From: a virus
Direction: 5' to 3' (one strand)
Virus record (IMG/VR): IMGVR_UViG_3300025294_000001
Length of the DNA: 62,157 bases
In this document: piece by piece, positions 1 through 62,157 of the stretch
Layout: the number at the start of each line of letters is the position of its first letter
Numbering within the stretch: the stretch's first letter is position 1
Translations under genes and position numbers: made by a program
Notes under the pieces: model-generated
The model's input: the letters and a program-made list of their open reading frames with translations, nothing else
What the model was told of the DNA's origin: nothing
Databases searched by the model: none

Positions 1-188
1 TATATGCTACAATGGAAGACATCGACGCTACTGTTCTTACTGAGTGGTCACATAAAGAAACACCTAAACAAGTACATTGTGTAATTGAAGTATCTGATAT
101 GAATGAAACTGTAATTGATAGAGAAGATGCAATGATTTTCAATAACTTAAATGATGCAATTGAAGAAATGGAAGCATGGAATGAGTAA
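1..188 (+). CDS. 3' part of a small early protein; the same gene as 61991..62157 (the window ends overlap)
   Basis: Frame with codons at 3,6,9... runs from the window start to TAA 186-188. Bases 1-127 equal 62031-62157, and an SD plus ATG at 61991 opens this frame. The joined ORF is 75 codons. Confidence 0.6.
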   Translation, partial: YATMEDIDATVLTEWSHKETPKQVHCVIEVSDMNETVIDREDAMIFNNLNDAIEEMEAWNE

Positions 189-195
189 GGGGGAT

Positions 196-456
196 ATGAC
201 AATGGATAACACATTACAATTAATTTTAGATAAACTAAGTAAGATGGATGAAAAAATGGATAAACTGGATAGTAAAATGGATAGACTGGAATCAAAAGTG
301 GACGACGTTCTGTTGGAAGCTAGACAGTTTCATGGGGTAGCTAGTGAAGAATTTGATAAGATAAAAGCAAACACGGAATCAAATAATAGTAGCATTGAAT
401 ATTTAGCTGGGGTAACTGGTGTACATGAAATGTTATTGAATAGAAAGAAGAACTAA
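196..456 (+). CDS. coiled-coil early protein, unknown function
   Basis: ORF-track frame 151..456. ATG 196 lies a few nt after the SD AAGGGGG. Heptad-like repeats MDEKMDKLDSKMDRLESKVDD. Confidence 0.6.
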   Translation: MTMDNTLQLILDKLSKMDEKMDKLDSKMDRLESKVDDVLLEARQFHGVASEEFDKIKANTESNNSSIEYLAGVTGVHEMLLNRKKN

Positions 457-484
457 GGAGACTGAAAACAGTCTTCTTTTTTTA
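457..484 (+). terminator. rho-independent terminator
   Basis: 8-bp stem GGAGACTG/CAGTCTTC, AAAA loop, followed by a T-run. Confidence 0.7.
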
Positions 485-560
485 TGTTCAAATTGCTTTT
501 ACGTTTTATGATCTTAAATATTGTCAGAATACTTTTAACAGTTTTACTTTTATATATCCC

Positions 561-589
561 TTGCAAAAGTCTTACACTTTTGATAAGAT
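561..589 (+). promoter_or_regulatory. early host-type (sigma-A-like) promoter
   Basis: TTGCAA-17 nt-TAAGAT, followed by the conserved TGTAAGG start region. Near-identical to the promoter at 56032. Confidence 0.65.
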
Positions 590-641
590 ATTTCTTGTAA
601 GGGAAAACGTCGTGAGACGTGTTAACGGCAATCGAATGCCA

Positions 642-669
642 GTGAGGAATGGACAAAGAAATAACTCAC
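642..669 (+). promoter_or_regulatory. conserved 5'-leader hairpin (copy 1)
   Basis: Stem GTGAG/CTCAC around the 18-nt loop GAATGGACAAAGAAATAA. Copy 2 at 61052 has a different stem (CCAGC/GCTGG) and the same loop apart from one base. Confidence 0.5.
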
Positions 670-724
670 ACCACTACACGTAAGGTTAAGTTAAAACTAA
701 TTAAGTTAAGGTAGGTAATGGAAA

Positions 725-1000
725 ATGAAAACAATCGAAATCGTAAAACAGTCAAGAACGGTAAGAGGTACGTGGTGCAATGGAGAAGGTGAAACATATC
801 AATTACACTTCACTAAAAGCATGACAGGGCTACGAATTGCGGTACATAACTGGATTACTGTGGGACAGATAGAAGTGAGACTTATTAAGGGTAATGGGCG
901 TACATGGAACTTTAAAGAGTATAAGAAGTTAGTTGTTACTACTCAGGAGGGCGTACAGGAAGCCATTGAGGAACTGAAAGAACTAGCTATCACACTGTAA
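725..1000 (+). CDS. hypothetical early protein
   Basis: 91-aa ORF behind the conserved leader AAAACTAATTAAGTTAAGGTAGGTAAT. A terminator-like hairpin follows. Confidence 0.65.
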   Translation: MKTIEIVKQSRTVRGTWCNGEGETYQLHFTKSMTGLRIAVHNWITVGQIEVRLIKGNGRTWNFKEYKKLVVTTQEGVQEAIEELKELAITL

Positions 1001-1308
1001 GAAGGAAAGGGGCTGAAAAGCCTCTTATCCCTCTTTTAAAGTCCTTAAATGAAGGACATTCAAATGAGTATTAATACTTTTACTCAGGTTAATCCCTAAA
1101 TCGTGTACTTTGAACAAACCCAGTCATACCAAGGGTTACAGCGTTTCTAATAAATTTGTGCATATTTTAACCTGTAAAAGTGCCACCATTCAAAAGCTAT
1201 TACTTAAGAAACCCTAACAGTAAGATAAGTATAATACACTATAACACACTTGATATAACTTACATTGCTTTGATATACTGTAAGCAACATGTATAAGGGG
1301 CTGATTAA

Positions 1309-1695
1309 GTGAGTATAGCAAAACAACCACATAACATAAGTGTTAGATTCAGTGATGAAGATTACAAGCAACTATTATTCTTACAAGATAAGTTTGCTAG
1401 AATGAGTTATGGTAAGGTTTCATTAGCTGATGTATTAAGGATAGCAACAAAGGAATTATATAATATAGAGAGTGCTGACATGAATAGACCTATCACAAGG
1501 GAAAAGAGTTACACACCTAAAAATTCAAATAGCGAAAATAAAGATCAGGAAATTGTTGTAAAAGTAGAAGACACTGAAAACAACAAAGAATTAGTTATTA
1601 CAGAGAAGATAAAAGAAGAAAGTCTTTCTACTAAGATAGAGAAGGAAAATCAGCTATTACAGGAAGCACAGGAAGAACAACAGAATAATAGTTAA
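1309..1695 (+). CDS. ribbon-helix-helix-like DNA-binding protein with an acidic, low-complexity tail
   Basis: GTG start after the SD AAGGGG. The N-terminus (HNISVRFSDEDYKQLLFLQDKF) fits a beta-strand then helix RHH pattern. Resembles ORF 54258 in both protein and upstream DNA. Confidence 0.5.
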   Translation: MSIAKQPHNISVRFSDEDYKQLLFLQDKFARMSYGKVSLADVLRIATKELYNIESADMNRPITREKSYTPKNSNSENKDQEIVVKVEDTENNKELVITEKIKEESLSTKIEKENQLLQEAQEEQQNNS

Positions 1696-1696
1696 A

Positions 1697-1727
1697 CCCA
1701 GCCTTTATTTAGGTTGGGGCTTTTTTT
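1697..1727 (+). terminator. rho-independent terminator
   Basis: Stem CCCAGCCT/AGGTTGGG followed by T7. Confidence 0.7.
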
Positions 1728-1759
1728 ATGTTTAAATTTATTTAATCACTCAAAAGTGT

Positions 1760-1788
1760 TTGACATATGATTGATTATCCTGTAATAT
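1760..1788 (+). promoter_or_regulatory. early host-type promoter
   Basis: TTGACA-17 nt-TAATAT, then TCTTGTAAGGG and an A/C-rich leader. Confidence 0.7.
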
Positions 1789-1842
1789 AAATCTTGTAAG
1801 GGAAACACAAACAAACAAAAACTAAAAGGTAGGTAATCAATC

Positions 1843-2052
1843 ATGAAAAAATCAATCACTTATTTAAACGAGTTCACACGAGTATCAATTGTAGAATGGA
1901 ATGAAAATGATATATCTGTACAGACACAATTTAATTCATGGGCTAAGTTAGAAAATGAGTGGACTAAGTGGGAAGTACTTGACGAAAACGAATTAGGAAG
2001 CCATATGGAAGTTTACGGATACATAGAAGAAATGAAACAAGAACACCTGTAA
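1843..2052 (+). CDS. hypothetical early protein
   Basis: 69-aa ORF, SD AAGGTAGG 8 nt upstream, terminator directly downstream. Confidence 0.65.
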   Translation: MKKSITYLNEFTRVSIVEWNENDISVQTQFNSWAKLENEWTKWEVLDENELGSHMEVYGYIEEMKQEHL

Positions 2053-2069
2053 AAAGGTGTTTTTTTTTA
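2043..2069 (+). terminator. rho-independent terminator
   Basis: Stem ACACCT/AGGTGT followed by T9. Confidence 0.75.
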
Positions 2070-2248
2070 TGTTTATTTTTAGGTAATGCACAAAGGCACT
2101 TTTTTTATCCTTATATAGAAGGAACTCGTTTTAGGCACTTTTTTTAATGTGATTTTTTGTGCAGAATACCGCTTGTTTGCATGTTTTACACACACGCCTC
2201 AGAATCTTTTTTTATGCACATTTTCTTAGGGAAGTAGGGCTATGGCAA

Positions 2249-2370
2249 CCCCCTTATATTAAAGCCCCTTATACGGCTTGCTAGACCCCTCATATATAGC
2301 CCCCTAATATAAGCCCCTATACACCCCCTCTATATAACCCCCTATATATAGCCCTACCATATAGCACCCC
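2249..2370. repeat. array of about 9 degenerate ~14-bp direct repeats (C4-5 tract plus TATATA)
   Basis: C-runs start at 2249, 2265, 2286, 2300, 2314, 2324, 2338, 2352 and 2367. Units look like AGCCCCCTAATATA and CCCCCTATATATAG. The + strand is almost G-free here. Confidence 0.8.
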
Positions 2371-2891
2371 ATACAGTAGCACCACACACCCACGTACACA
2401 CAGGCACACACACAGTACCACACTACACCAGCATACACAGGCAGTACACTACCACACATACCCAATCACAAGTCAAGACAAATGAGTGAGTGATAGGAGA
2501 GTACCAACGGTAGTACCTCAACCCCAATCACAAGTGTCAATCACAAGTGAATGAACAAAGAAAGAAAAGAAAAGAAAGAAAGCGAGATAACGAGAGGCGA
2601 CAGCACCAGCCCACCACGTACACCCATGCATATACCCACATGTAATAGCATATATCATTTTATGATCTTATTTTTAGCACCCCCACCATAGGGGGGCAGG
2701 GGGGCTGTATGGGGGTGGTCTAGTACTTACAAAATATACACCACGAATTTGAAACCTTTTTGGGGAGGCTTGCCGTTCCTTGCCGTGGCTTGCTGTAAAT
2801 TAGCGAGGCTTGGAGGTGGTTACTGTTTTTACCATAACGAACCTTGTCGAACCTCGTAAAAAATTTTGGGATTGATTCTGAAAACTTTTTC

Positions 2892-2920
2892 TTGCATTAC
2901 ACTATAACCTCGTGTAATAT
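2892..2920 (+). promoter_or_regulatory. host-type promoter
   Basis: TTGCAT-17 nt-TAATAT. The flanking ACCTCGTGTAATATA...TGTGAGGCAA recurs at 41884-41932. Confidence 0.55.
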
Positions 2921-2978
2921 ACTACGTGTGAGGCAAACAGCCTTACAATTACAATTTAATATAAAAGGGGTTTTCGAT

Positions 2979-3422
2979 ATGAAAGAAACTAACGTTACTA
3001 AGAAGGCATTCTATCAGAAGTGGTGGTTTTGGGTTATCGTTGCTATCGTTGTTATTAGTGCTTACAGCGGTGGAGGTACTGAGGAAAATGACAATGCTGC
3101 TAAACAAACTGAGAAATCTACTAATCAAGTAACGAAAGAAGAACCTAAAGAAAAACAACCGGAAGTAACTGAGAAAACTCAAACATCTTCTAATGAAAAG
3201 ACAATGACAAAAGATGAATTTGAACAGATTCAAAATGACATGTCTTATGAAGAAGTAGTTAAGATCATTGGAAGTGAAGGTGAACTTCAATCAGAATCTA
3301 CTGTCGGTGACTATACATCTAAACTATATACATGGAAAGGTGAGGGTGGTTTAGGTGCTAACGCAAACATCACTTTCTCAAATAACAAAGTACAAGCAAA
3401 GTCACAATTTGGACTTAAATAA
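2979..3422 (+). CDS. membrane-anchored extracytoplasmic protein (one N-terminal TM helix)
   Basis: ATG 2979, in frame with track ORF 2844, after the SD AAAGGGG. TM segment WWFWVIVAIVVISAY, K/E/T-rich linker, globular C-terminus. Confidence 0.6.
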   Translation: MKETNVTKKAFYQKWWFWVIVAIVVISAYSGGGTEENDNAAKQTEKSTNQVTKEEPKEKQPEVTEKTQTSSNEKTMTKDEFEQIQNDMSYEEVVKIIGSEGELQSESTVGDYTSKLYTWKGEGGLGANANITFSNNKVQAKSQFGLK

Positions 3423-3435
3423 GGAGAGATTAAGA

Positions 3436-3651
3436 ATGTACCAAGATAAAGATACTATAGAAGTAGGATTCGTATTTACCGAAGAACCTGACAAGAAACA
3501 CAGAGGCTTCATTAAAGACAATAAACCACTAGAAATGCAACTAGAAGAACGATTCATGCCAATTCAAATACACGGTATGTGGAAACACATTTCAACAAGA
3601 CGTATCAATGAAATATGGGAATCTAAGAAACATCAACACGGATTGTTGTAA
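3436..3651 (+). CDS. hypothetical protein
   Basis: ATG 3436, in frame with track ORF 3355, 7 nt after the SD AAGGAGAG. Confidence 0.6.
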   Translation: MYQDKDTIEVGFVFTEEPDKKHRGFIKDNKPLEMQLEERFMPIQIHGMWKHISTRRINEIWESKKHQHGLL

Positions 3652-3826
3652 TTTTTTACTGGACAAAGTTATAACATTGTTATAACATAAGAGAGTAAGG
3701 AAATCAATGAAAACGGCATTGATGGAATTGCACGTATATGTAAAATGACAAAAACCTATTTTTAAAAATTTAAAGTTTGTTAAATTCTCATGACTCCCAT
3801 AGGGGATTAAGGGTGAAGCGACACCC

Positions 3827-4048
3827 TCAAATTAATCCCTTGTCTTTTAAGACTTTAACAACAACGCCCTCTATTTCTGATTCGTCAGGGATAGGGGGTC
3901 TTTTTTCGTTCCTCAAAACCATTTCCTTCCTAATTGAGTTATAGATGATTTCTACGGTGTCACCGTCATATAAATCCATTTCTTCAAGTATCTCCTTAGG
4001 TAAAATCAATCCTGTAGAGTTACCTATCTTTCTAAGTTTTCGTTTCAT
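3827..4048 (-). CDS. AbrB/MazE (SpoVT-AbrB) family DNA-binding protein
   Basis: MKRKLRKIGNSTGLILPKEILEEMDLYDGDTVEI is the classic swapped-hairpin AbrB-type motif. Internal ATG 4048 follows the SD AGAGGTGA. Confidence 0.7.
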   Translation of the reverse strand: MKRKLRKIGNSTGLILPKEILEEMDLYDGDTVEIIYNSIRKEMVLRNEKRPPIPDESEIEGVVVKVLKDKGLI

Positions 4049-4085
4049 CGTTTCACCTCTACCTGACAGTATACCACAAACCCCT

Positions 4086-4122
4086 TGTCCTAAATCGGTC
4101 ACAGTTTGCAAGTACCTAATTG
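4086..4122 (+). promoter_or_regulatory. phage-specific promoter, class M, copy 1
   Basis: TGTCCTAAAT-N11-TGCAAGTACCTAATTG. The TGTCC to TGCAAG offset is exactly 21 nt. Confidence 0.6.
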
Positions 4123-4149
4123 TAAAACAACTTACAGGAGGTACTTACA

Positions 4150-4908
4150 ATGAAAGTAGAAGAATTAGTATATGGATATAAAGGAAATGAAACTTATTTA
4201 ACGTTATATCTCAGCAAAGTTAGTGTTGAGGACTTAAAAACATTACAGCACCGGGCAGGTGTCTACATGATTTATAGTAAAGAGGATGAATTAATGTATG
4301 TAGGGGAGACAACAAGTATTCCAAGACGAATGGCTAATCACTTATCTCCTAATCACAGTAAAAAAGAAATTACAAAAGAATCAGTTGGGTATATTCTCTA
4401 TGCTTATTTAAAATGTGACAGATATGAACGAAGTATTATTGAGGGGTTGTTAGTTCATAAGTATCAACCAGCTTTAAACTGTAATGATGAAATGAGGGGT
4501 GACGCATCCTCTAAAGTGGACAAAGCCGTTCAATATGACGCACTATACTACGCTAGAAATACTGATATTAGGTCGTTCGTTATTGCAAGGGCGTTAAACG
4601 TTGACAATGAATATATCAATAGCATTCGTAACTATGGTTGTTTTAACCATTCAGAACTACCTAACAACTACATCCCTAAAGTAATCATTACACAAGAATT
4701 TATTGATAATGCTGTTATTTCAAGAGAACCTATAAACCAAACGGTATTCAATCAAATTCGAGAATTGATTGAAGAAGGTTCTATGAAGAAAGTTGAGATC
4801 GCACGAAAGTTCGGGATTTCCCCAGCTTCTATGACACGTATGTACCATTTGGACACTAATAAGTATCGAAAGTGGGAGGAACAACGAACAGGAAAGGCGG
4901 TAGCTTAA
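4150..4908 (+). CDS. GIY-YIG nuclease with C-terminal HTH (free-standing homing-endonuclease-like)
   Basis: GVYMIY...LMYVGET, then PRRMANH (Arg), then ERSIIEGLL...ALN (Glu/Asn), in GIY-YIG order. C-terminal KKVEIARKFGISPASMTRM looks like an HTH. Confidence 0.7.
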   Translation: MKVEELVYGYKGNETYLTLYLSKVSVEDLKTLQHRAGVYMIYSKEDELMYVGETTSIPRRMANHLSPNHSKKEITKESVGYILYAYLKCDRYERSIIEGLLVHKYQPALNCNDEMRGDASSKVDKAVQYDALYYARNTDIRSFVIARALNVDNEYINSIRNYGCFNHSELPNNYIPKVIITQEFIDNAVISREPINQTVFNQIRELIEEGSMKKVEIARKFGISPASMTRMYHLDTNKYRKWEEQRTGKAVA

Positions 4909-5054
4909 TGACAAGAGAAGAAAAAGTGAAACGTCTCATTGACTTAATTGAACAAGTGGAGGGTGTAAAAGTTGCACCTGACCACTTTGTTAACATGTCT
5001 GACGAACAGTTAGAAGAGGAAATCGAATGGTATGACTACTTAATGACTAAATAA
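4908..5054 (+). CDS. hypothetical small acidic protein
   Basis: ATG 4908 overlaps the upstream TAA (TAATG coupling) and is in frame with track ORF 4872. Confidence 0.5.
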   Translation: MTREEKVKRLIDLIEQVEGVKVAPDHFVNMSDEQLEEEIEWYDYLMTK

Positions 5055-5062
5055 TTTCACGT

Positions 5063-5095
5063 ACCGTACCTTTAATAAAAAGGTGCGGTTTTTCT
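5063..5095 (+). terminator. rho-independent terminator
   Basis: 9-bp stem ACCGTACCT/AGGTGCGGT (one G-U pair) followed by a T-run. Confidence 0.65.
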
Positions 5096-5096
5096 T

Positions 5097-5133
5097 TGTC
5101 TCAAAATAGGTTTGACATGCAAGTACCTAAGTG
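5097..5133 (+). promoter_or_regulatory. phage-specific promoter, class M, copy 2
   Basis: TGTCTCAAAA-N11-TGCAAGTACCTAAGTG, 21-nt offset. Confidence 0.6.
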
Positions 5134-5157
5134 AAGTTCACTTTTGGAGGTATTTGT

Positions 5158-6129
5158 ATGTATACATTAAATTCATTTTTTGCTGGTGCAGGTGGTTTTG
5201 ATTTAGGATTCTTACAAGCTGGTTTTAAAATAGTTGGGGCTTATGAGTGGGATTCCTTTGCTGTAGAAAGCTACAAAGCAAACATTGATCCAGGGATTGA
5301 AGTTACAGATGTTAATGAATTAACTGGTGCGGATTTAAAGAAAGCTGACGTTTGGACATTCGGCTTCCCATGTCAGGATTTATCTAATAATGGGTGTAAA
5401 ACTGGTATTATAGATGGTTACCGTTCTAGGACATTCTTTGAGATTATGAGATTACTGGACGAGGTAGAAGAAAAGCCATCTATCTTATTAGCTGAGAACG
5501 TCAGAGGATTAAAGAAGTATCTTCATATATTAGAAGAAGAGTATGATAAGGCTGGCTATAAAATGTACTACACTCTTTACAATAGTAAATGGTGGGGTGT
5601 GCCACAAAGCCGTGACAGATATTTTGTGATTGGTGTTAGAAAAGATATTGCTAGTACATTCCAGTTCCCTGAGGAACAGCATGACTTTGTACCAGTTCTA
5701 TATGATTTCCTAGAAGATGATAATAGTGTACCTGTCAATTTATATATGGAACGTCCTTTAAATTACATTGAGTTAGGCATGGAGGGCGAGGCTATTATGA
5801 TTCGTGAAGCGGTCAAGAAAGGCTATAACCTAGCTAATATTGGCGACACGGTAAATATCACGTATCCGAATAGTAAAACGAGACGTGGACGTATTGGAAA
5901 GCAAATCTCACAAACTCTTTCTACTGGACTAGAACATGTAATCATAACTAAGGATATGAGGGCAAGACGATTTACACCGAGAGAGTACGCACGATTACAG
6001 GGATTCCCTGAATCATATAAACAAGTAGTCTCAAATACTCAGTTCTATAAACAACTAGGTAACGCAGTCACAGTACCAGTAGCTTTCGCTATAGCGGTAC
6101 AAATAAAACAATTCTTAGCCAACTCTTAA
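5158..6129 (+). CDS. DNA (cytosine-5)-methyltransferase
   Basis: Motifs in canonical order: FAGAGG (I), FPCQDLS (IV), ENV (VI), QSRDR (VIII), GNAV (X). ATG 5158 follows the SD GGAGG. Confidence 0.9.
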   Translation: MYTLNSFFAGAGGFDLGFLQAGFKIVGAYEWDSFAVESYKANIDPGIEVTDVNELTGADLKKADVWTFGFPCQDLSNNGCKTGIIDGYRSRTFFEIMRLLDEVEEKPSILLAENVRGLKKYLHILEEEYDKAGYKMYYTLYNSKWWGVPQSRDRYFVIGVRKDIASTFQFPEEQHDFVPVLYDFLEDDNSVPVNLYMERPLNYIELGMEGEAIMIREAVKKGYNLANIGDTVNITYPNSKTRRGRIGKQISQTLSTGLEHVIITKDMRARRFTPREYARLQGFPESYKQVVSNTQFYKQLGNAVTVPVAFAIAVQIKQFLANS

Positions 6130-6147
6130 CAGGGTTGGTTTTTCTTT

Positions 6148-6184
6148 TGTCCTAATTTTGCCACCAATTGCAAGTACCTAATTG
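6148..6184 (+). promoter_or_regulatory. phage-specific promoter, class M, copy 3
   Basis: TGTCCTAATT-N11-TGCAAGTACCTAATTG, 21-nt offset. A terminator hairpin lies just upstream (6118-6145). Confidence 0.6.
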
Positions 6185-6210
6185 TAACAACAATACAAGG
6201 AGGTATTTAC

Positions 6211-6720
6211 ATGATAGGACATAGAAGAGTACGAGTTTATGAGGACAACGGGCAAATGAAGGAAACGGATGTTTACTTGCCAAACATTAAGGACATTGTA
6301 GGATTCCTGAATGGTACATGGAACTTTAGTATGTTTGATGATTGTTTCGAGGGCAAATCTAAACTAGGTGACATTGACGCTTCAATAGAGTTACACGGTC
6401 ACACTTTAGTAATTGAATTTAAACGAGATCGTACAGCACTTACTACTGGTCAAATTGTAAAAGCTATCCGACAAGCAAAGCATAGCAATATCACTACTGT
6501 ATTTGTATTCGGTCATACGAACCGACCTGAGGAATACTTAGTTTTCTCACCTAACAACTTACAAGGTAGCGGTATTAAAAAGTGTGACACTATCACTCTT
6601 AGCAAAGTATTTAAGAATTGGAATGATTGGGCTTGCAAGAACTCATTAACAAGTCGTCATGACAATGATTGGACTATTGCCAAACGATACCTAAATGCTG
6701 TTGGTGGAGGGAAGAAATAA
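6211..6720 (+). CDS. hypothetical protein with a PD-(D/E)xK-like motif (possible nuclease)
   Basis: GDIDASIE...LVIEFKRD fits the D...E-x-K spacing. Sits directly downstream of the C5 methyltransferase. Confidence 0.35.
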   Translation: MIGHRRVRVYEDNGQMKETDVYLPNIKDIVGFLNGTWNFSMFDDCFEGKSKLGDIDASIELHGHTLVIEFKRDRTALTTGQIVKAIRQAKHSNITTVFVFGHTNRPEEYLVFSPNNLQGSGIKKCDTITLSKVFKNWNDWACKNSLTSRHDNDWTIAKRYLNAVGGGKK

Positions 6721-6923
6721 TGAATACAGTACGTGAAATTATAGAGGCTAAATTAGAAAACGGTGTTCAGACATTTTCGGCACAAGAAGTGGCACATCTT
6801 TTAAATCAGATTCGAGTAAATGAAGAAGGACTTAAAACATTAAACGCCACACGTCGTAAGCGTGATGAACTGAAAGCTAAATTAGAAGGCTTGTTATCAG
6901 CACATAAGGAACTAAAGAAATGA
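6720..6923 (+). CDS. hypothetical coiled-coil protein
   Basis: ATG 6720 overlaps the upstream TAA and is in frame with track ORF 6669. Confidence 0.5.
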   Translation: MNTVREIIEAKLENGVQTFSAQEVAHLLNQIRVNEEGLKTLNATRRKRDELKAKLEGLLSAHKELKK

Positions 6924-7135
6924 GAATAGATTGGTTGTTCGTTGGACTATGGACAGGCTTAATTATTACACTTACTCTTTTGTTCTTATGCTGTTATGCA
7001 TTATATCAGGAATCAGAAGAGTGCCACAATAGAGGCGGTAAGATGGTTGAAACAGGTGATACCTCAACAATCATTACTTATGTAAACAATATGCCAATTA
7101 TATCAACATATGAAGAAACGGAGTGTACAAGATAA
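6920..7135 (+). CDS. small membrane protein
   Basis: ATGA start/stop overlap with the upstream gene. TM segment WLFVGLWTGLIITLTLLFLCCYALY. Confidence 0.5.
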   Translation: MRIDWLFVGLWTGLIITLTLLFLCCYALYQESEECHNRGGKMVETGDTSTIITYVNNMPIISTYEETECTR

Positions 7136-7296
7136 TGAAATTAAAATACACACAAGTACAAATTGTTAAACATGCGTTACAGCATTATATCGAACGTCCT
7201 GAGGCTACTGATAAGGACTTAGTGAAAGAAAAGAACTTACTAGCTAAATTCACAAAAGAAGCTGAGGAAATGAAAACTAAATACGAAATCAATTAG
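7135..7296 (+). CDS. hypothetical small protein (53 aa, below the ORF-track cutoff)
   Basis: TAATG coupling to the upstream ORF. Open to TAG 7294-7296, followed by a terminator-like hairpin. Confidence 0.4.
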   Translation: MKLKYTQVQIVKHALQHYIERPEATDKDLVKEKNLLAKFTKEAEEMKTKYEIN

Positions 7297-7403
7297 GCGT
7301 GGGGGAAACCTCACGTCTTTCTTTTTGTACCTGTATTAGTGCTGGGTTTCTTGACCTTATTTATTAGAACTGACTGTGGTTCTAACATATGGGAGGGAAA
7401 TGA

Positions 7404-9155
7404 ATGAAGATAAAAGGGCATGTAAAAGGAAAGACCTATGACGAGTGGAAATTCCGCATGGGTGAGATAGATTCGTTCTTATATATCGTAAAAGAGAAAG
7501 CCCTACAAGGCAAAGAAATGTCACGAGACGTACTAGAGAAGGCTATTAAGCTGAAAGAGGAACGGAAACAATGTGAACGTGTTTTACGATGTTGGACATC
7601 TACACTTGAATTTATGTACGAATACTTTTCAGATGATGCGAACCCTGAAAATGAGAACAACTTAATTCCTGAGGGCATTAGCATTTTAGATGCACCAAAA
7701 TTTCACCAAGAATTAACAGACTATCTTGACGACTACATGAGAGATCATGCGAAGAGAATAGCTTGGTCAGTTCCTCGTGGTCACGCTAAATCAACTTATC
7801 TATCAAATATGTATCCACTGTATAACATAGTTTATAACTTACGTAAATTCATAGTTATCTTATCAGAAACTCATGATGGTGCGAAACAGTTCACTGACTT
7901 TGTAAATAACCAGTTAAAGGATAATAAGAAGTTACGTGAGGACTTTGGCGAACTGATGGGTGAAAACAGTCGTGAGAATAAAAAGGATAATGCTGAGAAA
8001 TTCGTCACAAAGAACAATATCATGGTTGCCTCAGGTTCTACACAGAAGCAATTACGTGGTATGCGATTTTTGAACGCTAGACCCGATATGATTATTCTGG
8101 ACGATTTAGAGAGTGAGAAGAATACGAACACACCTGAGTTAAGGCAGAAGAACTTAACGTGGTATACAAAGACGGTTAACCCACTTGGACAGCCTCCACG
8201 GTATGACAAGGAAGGCAACTGTATAGGCGGTACAGCATTTATATACATGGGAACATTAGTTAACCCTAATGGATTGTTACCATATGTAATGAATCGTGCT
8301 GACTTCAAATCTAAACGTTACTCAGCAATTGTTAACGCACCTGAACGTGTAGACCTATGGGAAGAATACGAACGTATTTATCGTGATTTAGATAATGAAG
8401 ATCGTAAGGACGAAGCGGAACAATTCTATTTCACTAATCAATCGGAAATGGATAAAGGAACAGAAGTATTGTGGCACGATAGAATGCCGTATTACAAACT
8501 TATCCAAGAAAAGGTAAACGTTGGAACAAGGGCTTTCAACTCAGAGTATCTTAATATACCTTACTCAGACGAGGACGCTATTTTCAAACAAGATAGTTTC
8601 ACTTGGTATGACGATAAGGACTTATACGATGAACAAGGTCGGATGATTCCGCTTGACTTGTACGGCTTTTGGGATATTGCCATTACAGGTAAAGGAGATT
8701 ACAACGCTATCGTTACACTAGGGCGTGATAGACGGACAGGCATATTCTATGTCATTGATGCATGGGCAGGTAAGGTAAATATGCATGAGGCACTGAGAAT
8801 CTGTGAACAGAAAATACTAGAATATGAACATCATACTTTTGGAGTCGAGACTATACAAGCACAATGGAGTATGTTCCAACAGTTACGTGTAAATCTGTCA
8901 AAGAAGAACTATTTCAAGACACGATTAAAACAGTATAATCCTCGTACTAAGAAAGAGATTCGTATTGAAGCATTAGAACCACTAGTAGAAGCTGGACAGA
9001 TTAGATTCAAAAGACAACATAGATTACTAATTGAAATGCTAGAACTATTTCCACAGCATGAACACGATGACTTACCTGATGCTATTGCATCTTGTGTAGA
9101 GGTCGCTGGTAATCACAGAAAACGTATGTTTACAAATAAACCTAAGGGCTGGTGA
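7404..9155 (+). CDS. terL: terminase large subunit
   Basis: 583 aa, directly upstream of the portal gene. P-loop-like VPRGHAKST, Walker-B-like MIILDDLE, C-terminal acidic nuclease-like HEHDDLPDA. Confidence 0.85.
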   Translation: MKIKGHVKGKTYDEWKFRMGEIDSFLYIVKEKALQGKEMSRDVLEKAIKLKEERKQCERVLRCWTSTLEFMYEYFSDDANPENENNLIPEGISILDAPKFHQELTDYLDDYMRDHAKRIAWSVPRGHAKSTYLSNMYPLYNIVYNLRKFIVILSETHDGAKQFTDFVNNQLKDNKKLREDFGELMGENSRENKKDNAEKFVTKNNIMVASGSTQKQLRGMRFLNARPDMIILDDLESEKNTNTPELRQKNLTWYTKTVNPLGQPPRYDKEGNCIGGTAFIYMGTLVNPNGLLPYVMNRADFKSKRYSAIVNAPERVDLWEEYERIYRDLDNEDRKDEAEQFYFTNQSEMDKGTEVLWHDRMPYYKLIQEKVNVGTRAFNSEYLNIPYSDEDAIFKQDSFTWYDDKDLYDEQGRMIPLDLYGFWDIAITGKGDYNAIVTLGRDRRTGIFYVIDAWAGKVNMHEALRICEQKILEYEHHTFGVETIQAQWSMFQQLRVNLSKKNYFKTRLKQYNPRTKKEIRIEALEPLVEAGQIRFKRQHRLLIEMLELFPQHEHDDLPDAIASCVEVAGNHRKRMFTNKPKGW

Positions 9156-9193
9156 TTATTCACCGCCCTTTTTTAATTTAAGGAGGAAAAGGA

Positions 9194-10729
9194 ATGGACT
9201 TGAAAGACCTATTTGTCAAGGGTGAATACTTCCCACTAACTGACCATGAAAACCGTATTGTTCGATATATCCGAAATGATAAGTTAGCTAAAGGTGACCA
9301 CGCTGACGTATTTAGAAGTACAGCAGAAAAGCATGAGTTCTATATTGGTAGTAACTTTGCTGGATTAATTACACGTAAATCAAGTGACTTCTTATTTGGT
9401 GAAGTTCCAGTGATCTCAAGTGGTAAAGATAATAAATCAAAGGAACAAGAGACACTTGACCGTATTACTCAGTTAAATGCTATGAATCGCTTAAACTATC
9501 AGCAAGCATTAACTTGTTCTATTATGGGAGACGCATTTTACAAGGTTCGTTTTGGACAAGAGTATGCTGGGGCATTCCCTGAATCATATGACCCTAAACG
9601 TATCATTGTTGAGGCTGTAGACCCTAAGAAAGTGTATCCTCAGACTTCACCGTTCGATAAGTCAAAGATTGTTGCCTTTCATATTGCCGAGGCAGTTCAG
9701 GACGGAACTAGTGACGACTGGACGTTGTACGTGGAAAGTCACTATGCAGGAAAGATCGTTTACCGTCAATTTGATTTAGATGTATTCCGCACAGACCGTT
9801 TCGGTAATGTAGAATTATTCAAAATCGGTAACGAATTACCTGAGGGATATGAAGAAGAAAAGACCGGAGTTCCTGTTCCTTTAGTAGTACACATTGCTAA
9901 CTACAATGACGGTATCGACTGGAAAGGTCAAGATGATATTAGCGAACACTTATCATTATTTGACGAGATTAATAACCGCTTATCTCAAATCGGTTCTATT
10001 TTAGACAAACACGCTGACCCACCAATTGCCGTTCCTACTGGACTATTACAGGACGATGGTGAAGGTGGTACTTACTTCCAAGTAGCTATGAATAAAGTAT
10101 TTGAGGTAATGGGTAAAGACGATATTGTACCGCAATATATTTCAAACTCAAACCCACAATTAGACCAGGCATTTAAAGAATTAGAAATGCTATTAGAGTT
10201 CCTGTTAAGTGCTACTGAGATTCCAGCCGTTGCTATTGGTCTGAAAGACTCAGGTACAAGTGGTAACTCAGGTCTTTCTATTAAATGGCGAATGAACTCG
10301 TTACTGGCTAAGATTAACCGTAAACGTCAATTCTTTGAAGACGGTCTTAAACGTGTCTACATGATAGCACAGATGTTAGAACAGTATGCTGACCCTTCTG
10401 TATCAAAACACGAAATCGTAGTTCCTACAATCAAATTTAACGATGGATTACCACAAGATGATACTGAAATTGCAAACCGTATGGCTATTCGTACAAACGG
10501 CACTCAGACATTATCTCAGAAAACAGCGTTAATGATTATGGACGGTTTAAGTGAAGAAGAGGCACAAGCTGAGATTGACCGTATCAATGAAGAGAAGGAA
10601 ACGGCAATGAGTATGGTTGCTGAACCTTCTATCTTCAATGAAGAGGACAATACTGACGTTAGTACTGATACTAATACTAAAACTGATACTGAACCTAAAG
10701 AAGATACTAAGAAGGAGGAAAAAGAATAA
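9194..10729 (+). CDS. portal protein
   Basis: 511-aa ORF immediately after terL, with an acidic T/D/E-rich C-terminal tail. Call rests on position and size. Confidence 0.75.
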   Translation: MDLKDLFVKGEYFPLTDHENRIVRYIRNDKLAKGDHADVFRSTAEKHEFYIGSNFAGLITRKSSDFLFGEVPVISSGKDNKSKEQETLDRITQLNAMNRLNYQQALTCSIMGDAFYKVRFGQEYAGAFPESYDPKRIIVEAVDPKKVYPQTSPFDKSKIVAFHIAEAVQDGTSDDWTLYVESHYAGKIVYRQFDLDVFRTDRFGNVELFKIGNELPEGYEEEKTGVPVPLVVHIANYNDGIDWKGQDDISEHLSLFDEINNRLSQIGSILDKHADPPIAVPTGLLQDDGEGGTYFQVAMNKVFEVMGKDDIVPQYISNSNPQLDQAFKELEMLLEFLLSATEIPAVAIGLKDSGTSGNSGLSIKWRMNSLLAKINRKRQFFEDGLKRVYMIAQMLEQYADPSVSKHEIVVPTIKFNDGLPQDDTEIANRMAIRTNGTQTLSQKTALMIMDGLSEEEAQAEIDRINEEKETAMSMVAEPSIFNEEDNTDVSTDTNTKTDTEPKEDTKKEEKE

Positions 10730-11091
10730 TGGCACTTACAGAATTGCAAAAGAAAGCCGTTTTAATTCAAATTGAACACCCTGAAATTTCTCAGCAAGCA
10801 CTAGCTGAGGAATTAGGGGTACATCGTAATACTATTGGTAACTGGAATCGTAATAAAGAGTACATCGAGTATAAGAATGATTTAGCAATGGACGTTCACA
10901 AATCGTTCCTAGCTGATACTCTTAAAATCTTGCGTACTAAAACGCTAGACCCACATGCACGAGGACATTCACGTTACTTAGAAATGGCTTTAAAAACTTA
11001 TGGTGTACTTACTGAGAAATCAGAACAAACTGTCACTGTTAAAGAAGAGAAGTCAGAGAAAGACTTACTTGCTGAACTAATGGAGGACTAG
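10729..11091 (+). CDS. HTH DNA-binding protein (possibly small-terminase-like)
   Basis: N-terminal HTH: ISQQALAEELGVHRNTIGNWNRN. ATGA-type coupling to the portal gene. Confidence 0.4.
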   Translation: MALTELQKKAVLIQIEHPEISQQALAEELGVHRNTIGNWNRNKEYIEYKNDLAMDVHKSFLADTLKILRTKTLDPHARGHSRYLEMALKTYGVLTEKSEQTVTVKEEKSEKDLLAELMED

Positions 11092-11106
11092 AAAGGTGTG
11101 AGGTAA

Positions 11107-12030
11107 ATGAATGAGTTTGAACAAGTACCTGAAACGTATGAGGCTGATAACCAAGAGTTTGACGCCTTATATGTTATGGCATGGTTAATGGTTATTCAGG
11201 CATTAATGAAACTATTACGTTTGCCTCAGGCTACTACTAGTACACAAATGTTACAAATGGAACGTCAAGTAAATACTGAGGTAAGGGCTATATTTACTAA
11301 CCTTGAACGTAAGGCTGTAAATATGGCTACTACTAAAGTAACTGAGGCTTATATGGAAGGCGTCTCTTATTCTCGTACAGCGAAAGCACAAGAAAGTAAA
11401 TTGATTGAGGTTAAGGGTAAGGACTTAAATGACAGTCATAAGCAAAGGCTAAATAAGATGATTAGTCAAACACAAAGTGATTTATTAAAGGCTACTCATA
11501 ATACTCAAAACAATGTGAAGCAATTAGTTAGAACTGTGGTTTCTAAAGAGATCAGTGGGACAGGGTATGGCGGTAAGATTGGTAAGCAGAAACACATGGC
11601 AGCTAGAATTGAAAAACAATTAAGAAAACAATTTATAGAGGCTGGAATTAAGGACTGTGACGTTGCAATAATTGGTCGTGATAAAAGAAAGTGGAAACTC
11701 AAAACTTATAGTTCGATGGTCACACGCACGAAAATGAATATGGCTTATATTGATGCTATTCGTGAAGAGGCGTTACAAGATGGTTCTGACTTAGCTATCA
11801 TTTCTACTAAACCTGATACGGCTGACGAATGTAAAAACTATGAGGGCATGATTATTTCATTAAATGGCTTAACGGCTGGTTATCTTACTTATGATGAAAT
11901 CAAACAATCAAAGGCTTGCTTCCATCCTAATTGTGGTCACTTTGTAAGACCTGTAGGCGGTATTGATTGGATACCTAAGAATCTACTGAAAATACATGAG
12001 AAACAAATGAGTAAGTATAGGGGCAATTAG
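11107..12030 (+). CDS. head morphogenesis protein (SPP1 gp7 / Mu F-like)
   Basis: Lies after the portal gene. C-terminal CFHPNCGHFVRP resembles the conserved HPNC motif of this family. Confidence 0.65.
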   Translation: MNEFEQVPETYEADNQEFDALYVMAWLMVIQALMKLLRLPQATTSTQMLQMERQVNTEVRAIFTNLERKAVNMATTKVTEAYMEGVSYSRTAKAQESKLIEVKGKDLNDSHKQRLNKMISQTQSDLLKATHNTQNNVKQLVRTVVSKEISGTGYGGKIGKQKHMAARIEKQLRKQFIEAGIKDCDVAIIGRDKRKWKLKTYSSMVTRTKMNMAYIDAIREEALQDGSDLAIISTKPDTADECKNYEGMIISLNGLTAGYLTYDEIKQSKACFHPNCGHFVRPVGGIDWIPKNLLKIHEKQMSKYRGN

Positions 12031-12174
12031 TTTCTAATCGGCTTAAAATTAACATCATTTTACGATATATGAAAAAAGTTTTTATTTTCACCTGTAAAAA
12101 GTGGGTGTTTTAAGAACATGTATATTAGAAAGAACAATAAGGCGGTCACGATAATTCGTGGTCGCTTTTTCTAT

Positions 12175-12250
12175 TGGGGTGTAACTCAGTTGGTAGAGTA
12201 ACTGGCTGTTAACCAGTAAGTCGTAGGTTCAAGTCCTACCATCCCAGCCA
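12175..12250 (+). tRNA. tRNA-Asn(GTT)
   Basis: Hand-folded cloverleaf: acceptor TGGGGTG/CATCCCA, anticodon stem ACTGG/CCAGT, loop CTGTTAA, T-loop TTCAAGT, encoded CCA. Confidence 0.8.
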
Positions 12251-12251
12251 T

Positions 12252-12326
12252 TGGAGAGTAGCTTAACGGTAAAGCGGTGTCTTGATAAGGCAAGGAGTGT
12301 AGGTTCGATTCCTACCTTTCCAACCA
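12252..12326 (+). tRNA. tRNA-Ile(GAT)
   Basis: Cloverleaf with anticodon loop TTGATAA, T arm GTAGG-TTCGATT-CCTAC and encoded CCA. There is a G-A mismatch at the top of the anticodon stem. Confidence 0.7.
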
Positions 12327-12332
12327 ATACAT

Positions 12333-12403
12333 GGGGATATGGTGAAGAGGTATCACGTAACACTGTCTATGTTAAATCAGGGGTTCAATTCCCCTTATCC
12401 TCG
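12333..12403 (+). tRNA. tRNA-Asp(GTC)
   Basis: Cloverleaf with anticodon stem TAACA/TGTTA and loop CTGTCTA. Position 37 is T, which is unusual. No encoded CCA. Confidence 0.65.
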
Positions 12404-12444
12404 TTGTAATAACCTTGTGAGTGCCTTAGGACAAACTCTCATAT

Positions 12445-12539
12445 GGAAAGTTGTCAGAGTGGCTTATTGTGATTGGTTGCTAACCAATTAGGGCGATTAA
12501 TAAAAACCCTCACAGGTTCGAATCCTGTACTTTCCTCCA
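12445..12539 (+). tRNA. tRNA-Ser(GCT), class II
   Basis: Anticodon stem ATTGG/CCAAT, loop TTGCTAA, 23-nt variable arm (stem AGGG/CCCT with a 13-nt loop), T arm ACAGG-TTCGAAT-CCTGT, encoded CCA. Confidence 0.7.
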
Positions 12540-12543
12540 ACTT

Positions 12544-12619
12544 GGGGTATTAGTATAACGGCTTATTATGACTGGCTTCCAACCAGTAGACAAGGGTTCG
12601 ATTCCCTTATGCCCCTCCA
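12544..12619 (+). tRNA. tRNA-Gly(TCC)
   Basis: Anticodon stem ACTGG/CCAGT, loop CTTCCAA, T arm AAGGG-TTCGATT-CCCTT, encoded CCA. The D stem is weak. Confidence 0.7.
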
Positions 12620-12623
12620 ATAT

Positions 12624-12697
12624 AAGTTCTTAGTGTAGTGGTAACACGTCAGATTCCAAACCTGAAATCGTGGGTTCGATTCCTACATAACTTGCCA
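12624..12697 (+). tRNA. tRNA-Trp(CCA)
   Basis: Loop TTCCAAA and encoded CCA. Mismatches in the acceptor stem (C6-U67) and at anticodon-stem pair 31-39 (A-C). Confidence 0.55.
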
Positions 12698-12819
12698 ACT
12701 TAAATTACATGAACCTTACTAGCCTCTTAACAATGCTGACTACGTGAGGTCTTACTACCTATAAAAATACTTCTCGTGGCGTTGCACGGTAAAAACGAAT
12801 GGAAGGGGAAAATTGATCT

Positions 12820-13374
12820 ATGACAGTACCAACAACAGAACCAACAACACCAGTTGCACCGACAACTGAACCGCCTGTAACACCTGAACCGCCAAAGGAA
12901 ACTATGATTCCTAAAACACGCTTTGATGAAGTTAATACAAAGCTAAAAGAAATGGCTGACAAGGTGGCTTCATTCGAGAAACTTCAAGCTGATGCACAAG
13001 CTGAGGCTGAACGTAAAGAACTTGAAGCAAAGAAAGAACAAGGAAAATTTGAAGAACTGTATCTCAATTCTCAAAAGGAATTAGACACATTAAAACAATC
13101 ACAATCTCGTGCTACTGAACTAGAAACAGTTATCAATGGCATGGTTGAAACTAAATTAAAAGCTGTACCTGAGGAAATGAAAGACTTAATCCCAGCTAAC
13201 TTAACTGCTGAGGCTACTTTGGATTGGTTGAACAAAGCTGAATCAAAAGGACTATTCGGTAAAGCGGAAGTTAAAGAAATCGGCAAGCCTTCAAACAAAT
13301 CTACTGAAACGCCAAAAGTAGATAAAGCAAATCTTTCTCCTTTGGACAAGATTCTTGCTGGATTAGGAAAATAG
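12820..13374 (+). CDS. head scaffolding protein
   Basis: Directly upstream of the capsid gene. P/T-rich N-terminus followed by a long A/E/K-rich coiled coil. Confidence 0.65.
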   Translation: MTVPTTEPTTPVAPTTEPPVTPEPPKETMIPKTRFDEVNTKLKEMADKVASFEKLQADAQAEAERKELEAKKEQGKFEELYLNSQKELDTLKQSQSRATELETVINGMVETKLKAVPEEMKDLIPANLTAEATLDWLNKAESKGLFGKAEVKEIGKPSNKSTETPKVDKANLSPLDKILAGLGK

Positions 13375-13426
13375 TAATTTGCCTTAGGGCAAGACAAATA
13401 TCGCATATTATGGAGGGAAATAAATT

Positions 13427-14305
13427 ATGGCATTAACTTTAGTCGATGCACAGGTAATCTCAAAAGATGTATTACAAGCTGGCATCATCGAAACAATTGT
13501 TAAAGAGAGTTCTGTACTAGCTGTACTACCTTTCCAAACAATTGAGGGTAACGCATATTCATACAATGTTGAGAAGGCACTTCCAACAGTAGCATTCCGT
13601 GGAGTTAACGAGGCTTACACTTCTAGCGAAGCACAATTTGAAACTCGTTCTGAGAATCTAGTAATTTTAGGTGGAGACGTAGAATTAGATAGATTCATTA
13701 TTCAGACTCTATCAAATGTTAACGACCAGATGGCTGTTCAAATTATGGAGAAAGCGAAAGCTGTTGCTAACACATTCAGTAAAACATTCTTCAAAGGAAA
13801 TAAAGCTACAAACGTTAAAGAGTTTGACGGCTTAGATGTTCGTATCGCTGGTACTGGACAAGAACTTGATGGTAAAGGTAAGTCTACTGAGGACAAAGAA
13901 GTTCTAGCAATTCTTAACGAATTACTTGACACAGTTCGTGGTGGGGCTGACGCTTTATTCTTAAATAAACGTGTTCGTCGTCGTATCTTAGCTGTATTAC
14001 AAAACTCTAATCACTACATTGAACAAGGTTCTGACGCTTTCGGACGTCCTGTTTCTATGTACGGTGGAGTACCATTGATGGTAGTTGAAAACGAAATCTT
14101 AGGAGACACAGACATCTATGCTGTTAAGTTTGGTGCTTACACGCATGTCGCTGGTTTAACTAATGGTGGAGTTCAAGTACGTCGCTTAGGTGAGACTTCT
14201 GCAAAAGCTGTAGAAATTACTCGTATTGAGTTCTTCTGTGGATTAGCACAATTCAACCCTTACAGTTCTGCTAGACTTAAAAACTTTGGCGTAGCTGGGG
14301 CGTAA
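13427..14305 (+). CDS. major capsid protein
   Basis: 292-aa ORF after the scaffold gene, with a strong SD (GGAGGG) and a strong terminator downstream. Call rests on position and size. Confidence 0.7.
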   Translation: MALTLVDAQVISKDVLQAGIIETIVKESSVLAVLPFQTIEGNAYSYNVEKALPTVAFRGVNEAYTSSEAQFETRSENLVILGGDVELDRFIIQTLSNVNDQMAVQIMEKAKAVANTFSKTFFKGNKATNVKEFDGLDVRIAGTGQELDGKGKSTEDKEVLAILNELLDTVRGGADALFLNKRVRRRILAVLQNSNHYIEQGSDAFGRPVSMYGGVPLMVVENEILGDTDIYAVKFGAYTHVAGLTNGGVQVRRLGETSAKAVEITRIEFFCGLAQFNPYSSARLKNFGVAGA

Positions 14306-14311
14306 TAGAGT

Positions 14312-14344
14312 GAGGTAAGGGTAATCCCCTTGCCTCCTTTTTTT
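14312..14344 (+). terminator. rho-independent terminator or attenuator after the capsid gene
   Basis: 10-bp stem GAGGTAAGGG/CCCTTGCCTC followed by T7. Confidence 0.7.
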
Positions 14345-14367
14345 ATTTATCTAAGGAGGGAAATTAT

Positions 14368-14616
14368 ATGAAAAAAGTAGAAATGCACGTACCTAATAAA
14401 TCATATGACGGATATTACGGTGGAGTTCGCTTCATTAAGGGCGTCGGTGTCTTTGAAGATGTTGAATTTGCTAAAGACCTAGCTAAACGTTATGGATATG
14501 AAATTGTTGAAATTAAGGAAGGTAAAGAAGTAGAGGAAGTTGTTGAGGTAGCTGAGGAAAAACCAGCACCAAAGAAACGTACTCGTAAGAAAGCTGAACC
14601 AAAGGCTGGTGAGTAA
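14368..14616 (+). CDS. hypothetical head-module protein with a basic K/E-rich tail
   Basis: 82-aa ORF with SD AAGGAGGG. Confidence 0.55.
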   Translation: MKKVEMHVPNKSYDGYYGGVRFIKGVGVFEDVEFAKDLAKRYGYEIVEIKEGKEVEEVVEVAEEKPAPKKRTRKKAEPKAGE

Positions 14617-14618
14617 TT

Positions 14619-15005
14619 ATGGAACTATTGGAAGTTCAAACTTTCATAGATAACAATATCTTCTATCGTGAGAAATGGGATGAAGTCCCTGAGGATAAAA
14701 TCAAGCAAGTTATTATTAACAATGCTGAGATTCTATTAAAGCGTGAGTTATCTCACCACTTTAATGATCTTAACCCTGTTCCTGTTGATGTATTAGTAGA
14801 ACAGTGTTTACACATTTTAGAAAGAGACGATTCACATAGACGTGCGGAAATGGGAGTTTCGTACTTTATGGCGAGTGGTCTTTATTTGTCATTTGACAAG
14901 AACTTTAAAGATTGGACTATTGCCCCATCTATTCTTAAAGCCTACCCACGTCGGAAGGCTGGACGTTATGTGTATAGCAGACCTGACACGTTTAGGAGGT
15001 ACTAA
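14619..15005 (+). CDS. head-tail connector/adaptor protein (by position)
   Basis: 128-aa ORF tightly packed after the capsid module. Confidence 0.4.
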   Translation: MELLEVQTFIDNNIFYREKWDEVPEDKIKQVIINNAEILLKRELSHHFNDLNPVPVDVLVEQCLHILERDDSHRRAEMGVSYFMASGLYLSFDKNFKDWTIAPSILKAYPRRKAGRYVYSRPDTFRRY

Positions 15006-15007
15006 TT

Positions 15008-15331
15008 ATGATTCCTTTAAATCAGAAGGTCAAAGTTATTTTTGCAGATTCTTTAAATGATGAGTGGGGAATACCTGTAAAAACCCCCAATTCCGTGACC
15101 TATAAGGTAAGGCTTGATTTCAACGCTGACGCACGGATTATAGAAGGGGCTGACGGTAAGAACATTATCTATTCAGCTACTCTCTATTTTAAAGGTGCTG
15201 TCCCTATCAGCTATAAGGATTTCATAGAGTACAACAGTGGTATCAACGGCATAGTTACAGAGAATCCAAGGGTTATTTTCCCTATTGTAGATTTAGCTGG
15301 AAAGGTCATCTTCACTAAGGTAATTGTGTAA
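15008..15331 (+). CDS. head closure / head-tail joining protein (by position)
   Basis: 107-aa ORF, tightly coupled to its neighbours. Confidence 0.35.
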   Translation: MIPLNQKVKVIFADSLNDEWGIPVKTPNSVTYKVRLDFNADARIIEGADGKNIIYSATLYFKGAVPISYKDFIEYNSGINGIVTENPRVIFPIVDLAGKVIFTKVIV

Positions 15332-15771
15332 TGGCTAGAGTTAAGATCACTGGATTTAATAAGAACATGAAGAAGATTGAGAAGGCTGTTTTTAACGCCT
15401 CCACTAAAACTATGAAAATGGCAATGCAAGACCTAGAACGAGTTGCTAGTGAAACTGCACCATATGAAGAAGGTGACCTTGAAATGGGTGGCTTTCATGA
15501 TGTGGATGTAAACGGCAAGGAGATTACAGGTTGGGTAGGTTTTGAGGCTTGGAACGATGCCCCTAATAGAAGTTACGATTTCAACTACGCTATATGGATT
15601 CATGAAGAAACCTATAACTTAGGTGAAGGTTCGAAACAAAAGGGTGGGGGTAGTGGTATGAGTGGTGCAAGTTATCCTGTCGGTAACAAGTATCTTACTC
15701 GACCACATGAAGGTGAAGCACCTACTTATCGTAACAAGATAGAAGAAGAGGTTAAAAAATCATTAAGGTAA
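15331..15771 (+). CDS. tail-neck component (HK97 gp10-like, by position)
   Basis: 146-aa ORF, TAATG coupling. Confidence 0.35.
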   Translation: MARVKITGFNKNMKKIEKAVFNASTKTMKMAMQDLERVASETAPYEEGDLEMGGFHDVDVNGKEITGWVGFEAWNDAPNRSYDFNYAIWIHEETYNLGEGSKQKGGGSGMSGASYPVGNKYLTRPHEGEAPTYRNKIEEEVKKSLR

Positions 15772-15785
15772 TTGGTGGTGTATTA

Positions 15786-16160
15786 ATGGTATCGCTTATT
15801 GATGTAGTCAGGTTCTTACGAACTGAGTTTCCTAAGCTGAATATCTACCCTTTAGAATACCCTCTTAACGCACCTATCAATTCAAATAGAGTTGATATTC
15901 AAGCGAACGTAGAGGCAAAGGCTGGTATCTATCCTTTAAATGTACAAATCAAAGTTAAGGACGACCACCCTTCTAAGGCTGAGGCTACTAGCTATGAGTT
16001 TAGAAAACTGTTAGAAAATAAAACAAATTTTGTTATTGGCGACGTACAGATTGTGATGGTTAAGTCCCAAAATCCTGTGCCTTTGTTCATAGGTAAGGAC
16101 AATAGCGGAGGCTATCTGTACAGCAATAACTTTAGATTCATGATAAATGAGGGGGCATAA
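15786..16160 (+). CDS. tail completion/terminator protein (by position)
   Basis: 124-aa ORF immediately upstream of the major tail gene. Confidence 0.35.
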   Translation: MVSLIDVVRFLRTEFPKLNIYPLEYPLNAPINSNRVDIQANVEAKAGIYPLNVQIKVKDDHPSKAEATSYEFRKLLENKTNFVIGDVQIVMVKSQNPVPLFIGKDNSGGYLYSNNFRFMINEGA

Positions 16161-16165
16161 CAAAC

Positions 16166-16573
16166 ATGGCAACAGGACAAAAAATTGCTGGTGTTGACAT
16201 TCTCGTAAAAGTCGGTTCACCTGCTATCGCTATCGGTGGACAGTCAGGCTGTACGATTAACCGTTCAATGAACGTAATTGAGACAACAGATAAAACAAGT
16301 AACGGATGGGTTACTAAGATCGGTGGAATTAAAGAATGGTCTACTGAGTTAGATTCATTCATGGTAATTGGAGACGCTGGTTATAAAGCGTTAAGCGACG
16401 CATTTAAGAATCGTACTGAAATTGATGTAGAGGTTGCAATTGGTGGCATTACTTACAAAGGTAAAGCATTACTATCTGACTTCCCTATTGAAGCACCACA
16501 AGACGATGCTGTTACATTCACTATCACTTTAGAAGGTACAGGAGAGTTACTAGAAACAACAGTACCAGCTTAG
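16166..16573 (+). CDS. major tail protein
   Basis: 135-aa ORF directly upstream of the frameshifted chaperone pair and the tape measure gene. Confidence 0.6.
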   Translation: MATGQKIAGVDILVKVGSPAIAIGGQSGCTINRSMNVIETTDKTSNGWVTKIGGIKEWSTELDSFMVIGDAGYKALSDAFKNRTEIDVEVAIGGITYKGKALLSDFPIEAPQDDAVTFTITLEGTGELLETTVPA

Positions 16574-16633
16574 TAGATTAACTAAATTTAGCTTAAACAC
16601 TTAACTTAAAACAATCAAGGAGGAATTTGCACT

Positions 16634-16921
16634 ATGGCAAACACTGAAAGAGGACAAGCAAAAATTACTTTAGATAAGGAACGTACAATTGTATTTACAC
16701 TGAACACTTTAATTGATGTGGAGGACGCATTAGGACATTCACTTGCTGAACTTGGTGACAAAATCACAGTTCGTGCTATGAGAACAATGTTAACTGCTGG
16801 CTTACGTCATGAAGACCCTGAAATTACTGAGACTTTCGTTGGTAGCCTAATCACTATGGACAACATGAGTGAAGTACAGGACGCACTAGGAAAGGCTATG
16901 GGTGGTTCGGTAAAAAACTAG
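16634..16921 (+). CDS. tail assembly chaperone (G-like, short product)
   Basis: 95-aa ORF before the tape measure gene. Ends just after the slippery heptamer. Confidence 0.7.
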   Translation: MANTERGQAKITLDKERTIVFTLNTLIDVEDALGHSLAELGDKITVRAMRTMLTAGLRHEDPEITETFVGSLITMDNMSEVQDALGKAMGGSVKN

Positions 16922-17274
16922 ATTGGAAGGAAATTAAGGAGTATGGGTACGGTCTGTTGGGGCTGTTACCTGACCAACTCTTTAATTTGACCCTTCCTGA
17001 ATTTACTGACATGGTTAGTGCTAAATTGTACTTTAAGTCACTAGATGGTGATACTGAAATGCAACGCACAGCATGGCAAACGTCATTACTTATGAGTGCT
17101 ACTGGCAACTATGGTAAGAAAGGCGTTGACCCTAAGAAGTTGTACAAACCTCAATTCGATGAAATGGGACAACCTATTAAATCTACTGAGGGGCATGGTG
17201 CATTTACACCAATTGATAAAGAAGAAAAAGATAAGAAGCTGAATGAGTTAATGGCAAAATTTAATAATAGGTAA
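16634..17274 (+). CDS. tail assembly chaperone, -1 frameshift fusion (G-T-like)
   Basis: A slip at A_AAA_AAC (16912-16918) joins frame 2 to the open -1 frame, which has no stops from 16912 to 17274 and contains track ORF 16957..17274. Confidence 0.6.
16912..16918 (+). promoter_or_regulatory. programmed -1 ribosomal frameshift slippery site
   Basis: A_AAA_AAC in the correct X_XXY_YYZ register, directly before the stop of the G-like ORF. Confidence 0.6.
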
Positions 17275-17281
17275 GAAGGGG

Positions 17282-17323
17282 GTAACTAAAGTTTAATACT
17301 AGACTTTGGTTACTCTCTTTTTT
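17282..17323 (+). terminator. terminator-like hairpin
   Basis: 11-bp stem GTAACTAAAGT/ACTTTGGTTAC followed by a T-run. Confidence 0.5.
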
Positions 17324-17345
17324 CTGTATAGAGGAAGGTGAGAAA

Positions 17346-20102
17346 ATGGCTTCAAATTTAGCTGATATTTTAGTAACCCTTACGCTAGATACTTCTGAGT
17401 TTTCTAGTAAGCTACGTGAGGTTGGTCAGGAATTAAATAACTTTCGTAACCATGTGAACCAAGTAACAACTAACATGGAGAACGATTTTACAAATAGCAT
17501 GAGTAATATGGGTAACTCAATGAATAGCTTAACACAGGCTACTCAGAGTACAAGTAACAGCATTAACCAACATATGAACTCAGCCTCTCAATCTGTAAAT
17601 AGGTTCGGTCAAAGTTCACGTTCATTAGCTAGAAACTTAGGGACGGATATGCAAAGTGTATATAGAGTAGTGCAAGCATCTACACAAGAATTTGAACGCT
17701 TTGGGCAAACTGGAAACAGAGTGTCAATGCAAGTTGCACAGCAATTCCAATACTTACCAAGACACTTACAATTGTACGTGCAACGTTTACAAGAAGCTGG
17801 ACGTAGTACTCAGGCATTCGGACAGTTAAATGAAATGTATGGTCAACGTAACTTAGAAATGTTAAGACGTCAAAATGATTTCATGCAACAACAAACAATG
17901 CAATCTACAAGAATGATCCAGGCTTTACGTGACCAAGACTTGTCACCACTATCTCAACAGTTCCTACGATTAGGGGAACGATTAGAGGCAAATGCAAGAC
18001 GAGGAACAGCCCTTAACTTAGCTTTAACTCAGTTGGGTGAAAATGCTTCACCTAAGCAAGTATCTGAACGAGTTAAGCTGATTGAACAAGGACTTGCAAG
18101 GGCAACTTCAACAGCTATGTTATTCGGTATTGCAACGGCTGGTATGGTATACGGATTAGTTCTTTTATCTAATGAAGTTGATGGTCGATTAGTTCCAGCA
18201 TTTGACCAATTAAAGTCTACGTGGGCTGATGCTTTAACACCGTTCGTACAAGCATTCACTACCTTTGTACTTTGGATTATGAAAGGTGCACAGGCGGTTG
18301 GTGAGTTCATGAAATCACTAGCTGAAACGAACCCACAGCTTTCACAAATGATATGGGGATTCTTAGCTTTAACCATTGCATTTACAGCCCTTTTAGCCCC
18401 GCTGGCTATATGTATTGGGCTTACAGATGGTTTGGCTGCTAGTTTCACAATGCTATGGGCTGTTATCTCTCCATTCGTATTAGGATTCCTTGCGGTGGTT
18501 GGTGTAGCTATGTTAGTTGCTGGTGCTATCGTTGTGGTAGTTGCGGTAATTAATAACCTATGGCAAGCTTCTGAATCATTCCGTCAAGCATGGATTACAA
18601 TTTGGCAAAATGTTAAGGACATGTTCATGAACTCATTTGTCGCCCCTATCTCTCAGGCATGGGCTACACTTTCACAAGCGTTTACTGGCTTAGTTGCAAG
18701 TATCACTGGTGGAACTGGAACAATGGGTAACTTATGGACTTGGTTAGGTGACCACTTATCTGTAATCATTACTCAAATTGCTGGGGTAATTCTTCCAATT
18801 CTAAACGTGGCATTCCAAACAATGGGTACTCTTATTTCTGCGGTTATTCAAGGAATTGCGGTAGTAGTAACTTGGATGGGACAAATGTGGCAACAACATG
18901 GAGATCAGATTTCTGCGGTATGTACAGTAATTTGGGGTTATGTAATGCAAGCCTTCACGGCAATTGGTAGTTTCTTACAAAGTATCATGCCACAAATTAT
19001 TTCCGTTGCTTCAAGTGGATGGGAATTAATTAAAACGGCTGTCGATTTTTGTATGAAATATATTGCACCAGTCGTAGTTTCAGCGTTTAACGTTATTTCT
19101 CAAATCATTGGTTTTGTAATGCCATTTATTTTACAAATCATTGTTTCGACATGGAACAACATTAAATCTGCAATTACGTCAGCAATCGCAATTATCCAAA
19201 ATGTTATCCAATTATTTACAAACATTCTGAAAGGAAACTGGTCAGGTGCTTGGAATAACATTAAAGAAATCTGTTCAAATGTACTTACTCTTATTTGGAA
19301 TTTAATTCAAATTTACTTCGCTGGTAAATTATTAGCACCACTTAAAGGGTTTGCTACTGCTGGGTTAAATATCGTTAAAGCTGGATGGACTGCTATTATG
19401 TCAACAATTAAGTCGGTATGTTCAAGCATCGCTTCATTCATATCTTCAATTTGGAATGCAATAGCGTCAGGTTTACGTGGGAACTTCTCAGGTATCCTAA
19501 GTTCAGCAACGTCAATCTTTAACTCAATGAAATCAAGTATTTCTTCAATTTTCAACAGTATTAAATCTACTGCTACGTCAGTCTTTAATGCTGTAAAGAC
19601 AGCTATCACGAACCCGATTGAAACAGCGAAAAATACCTTATTGGGTATCATTAGCAAGATTGTAGGGGCTTTCGCCGCTATGAAAATTGTTATCCCAAAA
19701 CCTAAGTTACCTAAGGTTGATATTGGTATTGGTCACAAGTCTATCGGTGGAATTGACCTTCCTTATCCTACATTCAGCGTAAGTTGGAACGCTAAAGGTA
19801 ACATCTTTAACGGTGCATCTATCTTAGGTGGAGGACAAGGTGTTGGTGAGGCTGGTGCTGAGGCTGTAATTCCACTAGAACGTAAGCGTTACATGAAGCC
19901 ATACGCAAGTGCTGTAGCACAACATTTATCTAAAATGTCAGGCGGTAGTTTCGGTAGCACTAATTCAGGTGGCAACCAGTATACAGTTCAGTTTAATGAA
20001 CCAGTAGTTATAAGAGAAGATGCTGACATTCAACGTATCGTTGACGAAATGGAACGTCGTCGCAAAATCTCAGAAAGAAGTCAAGGTGTATTCAGCTACT
20101 AA
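17346..20102 (+). CDS. tail tape measure protein
   Basis: 918 aa, after the chaperone pair. Q/N-rich coiled N-terminus, central multi-TM hydrophobic block, repetitive S/I/N-rich segment. Confidence 0.85.
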   Translation: MASNLADILVTLTLDTSEFSSKLREVGQELNNFRNHVNQVTTNMENDFTNSMSNMGNSMNSLTQATQSTSNSINQHMNSASQSVNRFGQSSRSLARNLGTDMQSVYRVVQASTQEFERFGQTGNRVSMQVAQQFQYLPRHLQLYVQRLQEAGRSTQAFGQLNEMYGQRNLEMLRRQNDFMQQQTMQSTRMIQALRDQDLSPLSQQFLRLGERLEANARRGTALNLALTQLGENASPKQVSERVKLIEQGLARATSTAMLFGIATAGMVYGLVLLSNEVDGRLVPAFDQLKSTWADALTPFVQAFTTFVLWIMKGAQAVGEFMKSLAETNPQLSQMIWGFLALTIAFTALLAPLAICIGLTDGLAASFTMLWAVISPFVLGFLAVVGVAMLVAGAIVVVVAVINNLWQASESFRQAWITIWQNVKDMFMNSFVAPISQAWATLSQAFTGLVASITGGTGTMGNLWTWLGDHLSVIITQIAGVILPILNVAFQTMGTLISAVIQGIAVVVTWMGQMWQQHGDQISAVCTVIWGYVMQAFTAIGSFLQSIMPQIISVASSGWELIKTAVDFCMKYIAPVVVSAFNVISQIIGFVMPFILQIIVSTWNNIKSAITSAIAIIQNVIQLFTNILKGNWSGAWNNIKEICSNVLTLIWNLIQIYFAGKLLAPLKGFATAGLNIVKAGWTAIMSTIKSVCSSIASFISSIWNAIASGLRGNFSGILSSATSIFNSMKSSISSIFNSIKSTATSVFNAVKTAITNPIETAKNTLLGIISKIVGAFAAMKIVIPKPKLPKVDIGIGHKSIGGIDLPYPTFSVSWNAKGNIFNGASILGGGQGVGEAGAEAVIPLERKRYMKPYASAVAQHLSKMSGGSFGSTNSGGNQYTVQFNEPVVIREDADIQRIVDEMERRRKISERSQGVFSY

Positions 20103-20150
20103 GCTGGTACGCCTTTTCTTTATTATATCCGAAATTGGAGGAAATAAACA

Positions 20151-21593
20151 ATGATTAAATTTGCAAATAAATCACTACCTTCCTATGTAAAGGTAACTGA
20201 TATTAAATATACAATTCTTCCATCTATTGAGAGTAAGACAGAACGTATTTATGGACGTTCAGGTTCTTATGATTTTGGTATTGAGTTGGGTGAAAGAAAG
20301 ATTGAAGTTGAGGTAATGCTTATTGGGGCTAATCAAAATGACGTGATTAAGAAAGCTAGGGACTTTGCTGTATGGCTATTCTACAAAGACTTACAGCCTT
20401 TAGTAATCCTTGACGAACCTGATAAACAGTACATGGCACGAGTAGTGGGCGATACTGACATTGCTGAATTATACCGTACAGGAACGGCAACTATAAGTTT
20501 CTTATGTCCTTCTGCATATGCGGAAAGCATCGGTGAGAAGAATCTTAGTTGGACAGCCTATGACACAACGCCTTACAACGTAATTAACAGTGGTTCGGCT
20601 GAGTGTTATCCAGTGTTTGACCTGACGCTTAAAGAGAATGTTCCTTCTATTGCTGTAATCAGTAATGACAAATTTGTACAACTAGGAATGGATAATGCAC
20701 TTGACAAGCCTAAGTTTGAAAGAAACCCACGTCAAATATGGGATGAAATGATTTCTACTAATGGATGGACAACAGCAAGTCAAGTTGATGGTGGTATTGT
20801 AGCTGGTACGTTTTCTAGTAACGGATACGAGTTTACACAAACTGGCTTAGATTATGGAACTGGTACAGGTTGGCACGGTGCTTCAATGGTTAAGTCATTA
20901 CCAAAACAGTTAGATAACTTTATCGTAGAGGGACGAATTTCTTTAAAATCTGCAAGTCCTCAACAAATGGGACGAATTGAAATCTACTTACTAGATGCTA
21001 ATAACGTACAGATTGGTAAGGTAGCTATGGCTGACGCTAACCCTGACGGTAAGTTCCCAATGGCTGAGGCTAGGGCTGGTTCGTTACAAGATGGTAAATA
21101 CTTTGTACGAGATTTTGGGGATTACAAAGGCGTATTCGAAAATTATGAGGGCTGTCTATGGATAGCTAAAGTAGGTAAAGGCTGGTCAGCTTACTTCTCT
21201 AAAATTGAAGCTAATGGACTTCACCATACTGAACTATACCGTGAATGGACAGATACTAAGAACAGCTATTCAGGAAAGAAACTAGCAAAGATTCAGATTC
21301 ATATCGGTGCTTATGGTGAAACTGAACCTGTATCTATTATGCGTTTCACAGACTTAAAGGTGTGGGAGAGAACTGTGGATGAACCTGCTGGACAAATTCC
21401 TGTGATCTTTAAGACAGGCGACATTGTAACTATAGATAATCAGAAAGCAATTGTATACCTAAACGGTAGACCAATCTTTACTGAGTTAGACCCATCGAGT
21501 GACTTTTTCCCACTGGATGTAGGGAACAACGGACTAATAGTTTCACCGCCTAAGGCTGACGTAAAAATTCGTTATAAGGAGAGGTGGCTATAA
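20151..21593 (+). CDS. distal tail protein (Dit-like)
   Basis: 480-aa ORF immediately after the tape measure gene. Call rests on position. Confidence 0.6.
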   Translation: MIKFANKSLPSYVKVTDIKYTILPSIESKTERIYGRSGSYDFGIELGERKIEVEVMLIGANQNDVIKKARDFAVWLFYKDLQPLVILDEPDKQYMARVVGDTDIAELYRTGTATISFLCPSAYAESIGEKNLSWTAYDTTPYNVINSGSAECYPVFDLTLKENVPSIAVISNDKFVQLGMDNALDKPKFERNPRQIWDEMISTNGWTTASQVDGGIVAGTFSSNGYEFTQTGLDYGTGTGWHGASMVKSLPKQLDNFIVEGRISLKSASPQQMGRIEIYLLDANNVQIGKVAMADANPDGKFPMAEARAGSLQDGKYFVRDFGDYKGVFENYEGCLWIAKVGKGWSAYFSKIEANGLHHTELYREWTDTKNSYSGKKLAKIQIHIGAYGETEPVSIMRFTDLKVWERTVDEPAGQIPVIFKTGDIVTIDNQKAIVYLNGRPIFTELDPSSDFFPLDVGNNGLIVSPPKADVKIRYKERWL

Positions 21594-21594
21594 T

Positions 21595-23040
21595 ATGTTA
21601 TTCATTTTAAATAAGAATCAAGAAACAGTAGGGGTTGCATCTAATAGCAACCCTCTTTCTTTGCCTTATTTTGAGGACTGGCATACTGAGAATTTAGAAG
21701 GTATTAACACATATGAGTTTAAAGTCCCTAGTGACCATTTGGACTCAGGAAAGTTAGAAGTAGAAGGACATGTGATTATAAAGAACCTTGACGGTGAACA
21801 TCTTCTATTTACTATCAAGGAAGTTAGTGACGGTATGGACAGTGGGCGTCGTATTAAGTCAGTCTTCTGTGAGGAAACGGCTATTACTGAATTACTGTCT
21901 GATGTACAGCGTCCTGACAAACTTGCAAGTACTACACTTGAAGTTGTGGCAAAGTCAATCCTTAACAATACAGTGGGATACACTTTGGCTGATGTGCCTT
22001 ACACACAATCGCAAGACATTGAGTTTTCTGATTACATGACAGTGCTTGAAGCGTTCCGACAAGTTGCTAATGAGTTTGCAATGGAAATGTACTTCACAGT
22101 TAAGCTACAAGGAACAAAGATCGTAGAGAAGACTATCCACTTTGTAGAGGAACGAGGACAGAAGACAGGCGTTCGTTTTGATTACTCTTATGATTTAAGA
22201 GGTGTGGGACGTACTGAGGACAGTTCACAAGTGGTTACAGCTTTAATAGGTGTAGGTAAAGGTGATAACTCACAAACTCGTATTAACTTAATTTCTGTTG
22301 GTGCATTTAACATGGGTGACATCTACAAAGAGGCTGGGGCTGATTGGATTGGTTCTGAGGTAGCTTTACAGCGTTTTGGTAGAAATGGTCGTCATAGATT
22401 CGGATTCTTTGTTGATGATAAATCTGATTCTGACAATCAATTGAAAGACAGAACAATTAAGGAACTAATGAAACGATGTGTACCAGCCGTTCACTATTCT
22501 AGTTCTATTACTACATTAGAACGATTAACTGGCTATGATGCTAAGAAACTAAGAATAGGCGACACGATTGTAATTAATGATAAGAGTTTCACACCATATA
22601 TCGTAATTAATGGGCGTGTTAAACAGCTAAAACGTTCTTACACACGTACAAATGTAGACGAGGTTGAATTAGGAAACTACAAGCCTATTACTCTATCACC
22701 GAATAAATCAATTAAGGACTTACAGAATGTCATTTCCAAAAGTGAAGCTAAATGGAATAACACTTCAATTCAAATTGTAGTTGAAGCATTAGGCGGTACA
22801 GTGTTCTTAAATGGTGAGGGTGAAACAATCCTTACAGCTAAACTGTACAACAATGAAGAGGAAATTGACGCTGACGGTAGGGACTTTATTTACAAATGGT
22901 TCAAGTACACAGCCAATGGAGAAGAAGTTCCATTATGGGGCGGTACTGTTAATTATAAAACTGGAAAACAACAAAAAATCACTTCACTAGATTTAGAAGG
23001 ACAAGCCACATTTAAGATCATAATCGACGACGGAAAATAA
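21595..23040 (+). CDS. tail-associated / baseplate hub protein (Tal-like)
   Basis: 481-aa ORF after the Dit-like gene. Call rests on position. Confidence 0.55.
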   Translation: MLFILNKNQETVGVASNSNPLSLPYFEDWHTENLEGINTYEFKVPSDHLDSGKLEVEGHVIIKNLDGEHLLFTIKEVSDGMDSGRRIKSVFCEETAITELLSDVQRPDKLASTTLEVVAKSILNNTVGYTLADVPYTQSQDIEFSDYMTVLEAFRQVANEFAMEMYFTVKLQGTKIVEKTIHFVEERGQKTGVRFDYSYDLRGVGRTEDSSQVVTALIGVGKGDNSQTRINLISVGAFNMGDIYKEAGADWIGSEVALQRFGRNGRHRFGFFVDDKSDSDNQLKDRTIKELMKRCVPAVHYSSSITTLERLTGYDAKKLRIGDTIVINDKSFTPYIVINGRVKQLKRSYTRTNVDEVELGNYKPITLSPNKSIKDLQNVISKSEAKWNNTSIQIVVEALGGTVFLNGEGETILTAKLYNNEEEIDADGRDFIYKWFKYTANGEEVPLWGGTVNYKTGKQQKITSLDLEGQATFKIIIDDGK

Positions 23041-23052
23041 GGAGGAAATTAT

Positions 23053-26000
23053 ATGGCGGTTATCACACAAGGACAAATCACTCTATACGAGGTATGGGAC
23101 GGACAACAAGGTATTAAAGGGGACAAGGGTGATAAAGGAGATAAAGGTGACCAAGGACTACAAGGTATTCAAGGTGGTGTTGGTGCTGATGGAAAAACTT
23201 ATTACACTTGGATTAAATACGCTGATACACCAACAACAGGAATGAGTGACTTACCAACTGGTAAATCTTATATGGGTATCGCCTATAACAAAACAACAGC
23301 GACGGAAAGCACGAACTACAATGACTACTCATGGTCATTAATCCGTGGTGACAAGGGTGACACTGGTGAACGTGGTTTGCAAGGATTACAGGGGGCTAAA
23401 GGTGACCAAGGGATTCAAGGTAACATGGGGATTCCAGGGATGCCCGGAACGTCTTCTTATACTCACATTGCTTACTCAACTAGTGCTGAGGGTTCAACTG
23501 GATTCTCAGTAAGCGACCCTGTAGGTAAAACGCATATTGGTATGTACGTTGACCAAACGGCTACGGACTCTACTGACCCTAAGAAATACAAATGGACTCT
23601 TATTAAGGGTGCTGACGGTTCTCAGGGTATTCAGGGACAAGCTGGTGCTGATGGTAAGACACCTTACTTCCATACAGCTTACGCTACTAACTCAAACGGT
23701 ACAGCTGGGTTTTCTACTACTGATGCAACAGGTAAAACATATATTGGTACTTATACTGATTATGTTTCTGCTGATTCAACAGACCCAACTAAGTACACAT
23801 GGATGTTAATTAAGGGAGATAAAGGAGACAAGGGTGACCAAGGGGTTCAAGGTATTCAGGGTGTGGCTGGTAAGGATGGTACTACTACTTACACATGGGT
23901 AAAATATGCTACTTCTTCTACTGGTGCTAACATGAGTGACTTACCTGATGGAAAGACTTACATCGGTTTAGCATACAACAAGACAACGCCTACTGAATCT
24001 ACTGTAGCCACTGATTACCAATGGGCTTTAATTCAAGGTGCAAAAGGGGATACAGGCTTAACTGGTTCTGCTGGTACTAATGGTAAAGACGGTATTACGT
24101 ATTACACATGGTTGAAATATGCTGATACGCCTACTACTGGTATGTCTGATTCACCAACTGGAAAAACCTACATGGGTATTGCTTACAATAAGACTACTGC
24201 AACAGAAAGCACTAACTATGCTGACTATAGCTGGTCTTTAATTAAAGGGGATACAGGGGCAACAGGAAGTACAGGTGCTAAGGGTGACCAAGGATTACAA
24301 GGAATTGCAGGCCCGAAAGGTGCGGACGGTCAAACAACGTACACATGGGTTAAGTACGCTGATGATGAATTAGGTAACGGTATGTCTGATTTACCTGACG
24401 GTAAAAGATATTTAGGACTTGCTTACAATAAAACAACTGCAACTGAGTCTACAACTAAGACTGATTATTCATGGTCACCATTGTATGACAATGTTCAAGT
24501 TGGTGGGCGTAACTTACTGTTACTATCAGGTAAAACATTTAATACAACGGACTACTTAATTAACCAATATACATTATCTGAGGACTTTGTTGTTGGTCAG
24601 GAATACACGTTTGTTATTAAAGGTACTGTTCCTGCTGGACAGAAGTTTGGTATTTGGATGAATGGCGGTTCTAACAATGTTGGTTACGCAACAACAACAT
24701 ATGTTAACGGTGTTACTTTTGTAACGTTTAAAGCTATTGCAACAACGTCAGGTAATGAGAGACGCCTTAACCTTTACAACTTCCCACAGAACACTACACA
24801 GGCAACAGTGGAATGGGTTGCACTGTACAAAGGTAATGTTCCTATGGACTATGTACCTACCCCTGAGGACTTAAATATAGGTGGTCGTAACTGGGTTTTA
24901 GGAACTGGAACACCTAAGAGTATAACTGGTACTAACACAGCAAACCAAACTGTGAATATCTATGACTTTGTAGGTAAGGATAGTACACCTATTCTTAATA
25001 CAGATATTGTAGTTTCATTTGATTGGGAGGTTACAGGGACTACAACGCCTACTGGTACATTGTACATGCAAGGAAGTAACCCTTATCCGTTAATTGCTGA
25101 CAGAATCACTTTCTCAGCTTCTAACTTAAAAGGACATTACTCTAAGGCTACAACTAAAATTCCTGCTGGTAAATTTGCATCGGTTAACATGAGACTAGAT
25201 AACGTAACAGTGGGTGCTGTTGTTACTATCTCTAATTTCAAGATTGCAACTGGAAACGTAGAAACAGGCTGGTCACCTGCACCTGAGGACGCACAATCAG
25301 GCGTAGATTCTGCTTTGGCTTCTATTTCTGATTTAGCAAGTGATTCACTGTTAACAGCATTGGAAAAGCGTACTTTAAAGAAAGAGTGGGACGGTATCGT
25401 TGCTGAGAAACCAACACTGGAAGCACAGGCAACAACTTACAGTATCACTACTGAGAAGACGAATTTCACAAATGCTTACAACACGTTAAACACTTTCATT
25501 ACACCATTGCTTTCTAATTTAACTGTTACAAGTTCGGCTGACGGTAATACTCTTAGAACTAACTTTAAGAACTATTACAGCACGAAAGCACTTCTTTTAA
25601 AGAAGATAACTGATACAGCCGATACATTCATTGACAATAAAGCTGACACAACTACTGTTACACCAATTAAGAACGCTGTTGAGGGCTGGACTATTGGACA
25701 GATTAACGGTAAACCTGCAATGAATGGTGACATGATTCAGAAGGATACGATCTTAGCAAGCCGTTTAGCGGTCGGTAACTTTGAAAACTTATTCACAAAT
25801 GGTTCTGCTGAGTATGGAAACATTGGATGGGACGCACACCCTCAGTGGTCTATTGTAAATAGTACATCTAACTCGTATAGCGGTTTATACCACTTCAAAG
25901 GGCTACACGGTGCTTCTACAAACTCTGAGTTTTATGATAGCAATGTTATACAAGTACGTGCTGGTGAGAAGTACTACATGGAAGGTTACTTCAAGTTAGA

Positions 26001-27453
26001 AAAGAGTGGTACAGCCTTTAACACTCGTACTTTATTAGCTAGATGGATTGATAGTGCTGGGGCATCTACATGGTCTATCATGACTGGAAATCTAACTAAT
26101 ACATGGCAAAAATTTGCTTACGAATTTACTGTCCCTGCTACTGCTGTGAAAATGCAAATCGGTCTTTCTGTTGCTGGTGGTCTAGCTACTGGAAACTCAA
26201 CTTATGCTGATTCTCTATTCTGTAAACGTATGTTAACAGGTGAGTTAATTGTTGACGGTTCTATTAAGGCTGACAGTATTGATGTTGCTAACCTTATGTC
26301 TCAGACTGCTGTTATTAACACAATCAAGTCAACGGATATTGTCGGTGACAAGATTAAGGGTGGAAAGATCAGTGGTGTTACTTACGAAAGTATTAACGCT
26401 TCAAACCCTAAAATCAAGGCTGTTATTGAAGGTAACTCATTTAAGTCTTACGGTGCTTCTGACGGTACAAAACAGAACTACGCTGAACTTAAAGAGGGAA
26501 AAGTTGTTGTATTTGAGGTTGCTGAAAGTGGTTCACCTTATGGTGATAAACAAGCCAATGTTGAACCAGCGAGATTTAACGCTGTACAAGGTTCTTCATA
26601 TAGTTCTGCATTAGAACCTAATGAACTACGTTTTTGGGTTCCGAACATGACAGGTAAGATTTACTTTGACGTAACAAGTAACGGTTCTACTGGTTATGGA
26701 TTACGTATGGAATCACCTGAGGGTATTCAAATTAACAACACGTTAGGGGCAAGTACCCCAGCACTTCAATTTAGTCAAGGTGAGTCAATTTACTTTGACG
26801 GATGGGGAAATTTACGTGGTGGTAAATACTCTACACAGTATGCTACATGGTCAATTAAGGACGCCAATGACCGTATAAAATTCCTTACACCAACAGGTAA
26901 AGGTGGTAACGGTGCTACTGAATTACGTGGTCATGGTAATGGTATAGACTTCTTCTATAACGAGTACCGCTTCATGAGTTTTTGGGGTGATAGCGTAAAC
27001 CGAGTTATCCGTTTTGGCGACGGTGGACAATTCAAGTGGCAAGCCAATCAAGGACGCTTTGAGTTTCGTACCTTTGATGATGGCGGTTGGACTAATGCTG
27101 CGGCTGGTAGTTTCCAAAACTCTTCTTCCTTTAACTGGAAGACAGATATTAAAAACTATGAAGGTAACGCACTTGACCTTATCGTAAATACGGACATCAT
27201 GACATACAAAATGAAGCCACCTGTAAACAATGAAACTAATGAGATAGTGGACATTGAGACACTACCTACTCACATTGGTGTCATTGCCGAGTTCGCCCCT
27301 AAAGAGATTAACGGAACGGACAATACTTCTGTTGACCTGTACGCTATGATCTCAGTTGGATGGAAAGCAATACAAGAACTGAATTTACAAATTAAAGAAT
27401 TAAAAGCGGAAATCGACCTGTTAAAAGCACCCCCTGTGGAGGCTAATAACTAG
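23053..27453 (+). CDS. tail fibre / receptor-binding protein with collagen-like repeats and a C-terminal chaperone-like domain
   Basis: G-X-Y runs (GDKGDKGDKGDQGLQGIQG and others) alternate with six ~55-aa modules (TYYTWIKYADTPTTGMSD...YSWSLIKG). The C-terminus has SSFNWKTDIKN and a coiled coil, like S74-type intramolecular chaperones. Confidence 0.8.
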   Translation: MAVITQGQITLYEVWDGQQGIKGDKGDKGDKGDQGLQGIQGGVGADGKTYYTWIKYADTPTTGMSDLPTGKSYMGIAYNKTTATESTNYNDYSWSLIRGDKGDTGERGLQGLQGAKGDQGIQGNMGIPGMPGTSSYTHIAYSTSAEGSTGFSVSDPVGKTHIGMYVDQTATDSTDPKKYKWTLIKGADGSQGIQGQAGADGKTPYFHTAYATNSNGTAGFSTTDATGKTYIGTYTDYVSADSTDPTKYTWMLIKGDKGDKGDQGVQGIQGVAGKDGTTTYTWVKYATSSTGANMSDLPDGKTYIGLAYNKTTPTESTVATDYQWALIQGAKGDTGLTGSAGTNGKDGITYYTWLKYADTPTTGMSDSPTGKTYMGIAYNKTTATESTNYADYSWSLIKGDTGATGSTGAKGDQGLQGIAGPKGADGQTTYTWVKYADDELGNGMSDLPDGKRYLGLAYNKTTATESTTKTDYSWSPLYDNVQVGGRNLLLLSGKTFNTTDYLINQYTLSEDFVVGQEYTFVIKGTVPAGQKFGIWMNGGSNNVGYATTTYVNGVTFVTFKAIATTSGNERRLNLYNFPQNTTQATVEWVALYKGNVPMDYVPTPEDLNIGGRNWVLGTGTPKSITGTNTANQTVNIYDFVGKDSTPILNTDIVVSFDWEVTGTTTPTGTLYMQGSNPYPLIADRITFSASNLKGHYSKATTKIPAGKFASVNMRLDNVTVGAVVTISNFKIATGNVETGWSPAPEDAQSGVDSALASISDLASDSLLTALEKRTLKKEWDGIVAEKPTLEAQATTYSITTEKTNFTNAYNTLNTFITPLLSNLTVTSSADGNTLRTNFKNYYSTKALLLKKITDTADTFIDNKADTTTVTPIKNAVEGWTIGQINGKPAMNGDMIQKDTILASRLAVGNFENLFTNGSAEYGNIGWDAHPQWSIVNSTSNSYSGLYHFKGLHGASTNSEFYDSNVIQVRAGEKYYMEGYFKLEKSGTAFNTRTLLARWIDSAGASTWSIMTGNLTNTWQKFAYEFTVPATAVKMQIGLSVAGGLATGNSTYADSLFCKRMLTGELIVDGSIKADSIDVANLMSQTAVINTIKSTDIVGDKIKGGKISGVTYESINASNPKIKAVIEGNSFKSYGASDGTKQNYAELKEGKVVVFEVAESGSPYGDKQANVEPARFNAVQGSSYSSALEPNELRFWVPNMTGKIYFDVTSNGSTGYGLRMESPEGIQINNTLGASTPALQFSQGESIYFDGWGNLRGGKYSTQYATWSIKDANDRIKFLTPTGKGGNGATELRGHGNGIDFFYNEYRFMSFWGDSVNRVIRFGDGGQFKWQANQGRFEFRTFDDGGWTNAAAGSFQNSSSFNWKTDIKNYEGNALDLIVNTDIMTYKMKPPVNNETNEIVDIETLPTHIGVIAEFAPKEINGTDNTSVDLYAMISVGWKAIQELNLQIKELKAEIDLLKAPPVEANN

Positions 27454-27497
27454 GAAAAGCGATTCCGCTTTTTCTTATTCATAAAGGAGGAAACCAC

Positions 27498-27635
27498 ATG
27501 CAATTAGACCCAAACATCATTATCAACGCACTAAGACAGAAACTATCAGAAATGACTTTAGAGTCTGTAATGAAAGACGCACGTATTCACCAGCTAGAAC
27601 ACGAGTTAGCTAGTAAAGATAGTCCTAAGGAATAG
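27498..27635 (+). CDS. XkdX-like small lysis-cassette protein (45 aa, below the ORF-track cutoff)
   Basis: SD AAAGGAGG 8 nt upstream. Lies between the fibre gene and the BhlA-like gene, as in Bacillus prophage lysis modules. Confidence 0.5.
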   Translation: MQLDPNIIINALRQKLSEMTLESVMKDARIHQLEHELASKDSPKE

Positions 27636-27646
27636 GGGGCTATGAA

Positions 27647-27934
27647 ATGACTGAACTAGAGTTATTTAACACCTTTGGCAAAGAGAGTATTGTCTTTGTC
27701 GCAATAATTCTTATTTGGTTTCTATTCGTCAAACCAAAGGATGAACAGATTAAAGAACTGTTGGAAAGTAACCGATTGGTAGTGTCTGAGAACAGTGAAA
27801 CACTTGCTAGTATTTCTGACACTATGAAAGAGATTTCAGGAGAGTTAACTAACTTGAATGAGAATCAGGTGAAACTAAAAGATGGTCAAGACGAATTGTG
27901 GAAAGAAATTATTATGATTAAAAAGGAGAGATAA
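27647..27934 (+). CDS. BhlA/UviB-family holin-like protein
   Basis: One N-terminal TM (IVFVAIILIWFLFV) followed by a coiled coil. Immediately upstream of the endolysin gene. Confidence 0.6.
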   Translation: MTELELFNTFGKESIVFVAIILIWFLFVKPKDEQIKELLESNRLVVSENSETLASISDTMKEISGELTNLNENQVKLKDGQDELWKEIIMIKKER

Positions 27935-27936
27935 GA

Positions 27937-28776
27937 ATGAAGTATGATTCTCGTAACCGAACTAACTTAAACAAGCTAGGTGACCGTTCTAAGGTACTAG
28001 CTTACAAGTGGTATCAATACTGCTTAGACCACGGAATTGAAGTTTTAATTTATGAAACTATCCGTACTGTGGAACAACAACGTGAAAACGTAAATAAAGG
28101 TGCTTCCCAAACAATGAAGTCATATCACATTGTAGGACAAGCCCTTGACTTTGTACCAATCAAATCTAATGGCTTAGAAGACTGGAACGGCTACAATAAA
28201 GAACCGTGGGCTTCTGCTATCCGTTACGCTAAACAGATTGGTATTGAATGGGGTGGAGACTGGAAAGGCTTTGTTGACAGCCCTCACTTACAGTTCAATT
28301 TAAACGGCTATGGCACAGATACATTTAACGGCAAAGGTTCAGCACCATCTACGCCTTCAACTGGTACTGGTACTAGTACTAATGTTGGTAATGGTATCGG
28401 TGTTGCTACTGTAACTGCTGATGTATTAAATGTTCGTTCTGCACCTAGTACTTCTGCTACTATCGTGAAGAAAGTTAAGCAAGGTGAAGCATATGAAACA
28501 TTCGGCTATAAAGATGGTTTCCTTAACGTAGGAGGTAACCAGTGGATTAGTGCTGAGTTTGTTTCATTCGTACCTAAAGAACAGCCAAAGCCAAAACCTG
28601 AATACAGCGTAGGCGTTATTACAGGTGATGTGTGGTTACACAGCACACCTGATTTTAATGATTCAAGCCGTGTACGTGTCCTGAAAAAAGGCGAGTCGTA
28701 CAAGGTTTGGGGTGAAGCTAATGGCATGTATGCTATTGGTGGATACGTCTCTAAGAAATATATGAATCTACAATAA
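27937..28776 (+). CDS. endolysin: M15 (VanY-type, L-Ala-D-Glu peptidase-like) domain plus two SH3b domains
   Basis: SYHIVGQALD...SPHLQF zinc-peptidase motifs, a T/G/S linker, and two SH3b-like repeats (VLNVRSAPS..., VWLHSTPDF...). Confidence 0.85.
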   Translation: MKYDSRNRTNLNKLGDRSKVLAYKWYQYCLDHGIEVLIYETIRTVEQQRENVNKGASQTMKSYHIVGQALDFVPIKSNGLEDWNGYNKEPWASAIRYAKQIGIEWGGDWKGFVDSPHLQFNLNGYGTDTFNGKGSAPSTPSTGTGTSTNVGNGIGVATVTADVLNVRSAPSTSATIVKKVKQGEAYETFGYKDGFLNVGGNQWISAEFVSFVPKEQPKPKPEYSVGVITGDVWLHSTPDFNDSSRVRVLKKGESYKVWGEANGMYAIGGYVSKKYMNLQ

Positions 28777-28818
28777 CTTTAATATTAGTACTAGTATTAA
28801 TACCAAAGTTAGTATTGG
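28775..28818. repeat. palindromic-hexamer repeat block A
   Basis: AACTTTAATATTAGTACTAGTATTAATACCAAAGTTAGTATTGG, between the endolysin and holin genes. Confidence 0.7.
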
Positions 28819-28828
28819 AGGTGAAACT

Positions 28829-29026
28829 ATGTTAAAGAAAGTTATGACACGTTTAAAAAATCCTAAGGTTGTAACGGCTGTTGTATCAGGCGTTCTTATG
28901 ATTCTAGTAAACACTGGTGTTATTGATATGGACATGTCTGCAAAGGCTATGGACATTACTAACACTGTATTAGGACTTGGTGTTACTGTCGGTATCTTTG
29001 GTAACCCTGAATCGCATATCGAATAG
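28829..29026 (+). CDS. holin (two TM segments)
   Basis: 65 aa, two hydrophobic segments, directly after the endolysin gene with SD GGAGGTG. Confidence 0.65.
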   Translation: MLKKVMTRLKNPKVVTAVVSGVLMILVNTGVIDMDMSAKAMDITNTVLGLGVTVGIFGNPESHIE

Positions 29027-29035
29027 TAAGAAGGA

Positions 29036-29068
29036 AGCCCACTGTAAAAGGTGGGCTATTCTTTTTTT
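29036..29068. terminator. bidirectional terminator between convergent lysis and rep genes
   Basis: Stem AGCCCAC/GTGGGCT flanked by an A-rich 5' side and a T-run on the 3' side. Confidence 0.75.
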
Positions 29069-29071
29069 GTC

Positions 29072-30004
29072 TTAGAACGGTAAGTCGTCATTGTTGAACG
29101 CTGGTTTCGTCCCATCATCTTCTAAGAAGTTGTATAGCTTAACTTGTGGCTGGAATGCTGGTTCTTCTGCTACTGGTTCTACTGGTGCTGTAATAGGGTA
29201 ATAAACTGTTGGAACTAGTTTCATAGTCGTAGAAATGAATGCACCTGTTTTATGTATGTCCTCAGTGTATGTAGCAAGCTGTTTAAATACGAAACACATT
29301 TGATTATAGGGTACTGTATCCACGTTCTTATTGACCCATTTGATAACAACATTGAGGTCAACTTTATTCTCTATCATTTTAGCTTTCCAATATTCGAACT
29401 CAGAAATAACAATAGGATTAACGTTTTCATTAAACGCTACTTCCTCTGTCTTCTTAACAGGCTTAGGTTCTTCTTTCGGTAAGTCCTGCATATCTTTAGG
29501 TAAATCGGCTTCAACTACCTCAGGGACGTCTTGTTTCTTAGGGCGTCCACCCTTCTTAGTGAAGTCAAACTTTTCTTCTGTACGCTTTTCCCACTCACGA
29601 ATTTTTACCAATGGCTTTAATAAATTAGTGTCGTCATTTAAAGGTGACTCAAATACAATAACATTCTGAAATGCATTACCGTCCTGTATGTACTCTATGT
29701 AATCAATGAATCCGTACTCATATAAAGGCTTTAATAGTTTAATTAGTGTCGGTTTAGATACCCCTAATTTCTTAGCTAGTAATTGCTGGCTGTACTTAAC
29801 CGTATCTTTACCGTTCTTACGGTCAACCATAGTTAATAGCTTTAACCACATACAGAATGACTTTTCGCCAATCTTTTCAAACCAATCATCTACGGTTACA
29901 AAGTGCATAATTGGTAGGTTTAATTGGTGGCGTGTTTTTGTAGCCTTCTCGAAAGTCATTGTTCCTTCTGCTTCTGTTACTGGTGCTAGTGTATCGTTTG
30001 TCAT
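29072..30004 (-). CDS. replication initiator-like winged-helix protein (RepA_N-like)
   Basis: FCMWLKLLTMVDRKNGKDTVKYSQQLLAKKLGVSKPTLIKLLKPLYEYGFIDY fits the plasmid RepA_N / DnaD-type wHTH pattern. Transcribed away from the iterons at 30320. Confidence 0.55.
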   Translation of the reverse strand: MTNDTLAPVTEAEGTMTFEKATKTRHQLNLPIMHFVTVDDWFEKIGEKSFCMWLKLLTMVDRKNGKDTVKYSQQLLAKKLGVSKPTLIKLLKPLYEYGFIDYIEYIQDGNAFQNVIVFESPLNDDTNLLKPLVKIREWEKRTEEKFDFTKKGGRPKKQDVPEVVEADLPKDMQDLPKEEPKPVKKTEEVAFNENVNPIVISEFEYWKAKMIENKVDLNVVIKWVNKNVDTVPYNQMCFVFKQLATYTEDIHKTGAFISTTMKLVPTVYYPITAPVEPVAEEPAFQPQVKLYNFLEDDGTKPAFNNDDLPF

Positions 30005-30058
30005 TTTAAATTCCTTCTTCCTGTCGTATAGTGACGAGAAAAAAAGAACGAATTTACC

Positions 30059-30087
30059 TTGTCTTAGAAGCCTTTATGTATTATAAT
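30059..30087 (+). promoter_or_regulatory. candidate promoter for an antisense RNA against the rep leader
   Basis: TTGTCT-17 nt-TATAAT on the + strand, inside the 5' UTR of the reverse-strand rep gene. Confidence 0.45.
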
Positions 30088-30093
30088 TAGGGC

Positions 30094-30191
30094 ATAACTA
30101 AATAAGCAATCTTCTTGTCGGAAGATAAATTCGTTCTAAGCACTCACCTTTGAAGTTCGCCAAAACTTCATGTTACAGGTGGGTGTTTTTT
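30094..30191 (+). ncRNA. candidate ~100-nt countertranscript antisense to the rep mRNA leader
   Basis: Bounded by the + strand promoter (30059-30087) and a compound terminator hairpin (outer stem 30141-49/30177-85, inner stem TGAAGTT/AACTTCA) followed by T6. No ORF. Confidence 0.4.
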
Positions 30192-30203
30192 CGTCTTGTC
30201 CTA

Positions 30204-30232
30204 AATATAAACCATGTTGAAATATCCGTCAA
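30204..30232 (-). promoter_or_regulatory. host-type promoter of the rep gene
   Basis: Minus strand reads TTGACG-17 nt-TATATT. The operator-like palindrome 30241-30256 lies just upstream of the -35 box. Confidence 0.5.
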
Positions 30233-30240
30233 TACCTGAT

Positions 30241-30256
30241 TTACGATATACGGTAA
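30241..30256. promoter_or_regulatory. operator-like 16-bp imperfect palindrome TTACGATATACGGTAA (copy 1)
   Basis: Identical 16-mers occur at 47178-47193 (inverted) and 58478-58493. Half-sites occur near 12058 and 55847. Confidence 0.55.
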
Positions 30257-30319
30257 AATTATTTTATGAAAGTATTTCCACCTTTATCACGGGGTTATAG
30301 CAAAGTTATCCACAGGTAG

Positions 30320-30441
30320 GGGTAGTTAAAATAATTTTACTAGGGTAGTTAAAGAAAATTAACTAGGTCTAGGGTAGTTAAAATAATTTTACTCAGGGTA
30401 GTTAAAAAAACTTTACTCAGGGTAGTTAAGAAAATTTTACT
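30320..30441. repeat. five iterons, GGGTAGTTAA(A/G)AAAATTTTACT
   Basis: Copies start at 30320, 30343, 30372, 30396 and 30420 (23-29 bp period). Confidence 0.85.
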
Positions 30442-30443
30442 CT

Positions 30444-30515
30444 AATAATGTATCAAATTAATAAATCAATAATGTATCAAATTAATAAATCAATAATGTA
30501 TCAAATTAATAATTA
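30444..30515. repeat. three near-perfect 24-bp tandem repeats, AATAATGTATCAAATTAATAAATC (AT-rich)
   Basis: Copies start at 30444, 30468 and 30492, directly abutting the iteron array. Origin-like architecture. Confidence 0.85.
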
Positions 30516-30612
30516 AATCTCTCTCGTAAATTTTGGCTGCTAAAGTTATAATGAACTGAGGGAGAGAAATACATAAGCAACTATTTTATGATCTTCAAGG
30601 GGGAATTTATTA

Positions 30613-30837
30613 ATGGATATTGAAAAATTCAATAGCGTATTAGAAACACCGTACATGAATGTGGCTGAAAAACATGCATTTATTATAGGCATGGGGCTAT
30701 CAAAGGGGATTAAGATTAAACACATGCTAGTGTACATACAACTTGAATGGACTGGTAAACTACAAGATTTAGATAATAAAGCACTATTACAGCAAGTAAT
30801 AGCGGATACTGATGAACTGGCTTCTACCTTAGGGTAG
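30613..30837 (+). CDS. hypothetical protein
   Basis: 74-aa ORF, SD AAGGGGG, terminator at its 3' end. Confidence 0.55.
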   Translation: MDIEKFNSVLETPYMNVAEKHAFIIGMGLSKGIKIKHMLVYIQLEWTGKLQDLDNKALLQQVIADTDELASTLG

Positions 30838-30848
30838 AGGCTTTTTTT
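30821..30848 (+). terminator. rho-independent terminator
   Basis: Stem CTTCTACC/GGTAGAGG (one G-U pair) followed by T7. Confidence 0.65.
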
Positions 30849-30876
30849 GTGTCTTTTTTATTAATCACAATTCCAA

Positions 30877-30913
30877 TGTCCTAAAACAAGGGATTAATGC
30901 AAGTACCTAAGTG
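30877..30913 (+). promoter_or_regulatory. phage-specific promoter, class M, copy 4
   Basis: TGTCCTAAAA-N11-TGCAAGTACCTAAGTG, 21-nt offset. Confidence 0.6.
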
Positions 30914-30940
30914 TAAGGGAAATTGAAAGGATGATTAATA

Positions 30941-31822
30941 ATGACAGACAGCTTATTTTCAGTATCACATGACCAAGAACTTAATTTAGGTAACGGCAAA
31001 ACTATAAACAATGTGTATGTACGTGTTTATACGTCCCTCTTTACGTCAGGATTGGTCGCTAGAATGGGTTCTAATAGGTTTACTACCCTAATGGCTTTAG
31101 CCTCTTATATGGACGCACAGGGCGAATGTTACCCTACTCAAATTCAATTAGCTGATGCAATTGGTGTTCACAAGAATACTGTAAACAAATATATCAATGA
31201 ATTACTAGATTTTACAATTGACGATAAACCTCTTGTTACTAGAACAAAGATAAATCGTGGTCAAGGTAAAATATCAAGCTATTACAAGATTCACCCACTA
31301 TCTCAATTAGCTAAGTTCAGTGGAACGATTGAAGAGGTTAATACCAAAACTACTGATTCGCTAATCACAAAGGGAAGTGATGAACTAATCCCTACCAACT
31401 GTGACGTAATAAAAGTCACTAATAATAATCAATTAATAAATAATACTGACGTATTAGAAGTCACTAATTCTAGTAACGCTATTAAGTACTTTCAACAGGT
31501 ATACAGAGAGACATATGACGTTAACTATACAGTGAGTAATTACGGACGTGAAGGTAAGATCATAAAAGATAAAGTACTAACGCCTTATCCTGAAATAGCT
31601 AAAGAGATTATTAGATTAGCTGTTACAAAGTATGACGAGTTATTCAAGAATGCACGTTACCCACGACCTAGCGTTGCTATGTTTAGTTGGGCTGTTAATC
31701 AAATCATTCCAATGATTGAAGAGGAACAACAGGTGATTGAAGTGGCTTCACAGTCAAACGAATTAGAGGACGAGGCTGAAAAACGCATGTTAGAACGTAT
31801 GAACAAGTTAGGAGGTATGTAA
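30941..31822 (+). CDS. replication organizer / initiator-like wHTH protein (DnaD-like)
   Basis: FTTLMALASYMDAQGECYPTQIQLADAIGVHKNTVNKYINELLDF wHTH. Directly upstream of the loader and helicase genes. Confidence 0.55.
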   Translation: MTDSLFSVSHDQELNLGNGKTINNVYVRVYTSLFTSGLVARMGSNRFTTLMALASYMDAQGECYPTQIQLADAIGVHKNTVNKYINELLDFTIDDKPLVTRTKINRGQGKISSYYKIHPLSQLAKFSGTIEEVNTKTTDSLITKGSDELIPTNCDVIKVTNNNQLINNTDVLEVTNSSNAIKYFQQVYRETYDVNYTVSNYGREGKIIKDKVLTPYPEIAKEIIRLAVTKYDELFKNARYPRPSVAMFSWAVNQIIPMIEEEQQVIEVASQSNELEDEAEKRMLERMNKLGGM

Positions 31823-31824
31823 GT

Positions 31825-32601
31825 ATGGAGACGAAAGACAGTGTATGTAAGTTAGCCCCATTTTGTAAAGTGGCTGGCAAGGAAGGTTTCTGTAATGCCA
31901 TTTGTTCTCCATACTTGCTACTACATGGAGAGGGTGAAGGTGGGCTTTGGAAGGCAACGAATGTACCGCCTAAATATAAAAACTCATTCTTTGCTACTCT
32001 ACCAATCAAACAAGATAATCCTATTGCACATACTTTTATCAAGTCATATACAGCTAATGTACTAGAAAACGTACAGAACGGTGTGGGACTATTCTTTTAC
32101 AGCATACCAAACGTTCATAACCGCTTAGGTACTGGAACAGGTAAAACAACAAGTGCTGTAGCTATTCTTCATGAGTACCTATTAGCACGAGTTAAGGAAC
32201 AGTCAAAAGGTGGACGTGTTATTTCTACGAACCCTGCCTTGTTCTATAAAGCTAGTGAATTTCAAACATTATACAATTCACAGTTTCGTGGAACATTTGA
32301 AATGCAAGAAAAAGCAAGTCTCAGATACTACAAGGTTAAGTCATTGCTTATGAAGGCTGAAATGTTGGTACTGGACGATATAGGTATTCGACAAAAGATA
32401 ACGGACGCATTCGAAAACGAACTGACAGAAATTATCGACGCACGAGACAGCAAAATGCTTATGACTATTTACACATCAAACTTACCAGTAGAGAAACTGG
32501 CTGAGACATTAGGGGAACGTATTGCTTCACGTATTGAAGGAATGACCGAACCTGTTTCATTCAAAGGCAAAGATCATAGAAAAGGCGGTATCCTGAAATG
32601 A
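31825..32601 (+). CDS. DnaC/IstB-like AAA+ helicase loader with a Cys-rich N-terminus
   Basis: Walker A GTGTGKTT, Walker B LVLDDIG. N-terminal C-x6-C-x8-C-x3-C cluster. Confidence 0.75.
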   Translation: METKDSVCKLAPFCKVAGKEGFCNAICSPYLLLHGEGEGGLWKATNVPPKYKNSFFATLPIKQDNPIAHTFIKSYTANVLENVQNGVGLFFYSIPNVHNRLGTGTGKTTSAVAILHEYLLARVKEQSKGGRVISTNPALFYKASEFQTLYNSQFRGTFEMQEKASLRYYKVKSLLMKAEMLVLDDIGIRQKITDAFENELTEIIDARDSKMLMTIYTSNLPVEKLAETLGERIASRIEGMTEPVSFKGKDHRKGGILK

Positions 32602-33851
32602 TAGAATCACAATTACTTTCAAAGATTATTGACGAGAACAGTTTTTACGCAATGACAAAATACAATGTGAACGGTGCGGACTTTGAGGCATACCCACATG
32701 TTTATCAATATATTAAAGATTATGTACAGGACTATCAGCAAACACCTGACTATCGAAACGTGGTTGCTAAATTTGAAGACTTTGATTATAGCCCTGATGT
32801 AACGGACTCATACGCTTACCTTTGCAAAACTATTAAAGGTCAATCAGCTAAACGTAAGGCTGTTATGAAACTTGCAAAGATTAACGAGAACTTCAAAAAT
32901 ATGAACGGTACTGAGTTTGCTACATGGCTTAAAGAAGAGGCGGTGTCTTTAGAGGCATTAGCTAGTTCTAGTTCCTCAACAGCTACAAACTACGCTGTGA
33001 ACGGACACGAACGTAAAGAGTGGTATAACGAGAATAAGGAGAACCGAACATACAGCTACATTCCTACGCCTTATAACACGCTGACAAGTTGGTTAGGCGG
33101 TGGCTTTGAATTAGGTGATTATATTTTACTTATGGCATATACCAACAAAGGTAAGTCATGGATTGGTTCACATATCGGAAACGTGGCACATACAAGTGGA
33201 TTCGGTGTACTTCACTATTCACCTGAGTTAAGCAAAAAGCAACAAGTGTACCGGAACGATACTTTACGAGGTCATTTTGATAACGTGAAAATCAGACGAG
33301 GTACTTTGGACAATGAACAAGAGTACTTAGAGTACCTTGACACGTTCAACGAGAAGAACGAAATCCCTTACTATATCAAAACTATGGAAGACCTACCAAA
33401 CGGCTTATCGGCTGATGTAATTGAGGCTGACTTGCAAATGTATGGAGATAAAATTGGAATGGTCATTATTGACGGATTCAACCTTATGAAGTTCCCTAAA
33501 ATTGGTCGTGACGGAATGAGTGCTACTTCAAGACAGTTACGTCAAATCTTTGGTCGTCATAAAGTAGCTGGTCTAGTAATTCACCAAACACCTACAAGTG
33601 CTGAGAAAGAGTCACGAGTGGACGAGGATGAATTAGAAGTAGAATTACCAGTACCACAGGTAACAGACTACTCAGAAACAATTGCTGTAGTACAGGATTC
33701 AGCGACGGTACTCACGTTCAATCAGAAGGACGGACGAGGACGTTTACTACTCGCTAAATGCCGTGAACCGCATGTAGGAAAGTCACTGGACTTACGCTGT
33801 AACTTTAATATGGGATGGATTACAGAGGCGTCACCAGTGGATTACTTTTAA
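32598..33851 (+). CDS. DnaB-like replicative helicase
   Basis: Walker A AYTNKGKSW, Walker B MVIIDGFNLM. ATGA coupling to the loader gene. Confidence 0.75.
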   Translation: MIESQLLSKIIDENSFYAMTKYNVNGADFEAYPHVYQYIKDYVQDYQQTPDYRNVVAKFEDFDYSPDVTDSYAYLCKTIKGQSAKRKAVMKLAKINENFKNMNGTEFATWLKEEAVSLEALASSSSSTATNYAVNGHERKEWYNENKENRTYSYIPTPYNTLTSWLGGGFELGDYILLMAYTNKGKSWIGSHIGNVAHTSGFGVLHYSPELSKKQQVYRNDTLRGHFDNVKIRRGTLDNEQEYLEYLDTFNEKNEIPYYIKTMEDLPNGLSADVIEADLQMYGDKIGMVIIDGFNLMKFPKIGRDGMSATSRQLRQIFGRHKVAGLVIHQTPTSAEKESRVDEDELEVELPVPQVTDYSETIAVVQDSATVLTFNQKDGRGRLLLAKCREPHVGKSLDLRCNFNMGWITEASPVDYF

Positions 33852-33860
33852 TTTAAAGTT

Positions 33861-33897
33861 GGTACTGATACTGATATTGGTATTAGTACCTTTTTTA
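33861..33897 (+). terminator. rho-independent terminator built from palindromic-hexamer repeats
   Basis: Stem GGTACTGATAC/GTATTAGTACC (one G-U pair) followed by T6. Confidence 0.65.
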
Positions 33898-33899
33898 TT

Positions 33900-33936
33900 T
33901 GTCCCAAAATAAGTGATTAATGCAAGTAATTAATTG
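33900..33936 (+). promoter_or_regulatory. phage-specific promoter, class M, copy 5
   Basis: TGTCCCAAAA-N11-TGCAAGTAATTAATTG, 21-nt offset. Confidence 0.55.
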
Positions 33937-33947
33937 AGGTGATTGAA

Positions 33948-34100
33948 ATGATTGTAAGAAGACATAAAAACAAGGCTTACTCATGTAGTGAGTGCCGAGA
34001 CACGGCTGATTTTAGAATTTGGATAAGTCTTACACGAATTAATTTATGTACAAAATGCTTCACAGAATTAAAAGAGAAAATCGGAAGATTTATTTATTAG
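33948..34100 (+). CDS. small zinc-ribbon protein (50 aa, below the ORF-track cutoff)
   Basis: SD GAGGTGA, ATG 33948. Paired CSEC...CTKC motifs. Confidence 0.5.
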   Translation: MIVRRHKNKAYSCSECRDTADFRIWISLTRINLCTKCFTELKEKIGRFIY

Positions 34101-34113
34101 AGAGGTGAGAGAA

Positions 34114-34305
34114 ATGATAGGGAAAACAGTTTATGTAAAGTTCGGCAAGCATCACGGAAAACAAGGAACTATTGTAAGGGAAACAACTAAAAAGGGCGAA
34201 CTAGCCTTTGTACTATTAATAGGCGGTAATCACGTTATAAAGAAACAAAAGAATGTTGTTTTCTTTGGTGGGGTGCAAAAGAATGATAACCATTTATCGA
34301 AATGA
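34114..34305 (+). CDS. hypothetical small basic protein
   Basis: ATG 34114, in frame with track ORF 34105, after the SD AGAGGTGAG. Confidence 0.45.
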   Translation: MIGKTVYVKFGKHHGKQGTIVRETTKKGELAFVLLIGGNHVIKKQKNVVFFGGVQKNDNHLSK

Positions 34306-35239
34306 GGTCTATTATGACCTGAATGTAGATATTGCTGAGGAACTAGGGTATTACGATTGGCACAGGGCAAGACCTAAGGGAGAGGAAATGGTTGCATGTT
34401 CACCATTCCGTGACGAGTCGTCGCCTTCATTCTCTATCAATTTAGAAACTGGACTATGGATTGACTTTGGTTCTAACCATGATCTTTACGGTAGAGGTGG
34501 GTTAGTAACTCTATTATCATTCCTGAGAAATGAGACGCCCCTTGAAGTAGAGGATTACTTATTAGAGAAGTACGGTATAGATTTAAGCGACACGGATAAA
34601 CTTGAACTTAATGTTAACTTTGATACTAGTACTAAAGTTGATACTATTATTAGTACTGAGGATTACCAGCCGTATGCGTACCGTTCGCCTTACCTTGCTG
34701 GACGTGGAATAAGTGAGAAGGTGCAACGTGCTTTTAAGGTTGGTTATGATAGAAAGTCAAAGGCGGTAGCTTTAGCGTGGCATGATGTAAAAGGGAACAT
34801 GGTTAATATCAAGTTCCGTTCTATCAATTCAAAAATATTCTACTACTACCCAACAGGGCAACAGCTAAGAAACCACATTTACGGAATGCACTTCATTTAC
34901 AAGTTGAAACCTGACACTGTTTTTCTAGTGGAATCAGAAATAGACTGTTTGTATTTATGGTCGATTGGCGTTCCTGCAATTGCATTAGGTGGAAGTAAGA
35001 TCAGTGAGAAGAGAAAGCAACTTTTATTACGATGTCCTGCAAAGCGAATTGTTCTAGCAACGGACAATGACAAAGTAGGTAACGAAATAAGGGATAAGGT
35101 TACTAAGTTACTAGTTGGGTACAAGGAACTATATGAGATTAAGATTCCTGAAAACTACAATGACGTGAACGATGTACCGCCTGAAATATTAAAAAGGGTT
35201 TGCGACAATGCAACCCCTGTAAACTTAATACTATTCTAG
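34283..35239 (+). CDS. DNA primase (zinc-finger-like N-terminus plus Toprim domain)
   Basis: CSPFRDESSPSFSIN resembles the DnaG-type zinc-binding motif. Toprim acidic motifs VESEID and ATDNDKVGNE. ATG 34283 follows the SD GGTGGGG. Confidence 0.75.
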   Translation: MITIYRNEVYYDLNVDIAEELGYYDWHRARPKGEEMVACSPFRDESSPSFSINLETGLWIDFGSNHDLYGRGGLVTLLSFLRNETPLEVEDYLLEKYGIDLSDTDKLELNVNFDTSTKVDTIISTEDYQPYAYRSPYLAGRGISEKVQRAFKVGYDRKSKAVALAWHDVKGNMVNIKFRSINSKIFYYYPTGQQLRNHIYGMHFIYKLKPDTVFLVESEIDCLYLWSIGVPAIALGGSKISEKRKQLLLRCPAKRIVLATDNDKVGNEIRDKVTKLLVGYKELYEIKIPENYNDVNDVPPEILKRVCDNATPVNLILF

Positions 35240-35241
35240 CA

Positions 35242-35277
35242 AATCCTAGTCTATAAAATGACTGGGATTTTCTTTTT
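35242..35277 (+). terminator. rho-independent terminator
   Basis: 10-bp stem AATCCTAGTC/GACTGGGATT followed by a T-run. Confidence 0.7.
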
Positions 35278-35725
35278 ATATCAAGGGTTTTGCCTTCATG
35301 CAAAATTTATTTTCTACCAATGTTTGGAGTGGTCAGACAACTAAACGTCAGACGTGTCAACGTTCAACGATTTAGACAGATAAACAAATAAAGTGAAACC
35401 TCGTGAGGTTCACTGTTTTCCCCTATTTACACCTACTCACCTACGTTATATACTCAATAGTGTACTACACGAGGTTACAAGATAATACCCACGATTACAG
35501 TGTGCGACACAGTTCGACACGATTCGACAAACTACAAGGTCGAACCTTCCCAACTGTCGCAAAAACTCAGGACAAACAACCTAATAAAAAAATGAGGTCT
35601 ATTCATAGGCTTGTTTAGTTATGCCTTTTTCAAGGCATTTCTCCTTAGCCCCTTTATGCCCTTTTTACCGAACGTGTGTTCTATTTTAGGTTAAAAAATT
35701 TTAATTAAAAAACTTTTGTCCTGCA

Positions 35726-35762
35726 TGTCCTAATCCGTGTCCTATCTGCAAGTACCTAAGTG
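35726..35762 (+). promoter_or_regulatory. phage-specific promoter, class M, copy 6 (triple TGTCCT boxes)
   Basis: TGTCCTAATC-N11-TGCAAGTACCTAAGTG, 21-nt offset. Extra TGTCCT boxes at 35717 and 35738. Confidence 0.6.
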
Positions 35763-35800
35763 TAAAGCAAATAAAACACTACAAAGGTGGAAACAAAACT

Positions 35801-36550
35801 ATGAAAACTTACTTTGAAATCGTTGAAAACAAATCTTACCGTGAATTAACTGTCGCTGAAAAGCTAACAATTCAAGAACGCCAAACTGAACTAGTTGTAC
35901 GTTGGCAAGATGAATCAAACGAAAGTAAGAAAGAAGAGATTTTCGATGAACTTCATGCTTCAATCAAAGGCTTAATTAAAGGAATGGCTTACCGTCAAGC
36001 GGAAAAATCATTCTCAGTTGAACAAGAAGACTTTGAAGGAATCATGTTCCTAGTACTATCTGAAACTCTTAATGGTAATGGTGACGAGGAACAAATTGAC
36101 CTTTACGGACAACGCTTAATCACGTTTGACCGTTCAATGGACAAGCCCTTTCAACCAATCTTTATCACTAATATTAAGAACGTTTTAAAGATGATGTACC
36201 GTCAAAAAGGATATGACGTTCACGAGACTACATTGCATGAGGCGAACCGCTTAGATTCTCCTTCACCTGACGATGAAACTGTAACGATGGCTGACACGAT
36301 TGAAACTAGTCACAGCTTTACAGTGGATGTTGAACATACGGTGGTGACAGAAGAAATCCTTACAGACCTGTTCGGAAATGACATTAGAAAGAAAACAATA
36401 GTTCATATGTCTGTACAAGGATTTAAGCGTAATGAAATTGTTTCAGCCCTAATCAACAAGGGTCAATCTACTGACGCTGTAGCGAAACAAATTAACCGTA
36501 CTATGAGTCAGTTTAAGACACATTACCGTGAAGTGATGCGAGGCATGTAA
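35801..36550 (+). CDS. sigma-70-family-like transcription factor
   Basis: 249 aa. C-terminal region-4-like HTH (GFKRNEIVSALINKGQSTDAVAKQINRTMSQFK). Size and position resemble phage middle-gene sigma factors such as SPO1 gp28. Confidence 0.5.
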   Translation: MKTYFEIVENKSYRELTVAEKLTIQERQTELVVRWQDESNESKKEEIFDELHASIKGLIKGMAYRQAEKSFSVEQEDFEGIMFLVLSETLNGNGDEEQIDLYGQRLITFDRSMDKPFQPIFITNIKNVLKMMYRQKGYDVHETTLHEANRLDSPSPDDETVTMADTIETSHSFTVDVEHTVVTEEILTDLFGNDIRKKTIVHMSVQGFKRNEIVSALINKGQSTDAVAKQINRTMSQFKTHYREVMRGM

Positions 36551-36770
36551 CTGTGCCTCTTTGTCACTGACAGTGCCACGGTGTCACATTACGTAATTGA
36601 GTATAACACACCTTTACGGACACTTGTACAAACACCTGTTCTATTTTGGTTAATTTCACCAAAAAAAATTAAATAGACTTGGATAGTTCCTCCTTGACCA
36701 ATGGCATTACGTCGAAAAACTGTTTGCCTCAATTATTCAGCTTATAAAAGCTACTTAGGAGGAACTATAT

Positions 36771-37466
36771 ATGTCATTATTTACAGCAACAGGAGAAGAA
36801 GCAAAGGCTTCAGCAAGCAAGAAAAACGTGGATTTAAAAACGGCTTACATTCGTTTAAAAGAGAACGAGTCTGTGAGAGTACGAGTTTTAGGACTTACGG
36901 ATTACGTAGAGTATAAGGCACATGGAGACTTTAACTTAGGAATCTATACTCAACCTTGCTTAACGCCAATGTCAGGCGAACTTGACCCATTATGTGTAGC
37001 ATCTAAATCAGGTATTGAAGGCTTTGATAAATTAGTAGCTAAGAAACGCTACATCTTTGCTTTATACGATTTAGATATGAAAGCTATCCGTTTCTGGGAT
37101 TGTTCAAAAACTCAGGCAAGTAAGCTAATTGGTGATATTGAGGAATATCGTGAGAATATCATTTCTGAGGATAAAGATGATCTTATTGCATTCAACTTTA
37201 AGCGTACAGGAACTAAGACGGATACAGTTTATTCATTAAACCCTATCCTAAAACTTGACGCTAAAGGGAAAGAAGGCTTTGAGTCTGCGGAAGGCTTAAC
37301 AGTCGAAATGTCTCACTTTGAATCTGTACTTATTCCACGTACAGTAGAACAACAAATTGAGGCTTTAAAACAAGCTGGATTCCCTGTGGAAGACTTCTTT
37401 ACAGTAGGCGAAGGTTCTGAACCTGTTGACCTAAGCAAAGATGAAGACCCTGTTAACCAGTTCTAA
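36771..37466 (+). CDS. putative single-stranded DNA-binding protein
   Basis: 231 aa in the replication module with a strong SD (AGGAGG). Acidic C-terminal tip DLSKDEDPVNQF, typical of SSB tails. Confidence 0.4.
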   Translation: MSLFTATGEEAKASASKKNVDLKTAYIRLKENESVRVRVLGLTDYVEYKAHGDFNLGIYTQPCLTPMSGELDPLCVASKSGIEGFDKLVAKKRYIFALYDLDMKAIRFWDCSKTQASKLIGDIEEYRENIISEDKDDLIAFNFKRTGTKTDTVYSLNPILKLDAKGKEGFESAEGLTVEMSHFESVLIPRTVEQQIEALKQAGFPVEDFFTVGEGSEPVDLSKDEDPVNQF

Positions 37467-37487
37467 TTAATGGGGGCTTTTGCCCCT

Positions 37488-37545
37488 AACTTTAATATTA
37501 ACTTTAAATTTGCCATTAACTTTAATATTAGTACTAACTTTAATC
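37488..37545. repeat. palindromic-hexamer repeat block C
   Basis: AACTTTAATATTAACTTTAAATTTGCCATTAACTTTAATATTAGTACTAACTTTAATC. Confidence 0.7.
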
Positions 37546-37572
37546 TTATAAAATCAATCGGAGGTAATGTAT

Positions 37573-37884
37573 ATGTTAGGTGGAAATATGTTTGGAATGG
37601 GAATGAAGTCAGCCCGCGTTGCTGACCAAATAGATGCTGAGGTAATTGGGGGAAAAACACTTTTAGCCAACACTAAAATGACAGCCCAACAATTAGATTT
37701 CATTGAAACTCAGTTACAACAATTTGCACAGATGTTAGGTCAACAAGACCCTATGGCGTCAATGCAATTCCAAAACTTAGTACAACAAATCAATAACATT
37801 CAAGGTCAAATTGTGAACGGTATTTCACAGGCTGAGAGTTCATTTGTTAAAATCGACGCTTTGACTGACAAAATCCAAAACTAG
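37573..37884 (+). CDS. hypothetical Q-rich protein
   Basis: In frame with track ORF 37567. ATG 37573 has better spacing to the SD GGAGG. Confidence 0.5.
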   Translation: MLGGNMFGMGMKSARVADQIDAEVIGGKTLLANTKMTAQQLDFIETQLQQFAQMLGQQDPMASMQFQNLVQQINNIQGQIVNGISQAESSFVKIDALTDKIQN

Positions 37885-37997
37885 AAAGGTTGATGTTCAA
37901 TGTTTCGAAAAGATGAAAGACGTCCTTCACCAATCATTGTAATTGACACTGGCGGTTGGGACTAAAAATTAAAGGGACTTAAAACGTCCCTTATTAT

Positions 37998-38072
37998 GGG
38001 GTAGTAGTTTAATTGGTAGCAACGGAGGGCAAATTACCCTAGCGGTGTGAGGTTCGAGTCCCACCTACCCCC
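37998..38072 (+). tRNA. tRNA-like element with a non-canonical anticodon loop (possible pseudo-tRNA)
   Basis: Good acceptor stem (GGGGTAG/CTACCCC) and TTCGAGT T-loop. The T stem has a bulged A, and the 7-nt anticodon loop CAAATTA lacks U33 and a purine at 37. Confidence 0.45.
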
Positions 38073-38124
38073 AACAAACCTAAATGAGTTGGGAAGTGTT
38101 TTAGGTTTCACTTCCTGACATCAT

Positions 38125-38205
38125 GGGGGAATAGCTTAACGGAAAAGCATTGCGTGTACAGTTAAATAATAGCAAAGACTAGGGGTTCGAATCCCCTTTC
38201 CCTCG
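38125..38205 (+). tRNA. tRNA-like element with a 16-18-nt anticodon loop
   Basis: Canonical acceptor (GGGGGAA/TTCCCTC), D arm (GCTT/AAGC) and T arm (AGGGG-TTCGAAT-CCCCT). The anticodon stem TTGC/GCAA encloses GTGTACAGTTAAATAATA. Confidence 0.45.
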
Positions 38206-38206
38206 T

Positions 38207-38238
38207 GGGCATACCTTCAAACGGTATGTCCTTTTTTT
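38207..38238 (+). terminator. rho-independent terminator
   Basis: 9-bp stem GGGCATACC/GGTATGTCC followed by T7. Confidence 0.7.
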
Positions 38239-38263
38239 GTGTCCTAATGCAAGTAACTAAGTG
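38227..38263 (+). promoter_or_regulatory. phage-specific promoter, class M, copy 7
   Basis: TGTCCTTTTT-N11-TGCAAGTAACTAAGTG, 21-nt offset. The -35-like box overlaps the terminator 3' arm. Confidence 0.55.
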
Positions 38264-38275
38264 AGGTGATTATAG

Positions 38276-40438
38276 ATGGAACTTAATTTTAATCCCACAC
38301 TAGACGAGAACGGTGAGGACATAAAGAAGCAAGCAAGAATTAAAGAGGCTGAGAGAAAGAAAGCCCTTAAATTATATCAACCTACTGATGAAGAGGTTTG
38401 GTTTAAAGGATATGAAACTCATACAGGAAAGCGTAAAGCTGGCATCTTTCAAACTAAGATCAACAGTGAAGCTGACAAGCAAAAACTAATGATGGTATAT
38501 GATGCAATACAGCAAGGCGAACTTTCAAAAGGCGTCGAGGATATGAAGAAGTTTTCTAAGACCCACGCAAAGAATCTATATCAAGTATTGTTACAGAAAC
38601 GTCGTACTTTGATTCTAGAAAACATGGTTCGGAAAACACCTGATAATTATATTCTAGCAATGGACGTAATGACTATTGGACATATGTTTGAAGTCCTGAA
38701 AGATGAACCTATTGTCTCAGTGGATACAGAGACGACGGGCTTAAATATGTATGGTCGTGACAAGATTGTAGGTGTATCATTTACAGCCCCTAAGAAGGAC
38801 TTACACTGGTACATTCCTTTAAGACACGACGAGGGCAACGCCCCTTTTGAAAAGGCTAAATATTATATTCAACGTGCTTTGCATTTAGCAAACGCTAAAG
38901 TATTCCATAATGCCACATTCGACTTACACCAGTTTATGAGTGAGGGAATGACTGTAAATGGAATGATTCATGATACTCAGGAACTTATGAAAGTATTGAA
39001 TGAGAATGAACCATCTTACAAATTAAAAGACTTAGTACCTAAGTACTTACAGATAGAATCAGATACTTTTGATGCGTTGTTTGGTAAAACACCTTTCAAT
39101 GAAGTGGAACTAAAATACGCTAGAGTTTATGGCTGTAAAGATACTCATGTGACATGGCTGCTATTCGATTTCTTGATGAATCATATTAAGAAACAGGAGG
39201 GCTTGTACAAGTATTACATGGAAGTTGAACAGCCGTTAATCAAGGTTGTATTCGAAATGGAACGAGAAGGTTTCTATATTGATATGGAAGAGGTAGAACG
39301 TCAAAAGACAATTCTACGTCCTGCATTAGAAGAAACTAGAAAACAGCTTGTAAAGGTGCTAGGGGATATTAACTTTAATTCCCCTGCACAGCTTTTACCA
39401 GCACTTCAAAGAACAGTAGATAAGAAGTTACAGGGAACAGGAAAGAAGGAAATTAAGCCTCACAAGTTTCACCCTGTAATTCAGCTACTACAAAAATATA
39501 AAGACGACTATAAACAGTTAACTGGTTTCGTAGAATCTATTGATTCCTTTATACAGCCTGATGGAAAGTTACACGGTAGCTTTAAACAGAACGGTGCGAA
39601 AACTGGTCGATTCAGTTCTAGCGAACCTAACTTACAGCAACAGCCGTATGAGGCACGTAAGATGTTTAGAGTTCATGAGGATTATGTCATTTTAGGACTG
39701 GATTTCTCAGCCCAAGAACCACGTATGTTAACGCACTATACACAAGAACCTATCTTAATAGAAAACTATCGTAACGGACGTGATCTTTACGCAACGCTGG
39801 GTAGTGAGTTCTATGGTAAGCCTTATGAAGAATGTTATAAGAATGAGGACGGTTCTGATACTAAAATTCGTAAAGAGTTTAAAGTAGTAGTTCTTGCCAT
39901 CATGTACGGAATGGGTGCGAAGTCGCTTGGTGACTCATTAGGTATCACTAGATACCAAGCCCAAAACATGATTAATACCTTCTATGATAAGTTCCCTAAG
40001 GTAGCACAGTTCGTTAAGAACAATACAGAAGAGGCGTGTAGACAGGGTTATGTAGAAATGAAAATTGGTGACTTAGTAAGGAAGCGTCGCTTACCTTTCT
40101 TTAGAGGACAAAACCCTCTCAAAGCCTATGACACTTATTCTACTAATGCAAAAATCCAAGGAACGTCAGCTATTCAAACTAAGAAATGTATGATTGAAGG
40201 CGACAAACTTTGTAAGCAACTTTCAACCCCTGGTCGAACTTTTGGACTATTAGCGTGTGTACATGATGAATTACTATTCCGAGTACCTAAAGACGTTACA
40301 AGGGAAGAGGTTGCATTATTTGAGGCAATCATGACGGACACAGTAAAACTAAACAATATTCCTAGTGGTACTGACGGTGAATTAGGTAACTGTTGGGGTA
40401 AATTAACTGGAATTAAACAATGGTACGGCAATAAATAA
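38276..40438 (+). CDS. family A DNA polymerase (Pol I-like) with 3'-5' exonuclease domain
   Basis: Exo I SVDTETTGL, Exo II NATFDLH. Polymerase motif A DFSAQEPR, motif B KVVVLAIMYGMG, motif C VHDELLF. Confidence 0.9.
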   Translation: MELNFNPTLDENGEDIKKQARIKEAERKKALKLYQPTDEEVWFKGYETHTGKRKAGIFQTKINSEADKQKLMMVYDAIQQGELSKGVEDMKKFSKTHAKNLYQVLLQKRRTLILENMVRKTPDNYILAMDVMTIGHMFEVLKDEPIVSVDTETTGLNMYGRDKIVGVSFTAPKKDLHWYIPLRHDEGNAPFEKAKYYIQRALHLANAKVFHNATFDLHQFMSEGMTVNGMIHDTQELMKVLNENEPSYKLKDLVPKYLQIESDTFDALFGKTPFNEVELKYARVYGCKDTHVTWLLFDFLMNHIKKQEGLYKYYMEVEQPLIKVVFEMEREGFYIDMEEVERQKTILRPALEETRKQLVKVLGDINFNSPAQLLPALQRTVDKKLQGTGKKEIKPHKFHPVIQLLQKYKDDYKQLTGFVESIDSFIQPDGKLHGSFKQNGAKTGRFSSSEPNLQQQPYEARKMFRVHEDYVILGLDFSAQEPRMLTHYTQEPILIENYRNGRDLYATLGSEFYGKPYEECYKNEDGSDTKIRKEFKVVVLAIMYGMGAKSLGDSLGITRYQAQNMINTFYDKFPKVAQFVKNNTEEACRQGYVEMKIGDLVRKRRLPFFRGQNPLKAYDTYSTNAKIQGTSAIQTKKCMIEGDKLCKQLSTPGRTFGLLACVHDELLFRVPKDVTREEVALFEAIMTDTVKLNNIPSGTDGELGNCWGKLTGIKQWYGNK

Positions 40439-40492
40439 GGCACTCTTAACTGAGTGTCTTTTTCTTATATATATAGGAGAGGACGAGAGAAA

Positions 40493-41392
40493 ATGAGTTT
40501 ACTATCAAAACCAACTGATTTAACTGAGAAAGTACGAGAAAAGAAAAAGAATATGGCACGAGGCGACGAACTTGTAAATGCCTTTACCAAACATATTAAT
40601 GATGTAAATAAGACAAGCTATTTTAATATTGTAGAAGTTGAGGAATTAGTGTTAAAGGAACAGGAACATGCAATTAAGATCATGAAAACGCCAAAGTCAT
40701 ATCCTAAGCATTTACCACGCTTTTCTCCTTCAAGTTCGGACAAGTGTGAAAGAGAACTATTCTTCAAGGATAAGAAAATGGAACGTGATGAACAGACTAC
40801 ACACCCCTTTCAGAATCGTTGGACTCGTAATAGTACAGCCGTTCACGGTGCTATGCAAAAACAGTTATTAGAGGCTGAAATTGTACTAGATACGCCTGAG
40901 TTTAAAGTTATGAGATTACCAAACGGATTACCTGCATGGGAGAAATCAATTGAGAACTGGAAAGTCATAGAACACAATGGACAGCAATTTGTACTGTTTG
41001 GTATGTGTGATGGAATCTTGGAATATAAAGACGGTTCTAAAATTGGTTTTGAGTATAAAACAAAGTCCAATAGTGTAGCCCAAATTAAACAAATTAAAGA
41101 ACCAGCACCAAGCCACCGTCAACAAATTGTGGCTTATTCGATTTTGTTTGGCGTGGATGAATGGCTAGTAACTTATGAATCTGTAGCTAAGGATAAATGG
41201 GGTACTCATGAGAATGCACGACCTGACTTTAAGGTGTTCTATCACAAGGTAACTGAAAGAGAACGTCAATTACTTTTAGATAAGTGGTCACGAGTTGCTG
41301 AGAATGTTGAGACAGGTGAAATCCCACGTCCTAACCCTTCAAAGTGTATGTTCTGTCCATTCAAAACGGTTTGTGGAAAGGTTGGTATCTAA
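40493..41392 (+). CDS. PD-(D/E)xK exonuclease with Cas4/AddB-type Cys cluster
   Basis: N-terminal Cys (DKCERE) plus C-terminal CMFCPFKTVC. Core MCDGILEY...FEYKTK (D...E-x-K). ATG 40493 follows the SD AGGAGAGGA. Confidence 0.65.
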   Translation: MSLLSKPTDLTEKVREKKKNMARGDELVNAFTKHINDVNKTSYFNIVEVEELVLKEQEHAIKIMKTPKSYPKHLPRFSPSSSDKCERELFFKDKKMERDEQTTHPFQNRWTRNSTAVHGAMQKQLLEAEIVLDTPEFKVMRLPNGLPAWEKSIENWKVIEHNGQQFVLFGMCDGILEYKDGSKIGFEYKTKSNSVAQIKQIKEPAPSHRQQIVAYSILFGVDEWLVTYESVAKDKWGTHENARPDFKVFYHKVTERERQLLLDKWSRVAENVETGEIPRPNPSKCMFCPFKTVCGKVGI

Positions 41393-41877
41393 TGAAAAAA
41401 TTAGTACTAGCCTGTGACCTGTCTTTAACTTGTCCAGCATTTGCTGTAATGGAATTTGATTTAAGAAAGAAAACGGTTGACCTATTAGAAGTGACTCATA
41501 TAAAGACGAACTCAAAGAAACCCTTAGGACATCGACTTGACCAAATCGCTGAACATTTACAAGGACATTTAGACAAGTACCCATTTGACGATATTGTTCT
41601 AGAAAAAGGGTTTAATAGATTCGCTGTAGCTACTCAACAATTACAACGTGTGGTCGGTATTACAGTCATTACCTTATATCGTAAAGGACATGAGGGATAC
41701 AGCGAATTAAGTCCAACTACTGTGAAGAAAGCTGTTACAGGTAGTGGAAAAGCAACTAAGGAAGAACTAGCAAAATCATTATATAGCTTTGTTAAATATG
41801 ACGACTATAAAACTAATGATGAATCGGACGCTGTAGGCGTAGGCATTGCATTAGGGAAACAAAAAGGATGGATTTAA
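41392..41877 (+). CDS. RuvC-like Holliday junction resolvase
   Basis: LACDLS (Asp), VLEKGF (Glu), ESDAVGVGIA (Asp) in RuvC order. TAATG coupling at 41392. Confidence 0.6.
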   Translation: MKKLVLACDLSLTCPAFAVMEFDLRKKTVDLLEVTHIKTNSKKPLGHRLDQIAEHLQGHLDKYPFDDIVLEKGFNRFAVATQQLQRVVGITVITLYRKGHEGYSELSPTTVKKAVTGSGKATKEELAKSLYSFVKYDDYKTNDESDAVGVGIALGKQKGWI

Positions 41878-41933
41878 TTTAATACCTCGTGTATAATAGT
41901 GACATAAACTACATGTGAGGCAAGGTGAGGCAA

Positions 41934-42074
41934 ATGGATGAAAAGAAAACATTGTCTGATACTAAGAAAAACCGTATTAAAGGATTCTTAAAACTAGGGT
42001 TTCTACCTAAGGAAATTGCCAAGCTGGAAAAAGTCACCATACGTCAAGTGTACAGTATAAAAGAAGAAATGTAG
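41934..42074 (+). CDS. small HTH-like protein (46 aa, below the ORF-track cutoff)
   Basis: ATG 41934 after GGTGAGGCAA, with a terminator directly downstream. LPKEIAKLEKVTIRQVYSI looks like an HTH. Confidence 0.4.
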   Translation: MDEKKTLSDTKKNRIKGFLKLGFLPKEIAKLEKVTIRQVYSIKEEM

Positions 42075-42105
42075 AGATTGGTTTTTATAACCAGTCTCTT
42101 TTTTT
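42074..42105 (+). terminator. rho-independent terminator
   Basis: Stem GAGATTGGTT/AACCAGTCTC (one G-U pair) followed by T7. Confidence 0.7.
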
Positions 42106-42141
42106 GTCCTAAAAGTCGTCTGAAATGCAAGTAACTAAGTG
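42105..42141 (+). promoter_or_regulatory. phage-specific promoter, class M, copy 8
   Basis: TGTCCTAAAA-N11-TGCAAGTAACTAAGTG, 21-nt offset. Confidence 0.6.
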
Positions 42142-42199
42142 TAAGGCAATGACACACCGCCTTAATAAACTTAAAACAAATTTAAGGAGTGTACTTATT

Positions 42200-42565
42200 A
42201 TGACAAACGAAAAAGTGTTATTACCAAAAGATGTAGTAGAGGGAATCAACCATTTACGAAACACGTTAGGAAAATCAAATTCTTATATCTTAAATAAAAC
42301 AGAGAATCACTTTGTTAAAGAATTCGCAAATGAAAGTGAAGCTAACAAGGACTTATTAATGAAAGCGTTAGTGCTGGGATATGACATCGAACCTGAACCA
42401 ATCATTCTAAAAAATGAAATCAGTGAAGAAAACGCTAAAAAATTAGTTGAACGTTTTAAAAGCTGGGGTAAGCCTGAATTATTTAATTATGAAGACGGAA
42501 AGCGTGACGGTGTATTATTCGCTTTACTTGAATTAGGCATTGAGATTAAAGGAATCAATAAGTAA
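42200..42565 (+). CDS. hypothetical protein
   Basis: ATG 42200, in frame with track ORF 42125, after the SD AAGGAG. The upstream part of the track ORF covers the promoter. Confidence 0.55.
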   Translation: MTNEKVLLPKDVVEGINHLRNTLGKSNSYILNKTENHFVKEFANESEANKDLLMKALVLGYDIEPEPIILKNEISEENAKKLVERFKSWGKPELFNYEDGKRDGVLFALLELGIEIKGINK

Positions 42566-43122
42566 TGCTGACGGTTATCGCTGGCGGTATGTTTGCTGAG
42601 AAAACAACGGAATTACAGAGACGTGGACGACGCCTTGAAAGGGCTGGAAAGAAAGTGGTTTATTTTAAACCAGCAATGGACACACGATATTCAGAGAATG
42701 AAATTGTGACTCATGATGGTGCAAAGGTATCAGCGGTCAATATTCCACACGAAAAGCCTATCAAAATATTAACGCACGAGTACTTAATTCCTGATGTTTA
42801 TTTGATTGATGAAATTCAATTCTTTGATGTGAAAATAATCGGAGTTATTGAAGTTTTATTACAGGAAGGAAAGACAGTAATTGTTGCCGGACTTGATCTT
42901 GATTTTGAGGCAATACCTTTCACAGTTACATCCCACCTAATGGCAATGGCTGAGAATGTTGTGAAACTACATGCTGTCTGTTCTGAATGTGGCGACGATG
43001 CTTGGGTTTCTCATAAAGAAGAGGGCGGTCAACGTATCCAATTAGGAACGGACGAATACACGCCAATGTGTAGAAAATGCTTTAACAATATAAAGAAAAA
43101 GGGGACGGTTAATAATGGTTAA
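42565..43122 (+). CDS. tdk: thymidine kinase
   Basis: P-loop variant GGMFAEKT, IDEIQFF, VAGLDLDF, and a C-terminal zinc ribbon CSECG...CRKC. Confidence 0.85.
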   Translation: MLTVIAGGMFAEKTTELQRRGRRLERAGKKVVYFKPAMDTRYSENEIVTHDGAKVSAVNIPHEKPIKILTHEYLIPDVYLIDEIQFFDVKIIGVIEVLLQEGKTVIVAGLDLDFEAIPFTVTSHLMAMAENVVKLHAVCSECGDDAWVSHKEEGGQRIQLGTDEYTPMCRKCFNNIKKKGTVNNG

Positions 43123-43543
43123 ATTTGAAGAATTAGAATTAGGACAATTAGTTGAACATGATATGGGGTTCATCGGTGAAGTTACTGAGTTACAGGAAAA
43201 CGAAACTCTAAAAATAGAGGTTACTAATTCAGGAACAAGTAATTACGAGGTTGGTTATGTATATTACGCTGACATTAATTATATTAAACGTATTGTTGCA
43301 CCAGCACCAAACAAACAAAAATTAACTGTTGAGGTTGATGTAACAGGTTTGGAGAAGGTTGCTGAAATTGGTCAACAAGTAGTATTGCTTGCTGAGGATA
43401 TGGCTGACCTACGTAAAGAAGAATCAGTGTTCAAAGCTGAATTAGGTAATGGTATTACTTTTGAGGGTACAAAATCTGACTTTAAAGTGTTCATGGAAGG
43501 CGTTACAGAAATGTTTGCTGTCGCTAAAAACATGGAACTGTAA
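43115..43543 (+). CDS. hypothetical protein
   Basis: 142-aa ORF overlapping the tdk stop. Confidence 0.55.
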   Translation: MVKFEELELGQLVEHDMGFIGEVTELQENETLKIEVTNSGTSNYEVGYVYYADINYIKRIVAPAPNKQKLTVEVDVTGLEKVAEIGQQVVLLAEDMADLRKEESVFKAELGNGITFEGTKSDFKVFMEGVTEMFAVAKNMEL

Positions 43544-43555
43544 TAGGAGGGCATT

Positions 43556-44464
43556 ATGAAAGTGATTACTGTTGCTGGAATGATTAGTGCTGGAAAAAGT
43601 ACTCTTACTGAATTAATCAGTAATGAGTACAATTCACTAGCTAAGTATGAGGAAATCCCTGAAATCTTATCTAAATGGTATGGTGACGCAAGGGTTGTTA
43701 CAGATGGTGAACGTATTCCATTCTTAACTCAATTAACTTTCTTAACTCAACGTATGAATAGCATTCGTGAGTGTAGAACTTCTAAAGAATCAGGCTTTGC
43801 CGTACTGGATAGAAGTATCTATGAAGATAGATTGTTCGGAAAGTTAGCACATGAGGACGGGGGTATTTCAGATTCAGAGTGGGAAGTATATGAAACTCTA
43901 ATCAGTACAATGTGGAAAGAACTTGAACTTATTCCACAAATCCACCCTGACTTAACTGTTTATATTCGTATCTCTTTTGAGACGTTCTATAAGCGAATTA
44001 TGAAACGTGGACGTTCTATTGAAGTAGCAAACTATGACAAGAATAAAGAGTACTTCTATAAGTTATGGTCACGCTACGACGACTATATGTTCAATGAATA
44101 TCAGAAGTTCGCACAGTGTCGTGTATTAGTTATCGACGGTGATAAATACGACTTTGTAGAAAATGAAGCTGATAGAAAAGTAGTCTTACAAATGGTTCAT
44201 GACGCTTTAGTTGACGAGGGTGTAATTAAAGATCATAAAGAACAACAACCCTTTCCACAATTCATTGAAGGTAAGAAAGTGAAAATCTTCCCTGAGTGGT
44301 ATACAAAGCAAGGATACACAGAGGGTATTGTAAGAGGCTGTTATTCTGACGGTTGCGGTTCAATGTTTACTATTGATGTAGAAGTTGAGGGACGTGAAAA
44401 CAAACTACGACTTTATGAGGGACAATACGAAATTATGGAGGATGTAACTAATGAGATTCTATGA
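43556..44464 (+). CDS. deoxynucleoside kinase with a C-terminal extension
   Basis: P-loop AGMISAGKST and a DRSIYED motif, typical of the dNK family. About 80 extra C-terminal residues. Confidence 0.7.
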   Translation: MKVITVAGMISAGKSTLTELISNEYNSLAKYEEIPEILSKWYGDARVVTDGERIPFLTQLTFLTQRMNSIRECRTSKESGFAVLDRSIYEDRLFGKLAHEDGGISDSEWEVYETLISTMWKELELIPQIHPDLTVYIRISFETFYKRIMKRGRSIEVANYDKNKEYFYKLWSRYDDYMFNEYQKFAQCRVLVIDGDKYDFVENEADRKVVLQMVHDALVDEGVIKDHKEQQPFPQFIEGKKVKIFPEWYTKQGYTEGIVRGCYSDGCGSMFTIDVEVEGRENKLRLYEGQYEIMEDVTNEIL

Positions 44465-44801
44465 TAATCAAGTTCTATTTGATAAAGGATATGAAACGCT
44501 TGCTACTAAATTTGAGGCTGTAATGGACAAAGCACCTGAATTAGAAAGTGAACTTACTGACCTAGTAATTTTCGTTACAGATGAACTTGACACTGGTGAT
44601 GTACGTGCTGAGGATAATTACGAACGTGGTCGTGAAGATGGTCGAGACGAGGGTTACCAAGAAGGTTATGACGATGCTGAATTTGAGTACTCAGATAAGT
44701 ACGATGAAGGCTTTGAAGACGGACGTTCTGAGGGTTACGAAGAAGGCTATCAAGAAGGATACGAGTCAGGTCGTGAAGAAGGCGAAAGCATTTTACACTA
44801 G
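44451..44801 (+). CDS. highly acidic repeat protein (EGY repeats)
   Basis: RGREDGRDEGYQEGYDD...EGFEDGRSEGYEEGYQEGYESGREEGE. D/E-rich throughout. Confidence 0.55.
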   Translation: MRFYDNQVLFDKGYETLATKFEAVMDKAPELESELTDLVIFVTDELDTGDVRAEDNYERGREDGRDEGYQEGYDDAEFEYSDKYDEGFEDGRSEGYEEGYQEGYESGREEGESILH

Positions 44802-44829
44802 TACTGGTACTAATATTAATACTAACTTT
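44797..44829. repeat. palindromic-hexamer repeat block D
   Basis: ACTAGTACTGGTACTAATATTAATACTAACTTT, overlapping the stop of ORF 44451. Confidence 0.7.
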
Positions 44830-44891
44830 GGGGGCGTGAAGTTAACCACGCCTTAATAAAAAATAAGGTAAAACACAGGAGGAAATAACAG

Positions 44892-45200
44892 ATGGATATG
44901 GTTCAATTCTTTTCAATGCTTCAATTAATTGGTGGGGTAATTCTTTCAGTCGGATACATTCCGCAAATCATTAAAATGATTAAAACTCGTTCGGTAGATG
45001 ATTTCAGTAAAATGTATTTAGGTTCTATTTTCTTTGGTATCGTGTTAATGGAAATGTACGCTGTTTATATGTATCTTGTAATTGATGTAGCTGAAATGCA
45101 ATCATTCTTCATTACTAATACAGCCTCTACTATTTTAAGTGGTACTGAGTTTGTATTACTATTAATGTTCGCAACTAAGAAACCTAAGAAACTTAAATAG
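44892..45200 (+). CDS. PQ-loop (SemiSWEET-like) three-TM membrane protein
   Basis: 102 aa, three hydrophobic segments. TM1 carries YIPQIIKMIKTRSVDDFS, matching the PQ-loop signature. Confidence 0.55.
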   Translation: MDMVQFFSMLQLIGGVILSVGYIPQIIKMIKTRSVDDFSKMYLGSIFFGIVLMEMYAVYMYLVIDVAEMQSFFITNTASTILSGTEFVLLLMFATKKPKKLK

Positions 45201-45210
45201 TATTAAAATT

Positions 45211-45247
45211 GACGTTGGTACTGATACTAGTACTAACGTCTTTTTTT
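45211..45247 (+). terminator. rho-independent terminator built from hexamer repeats
   Basis: Stem GACGTTGGTAC/GTACTAACGTC (one G-U pair) followed by T7. Confidence 0.7.
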
Positions 45248-45254
45248 GTTTATA

Positions 45255-45291
45255 TGTCCTAAAACTCTATGATTCTGCAAGTACCTAAGTG
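45255..45291 (+). promoter_or_regulatory. phage-specific promoter, class M, copy 9
   Basis: TGTCCTAAAA-N11-TGCAAGTACCTAAGTG, 21-nt offset. Confidence 0.6.
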
Positions 45292-45320
45292 TAAGGCAAA
45301 TGAGATAAGGGGTGACTAAA

Positions 45321-45539
45321 TTGTCAAACAAGCCAACAGTTAGAAAGATAGTACAGGACGCTTTATTTAACCATCCTGTTAAGGAAGTAAGTCATGAACA
45401 TAATACTTTGGTGTTAGTTTTAAATGCTGGGTATGAACTTGAAATTTCTGCTGAGTACAACCATTGCGACGAAACAGCCGAATTACATGTTGACCTTTTC
45501 AAAAATGAGAGAACTCATGTTGGGAATTATCAGGTTTGA
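45321..45539 (+). CDS. hypothetical protein
   Basis: Frame of track ORF 45312. TTG 45321 has better spacing to the SD AAGGGG than GTG 45312. Confidence 0.45.
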   Translation: MSNKPTVRKIVQDALFNHPVKEVSHEHNTLVLVLNAGYELEISAEYNHCDETAELHVDLFKNERTHVGNYQV

Positions 45540-45748
45540 GTAGGCTAGAACAGGTTGAAAACCCAATGGTTCGACCTATTAAAGATGTTCAAAGAGTGGG
45601 TGTAAGTTTCTGTGTTCACTGTAGCATAAGGCTATTTGCTGACGAGGAATTTCTTACTTTAGATGATGAACATTTTTGTGACACTCAATGTTTAAGAGAT
45701 TACTTAGGTGTTAGAAGAATAGAAGGGTGGGAACTACATGAAAAATAA
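45536..45748 (+). CDS. hypothetical Cys-containing small protein
   Basis: 70-aa ORF, overlap-coupled. CVHC...CDTQC motifs. Confidence 0.45.
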   Translation: MSRLEQVENPMVRPIKDVQRVGVSFCVHCSIRLFADEEFLTLDDEHFCDTQCLRDYLGVRRIEGWELHEK

Positions 45749-46013
45749 GATCATTGACGGTATTGCTACTGGTTTTAAGTTTCTATTAAACGTAATTGGT
45801 GTAACTATTGGAATTGCTATTCTACTGGCTTATCACTTTGGGATTCCGTATTTATTTTACAAATTCCTTAACAGTGGTGACACGGCTTATTCATTCTATT
45901 TAGCTGTATGGTTTGGTACTAGTTATGTACTGGAACTATGGCACAGACGCACGTTAAAGAAACAGTTAAAGCTATACAAAGAAATTGACGACATTATGAA
46001 AGGGAGATTCTAA
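45738..46013 (+). CDS. membrane protein (two TM segments)
   Basis: 91-aa ORF with hydrophobic segments VIGVTIGIAILLAYHF and FYLAVWFGTSYVL. Confidence 0.5.
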   Translation: MKNKIIDGIATGFKFLLNVIGVTIGIAILLAYHFGIPYLFYKFLNSGDTAYSFYLAVWFGTSYVLELWHRRTLKKQLKLYKEIDDIMKGRF

Positions 46014-46198
46014 TGGGTGAAGAACTAACATTGTCTCAACGATTAGAAGAACTGGCAAAGGAACTAGATGAAATTGCTTATCTTCCTGAGGACTATCATT
46101 ACAGTGATTTAGGTGACTGGTTCGCTAGTTCAGGTAGTGGCGACATTGATTGGGTAGCAAGTAAATTAAGAGAAATGGCAAAGGAGATAGAAAAATAA
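46013..46198 (+). CDS. hypothetical acidic protein
   Basis: 61-aa ORF, TAATG coupling. Confidence 0.45.
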   Translation: MGEELTLSQRLEELAKELDEIAYLPEDYHYSDLGDWFASSGSGDIDWVASKLREMAKEIEK

Positions 46199-46521
46199 TG
46201 AGAATCGTATTACAAGGAAGTTGCACACCTAGTCAAATGGGTAAAGCTGTACAGGAGATTTTAGAAAACACTTTAGAAAAGGCTGAGGCGAAAGGGAAGA
46301 AATACCCTATTCACAATGCTGTAATTGAATTTAACTTAAACGTAGTAGGCGAGGAAAAGCCTGTTTTAGTTATGGACGACGAAAGAGGGGCTATGCTTAC
46401 AATTCATACTGGAATTGAAAAGGGTAAGCTAACTGAATACGTTGAACCTGACCGTGAAGAACTGTTATCTAAATTCAATGAAATGATGGATAACGCAACA
46501 GGTGAAGCCAATGATGAATAG
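46198..46521 (+). CDS. hypothetical protein
   Basis: 107-aa ORF, TAATG coupling. Confidence 0.5.
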   Translation: MRIVLQGSCTPSQMGKAVQEILENTLEKAEAKGKKYPIHNAVIEFNLNVVGEEKPVLVMDDERGAMLTIHTGIEKGKLTEYVEPDREELLSKFNEMMDNATGEANDE

Positions 46522-46690
46522 GTTTTTCAATGTAGTTTGGTTAATAGTATTTTCAATGACTTTAGTGTTAAGTATCCAAAAGGGTAGTGCTGTTTGGATT
46601 GTTATTGACTCATTAATTATCCTTTTAAATTCTGTGGCTTTATTAGGAACTTCCAAAGTGACAGCAAATATCAAAGTAACAAAAGATTAA
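46502..46690 (+). CDS. small membrane protein
   Basis: 62-aa ORF with two hydrophobic segments. Confidence 0.45.
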   Translation: MKPMMNRFFNVVWLIVFSMTLVLSIQKGSAVWIVIDSLIILLNSVALLGTSKVTANIKVTKD

Positions 46691-46695
46691 AAAGA

Positions 46696-46726
46696 AACCC
46701 ACTGGCTTATTTGCTGGTGGGTTTTT
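46696..46726. terminator. bidirectional terminator between convergent genes
   Basis: 10-bp stem AACCCACTGG/CTGGTGGGTT flanked by an A-run and a T-run. Overlaps the 3' end of the reverse-strand gene. Confidence 0.65.
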
Positions 46727-47129
46727 CTGCTTTCTTTTTAAGTGTTCTCTTACTTCTCTTTCTAATTGACATTAAGTAGTCGTCCTGTTCAGGTAACATA
46801 CTACCACATAACTCTATTAGTTGTTGGTCTTGCTTCATAATTTCCTCAGTTTCAGGTGGCATAGTAAATTCAATTAAATCATTTAAATCTGTAATTCTTA
46901 ATGTAACAGCTATCACTATTAAATGTGGAACGCTAATTGTAGTTCTTTTCATGTTAGCTAACTCAGACAGCGACGCTGTACGGATACCTGTTAAATGACT
47001 TAATTCAGTCATGCTTATTCCTCTATCTTTTAAAATTTCCCCTAACTTACATCTAACTGTAAAGTACGGAAACCTCTCTAAATTCTTCTTAACGTGGTCA
47101 GTCGTATTTTCATGCACTCTAACTATCAT
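46707..47129 (-). CDS. XRE/Cro-CI family HTH transcriptional regulator (repressor candidate)
   Basis: LGEILKDRGISMTELSHLTGIRTASLSELANMKR is a classic XRE HTH. One of only four reverse-strand genes. Its promoter contains the 16-bp palindrome. Confidence 0.7.
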   Translation of the reverse strand: MIVRVHENTTDHVKKNLERFPYFTVRCKLGEILKDRGISMTELSHLTGIRTASLSELANMKRTTISVPHLIVIAVTLRITDLNDLIEFTMPPETEEIMKQDQQLIELCGSMLPEQDDYLMSIRKRSKRTLKKKAEKPTSK

Positions 47130-47171
47130 ATGTATTACCTCACTTAATTAATTAGTTTTCCTTACGACTCT

Positions 47172-47201
47172 ATTATATTACCGTATATCGTAAAATGTCA
47201 A
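47172..47201 (-). promoter_or_regulatory. host-type promoter of the XRE gene with an embedded operator-like palindrome
   Basis: Minus strand reads TTGACA-18 nt-TATAAT. Most of the spacer is TTACGATATACGGTAA (47178-47193). Followed by CGTAAGG and the conserved leader. Confidence 0.65.
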
Positions 47202-47209
47202 ATACAATT

Positions 47210-47246
47210 TGTCCCAAAATGCCTCCAAACTGCAAGTACATAAGTG
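47210..47246 (+). promoter_or_regulatory. phage-specific promoter, class M, copy 10
   Basis: TGTCCCAAAA-N11-TGCAAGTACATAAGTG, 21-nt offset. Divergent from the XRE promoter. Confidence 0.6.
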
Positions 47247-47259
47247 AGGAGGTTTCTAT

Positions 47260-47400
47260 ATGACAAAGAAAAAACAAAAGAAAACCATTGGTGTTATGAC
47301 ACAAAACAGAGGAACAATGCCACCACCAGCAAGGGCTGACAAAGTGAAAAAAGGCAAGGGTTCATATAACAGAAAAGAAGGAAAGAGAGTGGAATGGTAA
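47260..47400 (+). CDS. small basic protein with an ArfA-like KKGKGSYNRK motif (46 aa, below the ORF-track cutoff)
   Basis: SD GAGGAGG 7 nt upstream of ATG 47260. ADKVKKGKGSYNRKEGK resembles the KKGKGSYMRKGK segment of E. coli ArfA as I recall it. Confidence 0.45.
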   Translation: MTKKKQKKTIGVMTQNRGTMPPPARADKVKKGKGSYNRKEGKRVEW

Positions 47401-47942
47401 TGAAAATTGCACTGGTCGGAAAAATGAGATCAGGAAAGGATACGGTAGCGAAATTCTTTATTGATAATGAAGATGCAAACCAAATAGCGTTCGGTGATGA
47501 AATTAAAAAGATAGCACGACGTTACTTCCCTGAAATTGTAGCAAAGGGCAAACCAAGAGAGTTATATCAAGTAATTGGACAAGAAATGAGAAAGATTGAC
47601 CCTGATGTGTGGGTTAAGGCTTTAGATAGAACATTAACAAATTTAATGGGTTATGGAGAAACAAGTTTTGTTATTTCAGATGTTCGGCAAATGAATGAAT
47701 ATCATTACTTGAAAGAAATGGGCTTCACAGTTATTAAAGTTGAGGCTGACGATGAATTACGAAAAGAAAGAATTTATCAGTCAGGTGATTTATTTGAACC
47801 TGAACATTTCTATCATGAGACAGAAACAACGGTTGAGGATATACCTTGTGACTACTTAGTAACTAATAATACAACATTGGCTGATTTATACGACCAAATA
47901 TTTTATATACACAATGAACTTAAAGAGGGTGAGAAAGTATGA
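47394..47942 (+). CDS. P-loop nucleotide kinase (dNMP-kinase-like)
   Basis: Walker A LVGKMRSGKDT near the N-terminus. About 180 aa. The start could instead be ATG 47400. Confidence 0.55.
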   Translation: MVMKIALVGKMRSGKDTVAKFFIDNEDANQIAFGDEIKKIARRYFPEIVAKGKPRELYQVIGQEMRKIDPDVWVKALDRTLTNLMGYGETSFVISDVRQMNEYHYLKEMGFTVIKVEADDELRKERIYQSGDLFEPEHFYHETETTVEDIPCDYLVTNNTTLADLYDQIFYIHNELKEGEKV

Positions 47943-48268
47943 CAAATAAATATGAACAAGCGTACAAGCTGGATACCGAAAGTGGTGTGACAGCTTTTTT
48001 AAATGATTACCCTAAACTAGCTGAGGCGAGATTTTATTCAAGTGATTTTACTATTAGTGATTTCTTACTGGACTTCCATTTCTCAGTTAATAAGGCATTA
48101 ACAGAAAGACAGCGACAAGTTATTGAATTAACTTTCTATAAAGATATGAGACAGGTTGACGTTGCGAGAGAACTTAATTTATCACAGCAAACTGTACAGG
48201 AACATACTCAGAAAGCTATTAAGAATTTAGCGACGTATCACATGATCTTAAAGGAACGAGGTGAATAG
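47939..48268 (+). CDS. sigma-70 region-4-like HTH protein (late-transcription factor candidate)
   Basis: LTERQRQVIELTFYKDMRQVDVARELNLSQQTVQEHTQKAIKNL fits the region 4.2 pattern. Only 109 aa. Confidence 0.5.
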   Translation: MTNKYEQAYKLDTESGVTAFLNDYPKLAEARFYSSDFTISDFLLDFHFSVNKALTERQRQVIELTFYKDMRQVDVARELNLSQQTVQEHTQKAIKNLATYHMILKERGE

Positions 48269-48641
48269 TTTGGGTGTCAAAGCTGACTTTGAACAGGAAG
48301 TAGAACGGCTATTAGCTATTAAAGAGATTCTACCTTTAGAGACTCGTATTAAACAGGTTGAGGACTTGACTGAGTGGTATTACAAACAAACTGGACGCCA
48401 CTATAACAACAGTTTCTTTCTTGATATGTTAGGGACTTATTTACTGGCTGATATGCTGAGAGATAAAGGAACTCATAAAGTAAAGAAAACTGAGTATCCT
48501 GTCCTATCTCATACTCAACAGAAGTTGAGAAACAGACGTGAAAACCGTGTAGGTGACGAAAACATGGACTTTATCAAATTAAAGAAGGTACATAATCACC
48601 CTAACGCTTTCAAAAAGACAACTCAAAATAAAGATGAATAG
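48261..48641 (+). CDS. hypothetical protein, translationally coupled to the region-4-like gene
   Basis: 126-aa ORF overlapping the upstream gene by 8 nt. Confidence 0.5.
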   Translation: MNSLGVKADFEQEVERLLAIKEILPLETRIKQVEDLTEWYYKQTGRHYNNSFFLDMLGTYLLADMLRDKGTHKVKKTEYPVLSHTQQKLRNRRENRVGDENMDFIKLKKVHNHPNAFKKTTQNKDE

Positions 48642-48652
48642 GAGAGGTACAG

Positions 48653-48838
48653 ATGGGACTTACTGAAATTTTAACAGTTGTATTCATAGTTTTAAAATTA
48701 ACAGGTGTAATTGATTGGTCATGGTGGCTGGTTCTACTTCCTGAATTACTTGCAATCGGCTTATATATCATTGTAGTAACTGTAGGAGGTATCCTTACTG
48801 GTAAAGCTATTAAACATACATTCAAGAAACGGAAGTGA
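48653..48838 (+). CDS. small membrane protein (two TM segments)
   Basis: 61 aa with SD GGAGAGG. ILTVVFIVLKLTGVIDWSWWLVLLPELLAIGLYIIVVTVGGIL. Confidence 0.5.
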   Translation: MGLTEILTVVFIVLKLTGVIDWSWWLVLLPELLAIGLYIIVVTVGGILTGKAIKHTFKKRK

Positions 48839-48932
48839 TAGTATGTCAAATATCTTTTGTGGTATCTTTGCATTTTTCTTTTTCTTAATATGGTTCATGA
48901 TTCCAAGGGACGAGTAACTTTTACAGGTTGCT

Positions 48933-48969
48933 TGTCCTTTTTTTACGTTTATTTGCAAGTACATAAGTG
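48933..48969 (+). promoter_or_regulatory. phage-specific promoter, class M, copy 11
   Basis: TGTCCTTTTT-N11-TGCAAGTACATAAGTG, 21-nt offset. Confidence 0.55.
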
Positions 48970-49001
48970 TAAGGCAATTAAACGAAAAGGACGTGTCATT
49001 T

Positions 49002-49694
49002 ATGAACACAGAAAAAATGATTTTTAACCGTAACGAACCAGTATTCGGACAAGCTATTGAACAACCTTCACAGGAACTTATTAAGAATACATTGGGCCTA
49101 CATAATGCTTCATTAGAAGATGCTTTAAAATACGGTGGCGAATTAACACGTCAAGCGATTGGTTCAATGAACCTAACAATGTCTCGTAAATATATCACTG
49201 TTGATACAAAGATTCACATGTTAGTACCTAATATGTGTCCTGCAATTGGTGGCTGGCATAATGACGGTGTACCTCGTGGGGAACAACTTGACCCTAACGC
49301 AAAATCAAAGCCAAATATTCAATCACAGGAAGAACTTGATAGTTCTATTTTCCATCTATTAGTTACTGGTGATTCTTGCTTAACTCAGTTCATCAAAGAA
49401 AGAGATATTGAATTAGACGTACCTGCTGTACCTGATACAAGTCTTTACAGAATGATGAACGCACAGGTTACTGAGAAAGTAAAGAACGGTGAATTAACAT
49501 CATATGAAATGCCAAGCTGTACCCCTGTTATGTGGGACTGGTGGGAACTTCATACTGGTGTACCTGCTAAGAAACATGAATGGAGATTCTTGATTCGTGT
49601 TACTGAGTCAGACCATATTAAACCTAAAACGGATTTACGTGATGTTATCCGAACTCAACAACAAGGTTATATGCCTATCGGCTTTGGGTGGTAA
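49002..49694 (+). CDS. hypothetical protein with H-x-D...H...R spacing (possible 2OG-Fe(II) oxygenase fold)
   Basis: GGWHNDG, then about 95 aa later ELHTG, then WRFLIRV. ATG 49002 is in frame with track ORF 48993. Confidence 0.3.
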   Translation: MNTEKMIFNRNEPVFGQAIEQPSQELIKNTLGLHNASLEDALKYGGELTRQAIGSMNLTMSRKYITVDTKIHMLVPNMCPAIGGWHNDGVPRGEQLDPNAKSKPNIQSQEELDSSIFHLLVTGDSCLTQFIKERDIELDVPAVPDTSLYRMMNAQVTEKVKNGELTSYEMPSCTPVMWDWWELHTGVPAKKHEWRFLIRVTESDHIKPKTDLRDVIRTQQQGYMPIGFGW

Positions 49695-49696
49695 GA

Positions 49697-50008
49697 ATGG
49701 AATACATTGTTAAAGCTACTCAGAATCTAAACTTAAATGAATATATCGAATTTGAACAACAGTTCAAAGACAAAGCAAAGTCAAGAAGTATAGCTTACCT
49801 TTGGTGGGCTATCTTTGGGGCTTTTGGCGGTCATAGATTCTATTTAGGTAATTACGGTACTGGACTAATTATATTAGTCGTGACGCTGTTCACATTAGGG
49901 CTAGGGGCTATTGTCGGCTGGCTTGACGTACTGAATATTAAACGATTAACCGAGAACGCAAATAGAGAGATTGTATTAAATATAGTGAAGGACGTGAAAC
50001 GAAAGTGA
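49697..50008 (+). CDS. TM2-domain membrane protein
   Basis: YLWWAIFGAFGGHRFYLGNYGTGLIILV matches the TM2 domain signature. ATG 49697 is in frame with track ORF 49688. Confidence 0.6.
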   Translation: MEYIVKATQNLNLNEYIEFEQQFKDKAKSRSIAYLWWAIFGAFGGHRFYLGNYGTGLIILVVTLFTLGLGAIVGWLDVLNIKRLTENANREIVLNIVKDVKRK

Positions 50009-50295
50009 GTCATGACCCTAATATTCTTAGAATGCAAACCTACATAAATAAAGACATTATCGCTACTGTTCCTGATAGAGAGTTATTTGAGGACTTTCAG
50101 GAGAAAAGAGTGACTGATGCAATGCGTGAGGAAATCCATAAAAAGGTTAAGTTTTCATGGACGGACGAGGATGATCTTAATTCGACGGTACTTATTGGCG
50201 AGGTCGCTATTTTACATGTTGATGAATATAAACAACTTTTAACACAGTTAAAAACTTATAAAGAAATAAGTGAGAGAAGAGGGAGACATATATGA
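50005..50295 (+). CDS. hypothetical protein
   Basis: 96-aa ORF, overlap-coupled. Confidence 0.5.
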   Translation: MSHDPNILRMQTYINKDIIATVPDRELFEDFQEKRVTDAMREEIHKKVKFSWTDEDDLNSTVLIGEVAILHVDEYKQLLTQLKTYKEISERRGRHI

Positions 50296-50714
50296 AACGA
50301 GTTTATTTAGCTTCACCATTCTTTAATGTAAGAGAGGTAGAACTAGTAAAACAGGTTGAAAATATTCTAGCTGCTAAAGGTCTTGAAGTGTTCTCACCGA
50401 TGCGTGACCAAATGACAAACCTTGAAGCTGGAACACGTCACTGGTCAATTGAAACATTCCGAAACGATGTTAAATACATTGATTGGGCTGAGGTAGTTGT
50501 AACTATCTATCACGGTAATTATTCTGATAGTGGTACAGCATGGGAATTAGGTTACGCTTATGGAACTAATAAACCAGTTATTGTTGTACATGTAGGTGAA
50601 GACAGCAACTTAATGGTACATGAGGGCGGTCATGCAAACATTACCTTAGAAGAGTTAGTTAACTATAATTTTGATAAGTTACCTAGTTCTTTCTATGAAG
50701 GTAAAATGTTTTGA
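50292..50714 (+). CDS. nucleoside 2-deoxyribosyltransferase-like protein
   Basis: VYLASPFFN near the N-terminus and GTAWELGYAYG (catalytic Glu context) fit the family pattern. Confidence 0.65.
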   Translation: MKRVYLASPFFNVREVELVKQVENILAAKGLEVFSPMRDQMTNLEAGTRHWSIETFRNDVKYIDWAEVVVTIYHGNYSDSGTAWELGYAYGTNKPVIVVHVGEDSNLMVHEGGHANITLEELVNYNFDKLPSSFYEGKMF

Positions 50715-51010
50715 GGTTTGGATTATTAGAGTGGATGAATAGGAGACAGCGACAAATCCTAGTCCACTCTTTTTTATATTACCAATTAAACGAAAACATA
50801 ATTGATGATTCTACTTTTGATAAATGGTCAAAAGAACTATATGAAGCAATGCAAAATAATCCTGACGTAGCAAAAAGATCAGTTTACTATAAAGACTTTT
50901 TGGAGTTCGACGGTTCAAGTGGGTATGACTTACCATACGCCAACCCTGAGGTTCAACACAGTGGATATAGATTACTTAAAATACACGCTGAAAAGAGGAA
51001 AAAGAAATGA
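50711..51010 (+). CDS. hypothetical protein
   Basis: 99-aa ORF, TTG start overlapping the upstream stop. Alternative ATG at 50735. Confidence 0.45.
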   Translation: MRFGLLEWMNRRQRQILVHSFLYYQLNENIIDDSTFDKWSKELYEAMQNNPDVAKRSVYYKDFLEFDGSSGYDLPYANPEVQHSGYRLLKIHAEKRKKK

Positions 51011-51438
51011 CAAACTTACAAGTAGCAACAACAGGTAGTGAGTACAAGTTTTGGGAACTGTTTCGTTATGGAGAAGATAAAGATGTTTTTGAAGTAATTA
51101 AGTCAGATATTCCAGAGTATACAGGTACACGTTACGTAATGAAACAAACTAAATCAGGTGTTATTTTAAAACACTTTGGTACTTATGAGAATGATTCAAG
51201 CGACGATATTGTTGTACCTTATGGTGTAGTTACTGGTGCTATTTTCAAACGTGTAGAACAGTTCTTACCTATTCATATTGGTGACGCTATGAACGAAATC
51301 AAAGAGGACAAGCGAAACGTATTTGTTCAAGACAAAAACGGTCACTTTGAACGAGTTACGGTATGGACTGGATTAGATGAAATTGAAGTTGCTGATTTTG
51401 ATGATTTACTAAAACGACAATTCTTTATTAAAAAATAA
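51007..51438 (+). CDS. hypothetical protein
   Basis: 143-aa ORF, ATGA coupling. Confidence 0.5.
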   Translation: MTNLQVATTGSEYKFWELFRYGEDKDVFEVIKSDIPEYTGTRYVMKQTKSGVILKHFGTYENDSSDDIVVPYGVVTGAIFKRVEQFLPIHIGDAMNEIKEDKRNVFVQDKNGHFERVTVWTGLDEIEVADFDDLLKRQFFIKK

Positions 51439-51503
51439 TAACCAGGGGCGAGGAAACTTGCCTCTTTTACATTTCTATTACAAAAGGAGGATTCACCTGT
51501 AAA

Positions 51504-51833
51504 ATGACTGACTTTTATAAGGTTAAGTGTACAAGAGTTAAAGACGGTGACACGTTCGTAGGTGATGTTACTTTTGGTTCTTTTAACATGACTTTACATG
51601 ACCAAGTATTCCGTTTGATGGGCGTTGATACACCTGAGAGACATGAGGAACTTTACTATGAGGCAACTGAATTTACAGCCCAACATATTGAGGGAAAAGA
51701 ATTTACAGTGTTTCTACATGGAAAGGATTCTTTTGGACGATGGTTAACTGACGTTTACTTGAACGGAAATTTAAACACTAGTTTTAATGATTCTTTATTG
51801 AAAGAAGGGTTAGCGAAAGTATTCAAAAAATAA
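51504..51833 (+). CDS. thermonuclease (SNase)-like protein
   Basis: VKDGDTFVGD...FRLMGVDTPE matches the staphylococcal nuclease core motifs. SD AAGGAGG. Confidence 0.6.
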   Translation: MTDFYKVKCTRVKDGDTFVGDVTFGSFNMTLHDQVFRLMGVDTPERHEELYYEATEFTAQHIEGKEFTVFLHGKDSFGRWLTDVYLNGNLNTSFNDSLLKEGLAKVFKK

Positions 51834-51848
51834 AAAGGTGGTTTTAAA

Positions 51849-52517
51849 ATGAGGAAAGCAATAACAACTTTAGCATTAATGGGTGGAATTTTATTTGTAG
51901 GTGGACAAGATGCGTTTGCTTATGAGGTGAAGAGTGGAGATACTATGTCAAAGGTGGCTGAGACTCAGGGAATGAGTTTACATACATTAGTAAGCCTTAA
52001 CCCACAGGTTTCTAACATTGACCGTATCTTTGTAGGACAAACTTTACACACTGACGCAACAGGCGTTGAACAGGAAACAACTAAAGTTGACACTAATATT
52101 AATACTGATACTAGTACTAATGATGATGTCATGACTGCTTTAAATATTAGCGGTGACGACTTTGATTTATTATCTAGATTAGTAGAGGCTGAGGCTGGTA
52201 TTGAACCTTTCGAGGGTAAAATAGCTGTAGCTAATGTAATCTTAAACCGAGTTGAGTCAGACCAATTCCCTAATACAATTGAGGGTGTTATTTACGAGGC
52301 TGGACAGTTTCAACCTGTCAGAAATGGACACATAAATAAAGTACCTTCTGAGGAATCGAAAGAGGCTGTACGAAAGGCTTTATCAGTCAATAGAAGTCTT
52401 GGAGGAAACTCTTTATACTTCTATGATCCACGTTATAGCGACGAGTCGGCAAAGCGTTGGTTTAATACTTTAGAGACAACTATGACAATCGGAAATCACG
52501 TATTCAAAACAGAATAG
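51849..52517 (+). CDS. secreted LysM plus SleB-type cell-wall hydrolase
   Basis: Signal-like N-terminus, LysM (YEVKSGDTMSKVAETQGMSLHTLVSLNP), T/D/N linker, and SleB/Hydrolase_2-like LSRLVEAEAG...VANVILNRV...GQFQP. Confidence 0.7.
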   Translation: MRKAITTLALMGGILFVGGQDAFAYEVKSGDTMSKVAETQGMSLHTLVSLNPQVSNIDRIFVGQTLHTDATGVEQETTKVDTNINTDTSTNDDVMTALNISGDDFDLLSRLVEAEAGIEPFEGKIAVANVILNRVESDQFPNTIEGVIYEAGQFQPVRNGHINKVPSEESKEAVRKALSVNRSLGGNSLYFYDPRYSDESAKRWFNTLETTMTIGNHVFKTE

Positions 52518-52526
52518 TCATAAGAA

Positions 52527-52562
52527 AAGGACAGGGGATGTATTCCCTTGTCCTTATTTTTT
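52527..52562. terminator. bidirectional terminator
   Basis: 11-bp stem AAGGACAGGGG/CCCTTGTCCTT, with an A-run upstream and a T-run downstream. Lies between convergent genes. Confidence 0.75.
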
Positions 52563-53723
52563 ATTTAAATTATCTGCACAAGCTGTAAGGATTGAAGTTA
52601 TACCACCCTCACCATTTCCACTAAATTGTATTAGTCCTGTATTAGATAGGAATGCACCATATTTACCCCAATAATCAATATCTATTTCCCATTTAACTTT
52701 ACTAATAGCCTCAAATATTTCTTTATCTTCCCTGTGTAAATCATGTCTAGCATGATGAATAAACTTTGCTATACCCTTCAAAGCATAATTCTTCTCTAAG
52801 ACATATTTCCCCTTTGTATCTATATCAGGAGGTAAGTTATAGAACATTTCATTTAGAGTATCATTTGTCTTTGTTTTAAACTCTAAATAATTATCCTCAT
52901 TGATAAAGTTATAATCCTTCTTATACTCATACCAGTACAATAACTTTGTAATAGCATATACAGTAGTTAGAAGAATTGTATTAGGGTTATTTGATTTAAT
53001 AGACATCTTATTAAATTCAATACCGTAATGTTTTAAATATCTATTTGACTCAGCAAGTTCCCTAGCTAGACGACTGAAAATGTCAGTCTGTGCTAATCGG
53101 ATAGTAGCGTTTCTAGATGGTCGCTGTGCTAAGTTATTTAAATCATGGAATAACTGTTTTTCCTCTTCTTCAGTTAGGTTGTTAAAAATAACGATAGGTA
53201 TAACCATTTCTTTTAGATTCTCTAATAAGTCTCTATATTTGTTTCTAACAGCTTTATCTTTAACCTTGTTAATTCTACCCTGTAACTCTCTAATAGCCTC
53301 AGATATACCGTAAAAACGGTGCTGTCCATCATTTATAGATAGCTTTGAGTTTCTAGTGTCTATAGCTACCTTCTTTTGTGATTCATCATAGAAGATGTTT
53401 CCTCGTGCTGTAACTGTAATCCCTGAGAAAAATCTCATACTATAAGGATTCTCAACGCCTGATAAAACATACATTTTAATTTTTGAAACACGTCTAGGTA
53501 CTATATCCCTTTGAACGTCAGGGAATACTTGTAGGAAGTCCATTAAGTCTTTAAATTTCAAGACTGTTGTAAAGACTTCTCTTCCAAACTGTTTCCCCTT
53601 AATTCCGCTAATAGTTGCCATATGACTCAAAGAAAGATCATGTTCTCGTTTTGCTTTTAACATAGCCTCAACCTCGTGTCTTGATGGATTACTTAACATA
53701 TCTAGTTCTAACGCTTTCCCCAA
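52554..53723 (-). CDS. DGQHR-domain (DndB-like, ParB/Srx-fold) protein
   Basis: Motifs DVQRDI, INDGQHRF and QLFHDLNN in the order typical of DndB/DGQHR proteins. TTG start 7 nt after the SD AGAGGTG. Confidence 0.7.
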   Translation of the reverse strand: MGKALELDMLSNPSRHEVEAMLKAKREHDLSLSHMATISGIKGKQFGREVFTTVLKFKDLMDFLQVFPDVQRDIVPRRVSKIKMYVLSGVENPYSMRFFSGITVTARGNIFYDESQKKVAIDTRNSKLSINDGQHRFYGISEAIRELQGRINKVKDKAVRNKYRDLLENLKEMVIPIVIFNNLTEEEEKQLFHDLNNLAQRPSRNATIRLAQTDIFSRLARELAESNRYLKHYGIEFNKMSIKSNNPNTILLTTVYAITKLLYWYEYKKDYNFINEDNYLEFKTKTNDTLNEMFYNLPPDIDTKGKYVLEKNYALKGIAKFIHHARHDLHREDKEIFEAISKVKWEIDIDYWGKYGAFLSNTGLIQFSGNGEGGITSILTACADNLNKK

Positions 53724-53896
53724 TATATATACACCTCTTCTATATAGTTTGTTTCACCTCACTACTTCATTATAACTAATTCCTAATAAATTACATAGAA
53801 TATTATTGGTAAACTTACATATAATAGGAAGTGGTGTGATTTACGTCACACTAACTTTTTGGTATCTCTTCAAATAATAGGAAGTTAAAAAGACAC

Positions 53897-53933
53897 GAAA
53901 AAACCCACGAACCGTTGAGGAACGTGGGTTTTC
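53897..53933. terminator. bidirectional terminator-like hairpin upstream of the DGQHR cassette
   Basis: Stem CCCACG/CGTGGG flanked by A6 and T4. Confidence 0.5.
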
Positions 53934-54257
53934 TCTGTAAGGTCAAACAAACAAAATAACTATGTACGGTGTTTGTTCTATAAAAAACTAATTAAGTTAA
54001 GTTAGTTATTATGTTACACTAAGTTATACATAATGTAAAGAGGTGAATGTAATAATAACTAAGTAATTATCAAAATCTTTCGTTTTTCTTCATATAAACT
54101 AAAGTTTTATACAGCTAAACATTACCAAACTTCACAAATATTTCACTTGATTTTTTAGGGAAGTTGAGTGAATCTCATTGTAATTTAAGAAACAATACGG
54201 TAACATAGTGAGTATAACTGAGTATAACTTACATTAACTTAAAATAAGGCAAGTGGG

Positions 54258-54500
54258 GTGCTTATCGTGTCTAACACGAAAACAAAGAATTTAACTGTAA
54301 CATTAACTATGGAGGAACATGAGGACGTAGAATTTTTAGTAAACTATTTCCAAGAACAATCTATATCTAATGTAACTAAAAGTGACGTTATTAAATTTAT
54401 GATAAAACAGATGAGAAAAACAGTAGAGAATGATTTAGTTAAAGACGTTAATAAACTTATAAAAGATGCTGAAAAAGATAATGAAGAATCTAATAAATAA
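54258..54500 (+). CDS. ribbon-helix-helix-like protein (related to ORF 1309)
   Basis: GTG start after AAGTGGGG. KNLTVTLTMEEHEDVEFLVNYF fits an RHH pattern. The upstream DNA shares ATAACTTACATT with the region before ORF 1309. Confidence 0.45.
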   Translation: MLIVSNTKTKNLTVTLTMEEHEDVEFLVNYFQEQSISNVTKSDVIKFMIKQMRKTVENDLVKDVNKLIKDAEKDNEESNK

Positions 54501-54580
54501 TAAAATAATATCTATACAACTACATATTAGGACGAATAGAGTGTGATGCATATATCCACTCTATTTTTTATGCCTTTTTT

Positions 54581-54645
54581 ATTAGTACTAACATTAGTAT
54601 TAAATTTAGTATTGACATTAATATTAGTTATGGTATTATTAATCT
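54581..54645. repeat. palindromic-hexamer repeat block F (overlaps the parA promoter)
   Basis: ATTAGTACTAACATTAGTATTAAATTTAGTATTGACATTAATATTAGTTATGGTATTATTAATC. Confidence 0.7.
54612..54639 (+). promoter_or_regulatory. early host-type promoter of the parA operon
   Basis: TTGACA-16 nt-TATTAT, then TCTCGTAAGG. Embedded in a hexamer-repeat block. Confidence 0.6.
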
Positions 54646-54692
54646 CGTAAGGTTCATTGACAACAAAATAAAAACTAAAGGCGGTATTTAAA

Positions 54693-55499
54693 ATGACAGC
54701 AAAAGTTATCTGTATCAACAATAACAAAGGTGGCGTTCTAAAGACGACAACTACTACGAATTTGGCTGGGGTTTTAGCTAATCAAGGTAAGAAAGTTCTT
54801 ATTATCGACGCTGATAATCAGGCTAACGTTTCATTAGCTTTTGGTTTGATTCCTGAGGATTTCAAACTAACTATTTATGACGTTCTGACTGGTAGTGTTC
54901 CTGCTGAGGAATGTATAGTGGAAATTAAAGATCATAAAAACATTCATATTTTACCTTCTAATAGAGAACTGGTTTCTTTCGAGTTTAAAGTGATTGGCAA
55001 TAGAGACAAATTCCCTGAACCATTTTATTTAATGGTGGATACTTTAGACCGCTTAAAAGAACAATATGACTATATTCTAATTGATACACCACCGAGTTTA
55101 GGTGTAATGAATGGTAATGTTTTTACATACAGTGATTATGTTATAATTCCATTTGTACCTGAATTATTTTCAATGCGTTCACTGGTTGAGGTAGTTCGTA
55201 CTATTAGAGAATTTAAAGATGTTCATAATCCTGATTTAGAAATTTTAGGGGTTCTAAGAACTATGGTTGAATATCGCACCAATGTTCATAGCGACGTAAT
55301 TCAAGAAACAAATAGATACGCAAGTCAAAACGATGTGCATGTGTTTGATACGGTTATACCTAAGTCAGCACAATTTACAAAGTCAGTTCTATATAATCAA
55401 TTACCAGCAACGTTATTACCTGAAAAGAAACGTGACAAGGCTGATTTATATTATGAGTTATGGGCTGAAATTGAAGGGTATCTTGAAGGAGGTAATTAA
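54693..55499 (+). CDS. parA: ParA/Soj-family partition ATPase
   Basis: Deviant Walker A NNNKGGVLKTT, plus DADNQAN and LIDTPPS motifs. 268 aa. Confidence 0.85.
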   Translation: MTAKVICINNNKGGVLKTTTTTNLAGVLANQGKKVLIIDADNQANVSLAFGLIPEDFKLTIYDVLTGSVPAEECIVEIKDHKNIHILPSNRELVSFEFKVIGNRDKFPEPFYLMVDTLDRLKEQYDYILIDTPPSLGVMNGNVFTYSDYVIIPFVPELFSMRSLVEVVRTIREFKDVHNPDLEILGVLRTMVEYRTNVHSDVIQETNRYASQNDVHVFDTVIPKSAQFTKSVLYNQLPATLLPEKKRDKADLYYELWAEIEGYLEGGN

Positions 55500-55501
55500 T
55501 A

Positions 55502-55783
55502 ATGTCAACATTAGCTGGAGAAGGTCAAGGTAGAGGGCGTAAAAACCGCCCTAAGGTTACCTTTGACAATGTATCAGGTGAAACAGTTAAAACTAAAATT
55601 GATGAATTTTATGCACCTGTGGAAAAGATTGAGAAAAAACAAGTTTCTATATATTTAGATACTGACGTTATTTCTGCAATGGATAAATGGATTGATTCTT
55701 TACCTGAGAAGAAGAAGAAAGGGGCTAGAAGTGATTTAGTCAATAACTTCCTGAAACAAGTTTTCAACATTAGACAAGGTTAA
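55502..55783 (+). CDS. small centromere-binding-protein candidate (ParG-like, C-terminal RHH)
   Basis: 93 aa, directly after parA. Basic disordered N-terminus, then KKQVSIYLDTDVISAMDKWI...RSDLVNNFLKQVF (strand-helix-helix). Confidence 0.55.
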   Translation: MSTLAGEGQGRGRKNRPKVTFDNVSGETVKTKIDEFYAPVEKIEKKQVSIYLDTDVISAMDKWIDSLPEKKKKGARSDLVNNFLKQVFNIRQG

Positions 55784-55798
55784 TTCCTTGTCTTTTTT
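55773..55798 (+). terminator. rho-independent terminator
   Basis: Stem GACAAGG/CCTTGTC followed by T6. Confidence 0.7.
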
Positions 55799-55914
55799 GT
55801 TACCTTATATAGTAATGATTATTTTAAATGAAACAATTACCATATACTATATACGGTAAAGGTGTTATGATTCTAAGGCATTTATTTTCTCTTTAGAAGG
55901 GTAAGTATAAGTTT

Positions 55915-55989
55915 ATGATAAGAAGTGAAAAGATACTAGTTGTACTATTTATAGTGTGCTGGTCACTCGAACTCATTATGATTGATTAG
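55915..55989 (+). CDS. possible 24-aa hydrophobic peptide (speculative)
   Basis: MIRSEKILVVLFIVCWSLELIMID, with its stop inside a terminator hairpin. The SD is weak. Confidence 0.2.
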   Translation: MIRSEKILVVLFIVCWSLELIMID

Positions 55990-56021
55990 GAACGAGTTTT
56001 TATTTTGTTCCTACTTTTTTT
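55988..56021 (+). terminator. rho-independent terminator
   Basis: Stem AGGAAC/GTTCCT followed by T8. Confidence 0.6.
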
Positions 56022-56031
56022 AAATTAACCC

Positions 56032-56060
56032 TTGCAAAAGTGTTTCACTTTTGATAAGAT
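56032..56060 (+). promoter_or_regulatory. early host-type promoter
   Basis: TTGCAA-17 nt-TAAGAT. The spacer is nearly identical to the promoter at 561. Confidence 0.65.
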
Positions 56061-56102
56061 GATTACAGATAAGAAAAGCGACTAATTAAATTAAGTGAGG
56101 TA

Positions 56103-56744
56103 ATGGAAATGACGGAATTAAACAGCACAGAAGGAACGGTATATGGGTACGCTAGGGTTTCAACTTTACAACAGGATTTAACTTTACAAATTGAGGCACT
56201 ATTAAATTATGGTATCAAAGCTGAGAATATTTACAGCGATAAGAAAACAGGTAAAGATTTAGACCGTGACGAACTAAAGGAATTACTTTCTGTTGTTAAG
56301 AAGGGTGATTTAATTATAGTTAAAAAGCTAGACCGTTTAGGACGTTCGGTTTCACAGGTTACAAATTTGATTGAGGAACTAACTGAAAAGGGTATTTATA
56401 TTAAGTCCATTGACGACAATGTAGATACTTCTAATCAATCACCTATGTCAAAAGCTATGATGCAATTACTAGTTATGTTTGCGGAAATGGAAAGAGGGTT
56501 TATTGAAGAACGTACTAAACCAGCTATTCAAAACGCTAGGGAAAAGGGCGTAAAATTTGGTAGACCTGAAACAAATAAAACTGTATATGAAATGGCTGTA
56601 AAGGATTATTTAGATGGATTTATGACCTCTAAAGAAATCATTAAGAAATATGGTAAGGGTTCAAATGGTAAGGATATTATAACCGAGGCTACGTTATTTA
56701 GACGTATCAAAAAGGAAAGAGAAAAAAGGGGGATTAATAACTAA
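56103..56744 (+). CDS. small serine recombinase (resolvase/invertase type)
   Basis: YGYARVSTLQQDLTLQ catalytic-Ser motif, DRLGRS, and a C-terminal HTH. About 210 aa. Alternative start at ATG 56109. Confidence 0.85.
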   Translation: MEMTELNSTEGTVYGYARVSTLQQDLTLQIEALLNYGIKAENIYSDKKTGKDLDRDELKELLSVVKKGDLIIVKKLDRLGRSVSQVTNLIEELTEKGIYIKSIDDNVDTSNQSPMSKAMMQLLVMFAEMERGFIEERTKPAIQNAREKGVKFGRPETNKTVYEMAVKDYLDGFMTSKEIIKKYGKGSNGKDIITEATLFRRIKKEREKRGINN

Positions 56745-56968
56745 TGAAAGCTATTCCAGAACATATTATAGAGGCTATCAATGTGTTACGAAAGCATGAT
56801 TATACTAATAGGGCTATCCTATGTAACATTAATAATGAATACTTTTCTTTAGGTAATGAAGAGGTAAATGAGGCTTTTCGATTACTGAACATGTACTTTA
56901 TTACATGGGATGATAAAGGCTTTGATATGCTGGTTAAATACTTATATAAAATGGAGGGACAGAACTAA
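56744..56968 (+). CDS. hypothetical early protein
   Basis: 74-aa ORF, TAATG coupling. Confidence 0.5.
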   Translation: MKAIPEHIIEAINVLRKHDYTNRAILCNINNEYFSLGNEEVNEAFRLLNMYFITWDDKGFDMLVKYLYKMEGQN

Positions 56969-57348
56969 TGTTAGTACAAAAGGATTTCCACAAAGTTCAT
57001 TATGAGGCTATTGAAATTGAAAAGAGATTAGGAAAGACTATGCTTTCTAGTGGCAAAGGTTCTACCCAAAAAGTCTATATGTTCAAAAATGGTTACGGTG
57101 CGTCTGTTGTGAACGGTTTTATGTCATTCGGTCATGATGAACTGGCTGTACTGTATTTCCACAACCCTTATAAAATGTATCGTTCTAAAACTAAACGTCT
57201 TAAAAAGAAGATGTTAAAACAGGCTGGTGACTGGTCATTATCTTATAGCACACCTATTACAAGTGATGTAAAACGCTATTCTGATAAGATGGAATTAAAT
57301 CGTGATTTACAGCTTATTTCAAAGCTAAATAAAAATGGGCAAATTTAA
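56968..57348 (+). CDS. hypothetical early protein
   Basis: 126-aa ORF, TAATG coupling. Confidence 0.5.
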   Translation: MLVQKDFHKVHYEAIEIEKRLGKTMLSSGKGSTQKVYMFKNGYGASVVNGFMSFGHDELAVLYFHNPYKMYRSKTKRLKKKMLKQAGDWSLSYSTPITSDVKRYSDKMELNRDLQLISKLNKNGQI

Positions 57349-57388
57349 GATCATAAAATCAAAAACTAATTAAGTGAGGTTATTTGTT

Positions 57389-57736
57389 ATGAAAAATTAT
57401 ATTCGTGTAGTTCTTGTTGAGGCTGGAAATCCTCAAATTAAAATTATTGATAAATGGGAACATTCTTTAGATACTGTACAACAGTTTGTAGGTGGTTATA
57501 TTCAGCCTATTCGTGTAAATGAATCTATTACGATGTGGATGAATGAAGAAGGCAAAATGCAACAGCTAGAACCTAATTTCATATATGTTAATAAAGAAGG
57601 TACGCCACTTGATACTGTTGTAGGCAATGTTTTAATTGCTGGTACTAATGATGAAGGTGACGACGTTTCTTTATCTGATGAAGAGATAGAATTATTACAA
57701 GAAAGATTTATAAGTAGAACCATGTTTCAGTTGTAA
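57389..57736 (+). CDS. hypothetical early protein
   Basis: ATG 57389, in frame with track ORF 57374, behind the conserved leader AAAACTAATTAAGTGAGGT. Confidence 0.55.
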   Translation: MKNYIRVVLVEAGNPQIKIIDKWEHSLDTVQQFVGGYIQPIRVNESITMWMNEEGKMQQLEPNFIYVNKEGTPLDTVVGNVLIAGTNDEGDDVSLSDEEIELLQERFISRTMFQL

Positions 57737-57762
57737 TTTACATATAAATAGCTTAAAATATA

Positions 57763-57795
57763 AGAACAGGTGTTTGGTATTCCTGTTCTTTTTTC
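57763..57795 (+). terminator. rho-independent terminator
   Basis: 8-bp stem AGAACAGG/CCTGTTCT followed by a T-run. Confidence 0.7.
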
Positions 57796-57890
57796 TTGCT
57801 AAATTTTACCTCATGACGTAAGGTCGTCTGACATGTTATATTTTAGTAAGTGCCTATACATAGTTAATTATTAGGGGGTCAAACGTTAAA

Positions 57891-58139
57891 TTGAATAGCA
57901 TTATGGAAGAGTTCTTGAAATATCAGCATGTGGAACATGTGAAGAAAAAACCTATTAGTAAACTTGAATATGAAAAAGTACTATTGCTTGCAATTCAAAT
58001 TTCGTATCAATTATTAGAAGTTGGAAAAGATGTGTTGGGGAATACACTTGAAGACGAACATATTAAATACGTAAAGCATTTACAAATGTTAGCAACAACA
58101 GAATTATCACTATTACATCAAACGATGGAAGAGGAATAG
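57891..58139 (+). CDS. hypothetical early protein
   Basis: 82-aa ORF with a TTG start. Shares a motif with the next ORF (GKDVLGNTLEDEHI vs GKDIQGNPLSEEEI). Confidence 0.45.
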   Translation: MNSIMEEFLKYQHVEHVKKKPISKLEYEKVLLLAIQISYQLLEVGKDVLGNTLEDEHIKYVKHLQMLATTELSLLHQTMEEE

Positions 58140-58156
58140 TGTAAAGGTGGGTAATT

Positions 58157-58441
58157 ATGGGAATGCAATTTAAAGGTTCTGACGTTGACGGTAAATCATA
58201 TATAAACAACGAAAGAGAACAGTATAAGAAGCGTACAGGCTTCACAGACACACAGTACTATAAGATTGTAACACTATCATGTAAATTCTACATACAGGGG
58301 TATGAGACTGGCAAGGACATACAAGGGAATCCATTAAGTGAAGAAGAGATTTCTATTTGTAAGATGCTATATGACAAGATGCAAGGCGAAATTGCTTTAG
58401 CAAAAGAAAAACATATGTTAGATGAAGAAGAACAGTCCTAA
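58157..58441 (+). CDS. hypothetical early protein (paralog-like to 57891)
   Basis: 94-aa ORF with SD AAAGGTGGG. Confidence 0.5.
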   Translation: MGMQFKGSDVDGKSYINNEREQYKKRTGFTDTQYYKIVTLSCKFYIQGYETGKDIQGNPLSEEEISICKMLYDKMQGEIALAKEKHMLDEEEQS

Positions 58442-58471
58442 AGGCTGTTTTTTATTTTGTTAAAATAGTTG

Positions 58472-58501
58472 TTGACTTTACGATATACGGTAATATATAA
58501 T
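58472..58501 (+). promoter_or_regulatory. early host-type promoter with an embedded operator-like palindrome
   Basis: TTGACT, then a spacer containing TTACGATATACGGTAA (58478-58493), then TATAAT and TCTCGTAAGG. Confidence 0.65.
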
Positions 58502-58566
58502 CAATCTCGTAAGGTACACGAGTGGTAAGGCACTTGTGAAAAACTAATTTAAGCGAGGTAATTATT

Positions 58567-58833
58567 ATGCAATCAACTATTTTAACAATCAAAGACGGAC
58601 GTATCCAAAGAGTGGCGAAAGTTCAACAGCAAGTAAGAGGCAAGTTTAATCTTTTAAAAGGGTTAAAACGTACTTTCAAATATGGTTTTGACCAAGTATC
58701 TGAATACTTTGGTGTAACTCATGAAGATGATAGGAAATGGTTTTATGGCTTTTATGCTACATGCTTTGGTATCATGTTCTTAACGTTTCTTATTACTCAG
58801 GTTCTACCATATTTCTTAGGAGGTACTAACTAA
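58567..58833 (+). CDS. hypothetical early protein with a C-terminal TM segment
   Basis: 88-aa ORF behind the conserved leader. Confidence 0.55.
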   Translation: MQSTILTIKDGRIQRVAKVQQQVRGKFNLLKGLKRTFKYGFDQVSEYFGVTHEDDRKWFYGFYATCFGIMFLTFLITQVLPYFLGGTN

Positions 58834-58997
58834 TGAAGAAGATTAAACAGTATAAAGGCTTTGTTATCGCACAGGATAAAGAAGGATTACTACATATATT
58901 TACTAAAGATGAATGGTCATACGGTGCTGGCTGTCGCTATCCTGAACATGAGGCTGGAACAGTACAGGAAGCTATTGATTTTATAGACTCATATTAA
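58833..58997 (+). CDS. hypothetical small protein (54 aa, below the ORF-track cutoff)
   Basis: TAATG coupling to the upstream ORF. A terminator follows. Confidence 0.45.
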   Translation: MKKIKQYKGFVIAQDKEGLLHIFTKDEWSYGAGCRYPEHEAGTVQEAIDFIDSY

Positions 58998-59006
58998 GTT
59001 TTTCAA

Positions 59007-59035
59007 AAGATGATCTTAAATAGGTCATCTTTTTA
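59007..59035 (+). terminator. rho-independent terminator
   Basis: Stem AAGATGATC/GGTCATCTT followed by a T-run. Confidence 0.6.
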
Positions 59036-59045
59036 TTTACATATT

Positions 59046-59093
59046 TTAGTAGGTATTAATACTAGTACTAACTTTAGTGTTAAATTTAAATTT
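59046..59093. repeat. palindromic-hexamer repeat block G
   Basis: TTAGTAGGTATTAATACTAGTACTAACTTTAGTGTTAAATTTAAATTT, directly upstream of a -35 box. Confidence 0.7.
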
Positions 59094-59098
59094 ATGTA

Positions 59099-59127
59099 TT
59101 GACAATCAAAAGTGTATCAATTATGAT
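59099..59127 (+). promoter_or_regulatory. early host-type promoter
   Basis: TTGACA-17 nt (ATCAAAAGTGTATCAAT)-TATGAT, then TTTACGTAAGGTAA. Confidence 0.75.
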
Positions 59128-59172
59128 TGTTTACGTAAGGTAATAACAAATAAAACAAGTGAGGTTATTCAA

Positions 59173-59364
59173 ATGAAAAAACTATGGACAGTTGCAAAAA
59201 GCATTGTAAAGGGAACGGCTTGTGTTAGTGCTATCTATCTAGCATATGATAAGGCTTTGGTTTATTACATTTCTGCTGGGGTTATTAGTGACAATGGATA
59301 TGATTACAATTATTTACCTGAGTTCGTAGGTGCTTTAAAAACTACAATTTTATCATTCATTTAA
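59173..59364 (+). CDS. small membrane protein
   Basis: ATG 59173, in frame with track ORF 59077, whose 5' part covers the promoter. SD GTGAGGT. Confidence 0.55.
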   Translation: MKKLWTVAKSIVKGTACVSAIYLAYDKALVYYISAGVISDNGYDYNYLPEFVGALKTTILSFI

Positions 59365-59379
59365 TAGGGGGTTGTAATT

Positions 59380-59514
59380 ATGTTCCGTAAATTAAAGCTG
59401 GTAATTAGTTTGGCTGCTAAACCGTCAAAGGAAGAAAAGAAAGGGTATATGAAGTATCTAAAGTTTCTATTCTTCTTATATGGACTGGTGGCGATGTTCC
59501 AAATGTGTAATTAA
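59380..59514 (+). CDS. small membrane protein (44 aa, below the ORF-track cutoff)
   Basis: SD GGGGG. Hydrophobic C-terminus FLFFLYGLVAMF. Confidence 0.35.
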   Translation: MFRKLKLVISLAAKPSKEEKKGYMKYLKFLFFLYGLVAMFQMCN

Positions 59515-59527
59515 AAAAATTTAAGTG

Positions 59528-59556
59528 TTGACAATCAAAAGTCTTACAGTTATGAT
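59528..59556 (+). promoter_or_regulatory. early host-type promoter
   Basis: AAAAAATTTAAGTG-TTGACA-17 nt-TATGAT, then TAACGTAAGGTAA. Confidence 0.75.
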
Positions 59557-59608
59557 AGATAACGTAAGGTAATAACAAAACAAAAACTAACTAAGTGAGG
59601 TAATCAAA

Positions 59609-59926
59609 ATGACTGAAAAACAAAAAGCGTTATTAATTAAATTACAAGGTGTTATCAATGAACTATCTGTAGAGTGTGAAAAAGACGAGAGTTTCAATGA
59701 CCTACTGTGGGAACTAAATAGCGAACGTGAAGTATTTGGTTCTGATTTAGATGAAATCAATATTTTAACTTTCATTGAAGAGAAGGAACGCCCTTCTTTC
59801 GAATTTGAAGGACAAGAAATTACAAACCCATATTTAAGTGAGTGCTTACGCTTTGAAGTGAAAAACCCATGTGAGTACTATGGTATCAGTGAAGAGTTTC
59901 TAAAACAGTTCCCTAAAGAGGGCTAA
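59609..59926 (+). CDS. hypothetical acidic early protein
   Basis: 105-aa ORF behind the conserved leader ACTAACTAAGTGAGGTAAT. Confidence 0.6.
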   Translation: MTEKQKALLIKLQGVINELSVECEKDESFNDLLWELNSEREVFGSDLDEINILTFIEEKERPSFEFEGQEITNPYLSECLRFEVKNPCEYYGISEEFLKQFPKEG

Positions 59927-59938
59927 AAAATTTAAGTG

Positions 59939-59967
59939 TTGACAATCAAATGTGTAACACTTATGAT
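59939..59967 (+). promoter_or_regulatory. early host-type promoter
   Basis: AAAAAATTTAAGTG-TTGACA-17 nt-TATGAT, then AAATGTAAGGTTAA. Confidence 0.75.
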
Positions 59968-60023
59968 AGTAAATGTAAGGTTAATCAAAACAAATAAAAA
60001 ACTAATTAAGGTAGGTAATTGAA

Positions 60024-60812
60024 ATGACAAACACTATGAGATTGATTGGCGTAGGCGAGGTAGAAGGAACACCAGCAAGTGAATTAAAAGTAGGCGATAT
60101 TACACGCTGGAACTACGGCGGTATCGAAAGAATTACAAGTATTGAATTTTCTAAAACTGGAAAGACAATCATTGTAGAAATTGAATACATGGACTATGAC
60201 AATCAAGTAGTTACTTCAAAAAGACAGTTCCGTGCTACACGTTTGGTAAACATTATCGGACGTGGAAACACTAGACTAACTGGAAAGTATAACTTTAGAA
60301 GTGAAGAAGAAGAAAACTTAGTAGCAAAGTATATGAGTAATCCAGTATTTAAATATGATGAAGTAGAAGAAGAAGAAGCACCTGTATTAGTTGAAACGGT
60401 TGAGGTGGTTGAAGAAGTTCAAGAGGAAACTGTTGAAATTAAGAAGGCACATTTTGAGTCTAAACCTTCTAACATTAAAGAAGTTAAAATGCGTGAAATT
60501 TCTTCTTATGACTCTTATGCTGTTGCGGAAACTATAGAATTAAACATAGTTGAGTTTTATGATCTTTGTGATAGCCTTCTTTCGAGTAGGGAATATTTGG
60601 AAGGTAAAGGTGGTACATACTCAACAACAGAACCTGAGGGTTGTGAAGACGTGGACAACTTCTTTGACCTAACACCAGCCCAACAAAAGGAATGGAGAAA
60701 AGGGGCTTACCGTAATTGTGTGAAGGTTACATGTTCTAGTGCTACTTTTGATTTACTTATTGACCCACAGGGGTACAACTATGGGCGTTACGTTGCAATA
60801 GAATATAAATAA
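60024..60812 (+). CDS. hypothetical early protein with an acidic E/V linker
   Basis: 262-aa ORF behind the conserved leader. Confidence 0.6.
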   Translation: MTNTMRLIGVGEVEGTPASELKVGDITRWNYGGIERITSIEFSKTGKTIIVEIEYMDYDNQVVTSKRQFRATRLVNIIGRGNTRLTGKYNFRSEEEENLVAKYMSNPVFKYDEVEEEEAPVLVETVEVVEEVQEETVEIKKAHFESKPSNIKEVKMREISSYDSYAVAETIELNIVEFYDLCDSLLSSREYLEGKGGTYSTTEPEGCEDVDNFFDLTPAQQKEWRKGAYRNCVKVTCSSATFDLLIDPQGYNYGRYVAIEYK

Positions 60813-60930
60813 GGGGGGCGTTGCCCCTTTAATCCTTCATATAGTGATTAATGAAATCTAAAGTACCTGACATATGTGATTAATAGAAAACACGCTTATA
60901 ACAGCCTTTAAACAGCTATAATCACATATG

Positions 60931-60986
60931 TTAGTGACTATTAATATTAGTACTAGTATTAACTTTAGTACTAACTTTAAATTTAA
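60931..60986. repeat. palindromic-hexamer repeat block H
   Basis: TTAGTGACTATTAATATTAGTACTAGTATTAACTTTAGTACTAACTTTAAATTTAA, directly upstream of a -35 box. Confidence 0.7.
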
Positions 60987-60989
60987 TTG

Positions 60990-61018
60990 TTGACAATCAA
61001 AAGTGTATGATTTATGAT
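60990..61018 (+). promoter_or_regulatory. early host-type promoter
   Basis: TTGACA-17 nt-TATGAT, preceded by a hexamer-repeat block. Confidence 0.7.
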
Positions 61019-61051
61019 AGGTACAGATAAGAAAACGTCAATCAAATGATT

Positions 61052-61079
61052 CCAGCGAATGGACACAGAAATAAGCTGG
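61052..61079 (+). promoter_or_regulatory. conserved 5'-leader hairpin (copy 2)
   Basis: Stem CCAGC/GCTGG around the loop GAATGGACACAGAAATAA. Compare copy 1 at 642-669. Confidence 0.5.
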
Positions 61080-61195
61080 CTTATCGAATGCTAAATTTAA
61101 GATCATAAATATAGTGAGGTGAAAAAAATGATAATCATGTTATTCATGGCAATAGAAAAAGGCATTGATAAAATCGTTAATTTTGTAGTAAGTCT

Positions 61196-61237
61196 GTAAG
61201 TTAAGTTAAGTTAAGTTGTTAAGTTGAGTTAAGTAAG
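61196..61237. repeat. pentanucleotide tandem repeat (GTTAA/TTAAG), about 8 units
   Basis: GTAAGTTAAGTTAAGTTAAGTTGTTAAGTTGAGTTAAGTAAGG. Confidence 0.75.
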
Positions 61238-61272
61238 GGTAAAAAACTAATTAAGTTAAGGTGGAAATTAAA

Positions 61273-61860
61273 ATGATGAATACAGAAATTACAATGAACC
61301 ATGAAGGATTTTCTTACACAGGGGTAATCACAAATTACATTATCAATAAAGTATCATTCTTAGATTCAAGAACAAAGGAAACTATTGAGTTTGAAGTGGA
61401 ACAGGTAGCACTAAAACACATTTTACAAATGATGATTGATAAAATCAGAATGGAACGTCAATACGGTCACTTATCTTGTTATGACTATCCAATTGAATAT
61501 ATCCAAATGGAAAACCTAAATGATATTATTTGCTGTTGCTTAATGAAGTACAATGAATCTATTTATGATAGCCGTTACAAGCACATATATGAGAACCTAA
61601 AGGACATAGCAATTGATGTTATCAACGGCAATATCAATTTTAAAAAGTTAACATTCAGTTATATGTCAATGGACGAATGGGTTGAGGTTTATATAACTTC
61701 TAACATGTGTGAAGAGGCTAAGAAGGTATTTGAATCAGCATACTATTATATGCCTACTGATGTAAGAAACGGCTGGCTAGAAGGTAACCACCTTTCTCAT
61801 TATGATAATTTATATACTAATCCAATGATGGATTACATATTAGTAGCACACCAAATGTAA
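61273..61860 (+). CDS. hypothetical early protein
   Basis: ATG 61273, in frame with track ORF 61261, 8 nt after the SD AAGGTGG. Confidence 0.6.
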   Translation: MMNTEITMNHEGFSYTGVITNYIINKVSFLDSRTKETIEFEVEQVALKHILQMMIDKIRMERQYGHLSCYDYPIEYIQMENLNDIICCCLMKYNESIYDSRYKHIYENLKDIAIDVINGNINFKKLTFSYMSMDEWVEVYITSNMCEEAKKVFESAYYYMPTDVRNGWLEGNHLSHYDNLYTNPMMDYILVAHQM

Positions 61861-61910
61861 GGGGGATTTTCCCCCTTTAAAAATAAAATAAAAAATCTTA
61901 TCAAAAGTGA

Positions 61911-61939
61911 TTGACTTATGATTGGATTACATGTAATAT
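61911..61939 (+). promoter_or_regulatory. early host-type promoter
   Basis: TTGACT-17 nt-TAATAT, then AAACGTAAGGTAAAC. Confidence 0.7.
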
Positions 61940-61990
61940 AATAAACGTAAGGTAAACAAAACAAAAACAAACAAGGTGAGGTAATTAACT

Positions 61991-62157
61991 ATGAAAACTG
62001 TAAAAACTATGAACTTATTCTTTGACAAATTATATGCTACAATGGAAGACATCGACGCTACTGTTCTTACTGAGTGGTCACATAAAGAAACACCTAAACA
62101 AGTACATTGTGTAATTGAAGTATCTGATATGAATGAAACTGTAATTGATAGAGAAGA
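61991..62157 (+). CDS. 5' part of a small early protein (continues as 1..188)
   Basis: SD GGTGAGGT, ATG 61991. The frame is open to the window end and continues through the duplicated 127 bp. Confidence 0.6.
   Translation, partial: MKTVKTMNLFFDKLYATMEDIDATVLTEWSHKETPKQVHCVIEVSDMNETVIDRE
62031..62157. repeat. exact 127-bp duplicate of bases 1-127 (circular closure / assembly overlap)
   Basis: Compared base by base over the whole stretch. The junction lies inside an ORF. Confidence 0.95.

Follow-up and report, generated by a model that had tools for sequence, protein, structure and literature searches.

Packaging sites of several phages are marked by short repeats. The R-sites of lambda cosB, the pacL and pacR boxes of SPP1 and the pac hexamers of P1 are short repeats that occur in both orientations, flank the cut and bind the small terminase. 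These phages have terminases of other families than the one considered here, and they form cohesive ends or package by the headful mechanism, rather than producing direct terminal repeats (DTRs). The concatemer junctions of T7 and T3 reportedly contain terminal repeats of 160 and 230 bp, respectively, flanked by the SRL and SRR arrays, along with pac signals.

The nearest characterized large terminases (TerL) to that of the genome described here all belong to phages with DTRs: Paenibacillus phage Tripp (46% identity), Bacillus phage 268TH002 (41%) and Sporosarcina phage Lietuvens (37%). The DTR of Tripp and the Paenibacillus phages of the Halcyone cluster is 377/378 bp in length (PMC4706335, PMC6070908). 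In the Halcyone cluster it was recognized by sharply bounded twofold read coverage, with pile-ups of read starts and read ends at the edges (PMC6070908). In the records of Tripp, Lietuvens and 268TH002 the terminal repeats were verified as exact and measure 378, 437 and 310 bp, respectively; a literature search found nothing on Lietuvens, whose 437-bp repeat is an annotation of the record. The known DTRs follow the last right-arm gene and lie 1–1.7 kb upstream of terL. The closest cultured phages by TerL are Bacillus phage PK2 (OM112210) and Clostridium phage FA67 (OR113389), with 46–51% identity. There are no published termini for PK2 or FA67, and the literature search found no paper on the genome or termini of FA67. 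A neighbor-joining tree of TerL puts the present genome in one clade with PK2 and FA67, and this clade is the sister group of the DTR-proven one rather than nested within it.

The gene-free gap of a Bacillaceae phage-plasmid

The window, that is, the whole stretch of 62,157 nucleotides that was analyzed, contains a circularly assembled phage-plasmid genome of 62,030 bp, positions 1–127 being identical to 62031–62157 (circular overlap). The genome is that of a siphovirus-type phage-plasmid of Bacillaceae, and it belongs to an undescribed family of elements of ~57–63 kb. Hosts of the family are Bacillus subtilis/amyloliquefaciens, B. licheniformis, B. altitudinis, Priestia megaterium and Neobacillus niacini, and members are also found in rhizosphere metagenomes; some members are circular "plasmids" of B. 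altitudinis (CP101507.1 of strain B12) and B. licheniformis. Contig k141_181814 of ENA assembly ERZ27251935 is 100% identical to the window. No close cultured-phage relative was present in the searched collection. Among 50,697 phage records, megablast and blastn found no match to the region, and a search for TerL across GTDB species genomes yielded no confirmed relative.

An earlier note on this DNA had reported a stretch with no believable ORF between a terminator and a promoter at 2892, at the boundary between the early-gene block and the remaining genome. Both statements were correct. The 791 nt from 2053 to 2843 form the largest gap in the genome without an ORF of at least 50 amino acids, and the actual non-coding span extends to the ATG at 2979 (2053–2978). 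The elements that the note had described were also recovered (Table 1): the pair of AGGCACTTTTTTTA at 2094 and 2133, about nine degenerate 14-bp repeats of C4-5 plus TATATA, and, exactly as given, the triple CAATCACAAGT, the 26-nt A/G tract and the G6, G6 and G5 runs (2691, 2699, 2711). As for the promoter, the TTGCAT-17-TAATAT assignment was read from the sequence; a promoter scan instead flags the overlapping ATTACA/TATACT.

The plus strand had further been called almost G-free for about 400 nt. The asymmetry is there, and its extent was overstated: G makes up 8.6% of 2250–2470 (19 residues) and 14.2% of 2250–2650, compared to 20.6% of the genome, and other 400-nt windows of the genome have less G than 2250–2650. 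The interval 2172–2720 is 62% A+C, with a GC skew of -0.25 and an AT skew of +0.23. The strand asymmetry is better termed A+C-rich.

Table 1. Features of the gene-free region, and genes discussed in the text, in coordinates of the window.
Feature	Position	Strand	Remarks
Intrinsic terminator of gene 1843–2052, the last one upstream	2039–2069	+	10-bp stem (2039–2064) and T-run
T-run units (TTTTTTTATG / AGGCACTTTTTTTA)	2061–2158	+	At 2061, 2100, 2139; fourth at 2207
Left conserved block	2081–2221	+	TGCACAA at 2087 (+), 2157 (-), 2215 (+)
Predicted short direct terminal repeat	2172–2720		Present once in circular assembly; inferred from comparisons
Nine CCC(C)(C)-TATATA units	2249–2380	+	Period ~13–14 bp
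CA/CAC-rich tract	2381–2460	+
Three CAATCACAAGT copies	2463–2548	+	2463, 2525, 2538
Pure purine tract, 26 nt	2557–2582	+
C5 / G6 / G6 / G5 block	2678–2720	+	Just inside predicted right edge; can form hairpin
Right conserved block (TAGTACTTACAAAATATAC...TTTGAAACC)	2721–2757	+	Just outside predicted repeat
GGCTTGC(C/T)G repeats	2760–2815	+	Period 10
First left-arm promoter, TTGCAT-17-TGTAATAT	2892–2920	+	Read from sequence; drives BLIP/Sie-like membrane protein gene 2979–3422
Conserved 169-aa protein upstream of TerL	6211–6720	+	Invariant D54, D56, E69, K71
Large terminase (TerL)	7404–9155	+
HTH small-terminase homologue (TerS)	10729–11091	+	Pfam HTH_Tnp_1_2, TerS PHROGs

Layout and repeats in the window and its relatives

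The same ordered layout recurs in at least nine diverged relatives (L008, L011, L016/L031, L018, L035, L040, L041, L042 and L043), whose TerLs are 74–99% identical to that of the window and which include the circular "plasmids" of B. altitudinis and B. licheniformis; L012 and L014 share it only in part. The left part consists of T-runs, TTATATAGAAG, TTGTGCAAA..CG|CTTGTTTGC, CTTTTTTTATGCACA and 6–11 CCC(C)TATATA units. These are followed by a CA-rich tract, a triple motif, a C/G-run block and G(N)C|T(N)GT..GCAAAATATAC..TTTTGAAAC. The two boundary motifs are 513–595 bp apart in all ten relatives, and the boundary blocks are the best-conserved portions of the region. This largest non-coding gap is a real element, the layout, length and boundary sequences of which have been kept across a diverged family, and because the layout recurs in diverged relatives the region is functional.

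The left block is the most conserved of all, with identities of 0.73–0.81 over six diverged relatives. It also holds TTATATAGAAGGAAC at 2109–2125 and CCTCAGAATCTTTTTTTATGCACA at 2197–2220. Three of the eight TGCACAW sites of the genome fall in this block, where they bracket the left edge of the predicted repeat, and the block is a candidate recognition set for the terminase around the left cut. The T-run units, of which relatives carry 3–8 each, are not part of the predicted repeat and belong to the side of the right end. The CA/CAC-rich tract has low sequence conservation (0.41) and a conserved composition, its position being occupied in relatives by CACAGGCA or AAGGCA repeats. The GGCTTGC(C/T)G repeats are specific to the lineage of the window and are not conserved in diverged relatives.

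The units of the array begin at 2249, 2265, 2286, 2300, 2314, 2324, 2338, 2352 and 2367, with spacings of 10–21 nt and a mode of 14; TRF reports a period of 12–13 and 5.2 copies. Eight of the genome's 46 runs of at least four C are found within 2240–2380, and five of its nine runs of at least five C within 2249–2680. The earlier note had raised the question of whether related phages keep the array. Aligned relatives have 6–11 units with the same consensus. The block at 2678–2720 repeats array units in inverted orientation, 2281–2304 pairing with 2700–2723 and 2367–2376 with 2705–2714, and pairs of C-runs and G-runs occupy its position in relatives. The CCCC-TATATA units are candidate binding sites for TerS.

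The alternation of C-runs with AT-rich DNA had also suggested a G-quadruplex or i-motif. Minus-strand G-tracts or plus-strand C-tracts, together with the G6/G6/G5 block, might then pause replication or packaging as non-B DNA. G4Hunter scores are borderline across the array, from -1.2 to -1.7 against a cutoff of about 1.2–1.5, and the +2.68 at 2682–2727 is the highest in the genome; C-run arrays, moreover, recur in most relatives. However, there is no canonical motif with loops of 7 nt or less, since the loops are 8–10 nt long and AT-rich. Nor is the potential conserved: the C-runs of the L018 array are all C3, its mean score is -0.77 and none of its scoring windows reaches -1.2, and the right block of L011, L014 and L016 is a C-run/G-run hairpin, not a set of G-runs. 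In each unit the TATATA half and the C-run are equally well conserved, a pattern that suggests recognition by a protein. A structural role of this kind is very improbable.

Centromeres and iteron loci typically consist of arrays of 9–11 short direct repeats, as in P1 incA, TP228 parH and the omega sites of pSM19035. With its array in this range and with family members that exist as circular plasmids, the element might be a centromere, or a set of copy-control (handcuffing) iterons, to which an RHH/ParG-like protein or the replication initiator would bind. The genome encodes ParA, a small ParG-like protein, RHH-like proteins (1309–1695, 54267–54500) and a serine resolvase. Against this, the partition and resolution module at 54267–56744 has TTAGTA repeats of its own, an array of which lies directly upstream of parA (54693), and the palindrome TTAGTACTAR is dispersed 14 times in the genome vs. 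1 expected. Because the CCCC-TATATA array is ~9.5 kb from parA, it does not adjoin the par operon as a centromere would, and the candidacy of the region as centromere for the ParA/ParG-like pair, put forward in the earlier note, is disfavored. The iterons of the origin (GGGTAGTTAA) are unrelated in sequence to the array, and CCCC-TATAC units related to it are present in the verified terminal repeats of Tripp and 268TH002. A function in plasmid maintenance is thus improbable.

A large, repeat-rich, partly AT-rich stretch of non-coding DNA may also recall a second origin of replication or a structured non-coding RNA, both of which had been proposed, and a conserved TTATGCACA at 2212 differs from a DnaA box at a single position. 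It is the lone DnaA-like site of the region, the repeats of which do not resemble the origin iterons. A complete, classical origin is found at about 30306–30520, upstream of and beside the initiator, helicase-loader, helicase and primase genes; its ~30300–30520 interval holds the only perfect DnaA box of the genome (30306), five iterons and three AT-rich 24-nt repeats. A transcript is disfavored as well. The promoter scan found no sigma-A promoter within the region, Rfam gave no family match in it (at E ≤ 1 there were just two sub-threshold chance matches, both on the terminator), and the fold z-scores of -0.93 for the plus-strand RNA and +0.08 for the minus-strand DNA indicate no excess stability. 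A second origin or structured RNA is very improbable.

Predicted genome ends and packaging

A packaging site (pac/cos) or physical genome end was one of four candidate roles that the earlier note had left unranked, and comparative evidence favors it. On balance, the region is probably a short DTR of ~549 bp, collapsed to a single copy in the assembly, with flanking terminase-recognition motifs and with the array as candidate TerS sites. It is preferred because the DTRs proven in TerL relatives are syntenic, the boundary blocks and the length of the element are conserved, and the right-hand block is homologous to the PK2 junction. Counting against it are the sister position of the clade in the TerL tree, the distance of TerS from the region, the strand bias and the failure of profile searches to link the region significantly to known DTRs. 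When boundary zones were aligned by MAFFT, the verified edges of Tripp, Lietuvens and 268TH002 fell at ~2172–2174 and 2720|2721 of the window, each predicted edge being uncertain by ~3–20 nt. That the genome ends in this region is an inference, as are the exact boundaries and the pairing of protein with repeat.

With respect to synteny, the non-coding element separates the early arm from the arm with terL, an arrangement shared with Tripp, Lietuvens and 268TH002. In these phages and the Halcyone cluster the repeat, like the predicted one of the window, comes after the last right-arm gene and is followed by small left-arm genes and then by terL. The extra distance to terL in the window is accounted for by the Sie/BLIP-like gene, a GIY-YIG homing endonuclease and a C5 methylase. 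The specificity of this methylase was considered as a link to the C-tracts and dropped, as only its catalytic half matches M.HaeIII/M.HhaI. Homologues of the TerS gene are TRIPP_92, 268TH002 gp98 and the last gene of PK2. In the window clade it comes after the portal gene, away from the predicted repeat, whereas in Tripp, Lietuvens and 268TH002 it adjoins the repeat; in these three and in PK2 the gene nearest upstream of the junction encodes the TerS homologue. With its order of TerS, junction and TerL, PK2 bridges the synteny. A profile of the right block matches the start of the PK2 record, at the TerS–TerL junction (E = 2.7e-5); the match in FA67 is marginal, E = 0.28 with an earlier profile. 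The PK2 record is broken within a G-run and begins with ~44 G. FA67 likewise has a strand-biased, repeat-rich gap, of ~740 nt, whereas the gap of PK2 is only ~420 nt long and has no C-tract array.

The proven DTRs and the window element are alike in their internal order. A CCTCGAAACTTTT-type motif is found ~24 nt past the left end of these DTRs, followed by CCCC-(G)TATAC units, and the window is similar; in Tripp, three related C-tract units occupy the place of the array. A C-run/G-run block just inside the right edge and an AAAATA...TTT block just outside it are common to all. The Tripp 14-mer CCTCCGAAACTTTT, 24 nt from the left end of that phage, has one match in the window with up to 2 mismatches, at 2197, 25 nt after the CTTG at 2172; 0.66 such matches are expected by chance for this motif alone. 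Matches to Tripp motifs were spotted by eye and are therefore post hoc. The likeness is one of short motifs, layout and MAFFT placement. An nhmmer profile built from the known DTR edges only found no match in the window, clade profiles found no significant match in Tripp, Lietuvens or 268TH002, and BLAST likewise gave no homology to the DTRs. The window element differs in being longer (~549 bp vs. 310–437 bp), in having 9–11 repeat units of its type rather than 1–3, in carrying early-promoter-like motifs, and in its strong one-strand A+C bias, which is absent from the proven DTRs and is left unexplained by packaging.

Contigs of L012, L014, L016 and L018 end inside the region. These ends were rejected as evidence of termini, that of L016 because it is due to circular overlap. 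By coordinate arithmetic, the contig ends of L035 and L036 map outside the region.

If the region is a DTR, virion DNA would carry ~2172–2720 at both ends, and the circular assembly or plasmid form would carry it once. The HTH small terminase would load on repeated sites; candidates are the nine CCCC-TATATA units, the copies that stand inverted at the right edge and, perhaps, the TGCACAA triad around the left edge. TerL may then cut at or near the conserved boundary blocks ...ACCG|CTTGTTTGC and ...GGTC|TAGTAC, and strand-displacement synthesis, by analogy with T7, would duplicate the interval between the cuts. Packaging would be expected to proceed rightward through the terminase and structural genes, so that the early-gene end would be packaged last and injected first.

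The analogy with T7 and T3 would lie in a short exact terminal repeat whose edges carry packaging signals, with degenerate arrays of short repeats at the junction. T7, however, is a podovirus with an unrelated terminase, its arrays flank the repeat, whereas the window array would lie inside it, and no pause site for a phage RNA polymerase is evident in the window, unlike T7. The TGCACAA sites, in the order + / - / +, and the CCCC-TATATA units with their inverted copies at the far edge may be compared to the cosB, pacL/pacR and P1 pac repeats; no IHF-type site was identified in the window for comparison with those systems.

The conserved 169-aa protein encoded upstream of TerL is possibly a PD-(D/E)xK nuclease or junction resolvase. 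The top Foldseek matches of its AlphaFold model (pLDDT 85) are Hjc resolvases and PvuII; these are weak, with probabilities of up to 0.89 and no match in the PDB at E ≤ 0.001. Pfam and PHROGs gave nothing.

Locating the probable ends and packaging signals would permit a correct linear map for annotation and a prediction of the end that is injected first. Positions 2172 and 2720, the repeat array and TerS are targets for mapping of termini and for packaging or transduction vectors in Bacillaceae.

Motifs shared with early promoters

CAATCACAAGT, which is present three times in the predicted repeat, also forms, in identical sequence, the spacer of early promoters of this phage (TTGACAATCAAAAGTG). 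A switch to ATGATAGT / ACTATCAT in L043 affects the early promoters and the triple motif alike. This co-variation raises the question of a regulatory role. The region could be an insulator between the early (right) and late (left) arms, with the triplet binding the regulator of early promoters and the C-rich, G-poor untranslated RNA serving as a Rho-utilization-type zone that stops read-through of the junction in circular or concatemeric DNA. It comes after an intrinsic terminator and several T-runs, and its plus strand is C-rich and G-poor for ~220 nt, with an unstructured RNA. Insulation leaves unexplained the boundary blocks, the conserved length of 513–595 bp and the CCCC-TATATA array, and a search of L041 found no matching early promoters. 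As the main function of the element it is unlikely; it could be compatible with a terminus.

Returning to the DTR, the match of its internal motifs to the early promoters hints that the regulator of lysogeny may also act at the packaging site. A more speculative proposal, to which we give little credence, is that of a composite nucleoprotein hub on one length-constrained, strand-biased module of ~550 bp. Three repeat systems would cooperate in it, and these could be the 9–11 CCCC-TATATA units with their inverted copies at the far edge, the TGCACAA triad of the left edge and the three early-promoter operator motifs. Binding of an early regulator within the repeat would couple the choice between plasmid (lysogenic) and lytic state to terminase access. 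Were this so, a repressor would control packaging, and the A+C bias would reflect a strand-specific step such as duplication of the repeat by strand displacement.

At the place equivalent to that of the purine tract, purine-rich tracts are present in L008, L040, L041 and L043.

The ORF-free region and its family

The ORF-free gap at ~2053-2978 is the largest such stretch in the genome. The features that an earlier note had listed for it all lie where that note placed them, and the C-runs are clustered far above chance, 8 of the genome's 46 runs of C4 or longer falling within 140 nt. The description 'almost G-free for 400 nt' was overstated: G makes up 8.6% of 2250-2470 and 14% of 2250-2650. 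In the alignment with relatives that the note had proposed, the array of 6-11 units is kept in elements whose large terminase (TerL) is 74-84% identical. The feature is real and conserved, and it is therefore not the non-functional filler that had been considered as an alternative.

The first 127 nt of the window equal the last (62031-62157), so the window represents a genome of 62,030 bp that was assembled as a circle, with an arbitrary start, the overlap being an assembly artefact (k = 127). Nearly all genes lie on the + strand, and no integrase was found among the window ORFs scanned. Close relatives have been deposited as circular plasmids in B. altitudinis B12 ('plasmid unnamed', 60,381 bp) and B. 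licheniformis (59,575 bp). Others are whole-element contigs of ~57-63 kb in isolate genomes of B. subtilis/amyloliquefaciens, Priestia megaterium and Neobacillus niacini (family records NZ_CP101507.1, NZ_CP154900.1, L040-L043). The element is thus a phage-plasmid, one of a ~57-63-kb family. TerL identity does not exceed 52% for any cultured phage in the collection searched.

Homologous regions were recovered through TerL and a conserved 169-aa protein from IMG/VR, JGI metagenomes, NCBI and ENA. Identity to the window is complete in one relative (L036) and ~97% in another (L035). In a third (L008) TerL is 99% identical, yet the best match over the region and its flanks (window 2000-2987) is only 84%; the DNA of the region thus evolves fast. 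In the relatives with TerL 74-84% identical the same ordered layout is kept: (1) T-run units; (2) TTATATAGAAGRAAC; (3) TTGTGCAAA..CG/CTTGTTTGC..TTTTACAC..GAAACTTTTTTTATGCACA; (4) CCC(C)TATATA units, in 6-11 copies with a period of 12-14; (5) CA- or AGGCA-rich DNA; (6) an 11-mer, as one copy and two tandem copies; (7) DNA rich in purines or in CACC; (8) a C-run/G-run block; (9) G(N)C/T(N)GT..GCAAAATATAC..TTTTGAAAC; and (10) a promoter. The boundaries marked by slashes in (3) and (9) are 513, 527, 530, 537, 549, 549, 549, 571, 575 and 595 bp apart. The boundary blocks are the best-conserved parts (left block, 0.73-0.81 identity, versus 0.24 for 2551-2677), and A+C is 58-67% in all relatives of this comparison.

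Comparison with proven terminal repeats

Among characterised phages, TerL is closest to that of Paenibacillus phage Tripp and the Halcyone cluster, for which intervals of double coverage defined direct terminal repeats (DTRs) of 377/378 bp (PMC4706335, PMC6070908). Bacillus phage 268TH002 is a member of the same TerL-related DTR group, and the record of Sporosarcina phage Lietuvens carries an annotated 437-bp repeat. Exact terminal repeats were confirmed in the records of Tripp (378 bp), Lietuvens (437 bp) and 268TH002 (310 bp). In each of these three phages the repeat falls between the last right-arm gene and terL, the place taken in the window by the gap. In all three and in Bacillus phage PK2, the final gene ahead of the repeat or junction encodes a helix-turn-helix (HTH) homologue of the small terminase (TerS), whereas in the window clade this homologue follows the portal gene.

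The layout of the proven DTRs is recognisably shared with the window element. With the ends of the window element taken as predicted, both have a CCTCGAAACTTTT-like sequence ~24 nt past the left end, followed in the proven DTRs by CCCC(G)TATAC units, and in both the right edge has a C-run/G-run block, with an AAAATA...TTT block just beyond that edge. When the boundary zones were aligned with MAFFT, the known right edges shared a column with window 2720/2721 (GGTC/TAG) and the known left edges were placed at 2172-2174 (CCG/CTTG). The motif similarities were spotted by eye; a Tripp 14-mer has a single window match with two or fewer mismatches, at 2197, where 0.66 would be expected by chance for the 14-mer alone, and the composite motif pattern is unique within the window.

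A right-block profile from eleven clade members matches the start of the PK2 record (OM112210.1; E = 2.7e-5). With TerS last before the junction in that phage, the match links the window region to the TerS-junction-TerL order of the proven-DTR phages. The PK2 GenBank record starts with ~44 G (positions 1-55) and ends with G8, so the break in the deposited genome falls within a G-run, in the block that corresponds by homology to window 2690-2720. The poly-G itself probably arose as an artefact of sequencing or assembly.

In a neighbour-joining tree of TerL, the window clade, together with Clostridium phage FA67 and PK2, is sister to the DTR-proven clade and not inside it. Profiles built from the proven DTR edges only gave no match in the window, and clade profiles reached no match in Tripp, Lietuvens or 268TH002. 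Because of the sister-clade position, these null searches, the by-eye motifs and the chance expectation of the 14-mer, we put only slightly better than even confidence in the region being a terminus or packaging region, most likely a DTR of ~549 bp. We are less sure of its exact edges: with TGCAAA(A)TAT present as a direct repeat just beyond each predicted edge, the edges could shift by up to ~20 nt. As a class, the region best matches the terminal-repeat and packaging regions of DTR-type siphoviruses. It belongs to an uncharacterised Bacillaceae phage-plasmid family, and its internal repeat architecture is unusually elaborate.

A replication origin is disfavoured as the role of this region, for a complete origin is already present upstream of the replication genes, with the genome's only perfect DnaA box, five GGGTAGTTAA iterons and three AT-rich 24-nt tandem repeats. 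A non-coding RNA is also disfavoured, there being no promoter, Rfam match or fold signal in the region. Formation of a G-quadruplex or i-motif is possible in the window, but loops of 7 nt or fewer are absent and the potential is not conserved: the relative L018 has C3 runs only, and in other relatives the right block is a hairpin.

A proposed packaging mechanism

If the region is a terminal repeat, the HTH TerS homologue (78-86% identity across the clade) would be the natural candidate for binding to the CCCC-TATATA units, of which there are 9-11 direct copies, with two or three inverted copies in the far-edge G-run block. TGCACAA sites (+, -, +) bracket the predicted left edge and account for three of the genome's eight; the triad resembles lambda cosB, where the small terminase recognises multiple sites. 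The repeat would arise if the two conserved boundary blocks were cut and the interval then copied by strand displacement, as in the classical T7 model. The 169-aa protein is always encoded upstream of terL in the clade, with 72-95% identity among the relatives compared and D54, D56, E69 and K71 invariant. Its AlphaFold model is confident (pLDDT 85), with weak fold matches to Hjc resolvases and PvuII. It is possibly a PD-(D/E)xK nuclease, a putative junction resolvase that would debranch DNA before packaging. Were packaging to start on the terL side, the early-gene arm would be packaged last and injected first, an order consistent with the position of the early cassettes, which adjoin the junction on its right side and in relatives include ArdA- and ArdC-N-like genes.

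Promoters, dispersed motifs and other genome features

The genes upstream of the region are arranged as small cassettes of one gene each, with strong sigma-A promoters and terminators. The triple 11-mer of the region, CAATCACAAGT, also forms the spacer in the phage's own early promoters (TTGACAATCAAAAGTG...TATGATAGTAA..GTAAGG), whose shared operator-like spacer ATCAAAAGTG is the motif found at 2463, 2525 and 2538. In the B. licheniformis element the early promoters have ATGATAGTA, and the triple motif of the region, ACTATCAT, is its reverse complement. Since both switch there, the region motif tracks the early promoters, which suggests that their regulator may also bind inside the element. This tracking lends support to the rival reading of the region as an insulator or regulatory element, and to that of a 'hub'.

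A bipartite motif, TGTCC(T/C)AAA-N12-15-TGCAAGTA(C/A)CTAAGTGTAAGG, precedes middle and late genes in ~11 copies. It is not a sigma-A consensus and probably marks a phage-specific promoter class, possibly served by its own sigma factor or activator. The palindrome TTAGTACTAR occurs at 14 sites, mostly intergenic, versus ~1 expected; together with the TTAGTA-repeat cluster it may form a dispersed centromere or operator system. A centromere in the ORF-free region itself is disfavoured, as the TTAGTA array adjoins parA upstream and its palindromes are dispersed.

Features of the window and their coordinates
Feature	Coordinates	Remark
Membrane BLIP/Sie-like gene	2979-3422	downstream of region
GIY-YIG homing endonuclease	4150-4908	downstream of region
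C5 DNA methylase	5131-6129	downstream of region
Conserved 169-aa protein	6211-6720	downstream of region
TerL	7404-9155	downstream of region
SPP1-type portal	9194-10729	downstream of region
HTH small-terminase homologue (TerS)	10729-11091	downstream of region
Six-tRNA cluster	12175-12697	Asn, Ile, Asp, Ser, Gly, Trp
1466-aa ORF	23053-27453	
Classical-looking origin	30306-30520	upstream of initiator, loader, helicase and primase genes
Replication module	30941-40438	preceded by the origin elements
tRNA-Tyr	38124-38206	
DndB-like 389-aa ORF	52554-53723	minus strand
Plasmid-maintenance module	54267-56744	RHH-like gene, ParA (AAA_31/CbiA), small 93-aa ParG-like gene, 213-aa serine resolvase
TTAGTA-repeat cluster	54560-54660	directly upstream of parA
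Early promoters gtgTTGACAATCAAAAGTGta..TTATGATAGTAAnnGTAAGG	59099, 59528, 59939, 60990; also 1742, 61893	near-identical
Palindromes listed with the early promoters	556, 56027	
Bipartite motif	4086, 5094, 6148, 30877, 33897, 35726, 38224, 42105, 45255, 47207, 48933	
TTAGTACTAR (examples of 14)	28785, 34626, 37528, 41401, 45227, 52111, 59062, 60947, 60965	

The homing endonuclease and the C5 cytosine methylase, whose catalytic half resembles M.HaeIII/M.HhaI, are inserted between the junction region and terL; relatives carry different cargo at this position, e.g. RapH-like or RNase T-like genes. The tRNA cluster follows the minor capsid gene among the head genes, and the separate tRNA-Tyr lies just before the DNA polymerase gene. 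The 1466-aa ORF, probably a tail fibre, has collagen-like GXY-type repeats with a 9-nt period and four internal repeats of ~66 nt. Coordinate arithmetic suggests that this gene is also where the NCBI contig of the close relative L035 ends.

Follow-up and report, generated by a model that had tools for sequence, protein, structure and literature searches.

The window, the whole stretch of 62,157 nt analysed here, is a complete circular contig with a terminal overlap of 127 nt. The element is a temperate Bacillus phage-plasmid of 62 kb. It encodes ParA, a serine recombinase (ORF 56103) and a Cro/CI-type repressor, whose gene provides the context for lysogenic control:

46707..47129, − strand: Cro/CI-type HTH repressor gene, with a 12/12 sigma-A promoter
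47201..47172, − strand: this perfect sigma-A promoter, divergent from the motif copy at 47210

The hexamer GTAAGG lies 6–7 nt past the −10 hexamer at strong sigma-A-type promoters (54612, 58472, 59099, 59528, 59939 and 1760) and likewise at the minus-strand promoter at 47201. Further copies at 597, 3695 and 61947 have promoter-like sequences ahead of them, with the −10 again 6–7 nt away. A preliminary description of this DNA had placed GTAAGG about 7 nt after the −10 of promoters that it called host-type and early. The distance is right and the promoters are sigma-A-type, but the genes behind them are mostly for plasmid maintenance and anti-restriction rather than a classical early lytic set.

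The same description listed 11 copies of a bipartite motif, and all 11 positions are correct. Every copy is intergenic and on the + strand, which is the coding strand. Scored with a position weight matrix derived from these same 11 sites, the copies reach 40.3–59.9 bits, and the runner-up on either strand of the window reaches 9.7 bits. The copies and the genes they head are as follows:

4086..4123, + strand: motif copy 1 (52.3 bits), heading a GIY-YIG/HTH nuclease unit (ATG 4150)
5097..5134, + strand: motif copy 2 (48.5 bits, TGTCTC variant), right behind terminator 5063-5089; C-5 cytosine DNA methyltransferase gene (ATG 5158)
6148..6185, + strand: motif copy 3 (52.0 bits), right behind terminator 6117-6140; small ORFs 6211-7135, the unit stopping at terminator 7295-7318, ahead of terL
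30877..30914, + strand: motif copy 4 (54.4 bits), preceded by terminator 30819-30842; DnaD-like, DnaC-like and DnaB-like genes
33900..33937, + strand: motif copy 5 (40.3 bits), preceded by terminator 33861-33890; small ORFs and the primase gene (34253)
35726..35763, + strand: motif copy 6 (59.9 bits, the top score), heading the sigma-like gene 35801
38227..38264, + strand: motif copy 7, its TGTCC being the 3' arm of the terminator behind tRNA-Tyr; DNA polymerase A, Cas4-like exonuclease and RuvC genes
42105..42142, + strand: motif copy 8 (56.2 bits), preceded by terminator 42073-42099; thymidine kinase and nucleotide kinase unit
45255..45292, + strand: motif copy 9 (55.3 bits), preceded by terminator 45211-45240; small ORFs 45321-46690
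47210..47247, + strand: motif copy 10 (49.3 bits); a small ORF, a dNMP kinase gene, 47939 (sigma region 4 protein) and 48261
48933..48970, + strand: motif copy 11 (53.8 bits), its TGTCC within the stem of terminator 48905-48940; genes 49002 to 52517, including a cell-wall hydrolase

As had been described, the distance from TGTC of the upstream box, TGTC(C/T), to TGCAAGTA is 21 nt in all 11 copies. With up to two mismatches allowed, the downstream block TGCAAGTAMMTAAGTG is found 11 times where 0.20 matches are expected, and none of the shuffles gave as many as 11. The motif has no dyad symmetry; it consists of two blocks at a fixed distance with 16 unconserved nucleotides between them. Other details had been drawn too tightly. 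TGTCCYAAAA, ascribed to each copy, is exact in only five; the A/T-rich run after TGTCC(T/C) may be AAAA, AATT or TTTT, and the copy at 5097 has TGTCTC instead. GTAAGG follows the motif in only four copies, and the remaining ones have G plus purines. Start codons had been put 25–75 nt away, whereas the likely ones lie 12–59 nt past motif position 37, or 48–95 nt past the T of TGTCC. ORF starts inside the motif (5131 and 42125) were rejected as spurious N-terminal extensions.

The placement of the copies suggests promoters. An intrinsic terminator stands directly 5' of 8 of the 11, and a search of the 11 intervals from terminator to start codon found no sigma-A-like promoter matching at least 9 of 12 positions, so that the polA, dnaB and primase genes would otherwise be promoterless. 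Three copies (33900, 38227 and 47210) have a Shine-Dalgarno sequence whose first base is motif position 38, one base past the motif. A transcript's 5' end must therefore fall inside the motif, as a register with −10 = CAAGTA predicts, and the position of the Shine-Dalgarno sequence in these three copies supports that register. GTAAGG, where present, lies 7 nt past CAAGTA, compared with 6–7 nt past the −10 of the sigma-A promoters. The T usually found at −7 in −10 elements is missing from CAAGTA.

Related genomes, where the preliminary description had advised looking, carry the motif at syntenic positions (B. licheniformis, Priestia and metagenomes). In the circular plasmid NZ_CP154900.1 of B. 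licheniformis the motif occurs 14 times, always at syntenic positions and on the + strand. When instances in relatives were collected with the downstream block alone as anchor, 66 of 70 distinct instances had TGTC(C/T) at an offset of exactly 21; the remaining four were dismissed as chance matches in coding regions. An alignment of the region upstream of polA shows the blocks conserved while the background drifts. Relatives whose sigma-like protein is just 46–50% identical retain TGTCC-N16-TGCAAGT, with the third block altered. Of the motif, only TGTCC-N16-TGCAAGT is shared by the whole family; the third block (TAAnTG) differs from lineage to lineage, and its form TAAGTG is lineage-specific. 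Within a lineage the third block is conserved as strongly as the other two, which sigma–DNA contacts do not explain. The motif had been called phage-specific. It belongs, however, to a family of ~60 kb phage-plasmids in Bacillus rather than to one phage, and it is present in chromosomal islands too.

The copy with the highest score belongs to ORF 35801, which is preceded, as reported, by three TGTCCT boxes (35717, 35726 and 35739). The gene and the region upstream contain these features:

35426..35454, + strand: sigma-A-like promoter TTTACA-17-TATACT, ~350 nt 5' of 35801; conserved in two relatives (L016 and L001) and the B. licheniformis plasmid
35669..35682, no strand assigned: putative LexA (Cheo) box CGAACGTGTGTTCT, 44 nt 5' of the sigma gene's motif copy
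35801..36550, + strand: gene for a divergent sigma-70-family protein of 249 aa, by iterated profile; best candidate reader of the motif

The reported sigma-like character of 35801 is supported by this profile. Iterated profile A4 of the 35801 family matches many sigma structures, among them 8x6g_H (E = 3.1e-17, with regions 2 and 4 collinear) and sigma-H 3mzy (E = 8.6e-13). A family profile searched against PDB finds sigma factor 8x6g_H at E = 3.8e-4, and remote family members match Pfam Sigma70_r2 or r4. Pfam, PHROG and NCBIfam gave no direct sigma assignment for 35801, and Foldseek searches with models of the full-length protein and of its N-terminal domain returned no significant sigma match. 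The sigma link needs iteration of the profile with remote sequences included, and a profile built in this way may have drifted. The 35801 family is confined to ~57–64 kb contigs of this phage-plasmid lineage; tblastn against PLSDB found two plasmids, both of the lineage, and nothing else. The motif and the family occur together across hosts: the B. cereus group, B. licheniformis, Priestia and Neobacillus.

GAAC-N4-GTTC occurs at only two sites in the window, one of which is the box at 35669. In six of eight relatives examined, the box lies 56–116 nt (start to start) 5' of the sigma-gene motif copy, with a different N4; it is not present in the other two. We looked for a recognisable sigma-A promoter overlapping the box at 35669 and found none. 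The promoter at 35426..35454 may supply the first sigma transcripts.

We consider it probable that the 11 sites are 'middle' promoters of the lytic replication and DNA-metabolism genes and that they are read by an element-encoded sigma factor, most probably the 35801 product. Every computational test run agrees with the earlier proposal of a promoter class for an element-encoded sigma-like factor.

A second sigma-like gene and a second type of promoter bear on who reads what:

7329..7363, + strand: candidate late promoter ACCTGTAT-N20-TTATTTA, past terminator 7295-7318 and before the terL ATG (7404)
47939-48268, + strand: gene for a sigma region 3/4-like protein of 109 aa (Pfam Sigma70_r4, 4e-11; phrog_3512 'sigma factor')
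48261-48641, + strand: gene for a 126-aa protein with no domain match, overlapping the 47939 gene

The preliminary description had suspected a separate late promoter class, and the single distinct candidate before terL fits this expectation. It is conserved with identical spacing in five diverged relatives, and the window has a single instance of its full bipartite pattern. We propose 47939 and 48261 as the factors for this promoter; they are also rival candidates as readers of the 11-copy motif. In temperate Firmicute phages, small sigma region 4-like proteins of the ArpU/RinA/Xpf type turn on one late promoter before the terminase gene. The likeness lies in one distinct conserved promoter before terL and in a weak match of 47939 to ArpU (TIGR01637; 23.4 bits, 43.1 needed), which in NCBIfam, like the match to sigma70-ECF, is below the cut-off. 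The difference is that 47939 does not adjoin terL, from which it is ~20 kb away on the circle; the comparison concerns the late promoter and leaves the 11-copy motif aside.

If instead 47939 reads the motif, perhaps as a two-subunit sigma factor with 48261, then 35801 would serve the late promoter, an arrangement that we regard as unlikely. 47939 carries the window's only clear Pfam sigma domain and aligns with FliA residues 139-231. Its identity among relatives (69–76%, against 57–60% for 35801 among the relatives compared) would suit a near-invariant motif, and it too stands behind a motif copy (47210), adjoining the repressor gene. However, 47939 lacks region 2 and so could not alone read a −10 or melt DNA, and 48261, in searches that included Pfam and NCBIfam, gave no match and nothing resembling sigma region 2. 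A further point against 47939 is that small proteins of the ArpU/RinA type, which have region 4 only, usually switch on one late promoter. The cultured Bacillus phages KLEB27-1, 268TH002 and phi18-2 have a 47939 homologue with no TGTCC-type motif before its gene.

Bacillus phage vB_BauS_KLEB27-1 (OM654379) has a variant motif, ATGTCCCGATT-N11-CATGCGACTGTA, directly 5' of its annotated sigma gene gp51 and not of the 47939 homologue. As here, it has a TGTCC upstream box, a fixed spacing and TAAGTGTAAGGG downstream, and the sigma gene lies between primase and polA. In contrast to the window, the downstream block reads TGCGACTGTA and stands at offset 23, and there are only two copies in 40 kb. No similarity was detectable between gp51 (176 aa) and the 35801 family, and the PolA proteins of the phage and the window are only 40% identical.

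A host alternative sigma factor might read the sites, or host polymerase might be redirected by a small protein from the sigma-A-driven region, as MotA/AsiA of T4 redirects the E. coli enzyme. Both sigma-like genes would then be late factors like SPO1 genes 33 and 34. We think this improbable. Both 35801 and 47939 sit behind motif copies, which counts against 35801 as the reader; in SPO1, sigma genes behind middle promoters encode late factors, and by this analogy the reader could be another, early protein. The motif-bearing islands have no sigma homologue in the sequence available, and many ORFs of the sigma-A-driven region have no known function. Against a host sigma factor, the motif resembles, to our knowledge, none of the known Bacillus sigma consensus sequences. 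Across 185,579 species genomes its matches are concentrated in small islands and phage-plasmid-like contigs rather than in dispersed host regulons, and it is conserved between hosts together with the 35801 family. Against redirected polymerase, the sigma-A-driven ORFs showed no transcription-factor domain, and the motif copies do not have the TAnnnT −10 expected for appropriation of sigma-A.

The sites might also be operators through which the repressor (46707) or another regulator silences lytic genes in the plasmid state. Mycobacteriophage L5 stoperators and the SPBRE of SPbeta are asymmetric repeats oriented with transcription, short repressor sites that block or silence it, and the sites here are similarly asymmetric, about a dozen in number, intergenic and in one orientation with transcription, one of them abutting the repressor gene. 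The L5 and SPBRE sites are single and short, however, whereas those here are bipartite, abut ribosome-binding sites and head units with no other promoter in the interval to repress. Two blocks 16 unconserved nucleotides apart, without dyad symmetry, do not make one short operator. Among relatives the motif is invariant, whereas the repressor has only 45–54% identity, and no repressor homologue was found in the motif-bearing islands. We judge this reading very unlikely. We give almost no credence to a function at the DNA level in recombination, replication or packaging, for example as serine recombinase targets: a homologue of 56103 is the sole protein common to window and islands, but 11–14 copies strictly at 5' gene ends, between terminators and Shine-Dalgarno sequences and all on the coding strand, suit transcription and not res, att or pac sites.

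Two further known systems come close to the one proposed here. In SPO1, phage sigma factors replace sigma-A on the host core polymerase, gp28 (consensus AGGAGA-N17-TTTNTTT) serving middle promoters and gp33/gp34 late ones. SPO1 resembles this element in having several near-identical middle promoters of constant spacing, with another sigma-like system for the late genes. It differs as a large virulent myovirus whose gene 28 is expressed early via sigma-A; the element here is temperate and plasmid-borne, and its sigma gene has its own promoter type. SigN (ZpdN) of B. subtilis plasmid pBS32 is expressed from a LexA-repressed promoter and an autoregulated SigN-dependent promoter (PMC6751061); genes for DNA polymerase and nucleotide synthesis belong to its regulon (Burton et al. 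2019, PMC6751061). Both systems have a sigma factor on a large prophage-carrying plasmid and would share LexA input, positive feedback and a regulon confined to the element, but the SigN consensus TTTACGTTT...GATATAAT differs from TGTCC-N16-TGCAAGTA (PMC6751061). The SigN regulon leaves out the prophage region of pBS32, whereas the element here is a complete phage, and the LexA box here, unlike that of SigN, does not overlap a recognisable sigma-A promoter.

In the scheme that we favour, host core RNA polymerase would read the motif with an alternative sigma factor that the element encodes, most probably the 35801 product. TGTCC(T) at −35 would be contacted by region 4 of the sigma factor and (TG)CAAGTA at −10 by region 2, with a fixed 17-nt spacer between the boxes, and transcription would start 6–8 nt downstream of the −10, within the third block. 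The sigma gene's own motif copy implies positive feedback, and the conserved LexA box and sigma-A-like promoter 5' of 35801 suggest that DNA damage probably supplies the first sigma molecules. These would turn on all 11 terminator-insulated units together. 47939 (with 48261), the product of one such unit, would then activate the single different promoter ahead of terL and with it the structural and lysis genes. Such control would be of a familiar phage kind, exerted through a recognition sequence that is new.

The preliminary description placed 11 copies of a two-part putative promoter on the + strand, from 4086 to 48933, and every coordinate is exact. Its invariant geometry also holds: TGTC(C/T) lies exactly 21 nt before TGCAAGTA in 11/11 copies. 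A weight matrix built from the 11 sites scores them at 40–60 bits, and the maximum in the rest of the window, both strands, is 9.7 bits. Since no other site exceeds this value, the motif family is discrete. The downstream block alone has 11 matches in the window against 0.2 expected. The consensus first proposed describes a real motif but was too strict: exact TGTCCYAAAA occurs in 5 of the 11, copy 5097 (copies are named by their start) has TGTCTC, and GTAAGG is present in four. The distance to the start codon, originally put at 25–75 nt, was adjusted. The likely starts, each preceded by a Shine-Dalgarno sequence, lie 12–59 nt past motif position 37, counting from the T of TGTCC.

With TGTCCT at positions 1–6 and CAAGTA at 24–29, the spacer is 17 nt and its sequence is unconserved. 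Two blocks, a fixed spacer of about 16–18 nt, location at the heads of units and orientation on the coding strand are the attributes of a sigma-70-family bipartite promoter, and the motif is predicted to be one. Three copies (33900, 38227 and 47210) have a Shine-Dalgarno sequence starting right at position 38, which implies that the transcript begins within the motif. This fits a predicted -10 element at CAAGTA and a predicted start at about 35–37. TAAGTG was rejected as the -10 element because transcription of these three units would then start within or past the Shine-Dalgarno sequence and because the block varies across lineages. A search of Rfam found no family at the motif sites; tRNAs were the only Rfam matches.

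The preliminary description had used GTAAGG, shared with host-type promoters, to support this register. GTAAGG is indeed found 6–7 nt past the -10 hexamer of at least 10 sigma-A-type promoters and 7 nt past CAAGTA.

GTAAGG copies associated with sigma-A-type promoters
54647
58509
59135
59564
59975
1796
61947
597
3695
promoter 47201, minus strand

In both promoter classes the predicted transcripts would begin (N)GUAAGG, a sequence that may stabilise the 5' end or act as an initiation element.

Strong sigma-A-type promoters (TTGACA-17-TATGAT/TATAAT, 11–12/12) cluster at 54.6–62 kb. The class extends across the origin to ~3.9 kb through two weaker sigma-A-like promoters (10/12, at 1250 and 1760) and promoter-like sequences before GTAAGG at 597 and 3695. 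This set drives ParA, the recombinase, DUF3846 and DUF3961 proteins, a BLIP/superinfection-exclusion-like (BLIP/Sie-like) lipoprotein and many small ORFs. Four near-identical sigma-A cassettes of the form (A/T-rich)-TTGACAATCAAAAGTGT...TATGAT are spaced ~0.4–1 kb apart, each ahead of small ORFs of no known function:

59099–59127, sigma-A cassette
59528–59556, sigma-A cassette
59939–59967, sigma-A cassette
60990–61018, sigma-A cassette

The motif copies head units spanning 4086–7318 and 30877–52555. An intrinsic terminator stands directly before 8 of the 11, and two copies have TGTCC within the terminator stem itself (38207–38231, before polA; 48905–48940). In an alignment of polA-upstream regions, the 3' arm of the polA terminator ends ATGTCC in all relatives while the 5' arm covaries, so TGTCC would double as terminator stem and promoter upstream element. 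The intervals from terminator to start codon, 11 in all, contain no sigma-A-like promoter of 9/12 or better. The polA, dnaB, primase and kinase genes would be left without a predicted promoter if the motif were discounted.

Many relatives with multiple motif copies, at 68–92% nucleotide identity, came out of a pattern scan that covered IMG/VR and one genome per species. The circular Bacillus licheniformis plasmid NZ_CP154900.1 (L151) carries 14 syntenic copies, every one on the + strand. When relatives were anchored on GCAAGT-N3-TAA alone, the offset to TGTC(C/T) was 21 in 66 of 70 distinct instances and 20 or 22 in none; the other four are chance matches in coding regions. In the polA-upstream alignment the blocks are conserved and the spacers and flanks have diverged. 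Distant relatives, with sigma proteins 46–50% identical, keep TGTCC-N16-TGCAAGT and the TG at positions 36–37. Their third block is lineage-dependent (ACATG/AACTG in Priestia, TCnTATG in a metagenome contig). The cultured phage KLEB27-1 carries two copies of a variant, ATGTCCCGATT-N11-CATGCGACTGTA, one of them directly before the annotated sigma gene gp51, in the same place between the primase and polA genes. TAAGTGTAAGGG stands after the variant motif in this phage. In full-text literature, the string TGCAAGTA gave matches in unrelated papers only.

The first and last 127 nt of the window (1–127 and 62031–62157) are identical over exactly that length, which indicates a circularly closed assembly of ~62,030 bp. 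Its replication module comprises DnaD-like, DnaC-like and DnaB-like proteins, primase, PolA, a Cas4-like exonuclease and RuvC, plus nucleotide kinases. A siphovirus-type structural and lysis module and plasmid or lysogeny genes are also present:

7404, terL
9194, portal
13427, major capsid
17346, tape measure
23053, tail protein
27937, endolysin
54693, ParA
56103, serine recombinase
46707–47129, minus strand, Cro/CI-type repressor with a perfect sigma-A promoter

Homologues of the 249-aa protein encoded by ORF 35801 (ORFs are named by their start) all lie on 57–64 kb contigs, in B. cereus, B. altitudinis, B. licheniformis, Priestia megaterium and Neobacillus niacini assemblies. Two of these contigs are finished plasmids, and the record of the B. 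licheniformis plasmid gives it as circular; on this basis the element is a temperate phage-plasmid. Megablast against 50,697 phage records found no close cultured phage, and among the nearest cultured phages the best PolA match is ~40% identical. We found nothing on this phage-plasmid family in the literature on phage-plasmids, Bacillus and sigma factors.

Of the seven tRNA genes in the window, six (Asn, Ile, Asp, Ser, Gly, Trp) lie at 12175–12697, inside the head-gene module, and tRNA-Tyr (38124–38206) is immediately upstream of the polA motif copy. Three further genes are probably defence or counter-defence cargo:

52554–53723, minus strand, DndB-like protein
5158–6129, C-5 cytosine methyltransferase, behind the second motif copy
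2844–3422, BLIP/Sie-like lipoprotein, in the sigma-A-driven region

Related elements encode peptide-communication regulators, namely an AimR-like arbitrium receptor in KLEB27-1 (8448–9605 of sequence L153) and a Rap family protein in the B. licheniformis plasmid (L151 41310–42491). No AimR or Rap match was found among the window ORFs scanned.

The sigma-like call made for 35801 in the preliminary description is supported by profile similarity in regions 2 and 4. The protein has no direct sigma assignment in Pfam, PHROG or NCBIfam, with sub-threshold NCBIfam matches only (SigB, 0.01; Sig-70_plancto1, 0.059). A profile of its 39 closest relatives matches one solved sigma factor, 8x6g_H, at residues 15–110 (region 2, E = 3.8e-4). 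All relatives recovered by a word-indexed search with the family profile belong to the lineage. Thirteen remote relatives (E 5e-8 to 8e-4) came from an exhaustive HMMER search of 1.84 billion representative proteins. Ten of these were scanned with Pfam: N-terminal Sigma70_r2 was found in three and C-terminal Sigma70_r4 in two (P0075 and P0079), with both in one. The profile iterated with the remote matches included has 8x6g_H as its best match (E = 3.1e-17), with regions 2 and 4 collinear. In region 2, profile positions 22–125 align to residues 6–107, and SigA, SigB, SigF, FliA and RpoS chains match through the same segment. In region 4, a second domain, positions 128–217 align to residues 158–245. 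The same profile matches sigma-H 3mzy over positions 74–224 (E = 8.6e-13), followed by SigB, SigF, WhiG, FliA and SigA. AlphaFold2 models are confident (pLDDT 82 and 80.5), and the full-length model has two helical domains and a disordered linker. Foldseek searches with the full-length and N-terminal-domain models returned nothing at E ≤ 0.001, with sigma chains among the non-significant matches only, so we claim no structural support. Comparison of the 35801 family with KLEB27-1 gp51 by hhalign found no similarity. These profile matches make 35801 a probable, though very divergent, member of the sigma-70 family.

The region upstream of 35801 contains a predicted LexA (Cheo) box, CGAAC-N4-GTTC, one of only two GAAC-N4-GTTC sites in the window. 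In six of the eight relatives examined, a LexA box lies 56–116 nt (start to start) upstream of the sigma-gene motif copy, with different central bases.

35669–35682, LexA box in the window
L151 14599, LexA box in the B. licheniformis plasmid
L151 14630, LexA box in the same plasmid
L154 9810, LexA box in a relative
L155 9836, LexA box in a relative
L016 2506, LexA box in a relative
35426, conserved sigma-A-like promoter in the window, upstream of the LexA box

After the promoter at 35426 comes another conserved sequence, AGTGTACTACACGAGG. No sigma-A promoter at 8/12 or better overlaps the LexA box. The predicted box suggests SOS control of the sigma gene, like that of SigN of pBS32. The surrounding 450-nt non-coding stretch between the primase and sigma-like genes (35271–35725) also has repeated GTCAGAC, GTTCGACAC, GATTCGACAA and GGTCGAAC units, which may be origin iterons.

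The window encodes a second sigma-related protein, 47939 (109 aa), which is clearly a fragment of sigma region 3/4. For the overlapping 48261, no relatives of known function could be detected. The separate late promoter class proposed earlier, which had been left undefined, now has a single conserved candidate before terL:

7329–7363, candidate late promoter ACCTGTAT-N20-TTATTTA, between the terminator at 7295–7318 and the terL start

Five diverged relatives keep the element with the same spacing, and the window has no second occurrence of the full pattern. As a late promoter it would serve the structural and lysis block at 7.4–29 kb.

Co-occurrence cannot separate 35801 from 47939 as the factor reading the motif, because both are present wherever both can be examined in relatives. 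Other evidence makes 35801 the somewhat probable reader. It has both region 2 and region 4 segments, as needed for a bipartite promoter. The upstream LexA box and conserved sigma-A-like promoter would together make it the head of an SOS-triggered cascade. The variant motif of KLEB27-1 stands before the syntenic sigma gene and not before the 47939 homologue. Small region 4-only proteins usually activate one late promoter, and the existence of a candidate late promoter therefore favours 35801 for the motif.

A real alternative by analogy comes from SPO1, where late factors are encoded by sigma genes sitting behind middle promoters; the sigma genes behind motif copies here may likewise encode late factors. 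Recognition by a host or other factor, or a non-promoter function of the sites, takes up the likelihood left by the two phage-encoded candidates and is unlikely. Recognition by 47939, with or without 48261, is quite improbable. A stoperator-like array of putative binding sites for the prophage repressor fits the motif poorly: repressor operators are single short sites in units driven by other promoters, whereas the motif is bipartite with a 16-nt unconserved gap and no other promoter lies in its intervals. A promoter for a T7-like single-subunit polymerase was rejected, as no ORF of suitable size or family exists in the window.

The regulatory logic of the motif and 35801 matches that of SigN of pBS32, a plasmid-encoded, autoregulated factor with LexA input that has genes for DNA polymerase and nucleotide synthesis in its regulon (PMC6751061). 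The SigN consensus, TTTACGTTT...GATATAAT, differs from TGTCC-N16-TGCAAGTA here (PMC6751061). In a tblastn search of 35801 against 72,556 plasmids (PLSDB, pBS32 presumed included; E ≤ 10), only the two plasmids of this lineage were found, with no homology to SigN or any other plasmid-encoded protein. The logic also matches the SPO1 cascade of gp28 and gp33/34, but the element is not a member of the SPO1 or SigN system. The 35801 family is absent from Pfam and cultured phages. The putative promoter specificity and the probable sigma lineage are new; the kind of system is already known.

The motif also occurs at the 21-nt offset in chromosomal loci of Bacillus sp. MYb209, B. paramycoides, Bacillus sp. 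CH140a_4T, B. manliponensis, B. rhizoplanae, Metabacillus litoralis and Schinkia azotoformans, with 2–3 copies per island.

Chromosomal island loci with motif copies
L072 and L046 (MYb209 contig 1, 496–512 kb)
L088
L150
L063
L124
L142
L127
L133

The MYb209 island, the one fully read, has a 448-aa helicase-like gene, small ORFs, a serine recombinase and an integrase judged by eye from its translation to be tyrosine recombinase-like. A serine recombinase is common to most other islands. No homologues of 35801, 47939 or 48261 were found in the islands within 8–16 kb of sequence per locus. Purely as a hypothesis, the islands would be satellites dependent on a helper's sigma factor. The full scheme, in which the 35801 family would be the SOS-triggered, self-amplifying master switch of ~60-kb Bacillus phage-plasmids and the islands would be satellites timing their induction by the helper's sigma factor, we consider rather doubtful as a whole.

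These results assign a probable function to a protein family annotated only as 'hypothetical', and the putative promoter and sigma factor offer a compact orthogonal pair for Bacillus engineering. Should the island observation hold, it would exemplify satellites tied to the sigma factor of a helper. For the uncharacterised but widespread Bacillus phage-plasmids (B. cereus group, B. licheniformis, B. altitudinis, Priestia, Neobacillus), the analysis gives a concrete regulatory map: sigma-A maintenance and anti-restriction genes, 11–14 putative sigma-dependent units for replication and DNA metabolism, and one candidate late promoter.

Follow-up and report, generated by a model that had tools for sequence, protein, structure and literature searches.

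We report here that a 62,030-bp circular phage-plasmid of the Bacillus cereus group, which is the identity of the window (the whole 62,157-nt stretch of DNA that was analysed), carries 12 arrays, each of 4-9 unspaced hexamers in the grammar A-R-N-N-Y-T. On sequence evidence these arrays are probably the cognate DNA sites, centromere and operator together, of a type Ib partition module formed by parA and an unannotated small adaptor. They are unusually dispersed, over ~12 sites, some of which lie in frame within protein linkers.

Results

The twelve repeat-block sites claimed in an earlier note on this DNA were all present as described, save that the primase block starts at 34598, 20 nt before the coordinate given there. 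With dinucleotide-preserving shuffles (n=40-200) as the significance baseline, three tandem copies of ARTAYT with ≤2 mismatches gave 28 matches against 0.36 expected, and all except one (at 1067) fell inside 11 of the 12 blocks, the GNT-triplet-rich block at 33855 having zero. Runs of ANT triplets (at least 7 of 10 consecutive) formed 8 clusters against 0.26 expected and runs of at least 5 consecutive grammar hexamers formed 11 against 0.07, so that the enrichment, which the note had proposed to compare with shuffled sequence, lies far above expectation; against the 12 arrays, such shuffles yielded ~0.1 or fewer. The repeat unit is the hexamer and not the triplet, because the middle base alternates between R and Y across successive triplets; its consensus is ARTAYT, accompanied by AACTTT/AAAGTT, with per-position values of A (79%) R T (62%) A (64%) Y T (95%). 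The arrays are heterogeneous in hexamer content and are not microsatellites.

Three arrays are associated with promoters. That at 54584-54637 (8 of 9 hexamers in grammar) covers the -35 to -10 region of the parA promoter, which is embedded in it (54612-54639, forward strand; TTGACA, 16 nt, TGnTATTAT), while those at 59052-59093 and 60943-60984 (7 hexamers each) end just upstream of the -35 boxes of the promoters at 59099-59127 and 60990-61018; the -35 boxes reported earlier at 54612, 59099 and 60990 were thus found again on re-check. Similar promoters at 58472, 59528 and 59939 are without an array. A further array (28775-28816, 7 hexamers) is flanked by the stop codon of the endolysin gene and by the ribosome-binding site that serves the small ORF after it, one lies directly 3' of the DnaB-like helicase gene (33855-33890, 6 hexamers), one is upstream of ORF 37567 (37488-37547, 9 of 10 hexamers, mostly AACTTT/AATATT), and two bracket the PQ-loop gene (44800-44829 before it, 5 hexamers; 45199-45240 after it, 7 hexamers).

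The remaining four arrays are in frame on the forward strand, in genes whose earlier identifications were upheld. They encode the C-terminal tail NTDVSTDTNTKTDTEP of the portal protein (10649-10708, 9 of 10 hexamers in grammar), the linker between the catalytic and SH3 domains of an M15 peptidase endolysin (28363-28386; the four hexamers GGTACT GGTACT AGTACT AATGTT, the weakest member), the interdomain linker KLELNVNFDTSTKVDTIIST of a Toprim primase (34598-34657, 9 of 10) and the LysM-hydrolase linker KVDTNINTDTST of a SleB-like cell-wall hydrolase with LysM and Hydrolase_2 domains (52083-52118, 6 hexamers). Given the amino acids encoded, ~50% of codons should end in T, whereas in the four coding arrays 10/13, 16/17, 12/14 and 13/15 do so (P from 4e-3 to 8e-5 for the individual arrays), an excess greater than codon bias, in a test that is biased upward because the coding blocks were chosen for that very property.

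The gene behind the array-covered promoter, parA (54693-55499, forward strand), encodes a 268-aa Walker-type partition ATPase (AAA_31, 1e-51; CbiA; phrog_164 ParA-like partition protein, 7e-58), which has no extra HTH domain and is of a size that fits type Ib. The 93-aa adaptor, the candidate centromere-binding protein, starts 3 nt downstream (55502-55783, forward strand), and together with the array over the parA promoter these genes give the locus type Ib anatomy. The adaptor has an Arg-rich N-terminal tail, LAGEGQGRGRKNR, and an LAGxGxGR-type tail is conserved in the family; the C-terminal 45 aa are nearly invariant, with the invariant C-terminus KKQVSIYLDTDVI...GARSDLVNNFLKQVFNIRQG predicted to form a strand and two helices. 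The AF2 model has an extended segment and two helices (domain pLDDT 84-93), and polar and hydrophobic residues alternate in the strand KQVSIYL.

No family in Pfam, PHROGs or NCBIfam matched the adaptor above threshold. Of 18 members, 17 gave a sub-threshold match to BrnA_antitoxin (1.7e-5 at best, with 25.5 bits vs a cut-off of 26.1), the Pfam families RHH_1 and RHH_5 also matched below threshold, and the matches to ribbon-helix-helix families begin at the predicted strand. A ribbon-helix-helix domain is therefore probable, and its assignment draws on these Pfam matches and on secondary structure, because Foldseek with both adaptor models found no ribbon-helix-helix structure and sequence searches of the PDB gave spurious matches only.

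Every adaptor-positive replicon has an array at the parA-promoter position, including the Priestia plasmid pBEH5 (56.7 kb), which is not a phage and has only parA and the adaptor in common with the window by tblastx. Of the five arrays of pBEH5, which are short, two map to the par locus (1.2 kb), one 5' of parA and the other within the adaptor gene. Strict counts in adaptor-positive replicons were 11, 7, 4, 4 and 2 arrays vs ~0.03 in shuffles, and a gap-tolerant chain method, used in place of the strict count, gave 5 arrays in L022 and 6 in L023. At most one array is present in any syntenic relative that lacks the adaptor, be it integrating or ParM-type (PK2, FA67 and phBC6A51, 0 strict arrays each; L027, 0; the ParM-type pBWB403 and pCPC216_2, 0 and 1), a presence/absence pattern that is phylogenetically confounded because all array-rich genomes fall in one clade. 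No array lies within 10 kb of the two orphan adaptor homologues that lack parA, in Lysinibacillus (L020) and Priestia iocasae (L019).

Array positions are syntenic across genera, and six of the ten arrays of a B. licheniformis plasmid correspond to arrays of the window. The post-helicase array has counterparts in B. licheniformis (12443-12496) and in L024 and L025, the array at 37488 in B. licheniformis (16454-16519), and that at 45199 in B. licheniformis (24181), B. altitudinis (30143) and L152 (1321); the array at 59052-59093 is conserved in L001 and L007. Sequence change within arrays respects the grammar: 35 substitutions in the arrays of close relatives cost only 2 grammar hexamers, where the loss of 9-13 would be expected (P ≤ 3.5e-4). 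In L007 all seven hexamers of the array at 60943-60984 remain in grammar after 13 substitutions, as do all six of the SleB-like hydrolase array after 7 substitutions that alter 5 residues. The array at 37488-37547 is identical in L025, where the flanks differ by 9%, and at 44800 the hexamers are replaced in relatives by others of the family. A primase linker of equal length is present in the adaptor-negative PK2, FA67 and L027, but out of grammar, and so the linker is not an insertion; its grammar is confined to adaptor-positive genomes and is retained in B. licheniformis and B. altitudinis.

The preferred hexamer shifts where the predicted DNA-contacting strand of the adaptor shifts. Replicons whose adaptor strand reads KKQVSIYLD have 47% TA-centred hexamers, and those with TVQR[ST]IRID have 9%, together with 45% AAAGTT/AACTTT (chi-square P = 3e-12), a co-variation that amounts essentially to one evolutionary switch. 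The linker peptides track this preference, with xT repeats in the one case and KV/NV repeats in the other, the latter encoded at the SleB-like hydrolase linker position in type-2 genomes.

Discussion

We suggest that the adaptor dimerises through its probable ribbon-helix-helix domain, that the dimers would bind cooperatively along unspaced A-R-N-N-Y-T runs, presumably 1:1 with the hexamers, and that the Arg-rich tail would stimulate the ParA ATPase. The array at 54584-54637 would then be the primary centromere and autoregulatory operator and the other ~11 arrays additional loading sites, of which those at promoters 59099 and 60990 may serve as operators. Where arrays fall inside genes, tolerant protein linkers would be rewritten, because selection for the sites would act on the DNA. 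An earlier proposal had the blocks bound by a phage protein, the ORF 55502 product, and placed the parA centromere at 54581; it gains comparative support, from which we infer the binding itself.

The alternative that fares best, although we consider it unlikely, is that the arrays are promoter-upstream or silencing elements without a partition role, bound by a nucleoid-associated protein of the host or by another regulator of the phage, for example the CI-like repressor (46707-47129) or the sigma-region-4-like protein (47939-48268). Three arrays do lie just upstream of -35 boxes, where A/T-rich phased DNA can work as an UP element, orphan adaptor genes occur without arrays, and binding by the adaptor is itself a prediction; but the arrays do not keep a constant phase to the -35 box, seven arrays are away from promoters, hexamer preference follows the adaptor strand, and pBEH5 has par-locus arrays (two of its five) with only parA and the adaptor in common with the window.

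A good deal more doubtful is the idea, raised earlier as recombination or module-shuffling hotspots, that the arrays are exchange boundaries whose short shared sequences promote mosaicism among related phage-plasmids. A homology breakpoint with L001 at 44808 lies inside the array at 44800, whose hexamers are reshuffled among relatives, and two others (45296 and 61020) lie within about 50 bp (30-56 bp) of arrays. Only 3 of ~14 breakpoints are near arrays, however, both features are intergenic by nature, the in-frame primase and SleB arrays are away from breakpoints, and neither the lack of arrays in ParM-type and integrating relatives nor those of the pBEH5 par locus would be explained, so that the proposal gains little.

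We give slightly less credence still to a role as hairpins or at the RNA level, in which self-complementary hexamers would build terminators, attenuators or cruciforms. Where terminators had been claimed, at 33861-33890 and 45211-45240, terminator-like hairpins with a T-run behind them were indeed found, with folding z-scores of -5.6 and -6.0 at arrays 33855 and 45199 and of -4.6 at a third; but for 9 of the 12 arrays folding is no better than that of shuffled sequence (z +0.2 to -2.6), and self-complementarity is lacking in AACTTT direct-repeat arrays (37488 and most of the type-2 arrays). Equally improbable is neutral low-complexity DNA, in which hexanucleotide replication slippage and T-ending codon bias leave functionless T/S/N/D linkers and intergenic filler. 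T-ending codons are indeed ~50% for most amino acids here, and unrelated viral contigs often contain perfect (AGTATT)n microsatellites, but the arrays are heterogeneous and not unit repeats, are missing from syntenic relatives of like composition, keep their positions across genera and their grammar under substitution, and, in the primase of three genera, retain rare CTT Leu codons. Their heterogeneity and conserved positions, with a primase linker that was not inserted, also argue against the earlier suggestion that a slippage-prone sequence spreads into linkers.

The partition-site reading can be set against several known systems. RK2 KorB is a ParB homologue with 12 operator sites round the replicon that also exerts global transcriptional control; its sites are likewise spread, but it is an HTH ParB on a 13-bp palindrome, and its sites are neither tandem arrays nor in-frame coding elements, whereas the arrays here are tandem and partly coding. 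MetJ met-boxes are, like the arrays, tandem unspaced short near-palindromes; one RHH dimer occupies each unit, and degenerate units are tolerated, but their units are of 8 bp and MetJ is a chromosomal repressor with no partition role. Rickettsia palindromic elements are mobile repeats that, as here, occur in intergenic DNA and also in frame within unrelated genes, but they are insertions of defined length (100-150 bp), whereas our arrays have no defined ends, vary in hexamer number and, in the primase, were not inserted.

The closest precedents are the omega/parS system on pSM19035 and, for scattered centromeres, N15. The N15 partition protein has several centromere sites at separate genome places and not one array (PMC7205306, citing Ravin & Lane 1999); N15 is also a phage-plasmid, whose SopAB system has four separate inverted-repeat sites, but its SopB is a type Ia ParB, large and of the HTH kind, with a single 16-bp palindrome per site, unlike the small, predicted RHH-like adaptor and multi-hexamer arrays of the window. 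The ParB of pCXC100, whose RHH fold was not predictable from sequence, binds nine unspaced 9-bp repeats with successive dimers cooperative (PMC3074162); it and TP228 ParG are RHH centromere-binding proteins, as predicted for the adaptor, but have 9-bp repeats in a single array beside the operon and not dispersed arrays of a 6-bp unit. The statement that no element of this kind had been described was thus too strong, as promoter-overlapping unspaced short-repeat arrays are the usual centromere/operator in type Ib partition (PMC3074150, PMC3074162). Characterised RHH arrays have a 7-9 bp register, and the tighter 6-bp register here counts against the partition reading (PMC3074150, PMC3074162). 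In pSM19035, omega (71 aa) combines an RHH domain with a disordered tail; it binds heptads that follow one another unspaced in groups of 7-10 and overlap three promoters, the parS sites numbering six in total, and it is also a global regulator (PMC3074150). Both systems pair a small ParA with a ~70-90-aa adaptor whose N-terminal tail is disordered and whose DNA-binding domain, here predicted, is C-terminal, and both have several sites per replicon; the phage-plasmid differs in its 6-bp near-palindromic unit (ARTAYT, AAAGTT) in place of the heptad WATCACW, in an adaptor without detectable sequence similarity to omega, and in being a tailed phage-plasmid whose ~12 sites include terminators and in-frame coding positions.

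Results

Hexamer arrays in the window

Every repeat block described in the earlier note was found in the window sequence, and its two terminator-like hairpins and three -35 boxes were correctly placed. The unit of repetition is a hexamer: the ANT/GNT triplets alternate between purine and pyrimidine at the middle base, which gives the grammar A-R-N-N-Y-T with the consensus A(79%) R T(62%) A(64%) Y T(95%). Twelve arrays of 4-9 unspaced hexamers each were delimited, the commonest units being AACTTT/AAAGTT, AGTACT, AATATT, AGTATT/AATACT and AAATTT, with GATACT and GGTACT likewise common in the arrays inside genes; the intergenic arrays comprise 22 distinct hexamers. The enrichment that the earlier note had proposed to check by shuffling is large against dinucleotide-preserving shuffles, with 28 matches to three successive ARTAYT hexamers at up to 2 mismatches (0.36 expected), 8 clusters of at least 7 ANT triplets in 10 consecutive (0.26 expected) and 11 clusters of at least 5 consecutive grammar hexamers (0.07 expected). 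The claim that almost every third base is T held for the four coding copies to the extent that third-position T exceeds the prediction from amino-acid and codon usage (P = 4e-3 to 8e-5 each), in a test that is biased because these blocks were picked for that very property.

A G+C-containing hairpin followed by a T-run is present in only two of the 12 arrays, the others having folding z-scores no lower than about -2.6 or no T-run, and intrinsic terminators were rejected as a class for the arrays on this count; near-palindromic hexamers permit two of them to double as terminator stems. Replication iterons were set aside because the arrays show no clustering around the initiator gene (30941-31822) and the replicon of pBEH5, a non-phage Priestia plasmid discussed below, is unrelated. 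UP elements of fixed geometry were also rejected, as the phase of the array to the -35 box varies between promoters and three sibling promoters have no array.

In IMG/VR, giant-virus (GVMAG) and other viral contigs (L033-L150) often contain perfect hexanucleotide microsatellites of the type (AGTATT)n/(AATACT)n. Matches to three ARTAYT units plus ARNNYT in viral contigs are dominated by perfect (AGTATT)n and (AATATT)n microsatellites, mostly from giant viruses; among the matches listed (at least 119 loci), which these microsatellites swamp, none encodes the adaptor or the ParA described here. The viral-contig microsatellites bear no relation to the array family.

Other repeats and promoters

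A second repeat family, TGTCCTAA followed after about 15 nt by TGCAAGTACCTAAGTGTAA, occurs at 4108, 5119, 6170, 30899, 35748 and 45277 (all on the + strand), with a degenerate copy near 33905. Its copies lie 30-50 nt upstream of gene starts, often directly after a terminator, including both terminators formed by arrays; the family resembles a class of promoters specific to the phage, which the sigma-region-4-like protein encoded at 47939-48268 perhaps recognises. Four near-identical sigma-70-type promoters (TTGACAATCAAAAGTGTAT..TATGAT, then CGTAAGGT) are present at 59099, 59528, 59939 and 60990, two with a full upstream hexamer array and two with only the vestige AAATTTAAGTGTTGACA. A conserved leader word, AAAACTAATTAAGT(T/G)AGG, stands immediately 5' of the ribosome-binding sites of six genes (694, 53985, 57363, 59999 and 61244 on the + strand, 47148 on the - strand). 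The GATC-containing 11-mer AAGATCATAAA has nine copies on both strands, in coding and non-coding sequence alike (505, 2659, 30585, 31556, 44229, 54928, 57347, 60556 and 61099).

The window as a phage-plasmid

Nucleotides 1-127 and 62031-62157 of the window are identical, indicating that the element, of 62,030 bp, is a circle or was assembled as one; its G+C content is 36.6%. It carries a siphovirus-type morphogenesis module, a CI-like repressor, a small serine resolvase and parA, together with replication genes of its own (initiator, helicase loader, DnaB-like helicase, Toprim primase and DNA polymerase). The B. cereus group, Neobacillus niacini, B. licheniformis, B. altitudinis and the B. subtilis group all have contigs of 57-62 kb with near-identical or related copies, and three of these relatives are closed plasmids, which identifies the window as a phage-plasmid. 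Megablast of 10 kb of the window found no close GenBank phage at the DNA level, and the nearest relatives of the large terminase subunit are 40-51% identical.

A DndB-family gene (52554-53723, - strand) lies between the SleB-like hydrolase gene and parA; it is present in the relatives L001, L022 and L023 and missing from L008, L010 and the B. licheniformis plasmid, a patchy distribution that makes it a variable cargo slot adjoining the par locus. A ParM/StbA module replaces parA and its downstream gene in similarly ordered phage-plasmids, at 28031-29065 of pBWB403 and 29147-30347 of C. perfringens pCPC216_2, where its genome position differs from that of the window's module; partition modules are thus swapped within this phage lineage. 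ParM-type phage-plasmids of similar gene order have been described as Group 2 (PMC8026635).

The par locus and its candidate adaptor

The parA gene (54693-55499) encodes a 268-aa Walker ATPase with the AAA_31 (residues 3-184) and CbiA (6-236) domains and no other, and hence with no N-terminal HTH or other extra DNA-binding domain, as in type Ib ParA proteins, which have about 200-300 aa; it matches the ParA-like partition protein family phrog_164 (7e-58). Three nucleotides past its stop begins an ORF for a 93-aa protein (55502-55783), the candidate centromere-binding adaptor, in the operon arrangement of type Ib modules, and the same gene order is repeated in relatives and in pBEH5. The parA promoter (TTGACA, 16 nt, TGnTATTAT) is embedded in the array at 54584-54637, which spans it from -35 to -10, and an array covers the parA promoter in all adaptor-positive replicons examined, as expected of a type Ib tandem-repeat centromere.

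Searches of Pfam, PHROGs and NCBIfam assigned the adaptor to no family at their thresholds, and tblastn against phages gave no match. Its homologues combine a variable N-terminal half, opening with a conserved basic motif of the LAGxGxGR type, with 45 almost invariant C-terminal residues (KKQVSIYLDTDVI.A...GKGAKSDLVNNFLKQVFNIRQG), and AlphaFold (AF2) models place an extended segment and two helices (pLDDT 84-93) after a disordered N-terminal half. Sub-threshold matches to BrnA_antitoxin, a ribbon-helix-helix (RHH) family, were obtained for 17 of 18 members (best 25.5 bits against a cut-off of 26.1), and to RHH_1 and RHH_5 for other members, starting exactly at the extended segment. Foldseek searches of the PDB with models of the full-length protein and of the C-terminal domain returned no significant match, the domain being too small and modelled as a monomer; PDB sequence and profile searches returned only spurious designed-repeat proteins and no RHH match, apart from a weak match to the RHH protein SSV E73 (E = 0.39). 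The C-terminal domain is thus predicted, as likely but not established, to adopt a ribbon-helix-helix fold.

Conservation of the arrays

In close relatives (85-98% identity where aligned) the arrays are in place and their hexamers have been exchanged for others of the family, for example AGTACT for AACTTT and AATATT for AAAGTT. The 35 differences over seven array/relative pairs destroyed 2 grammar hexamers where random substitution would destroy 9-13 (P <= 3.5e-4), which shows that constraint acts on the grammar and not on the exact sequence. The B. licheniformis plasmid NZ_CP154900.1 has no DNA alignment to the window (its primase is 72% identical in protein), and six of its 10 arrays lie at places syntenic with window arrays: directly 3' of the helicase gene, within the linkers of the primase and of the SleB-like hydrolase, 5' of the small ORF preceding the polymerase gene, where the PQ-loop gene ends, and over the parA promoter.

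In the array-free phages PK2 and FA67 and in the array-free, adaptor-negative contig L027, the interdomain linker of the primase is equally long but is written in ordinary codons. Genomes with the adaptor have AAACTT GAACTT AAxxTT and so on at this place, including, in three genera, a Leu codon (CTT) that is rare elsewhere. An existing tolerant linker has therefore been re-written and nothing inserted, which also opposes a class of mobile palindromic repeats (REP, MITE, RPE); the arrays, with 4-9 hexamers in variable order and no shared termini, do not have the form of such elements. The SleB-like hydrolase array, which is absent from L008 and L022, differs between the window and the relative L007 by 7 substitutions that change 5 residues and leave 6 of 6 hexamers in the grammar. 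Relatives have additional in-frame arrays in the adaptor gene itself (L023 and pBEH5) and at the C-terminus of the ribonucleotide reductase (RNR) large subunit (L008).

Arrays and adaptor occur together and co-vary

The test least dependent on phylogeny is the comparison with pBEH5 (Priestia filamentosa), which by tblastx has only parA (69% identity) and the adaptor in common with the window. This 56.7-kb plasmid has five relaxed arrays against 2.9 expected by chance, two of the five falling within the 1.2-kb par locus: one upstream of parA (AGTACT AATGTT AAATTT AATACT), the other, also in frame, in the part of the adaptor gene that encodes the N-terminal half. Adaptor-negative relatives of similar gene order have zero or one array each, with none in PK2 (which carries an integrase), Clostridium phage FA67, phBC6A51, L027 or pBWB403 and one in pCPC216_2. 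That single array (1844-1879) is an in-frame run, GATATT AATACC AATACT AATATT AACATT GATGTT (peptide DINTNTNINIDV), at the C-terminus of a phBC6A51-family HTH protein; such runs can evidently arise singly without the adaptor.

A profile search added adaptors of the B. subtilis group, whose predicted recognition strand reads TVQR[ST]IRID (type 2) in place of KKQVSIYLD (type 1). In type-1 genomes, TA-centred hexamers (ARTAYT) make up 47% of the arrays and AAAGTT/AACTTT 15%; in type-2 genomes the shares are 9% and 45%, and AACGTT and AACACT are further common units (chi-square P = 3e-12). Syntenic array positions are retained. The linker peptide of the SleB-like hydrolase tracks this preference, being TKVDTNINTDTST or TKTNTDVNTNTST where the adaptor is of type 1 and KVNKKVNTKVKVNTNVNT or NVNTKVKVKVDSNVNT where it is of type 2. 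As the co-variation represents essentially one evolutionary switch, it is supportive rather than decisive.

Orphan homologues with the same invariant C-terminal domain were found on a Lysinibacillus fusiformis chromosome (L020, 10001-10285) and in Priestia iocasae (L019, 10001-10168). Neither has parA or any hexamer array within 10 kb, and the former adjoins a resolvase in a prophage-like region. A profile scan of genome contigs with the adaptor alignment gave one locus, an orphan fragment in Priestia iocasae.

Discussion

On these comparisons the arrays are probably the cognate sites of a type Ib partition module formed by parA and the candidate adaptor. That the adaptor binds the repeats and that the module stabilises the replicon we infer from their co-occurrence and co-variation, which are indirect support. 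If it works as characterised type Ib systems do, dimers of the adaptor would occupy one hexamer after another in a cooperative manner, the array at the parA promoter would both provide autoregulation and be the centromere, and the basic N-terminal tail would activate ParA. The remaining arrays may be further loading sites and, at the promoters at 59099 and 60990, possibly operators. Against a partition role stand an adaptor fold that is a prediction, the orphan adaptors in chromosomes without nearby arrays, the restriction of array-rich genomes to one clade, and a 6-bp register tighter than that of known RHH arrays.

Binding of the arrays by another protein we consider unlikely given pBEH5 and the co-variation of strand and hexamer. 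It is very unlikely that the arrays mark recombination boundaries: the coincidence with module breakpoints raised in the earlier note amounts to one breakpoint within an array and two nearby, a proximity not above that expected from intergenic location. Hairpin or RNA elements are likewise very unlikely, and a hairpin was rejected as the feature unifying the arrays, since folding is markedly better than that of shuffles in only three of the 12. Neutral slippage combined with codon bias, a slippage-prone sequence having been among the roles first suggested, is just as improbable and is contradicted by the heterogeneity of the arrays (22 hexamer species among the intergenic ones), their syntenic conservation across genera, their grammar-preserving substitutions and their absence from relatives of similar composition. 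The first three of these features also set the arrays apart from microsatellites, in which a single unit is repeated almost perfectly and positions are not conserved.

It is conceivable, though we lean slightly against it, that the adaptor's DNA code is written genome-wide, coding sequence included, and that the dispersed arrays form a whole-genome segregation scaffold and not a single centromere. The specificity of a partition protein would then dictate linker composition in the portal, endolysin, primase and SleB-like hydrolase and, in relatives, in the adaptor itself and the RNR large subunit; the strand change from KQVSIYLD to VQRTIRID would have re-written arrays and linkers together, from xT to KV/NV repeats. 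The dispersed arrays would possibly also act in silencing in the prophage state.

Should the 93-aa protein bind the arrays, it would found a new centromere-binding family that has no Pfam, PHROGs or NCBIfam model, recognises an unusually short (6 bp), near-palindromic unit and is spread among the phage-plasmids (roughly 57-62 kb) of Neobacillus and the B. cereus and B. subtilis groups. The arrays would then constitute a natural partition or regulatory site code overlaid on coding sequence and setting linker peptide composition. A 62-kb replicon with about a dozen partition sites dispersed over it would bear on the number of centromeres that a ParA-driven cargo needs, and on the question of phage-promoter silencing by the adaptor in the plasmid state. 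The arrays could also act as a marker by which members of this phage-plasmid family, and their type of partition, are recognised.

Several features have counterparts in known systems. The omega protein of pSM19035 has 71 aa, with a disordered tail and an RHH domain, and its targets are runs of 7-10 unspaced heptads overlapping three promoters; each plasmid has six parS sites (PMC3074150). ParB of pCXC100 binds nine unspaced 9-bp repeats and has an RHH fold that was unpredictable from sequence (PMC3074162), the cited account of the prophage-plasmid N15 gives it four separate centromere sites (PMC7205306), and pairs of ParA-Ib and an RHH adaptor have already been noted in other B. cereus plasmid prophages (PMC8026635). 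The literature consulted yielded nothing usable on the pAD1-type iteron TAGTARRR or the 6-bp repeats of pB171, and no parallels with these are claimed. The window does not belong to the inc18 omega regulon, whose unit is the heptad WATCACW and not the hexamer ARTAYT, and Pfam and PDB searches with the adaptor gave no omega-like match, but the system may work as omega does. The kind of element, a type Ib centromere and operator made of arrayed repeats, is already known; what is new is the unannotated adaptor family, the 6-bp near-palindromic unit, the presence of about a dozen dispersed arrays on a tailed phage-plasmid, and the in-frame arrays in protein linkers, by which selection on DNA sites shapes peptide composition.
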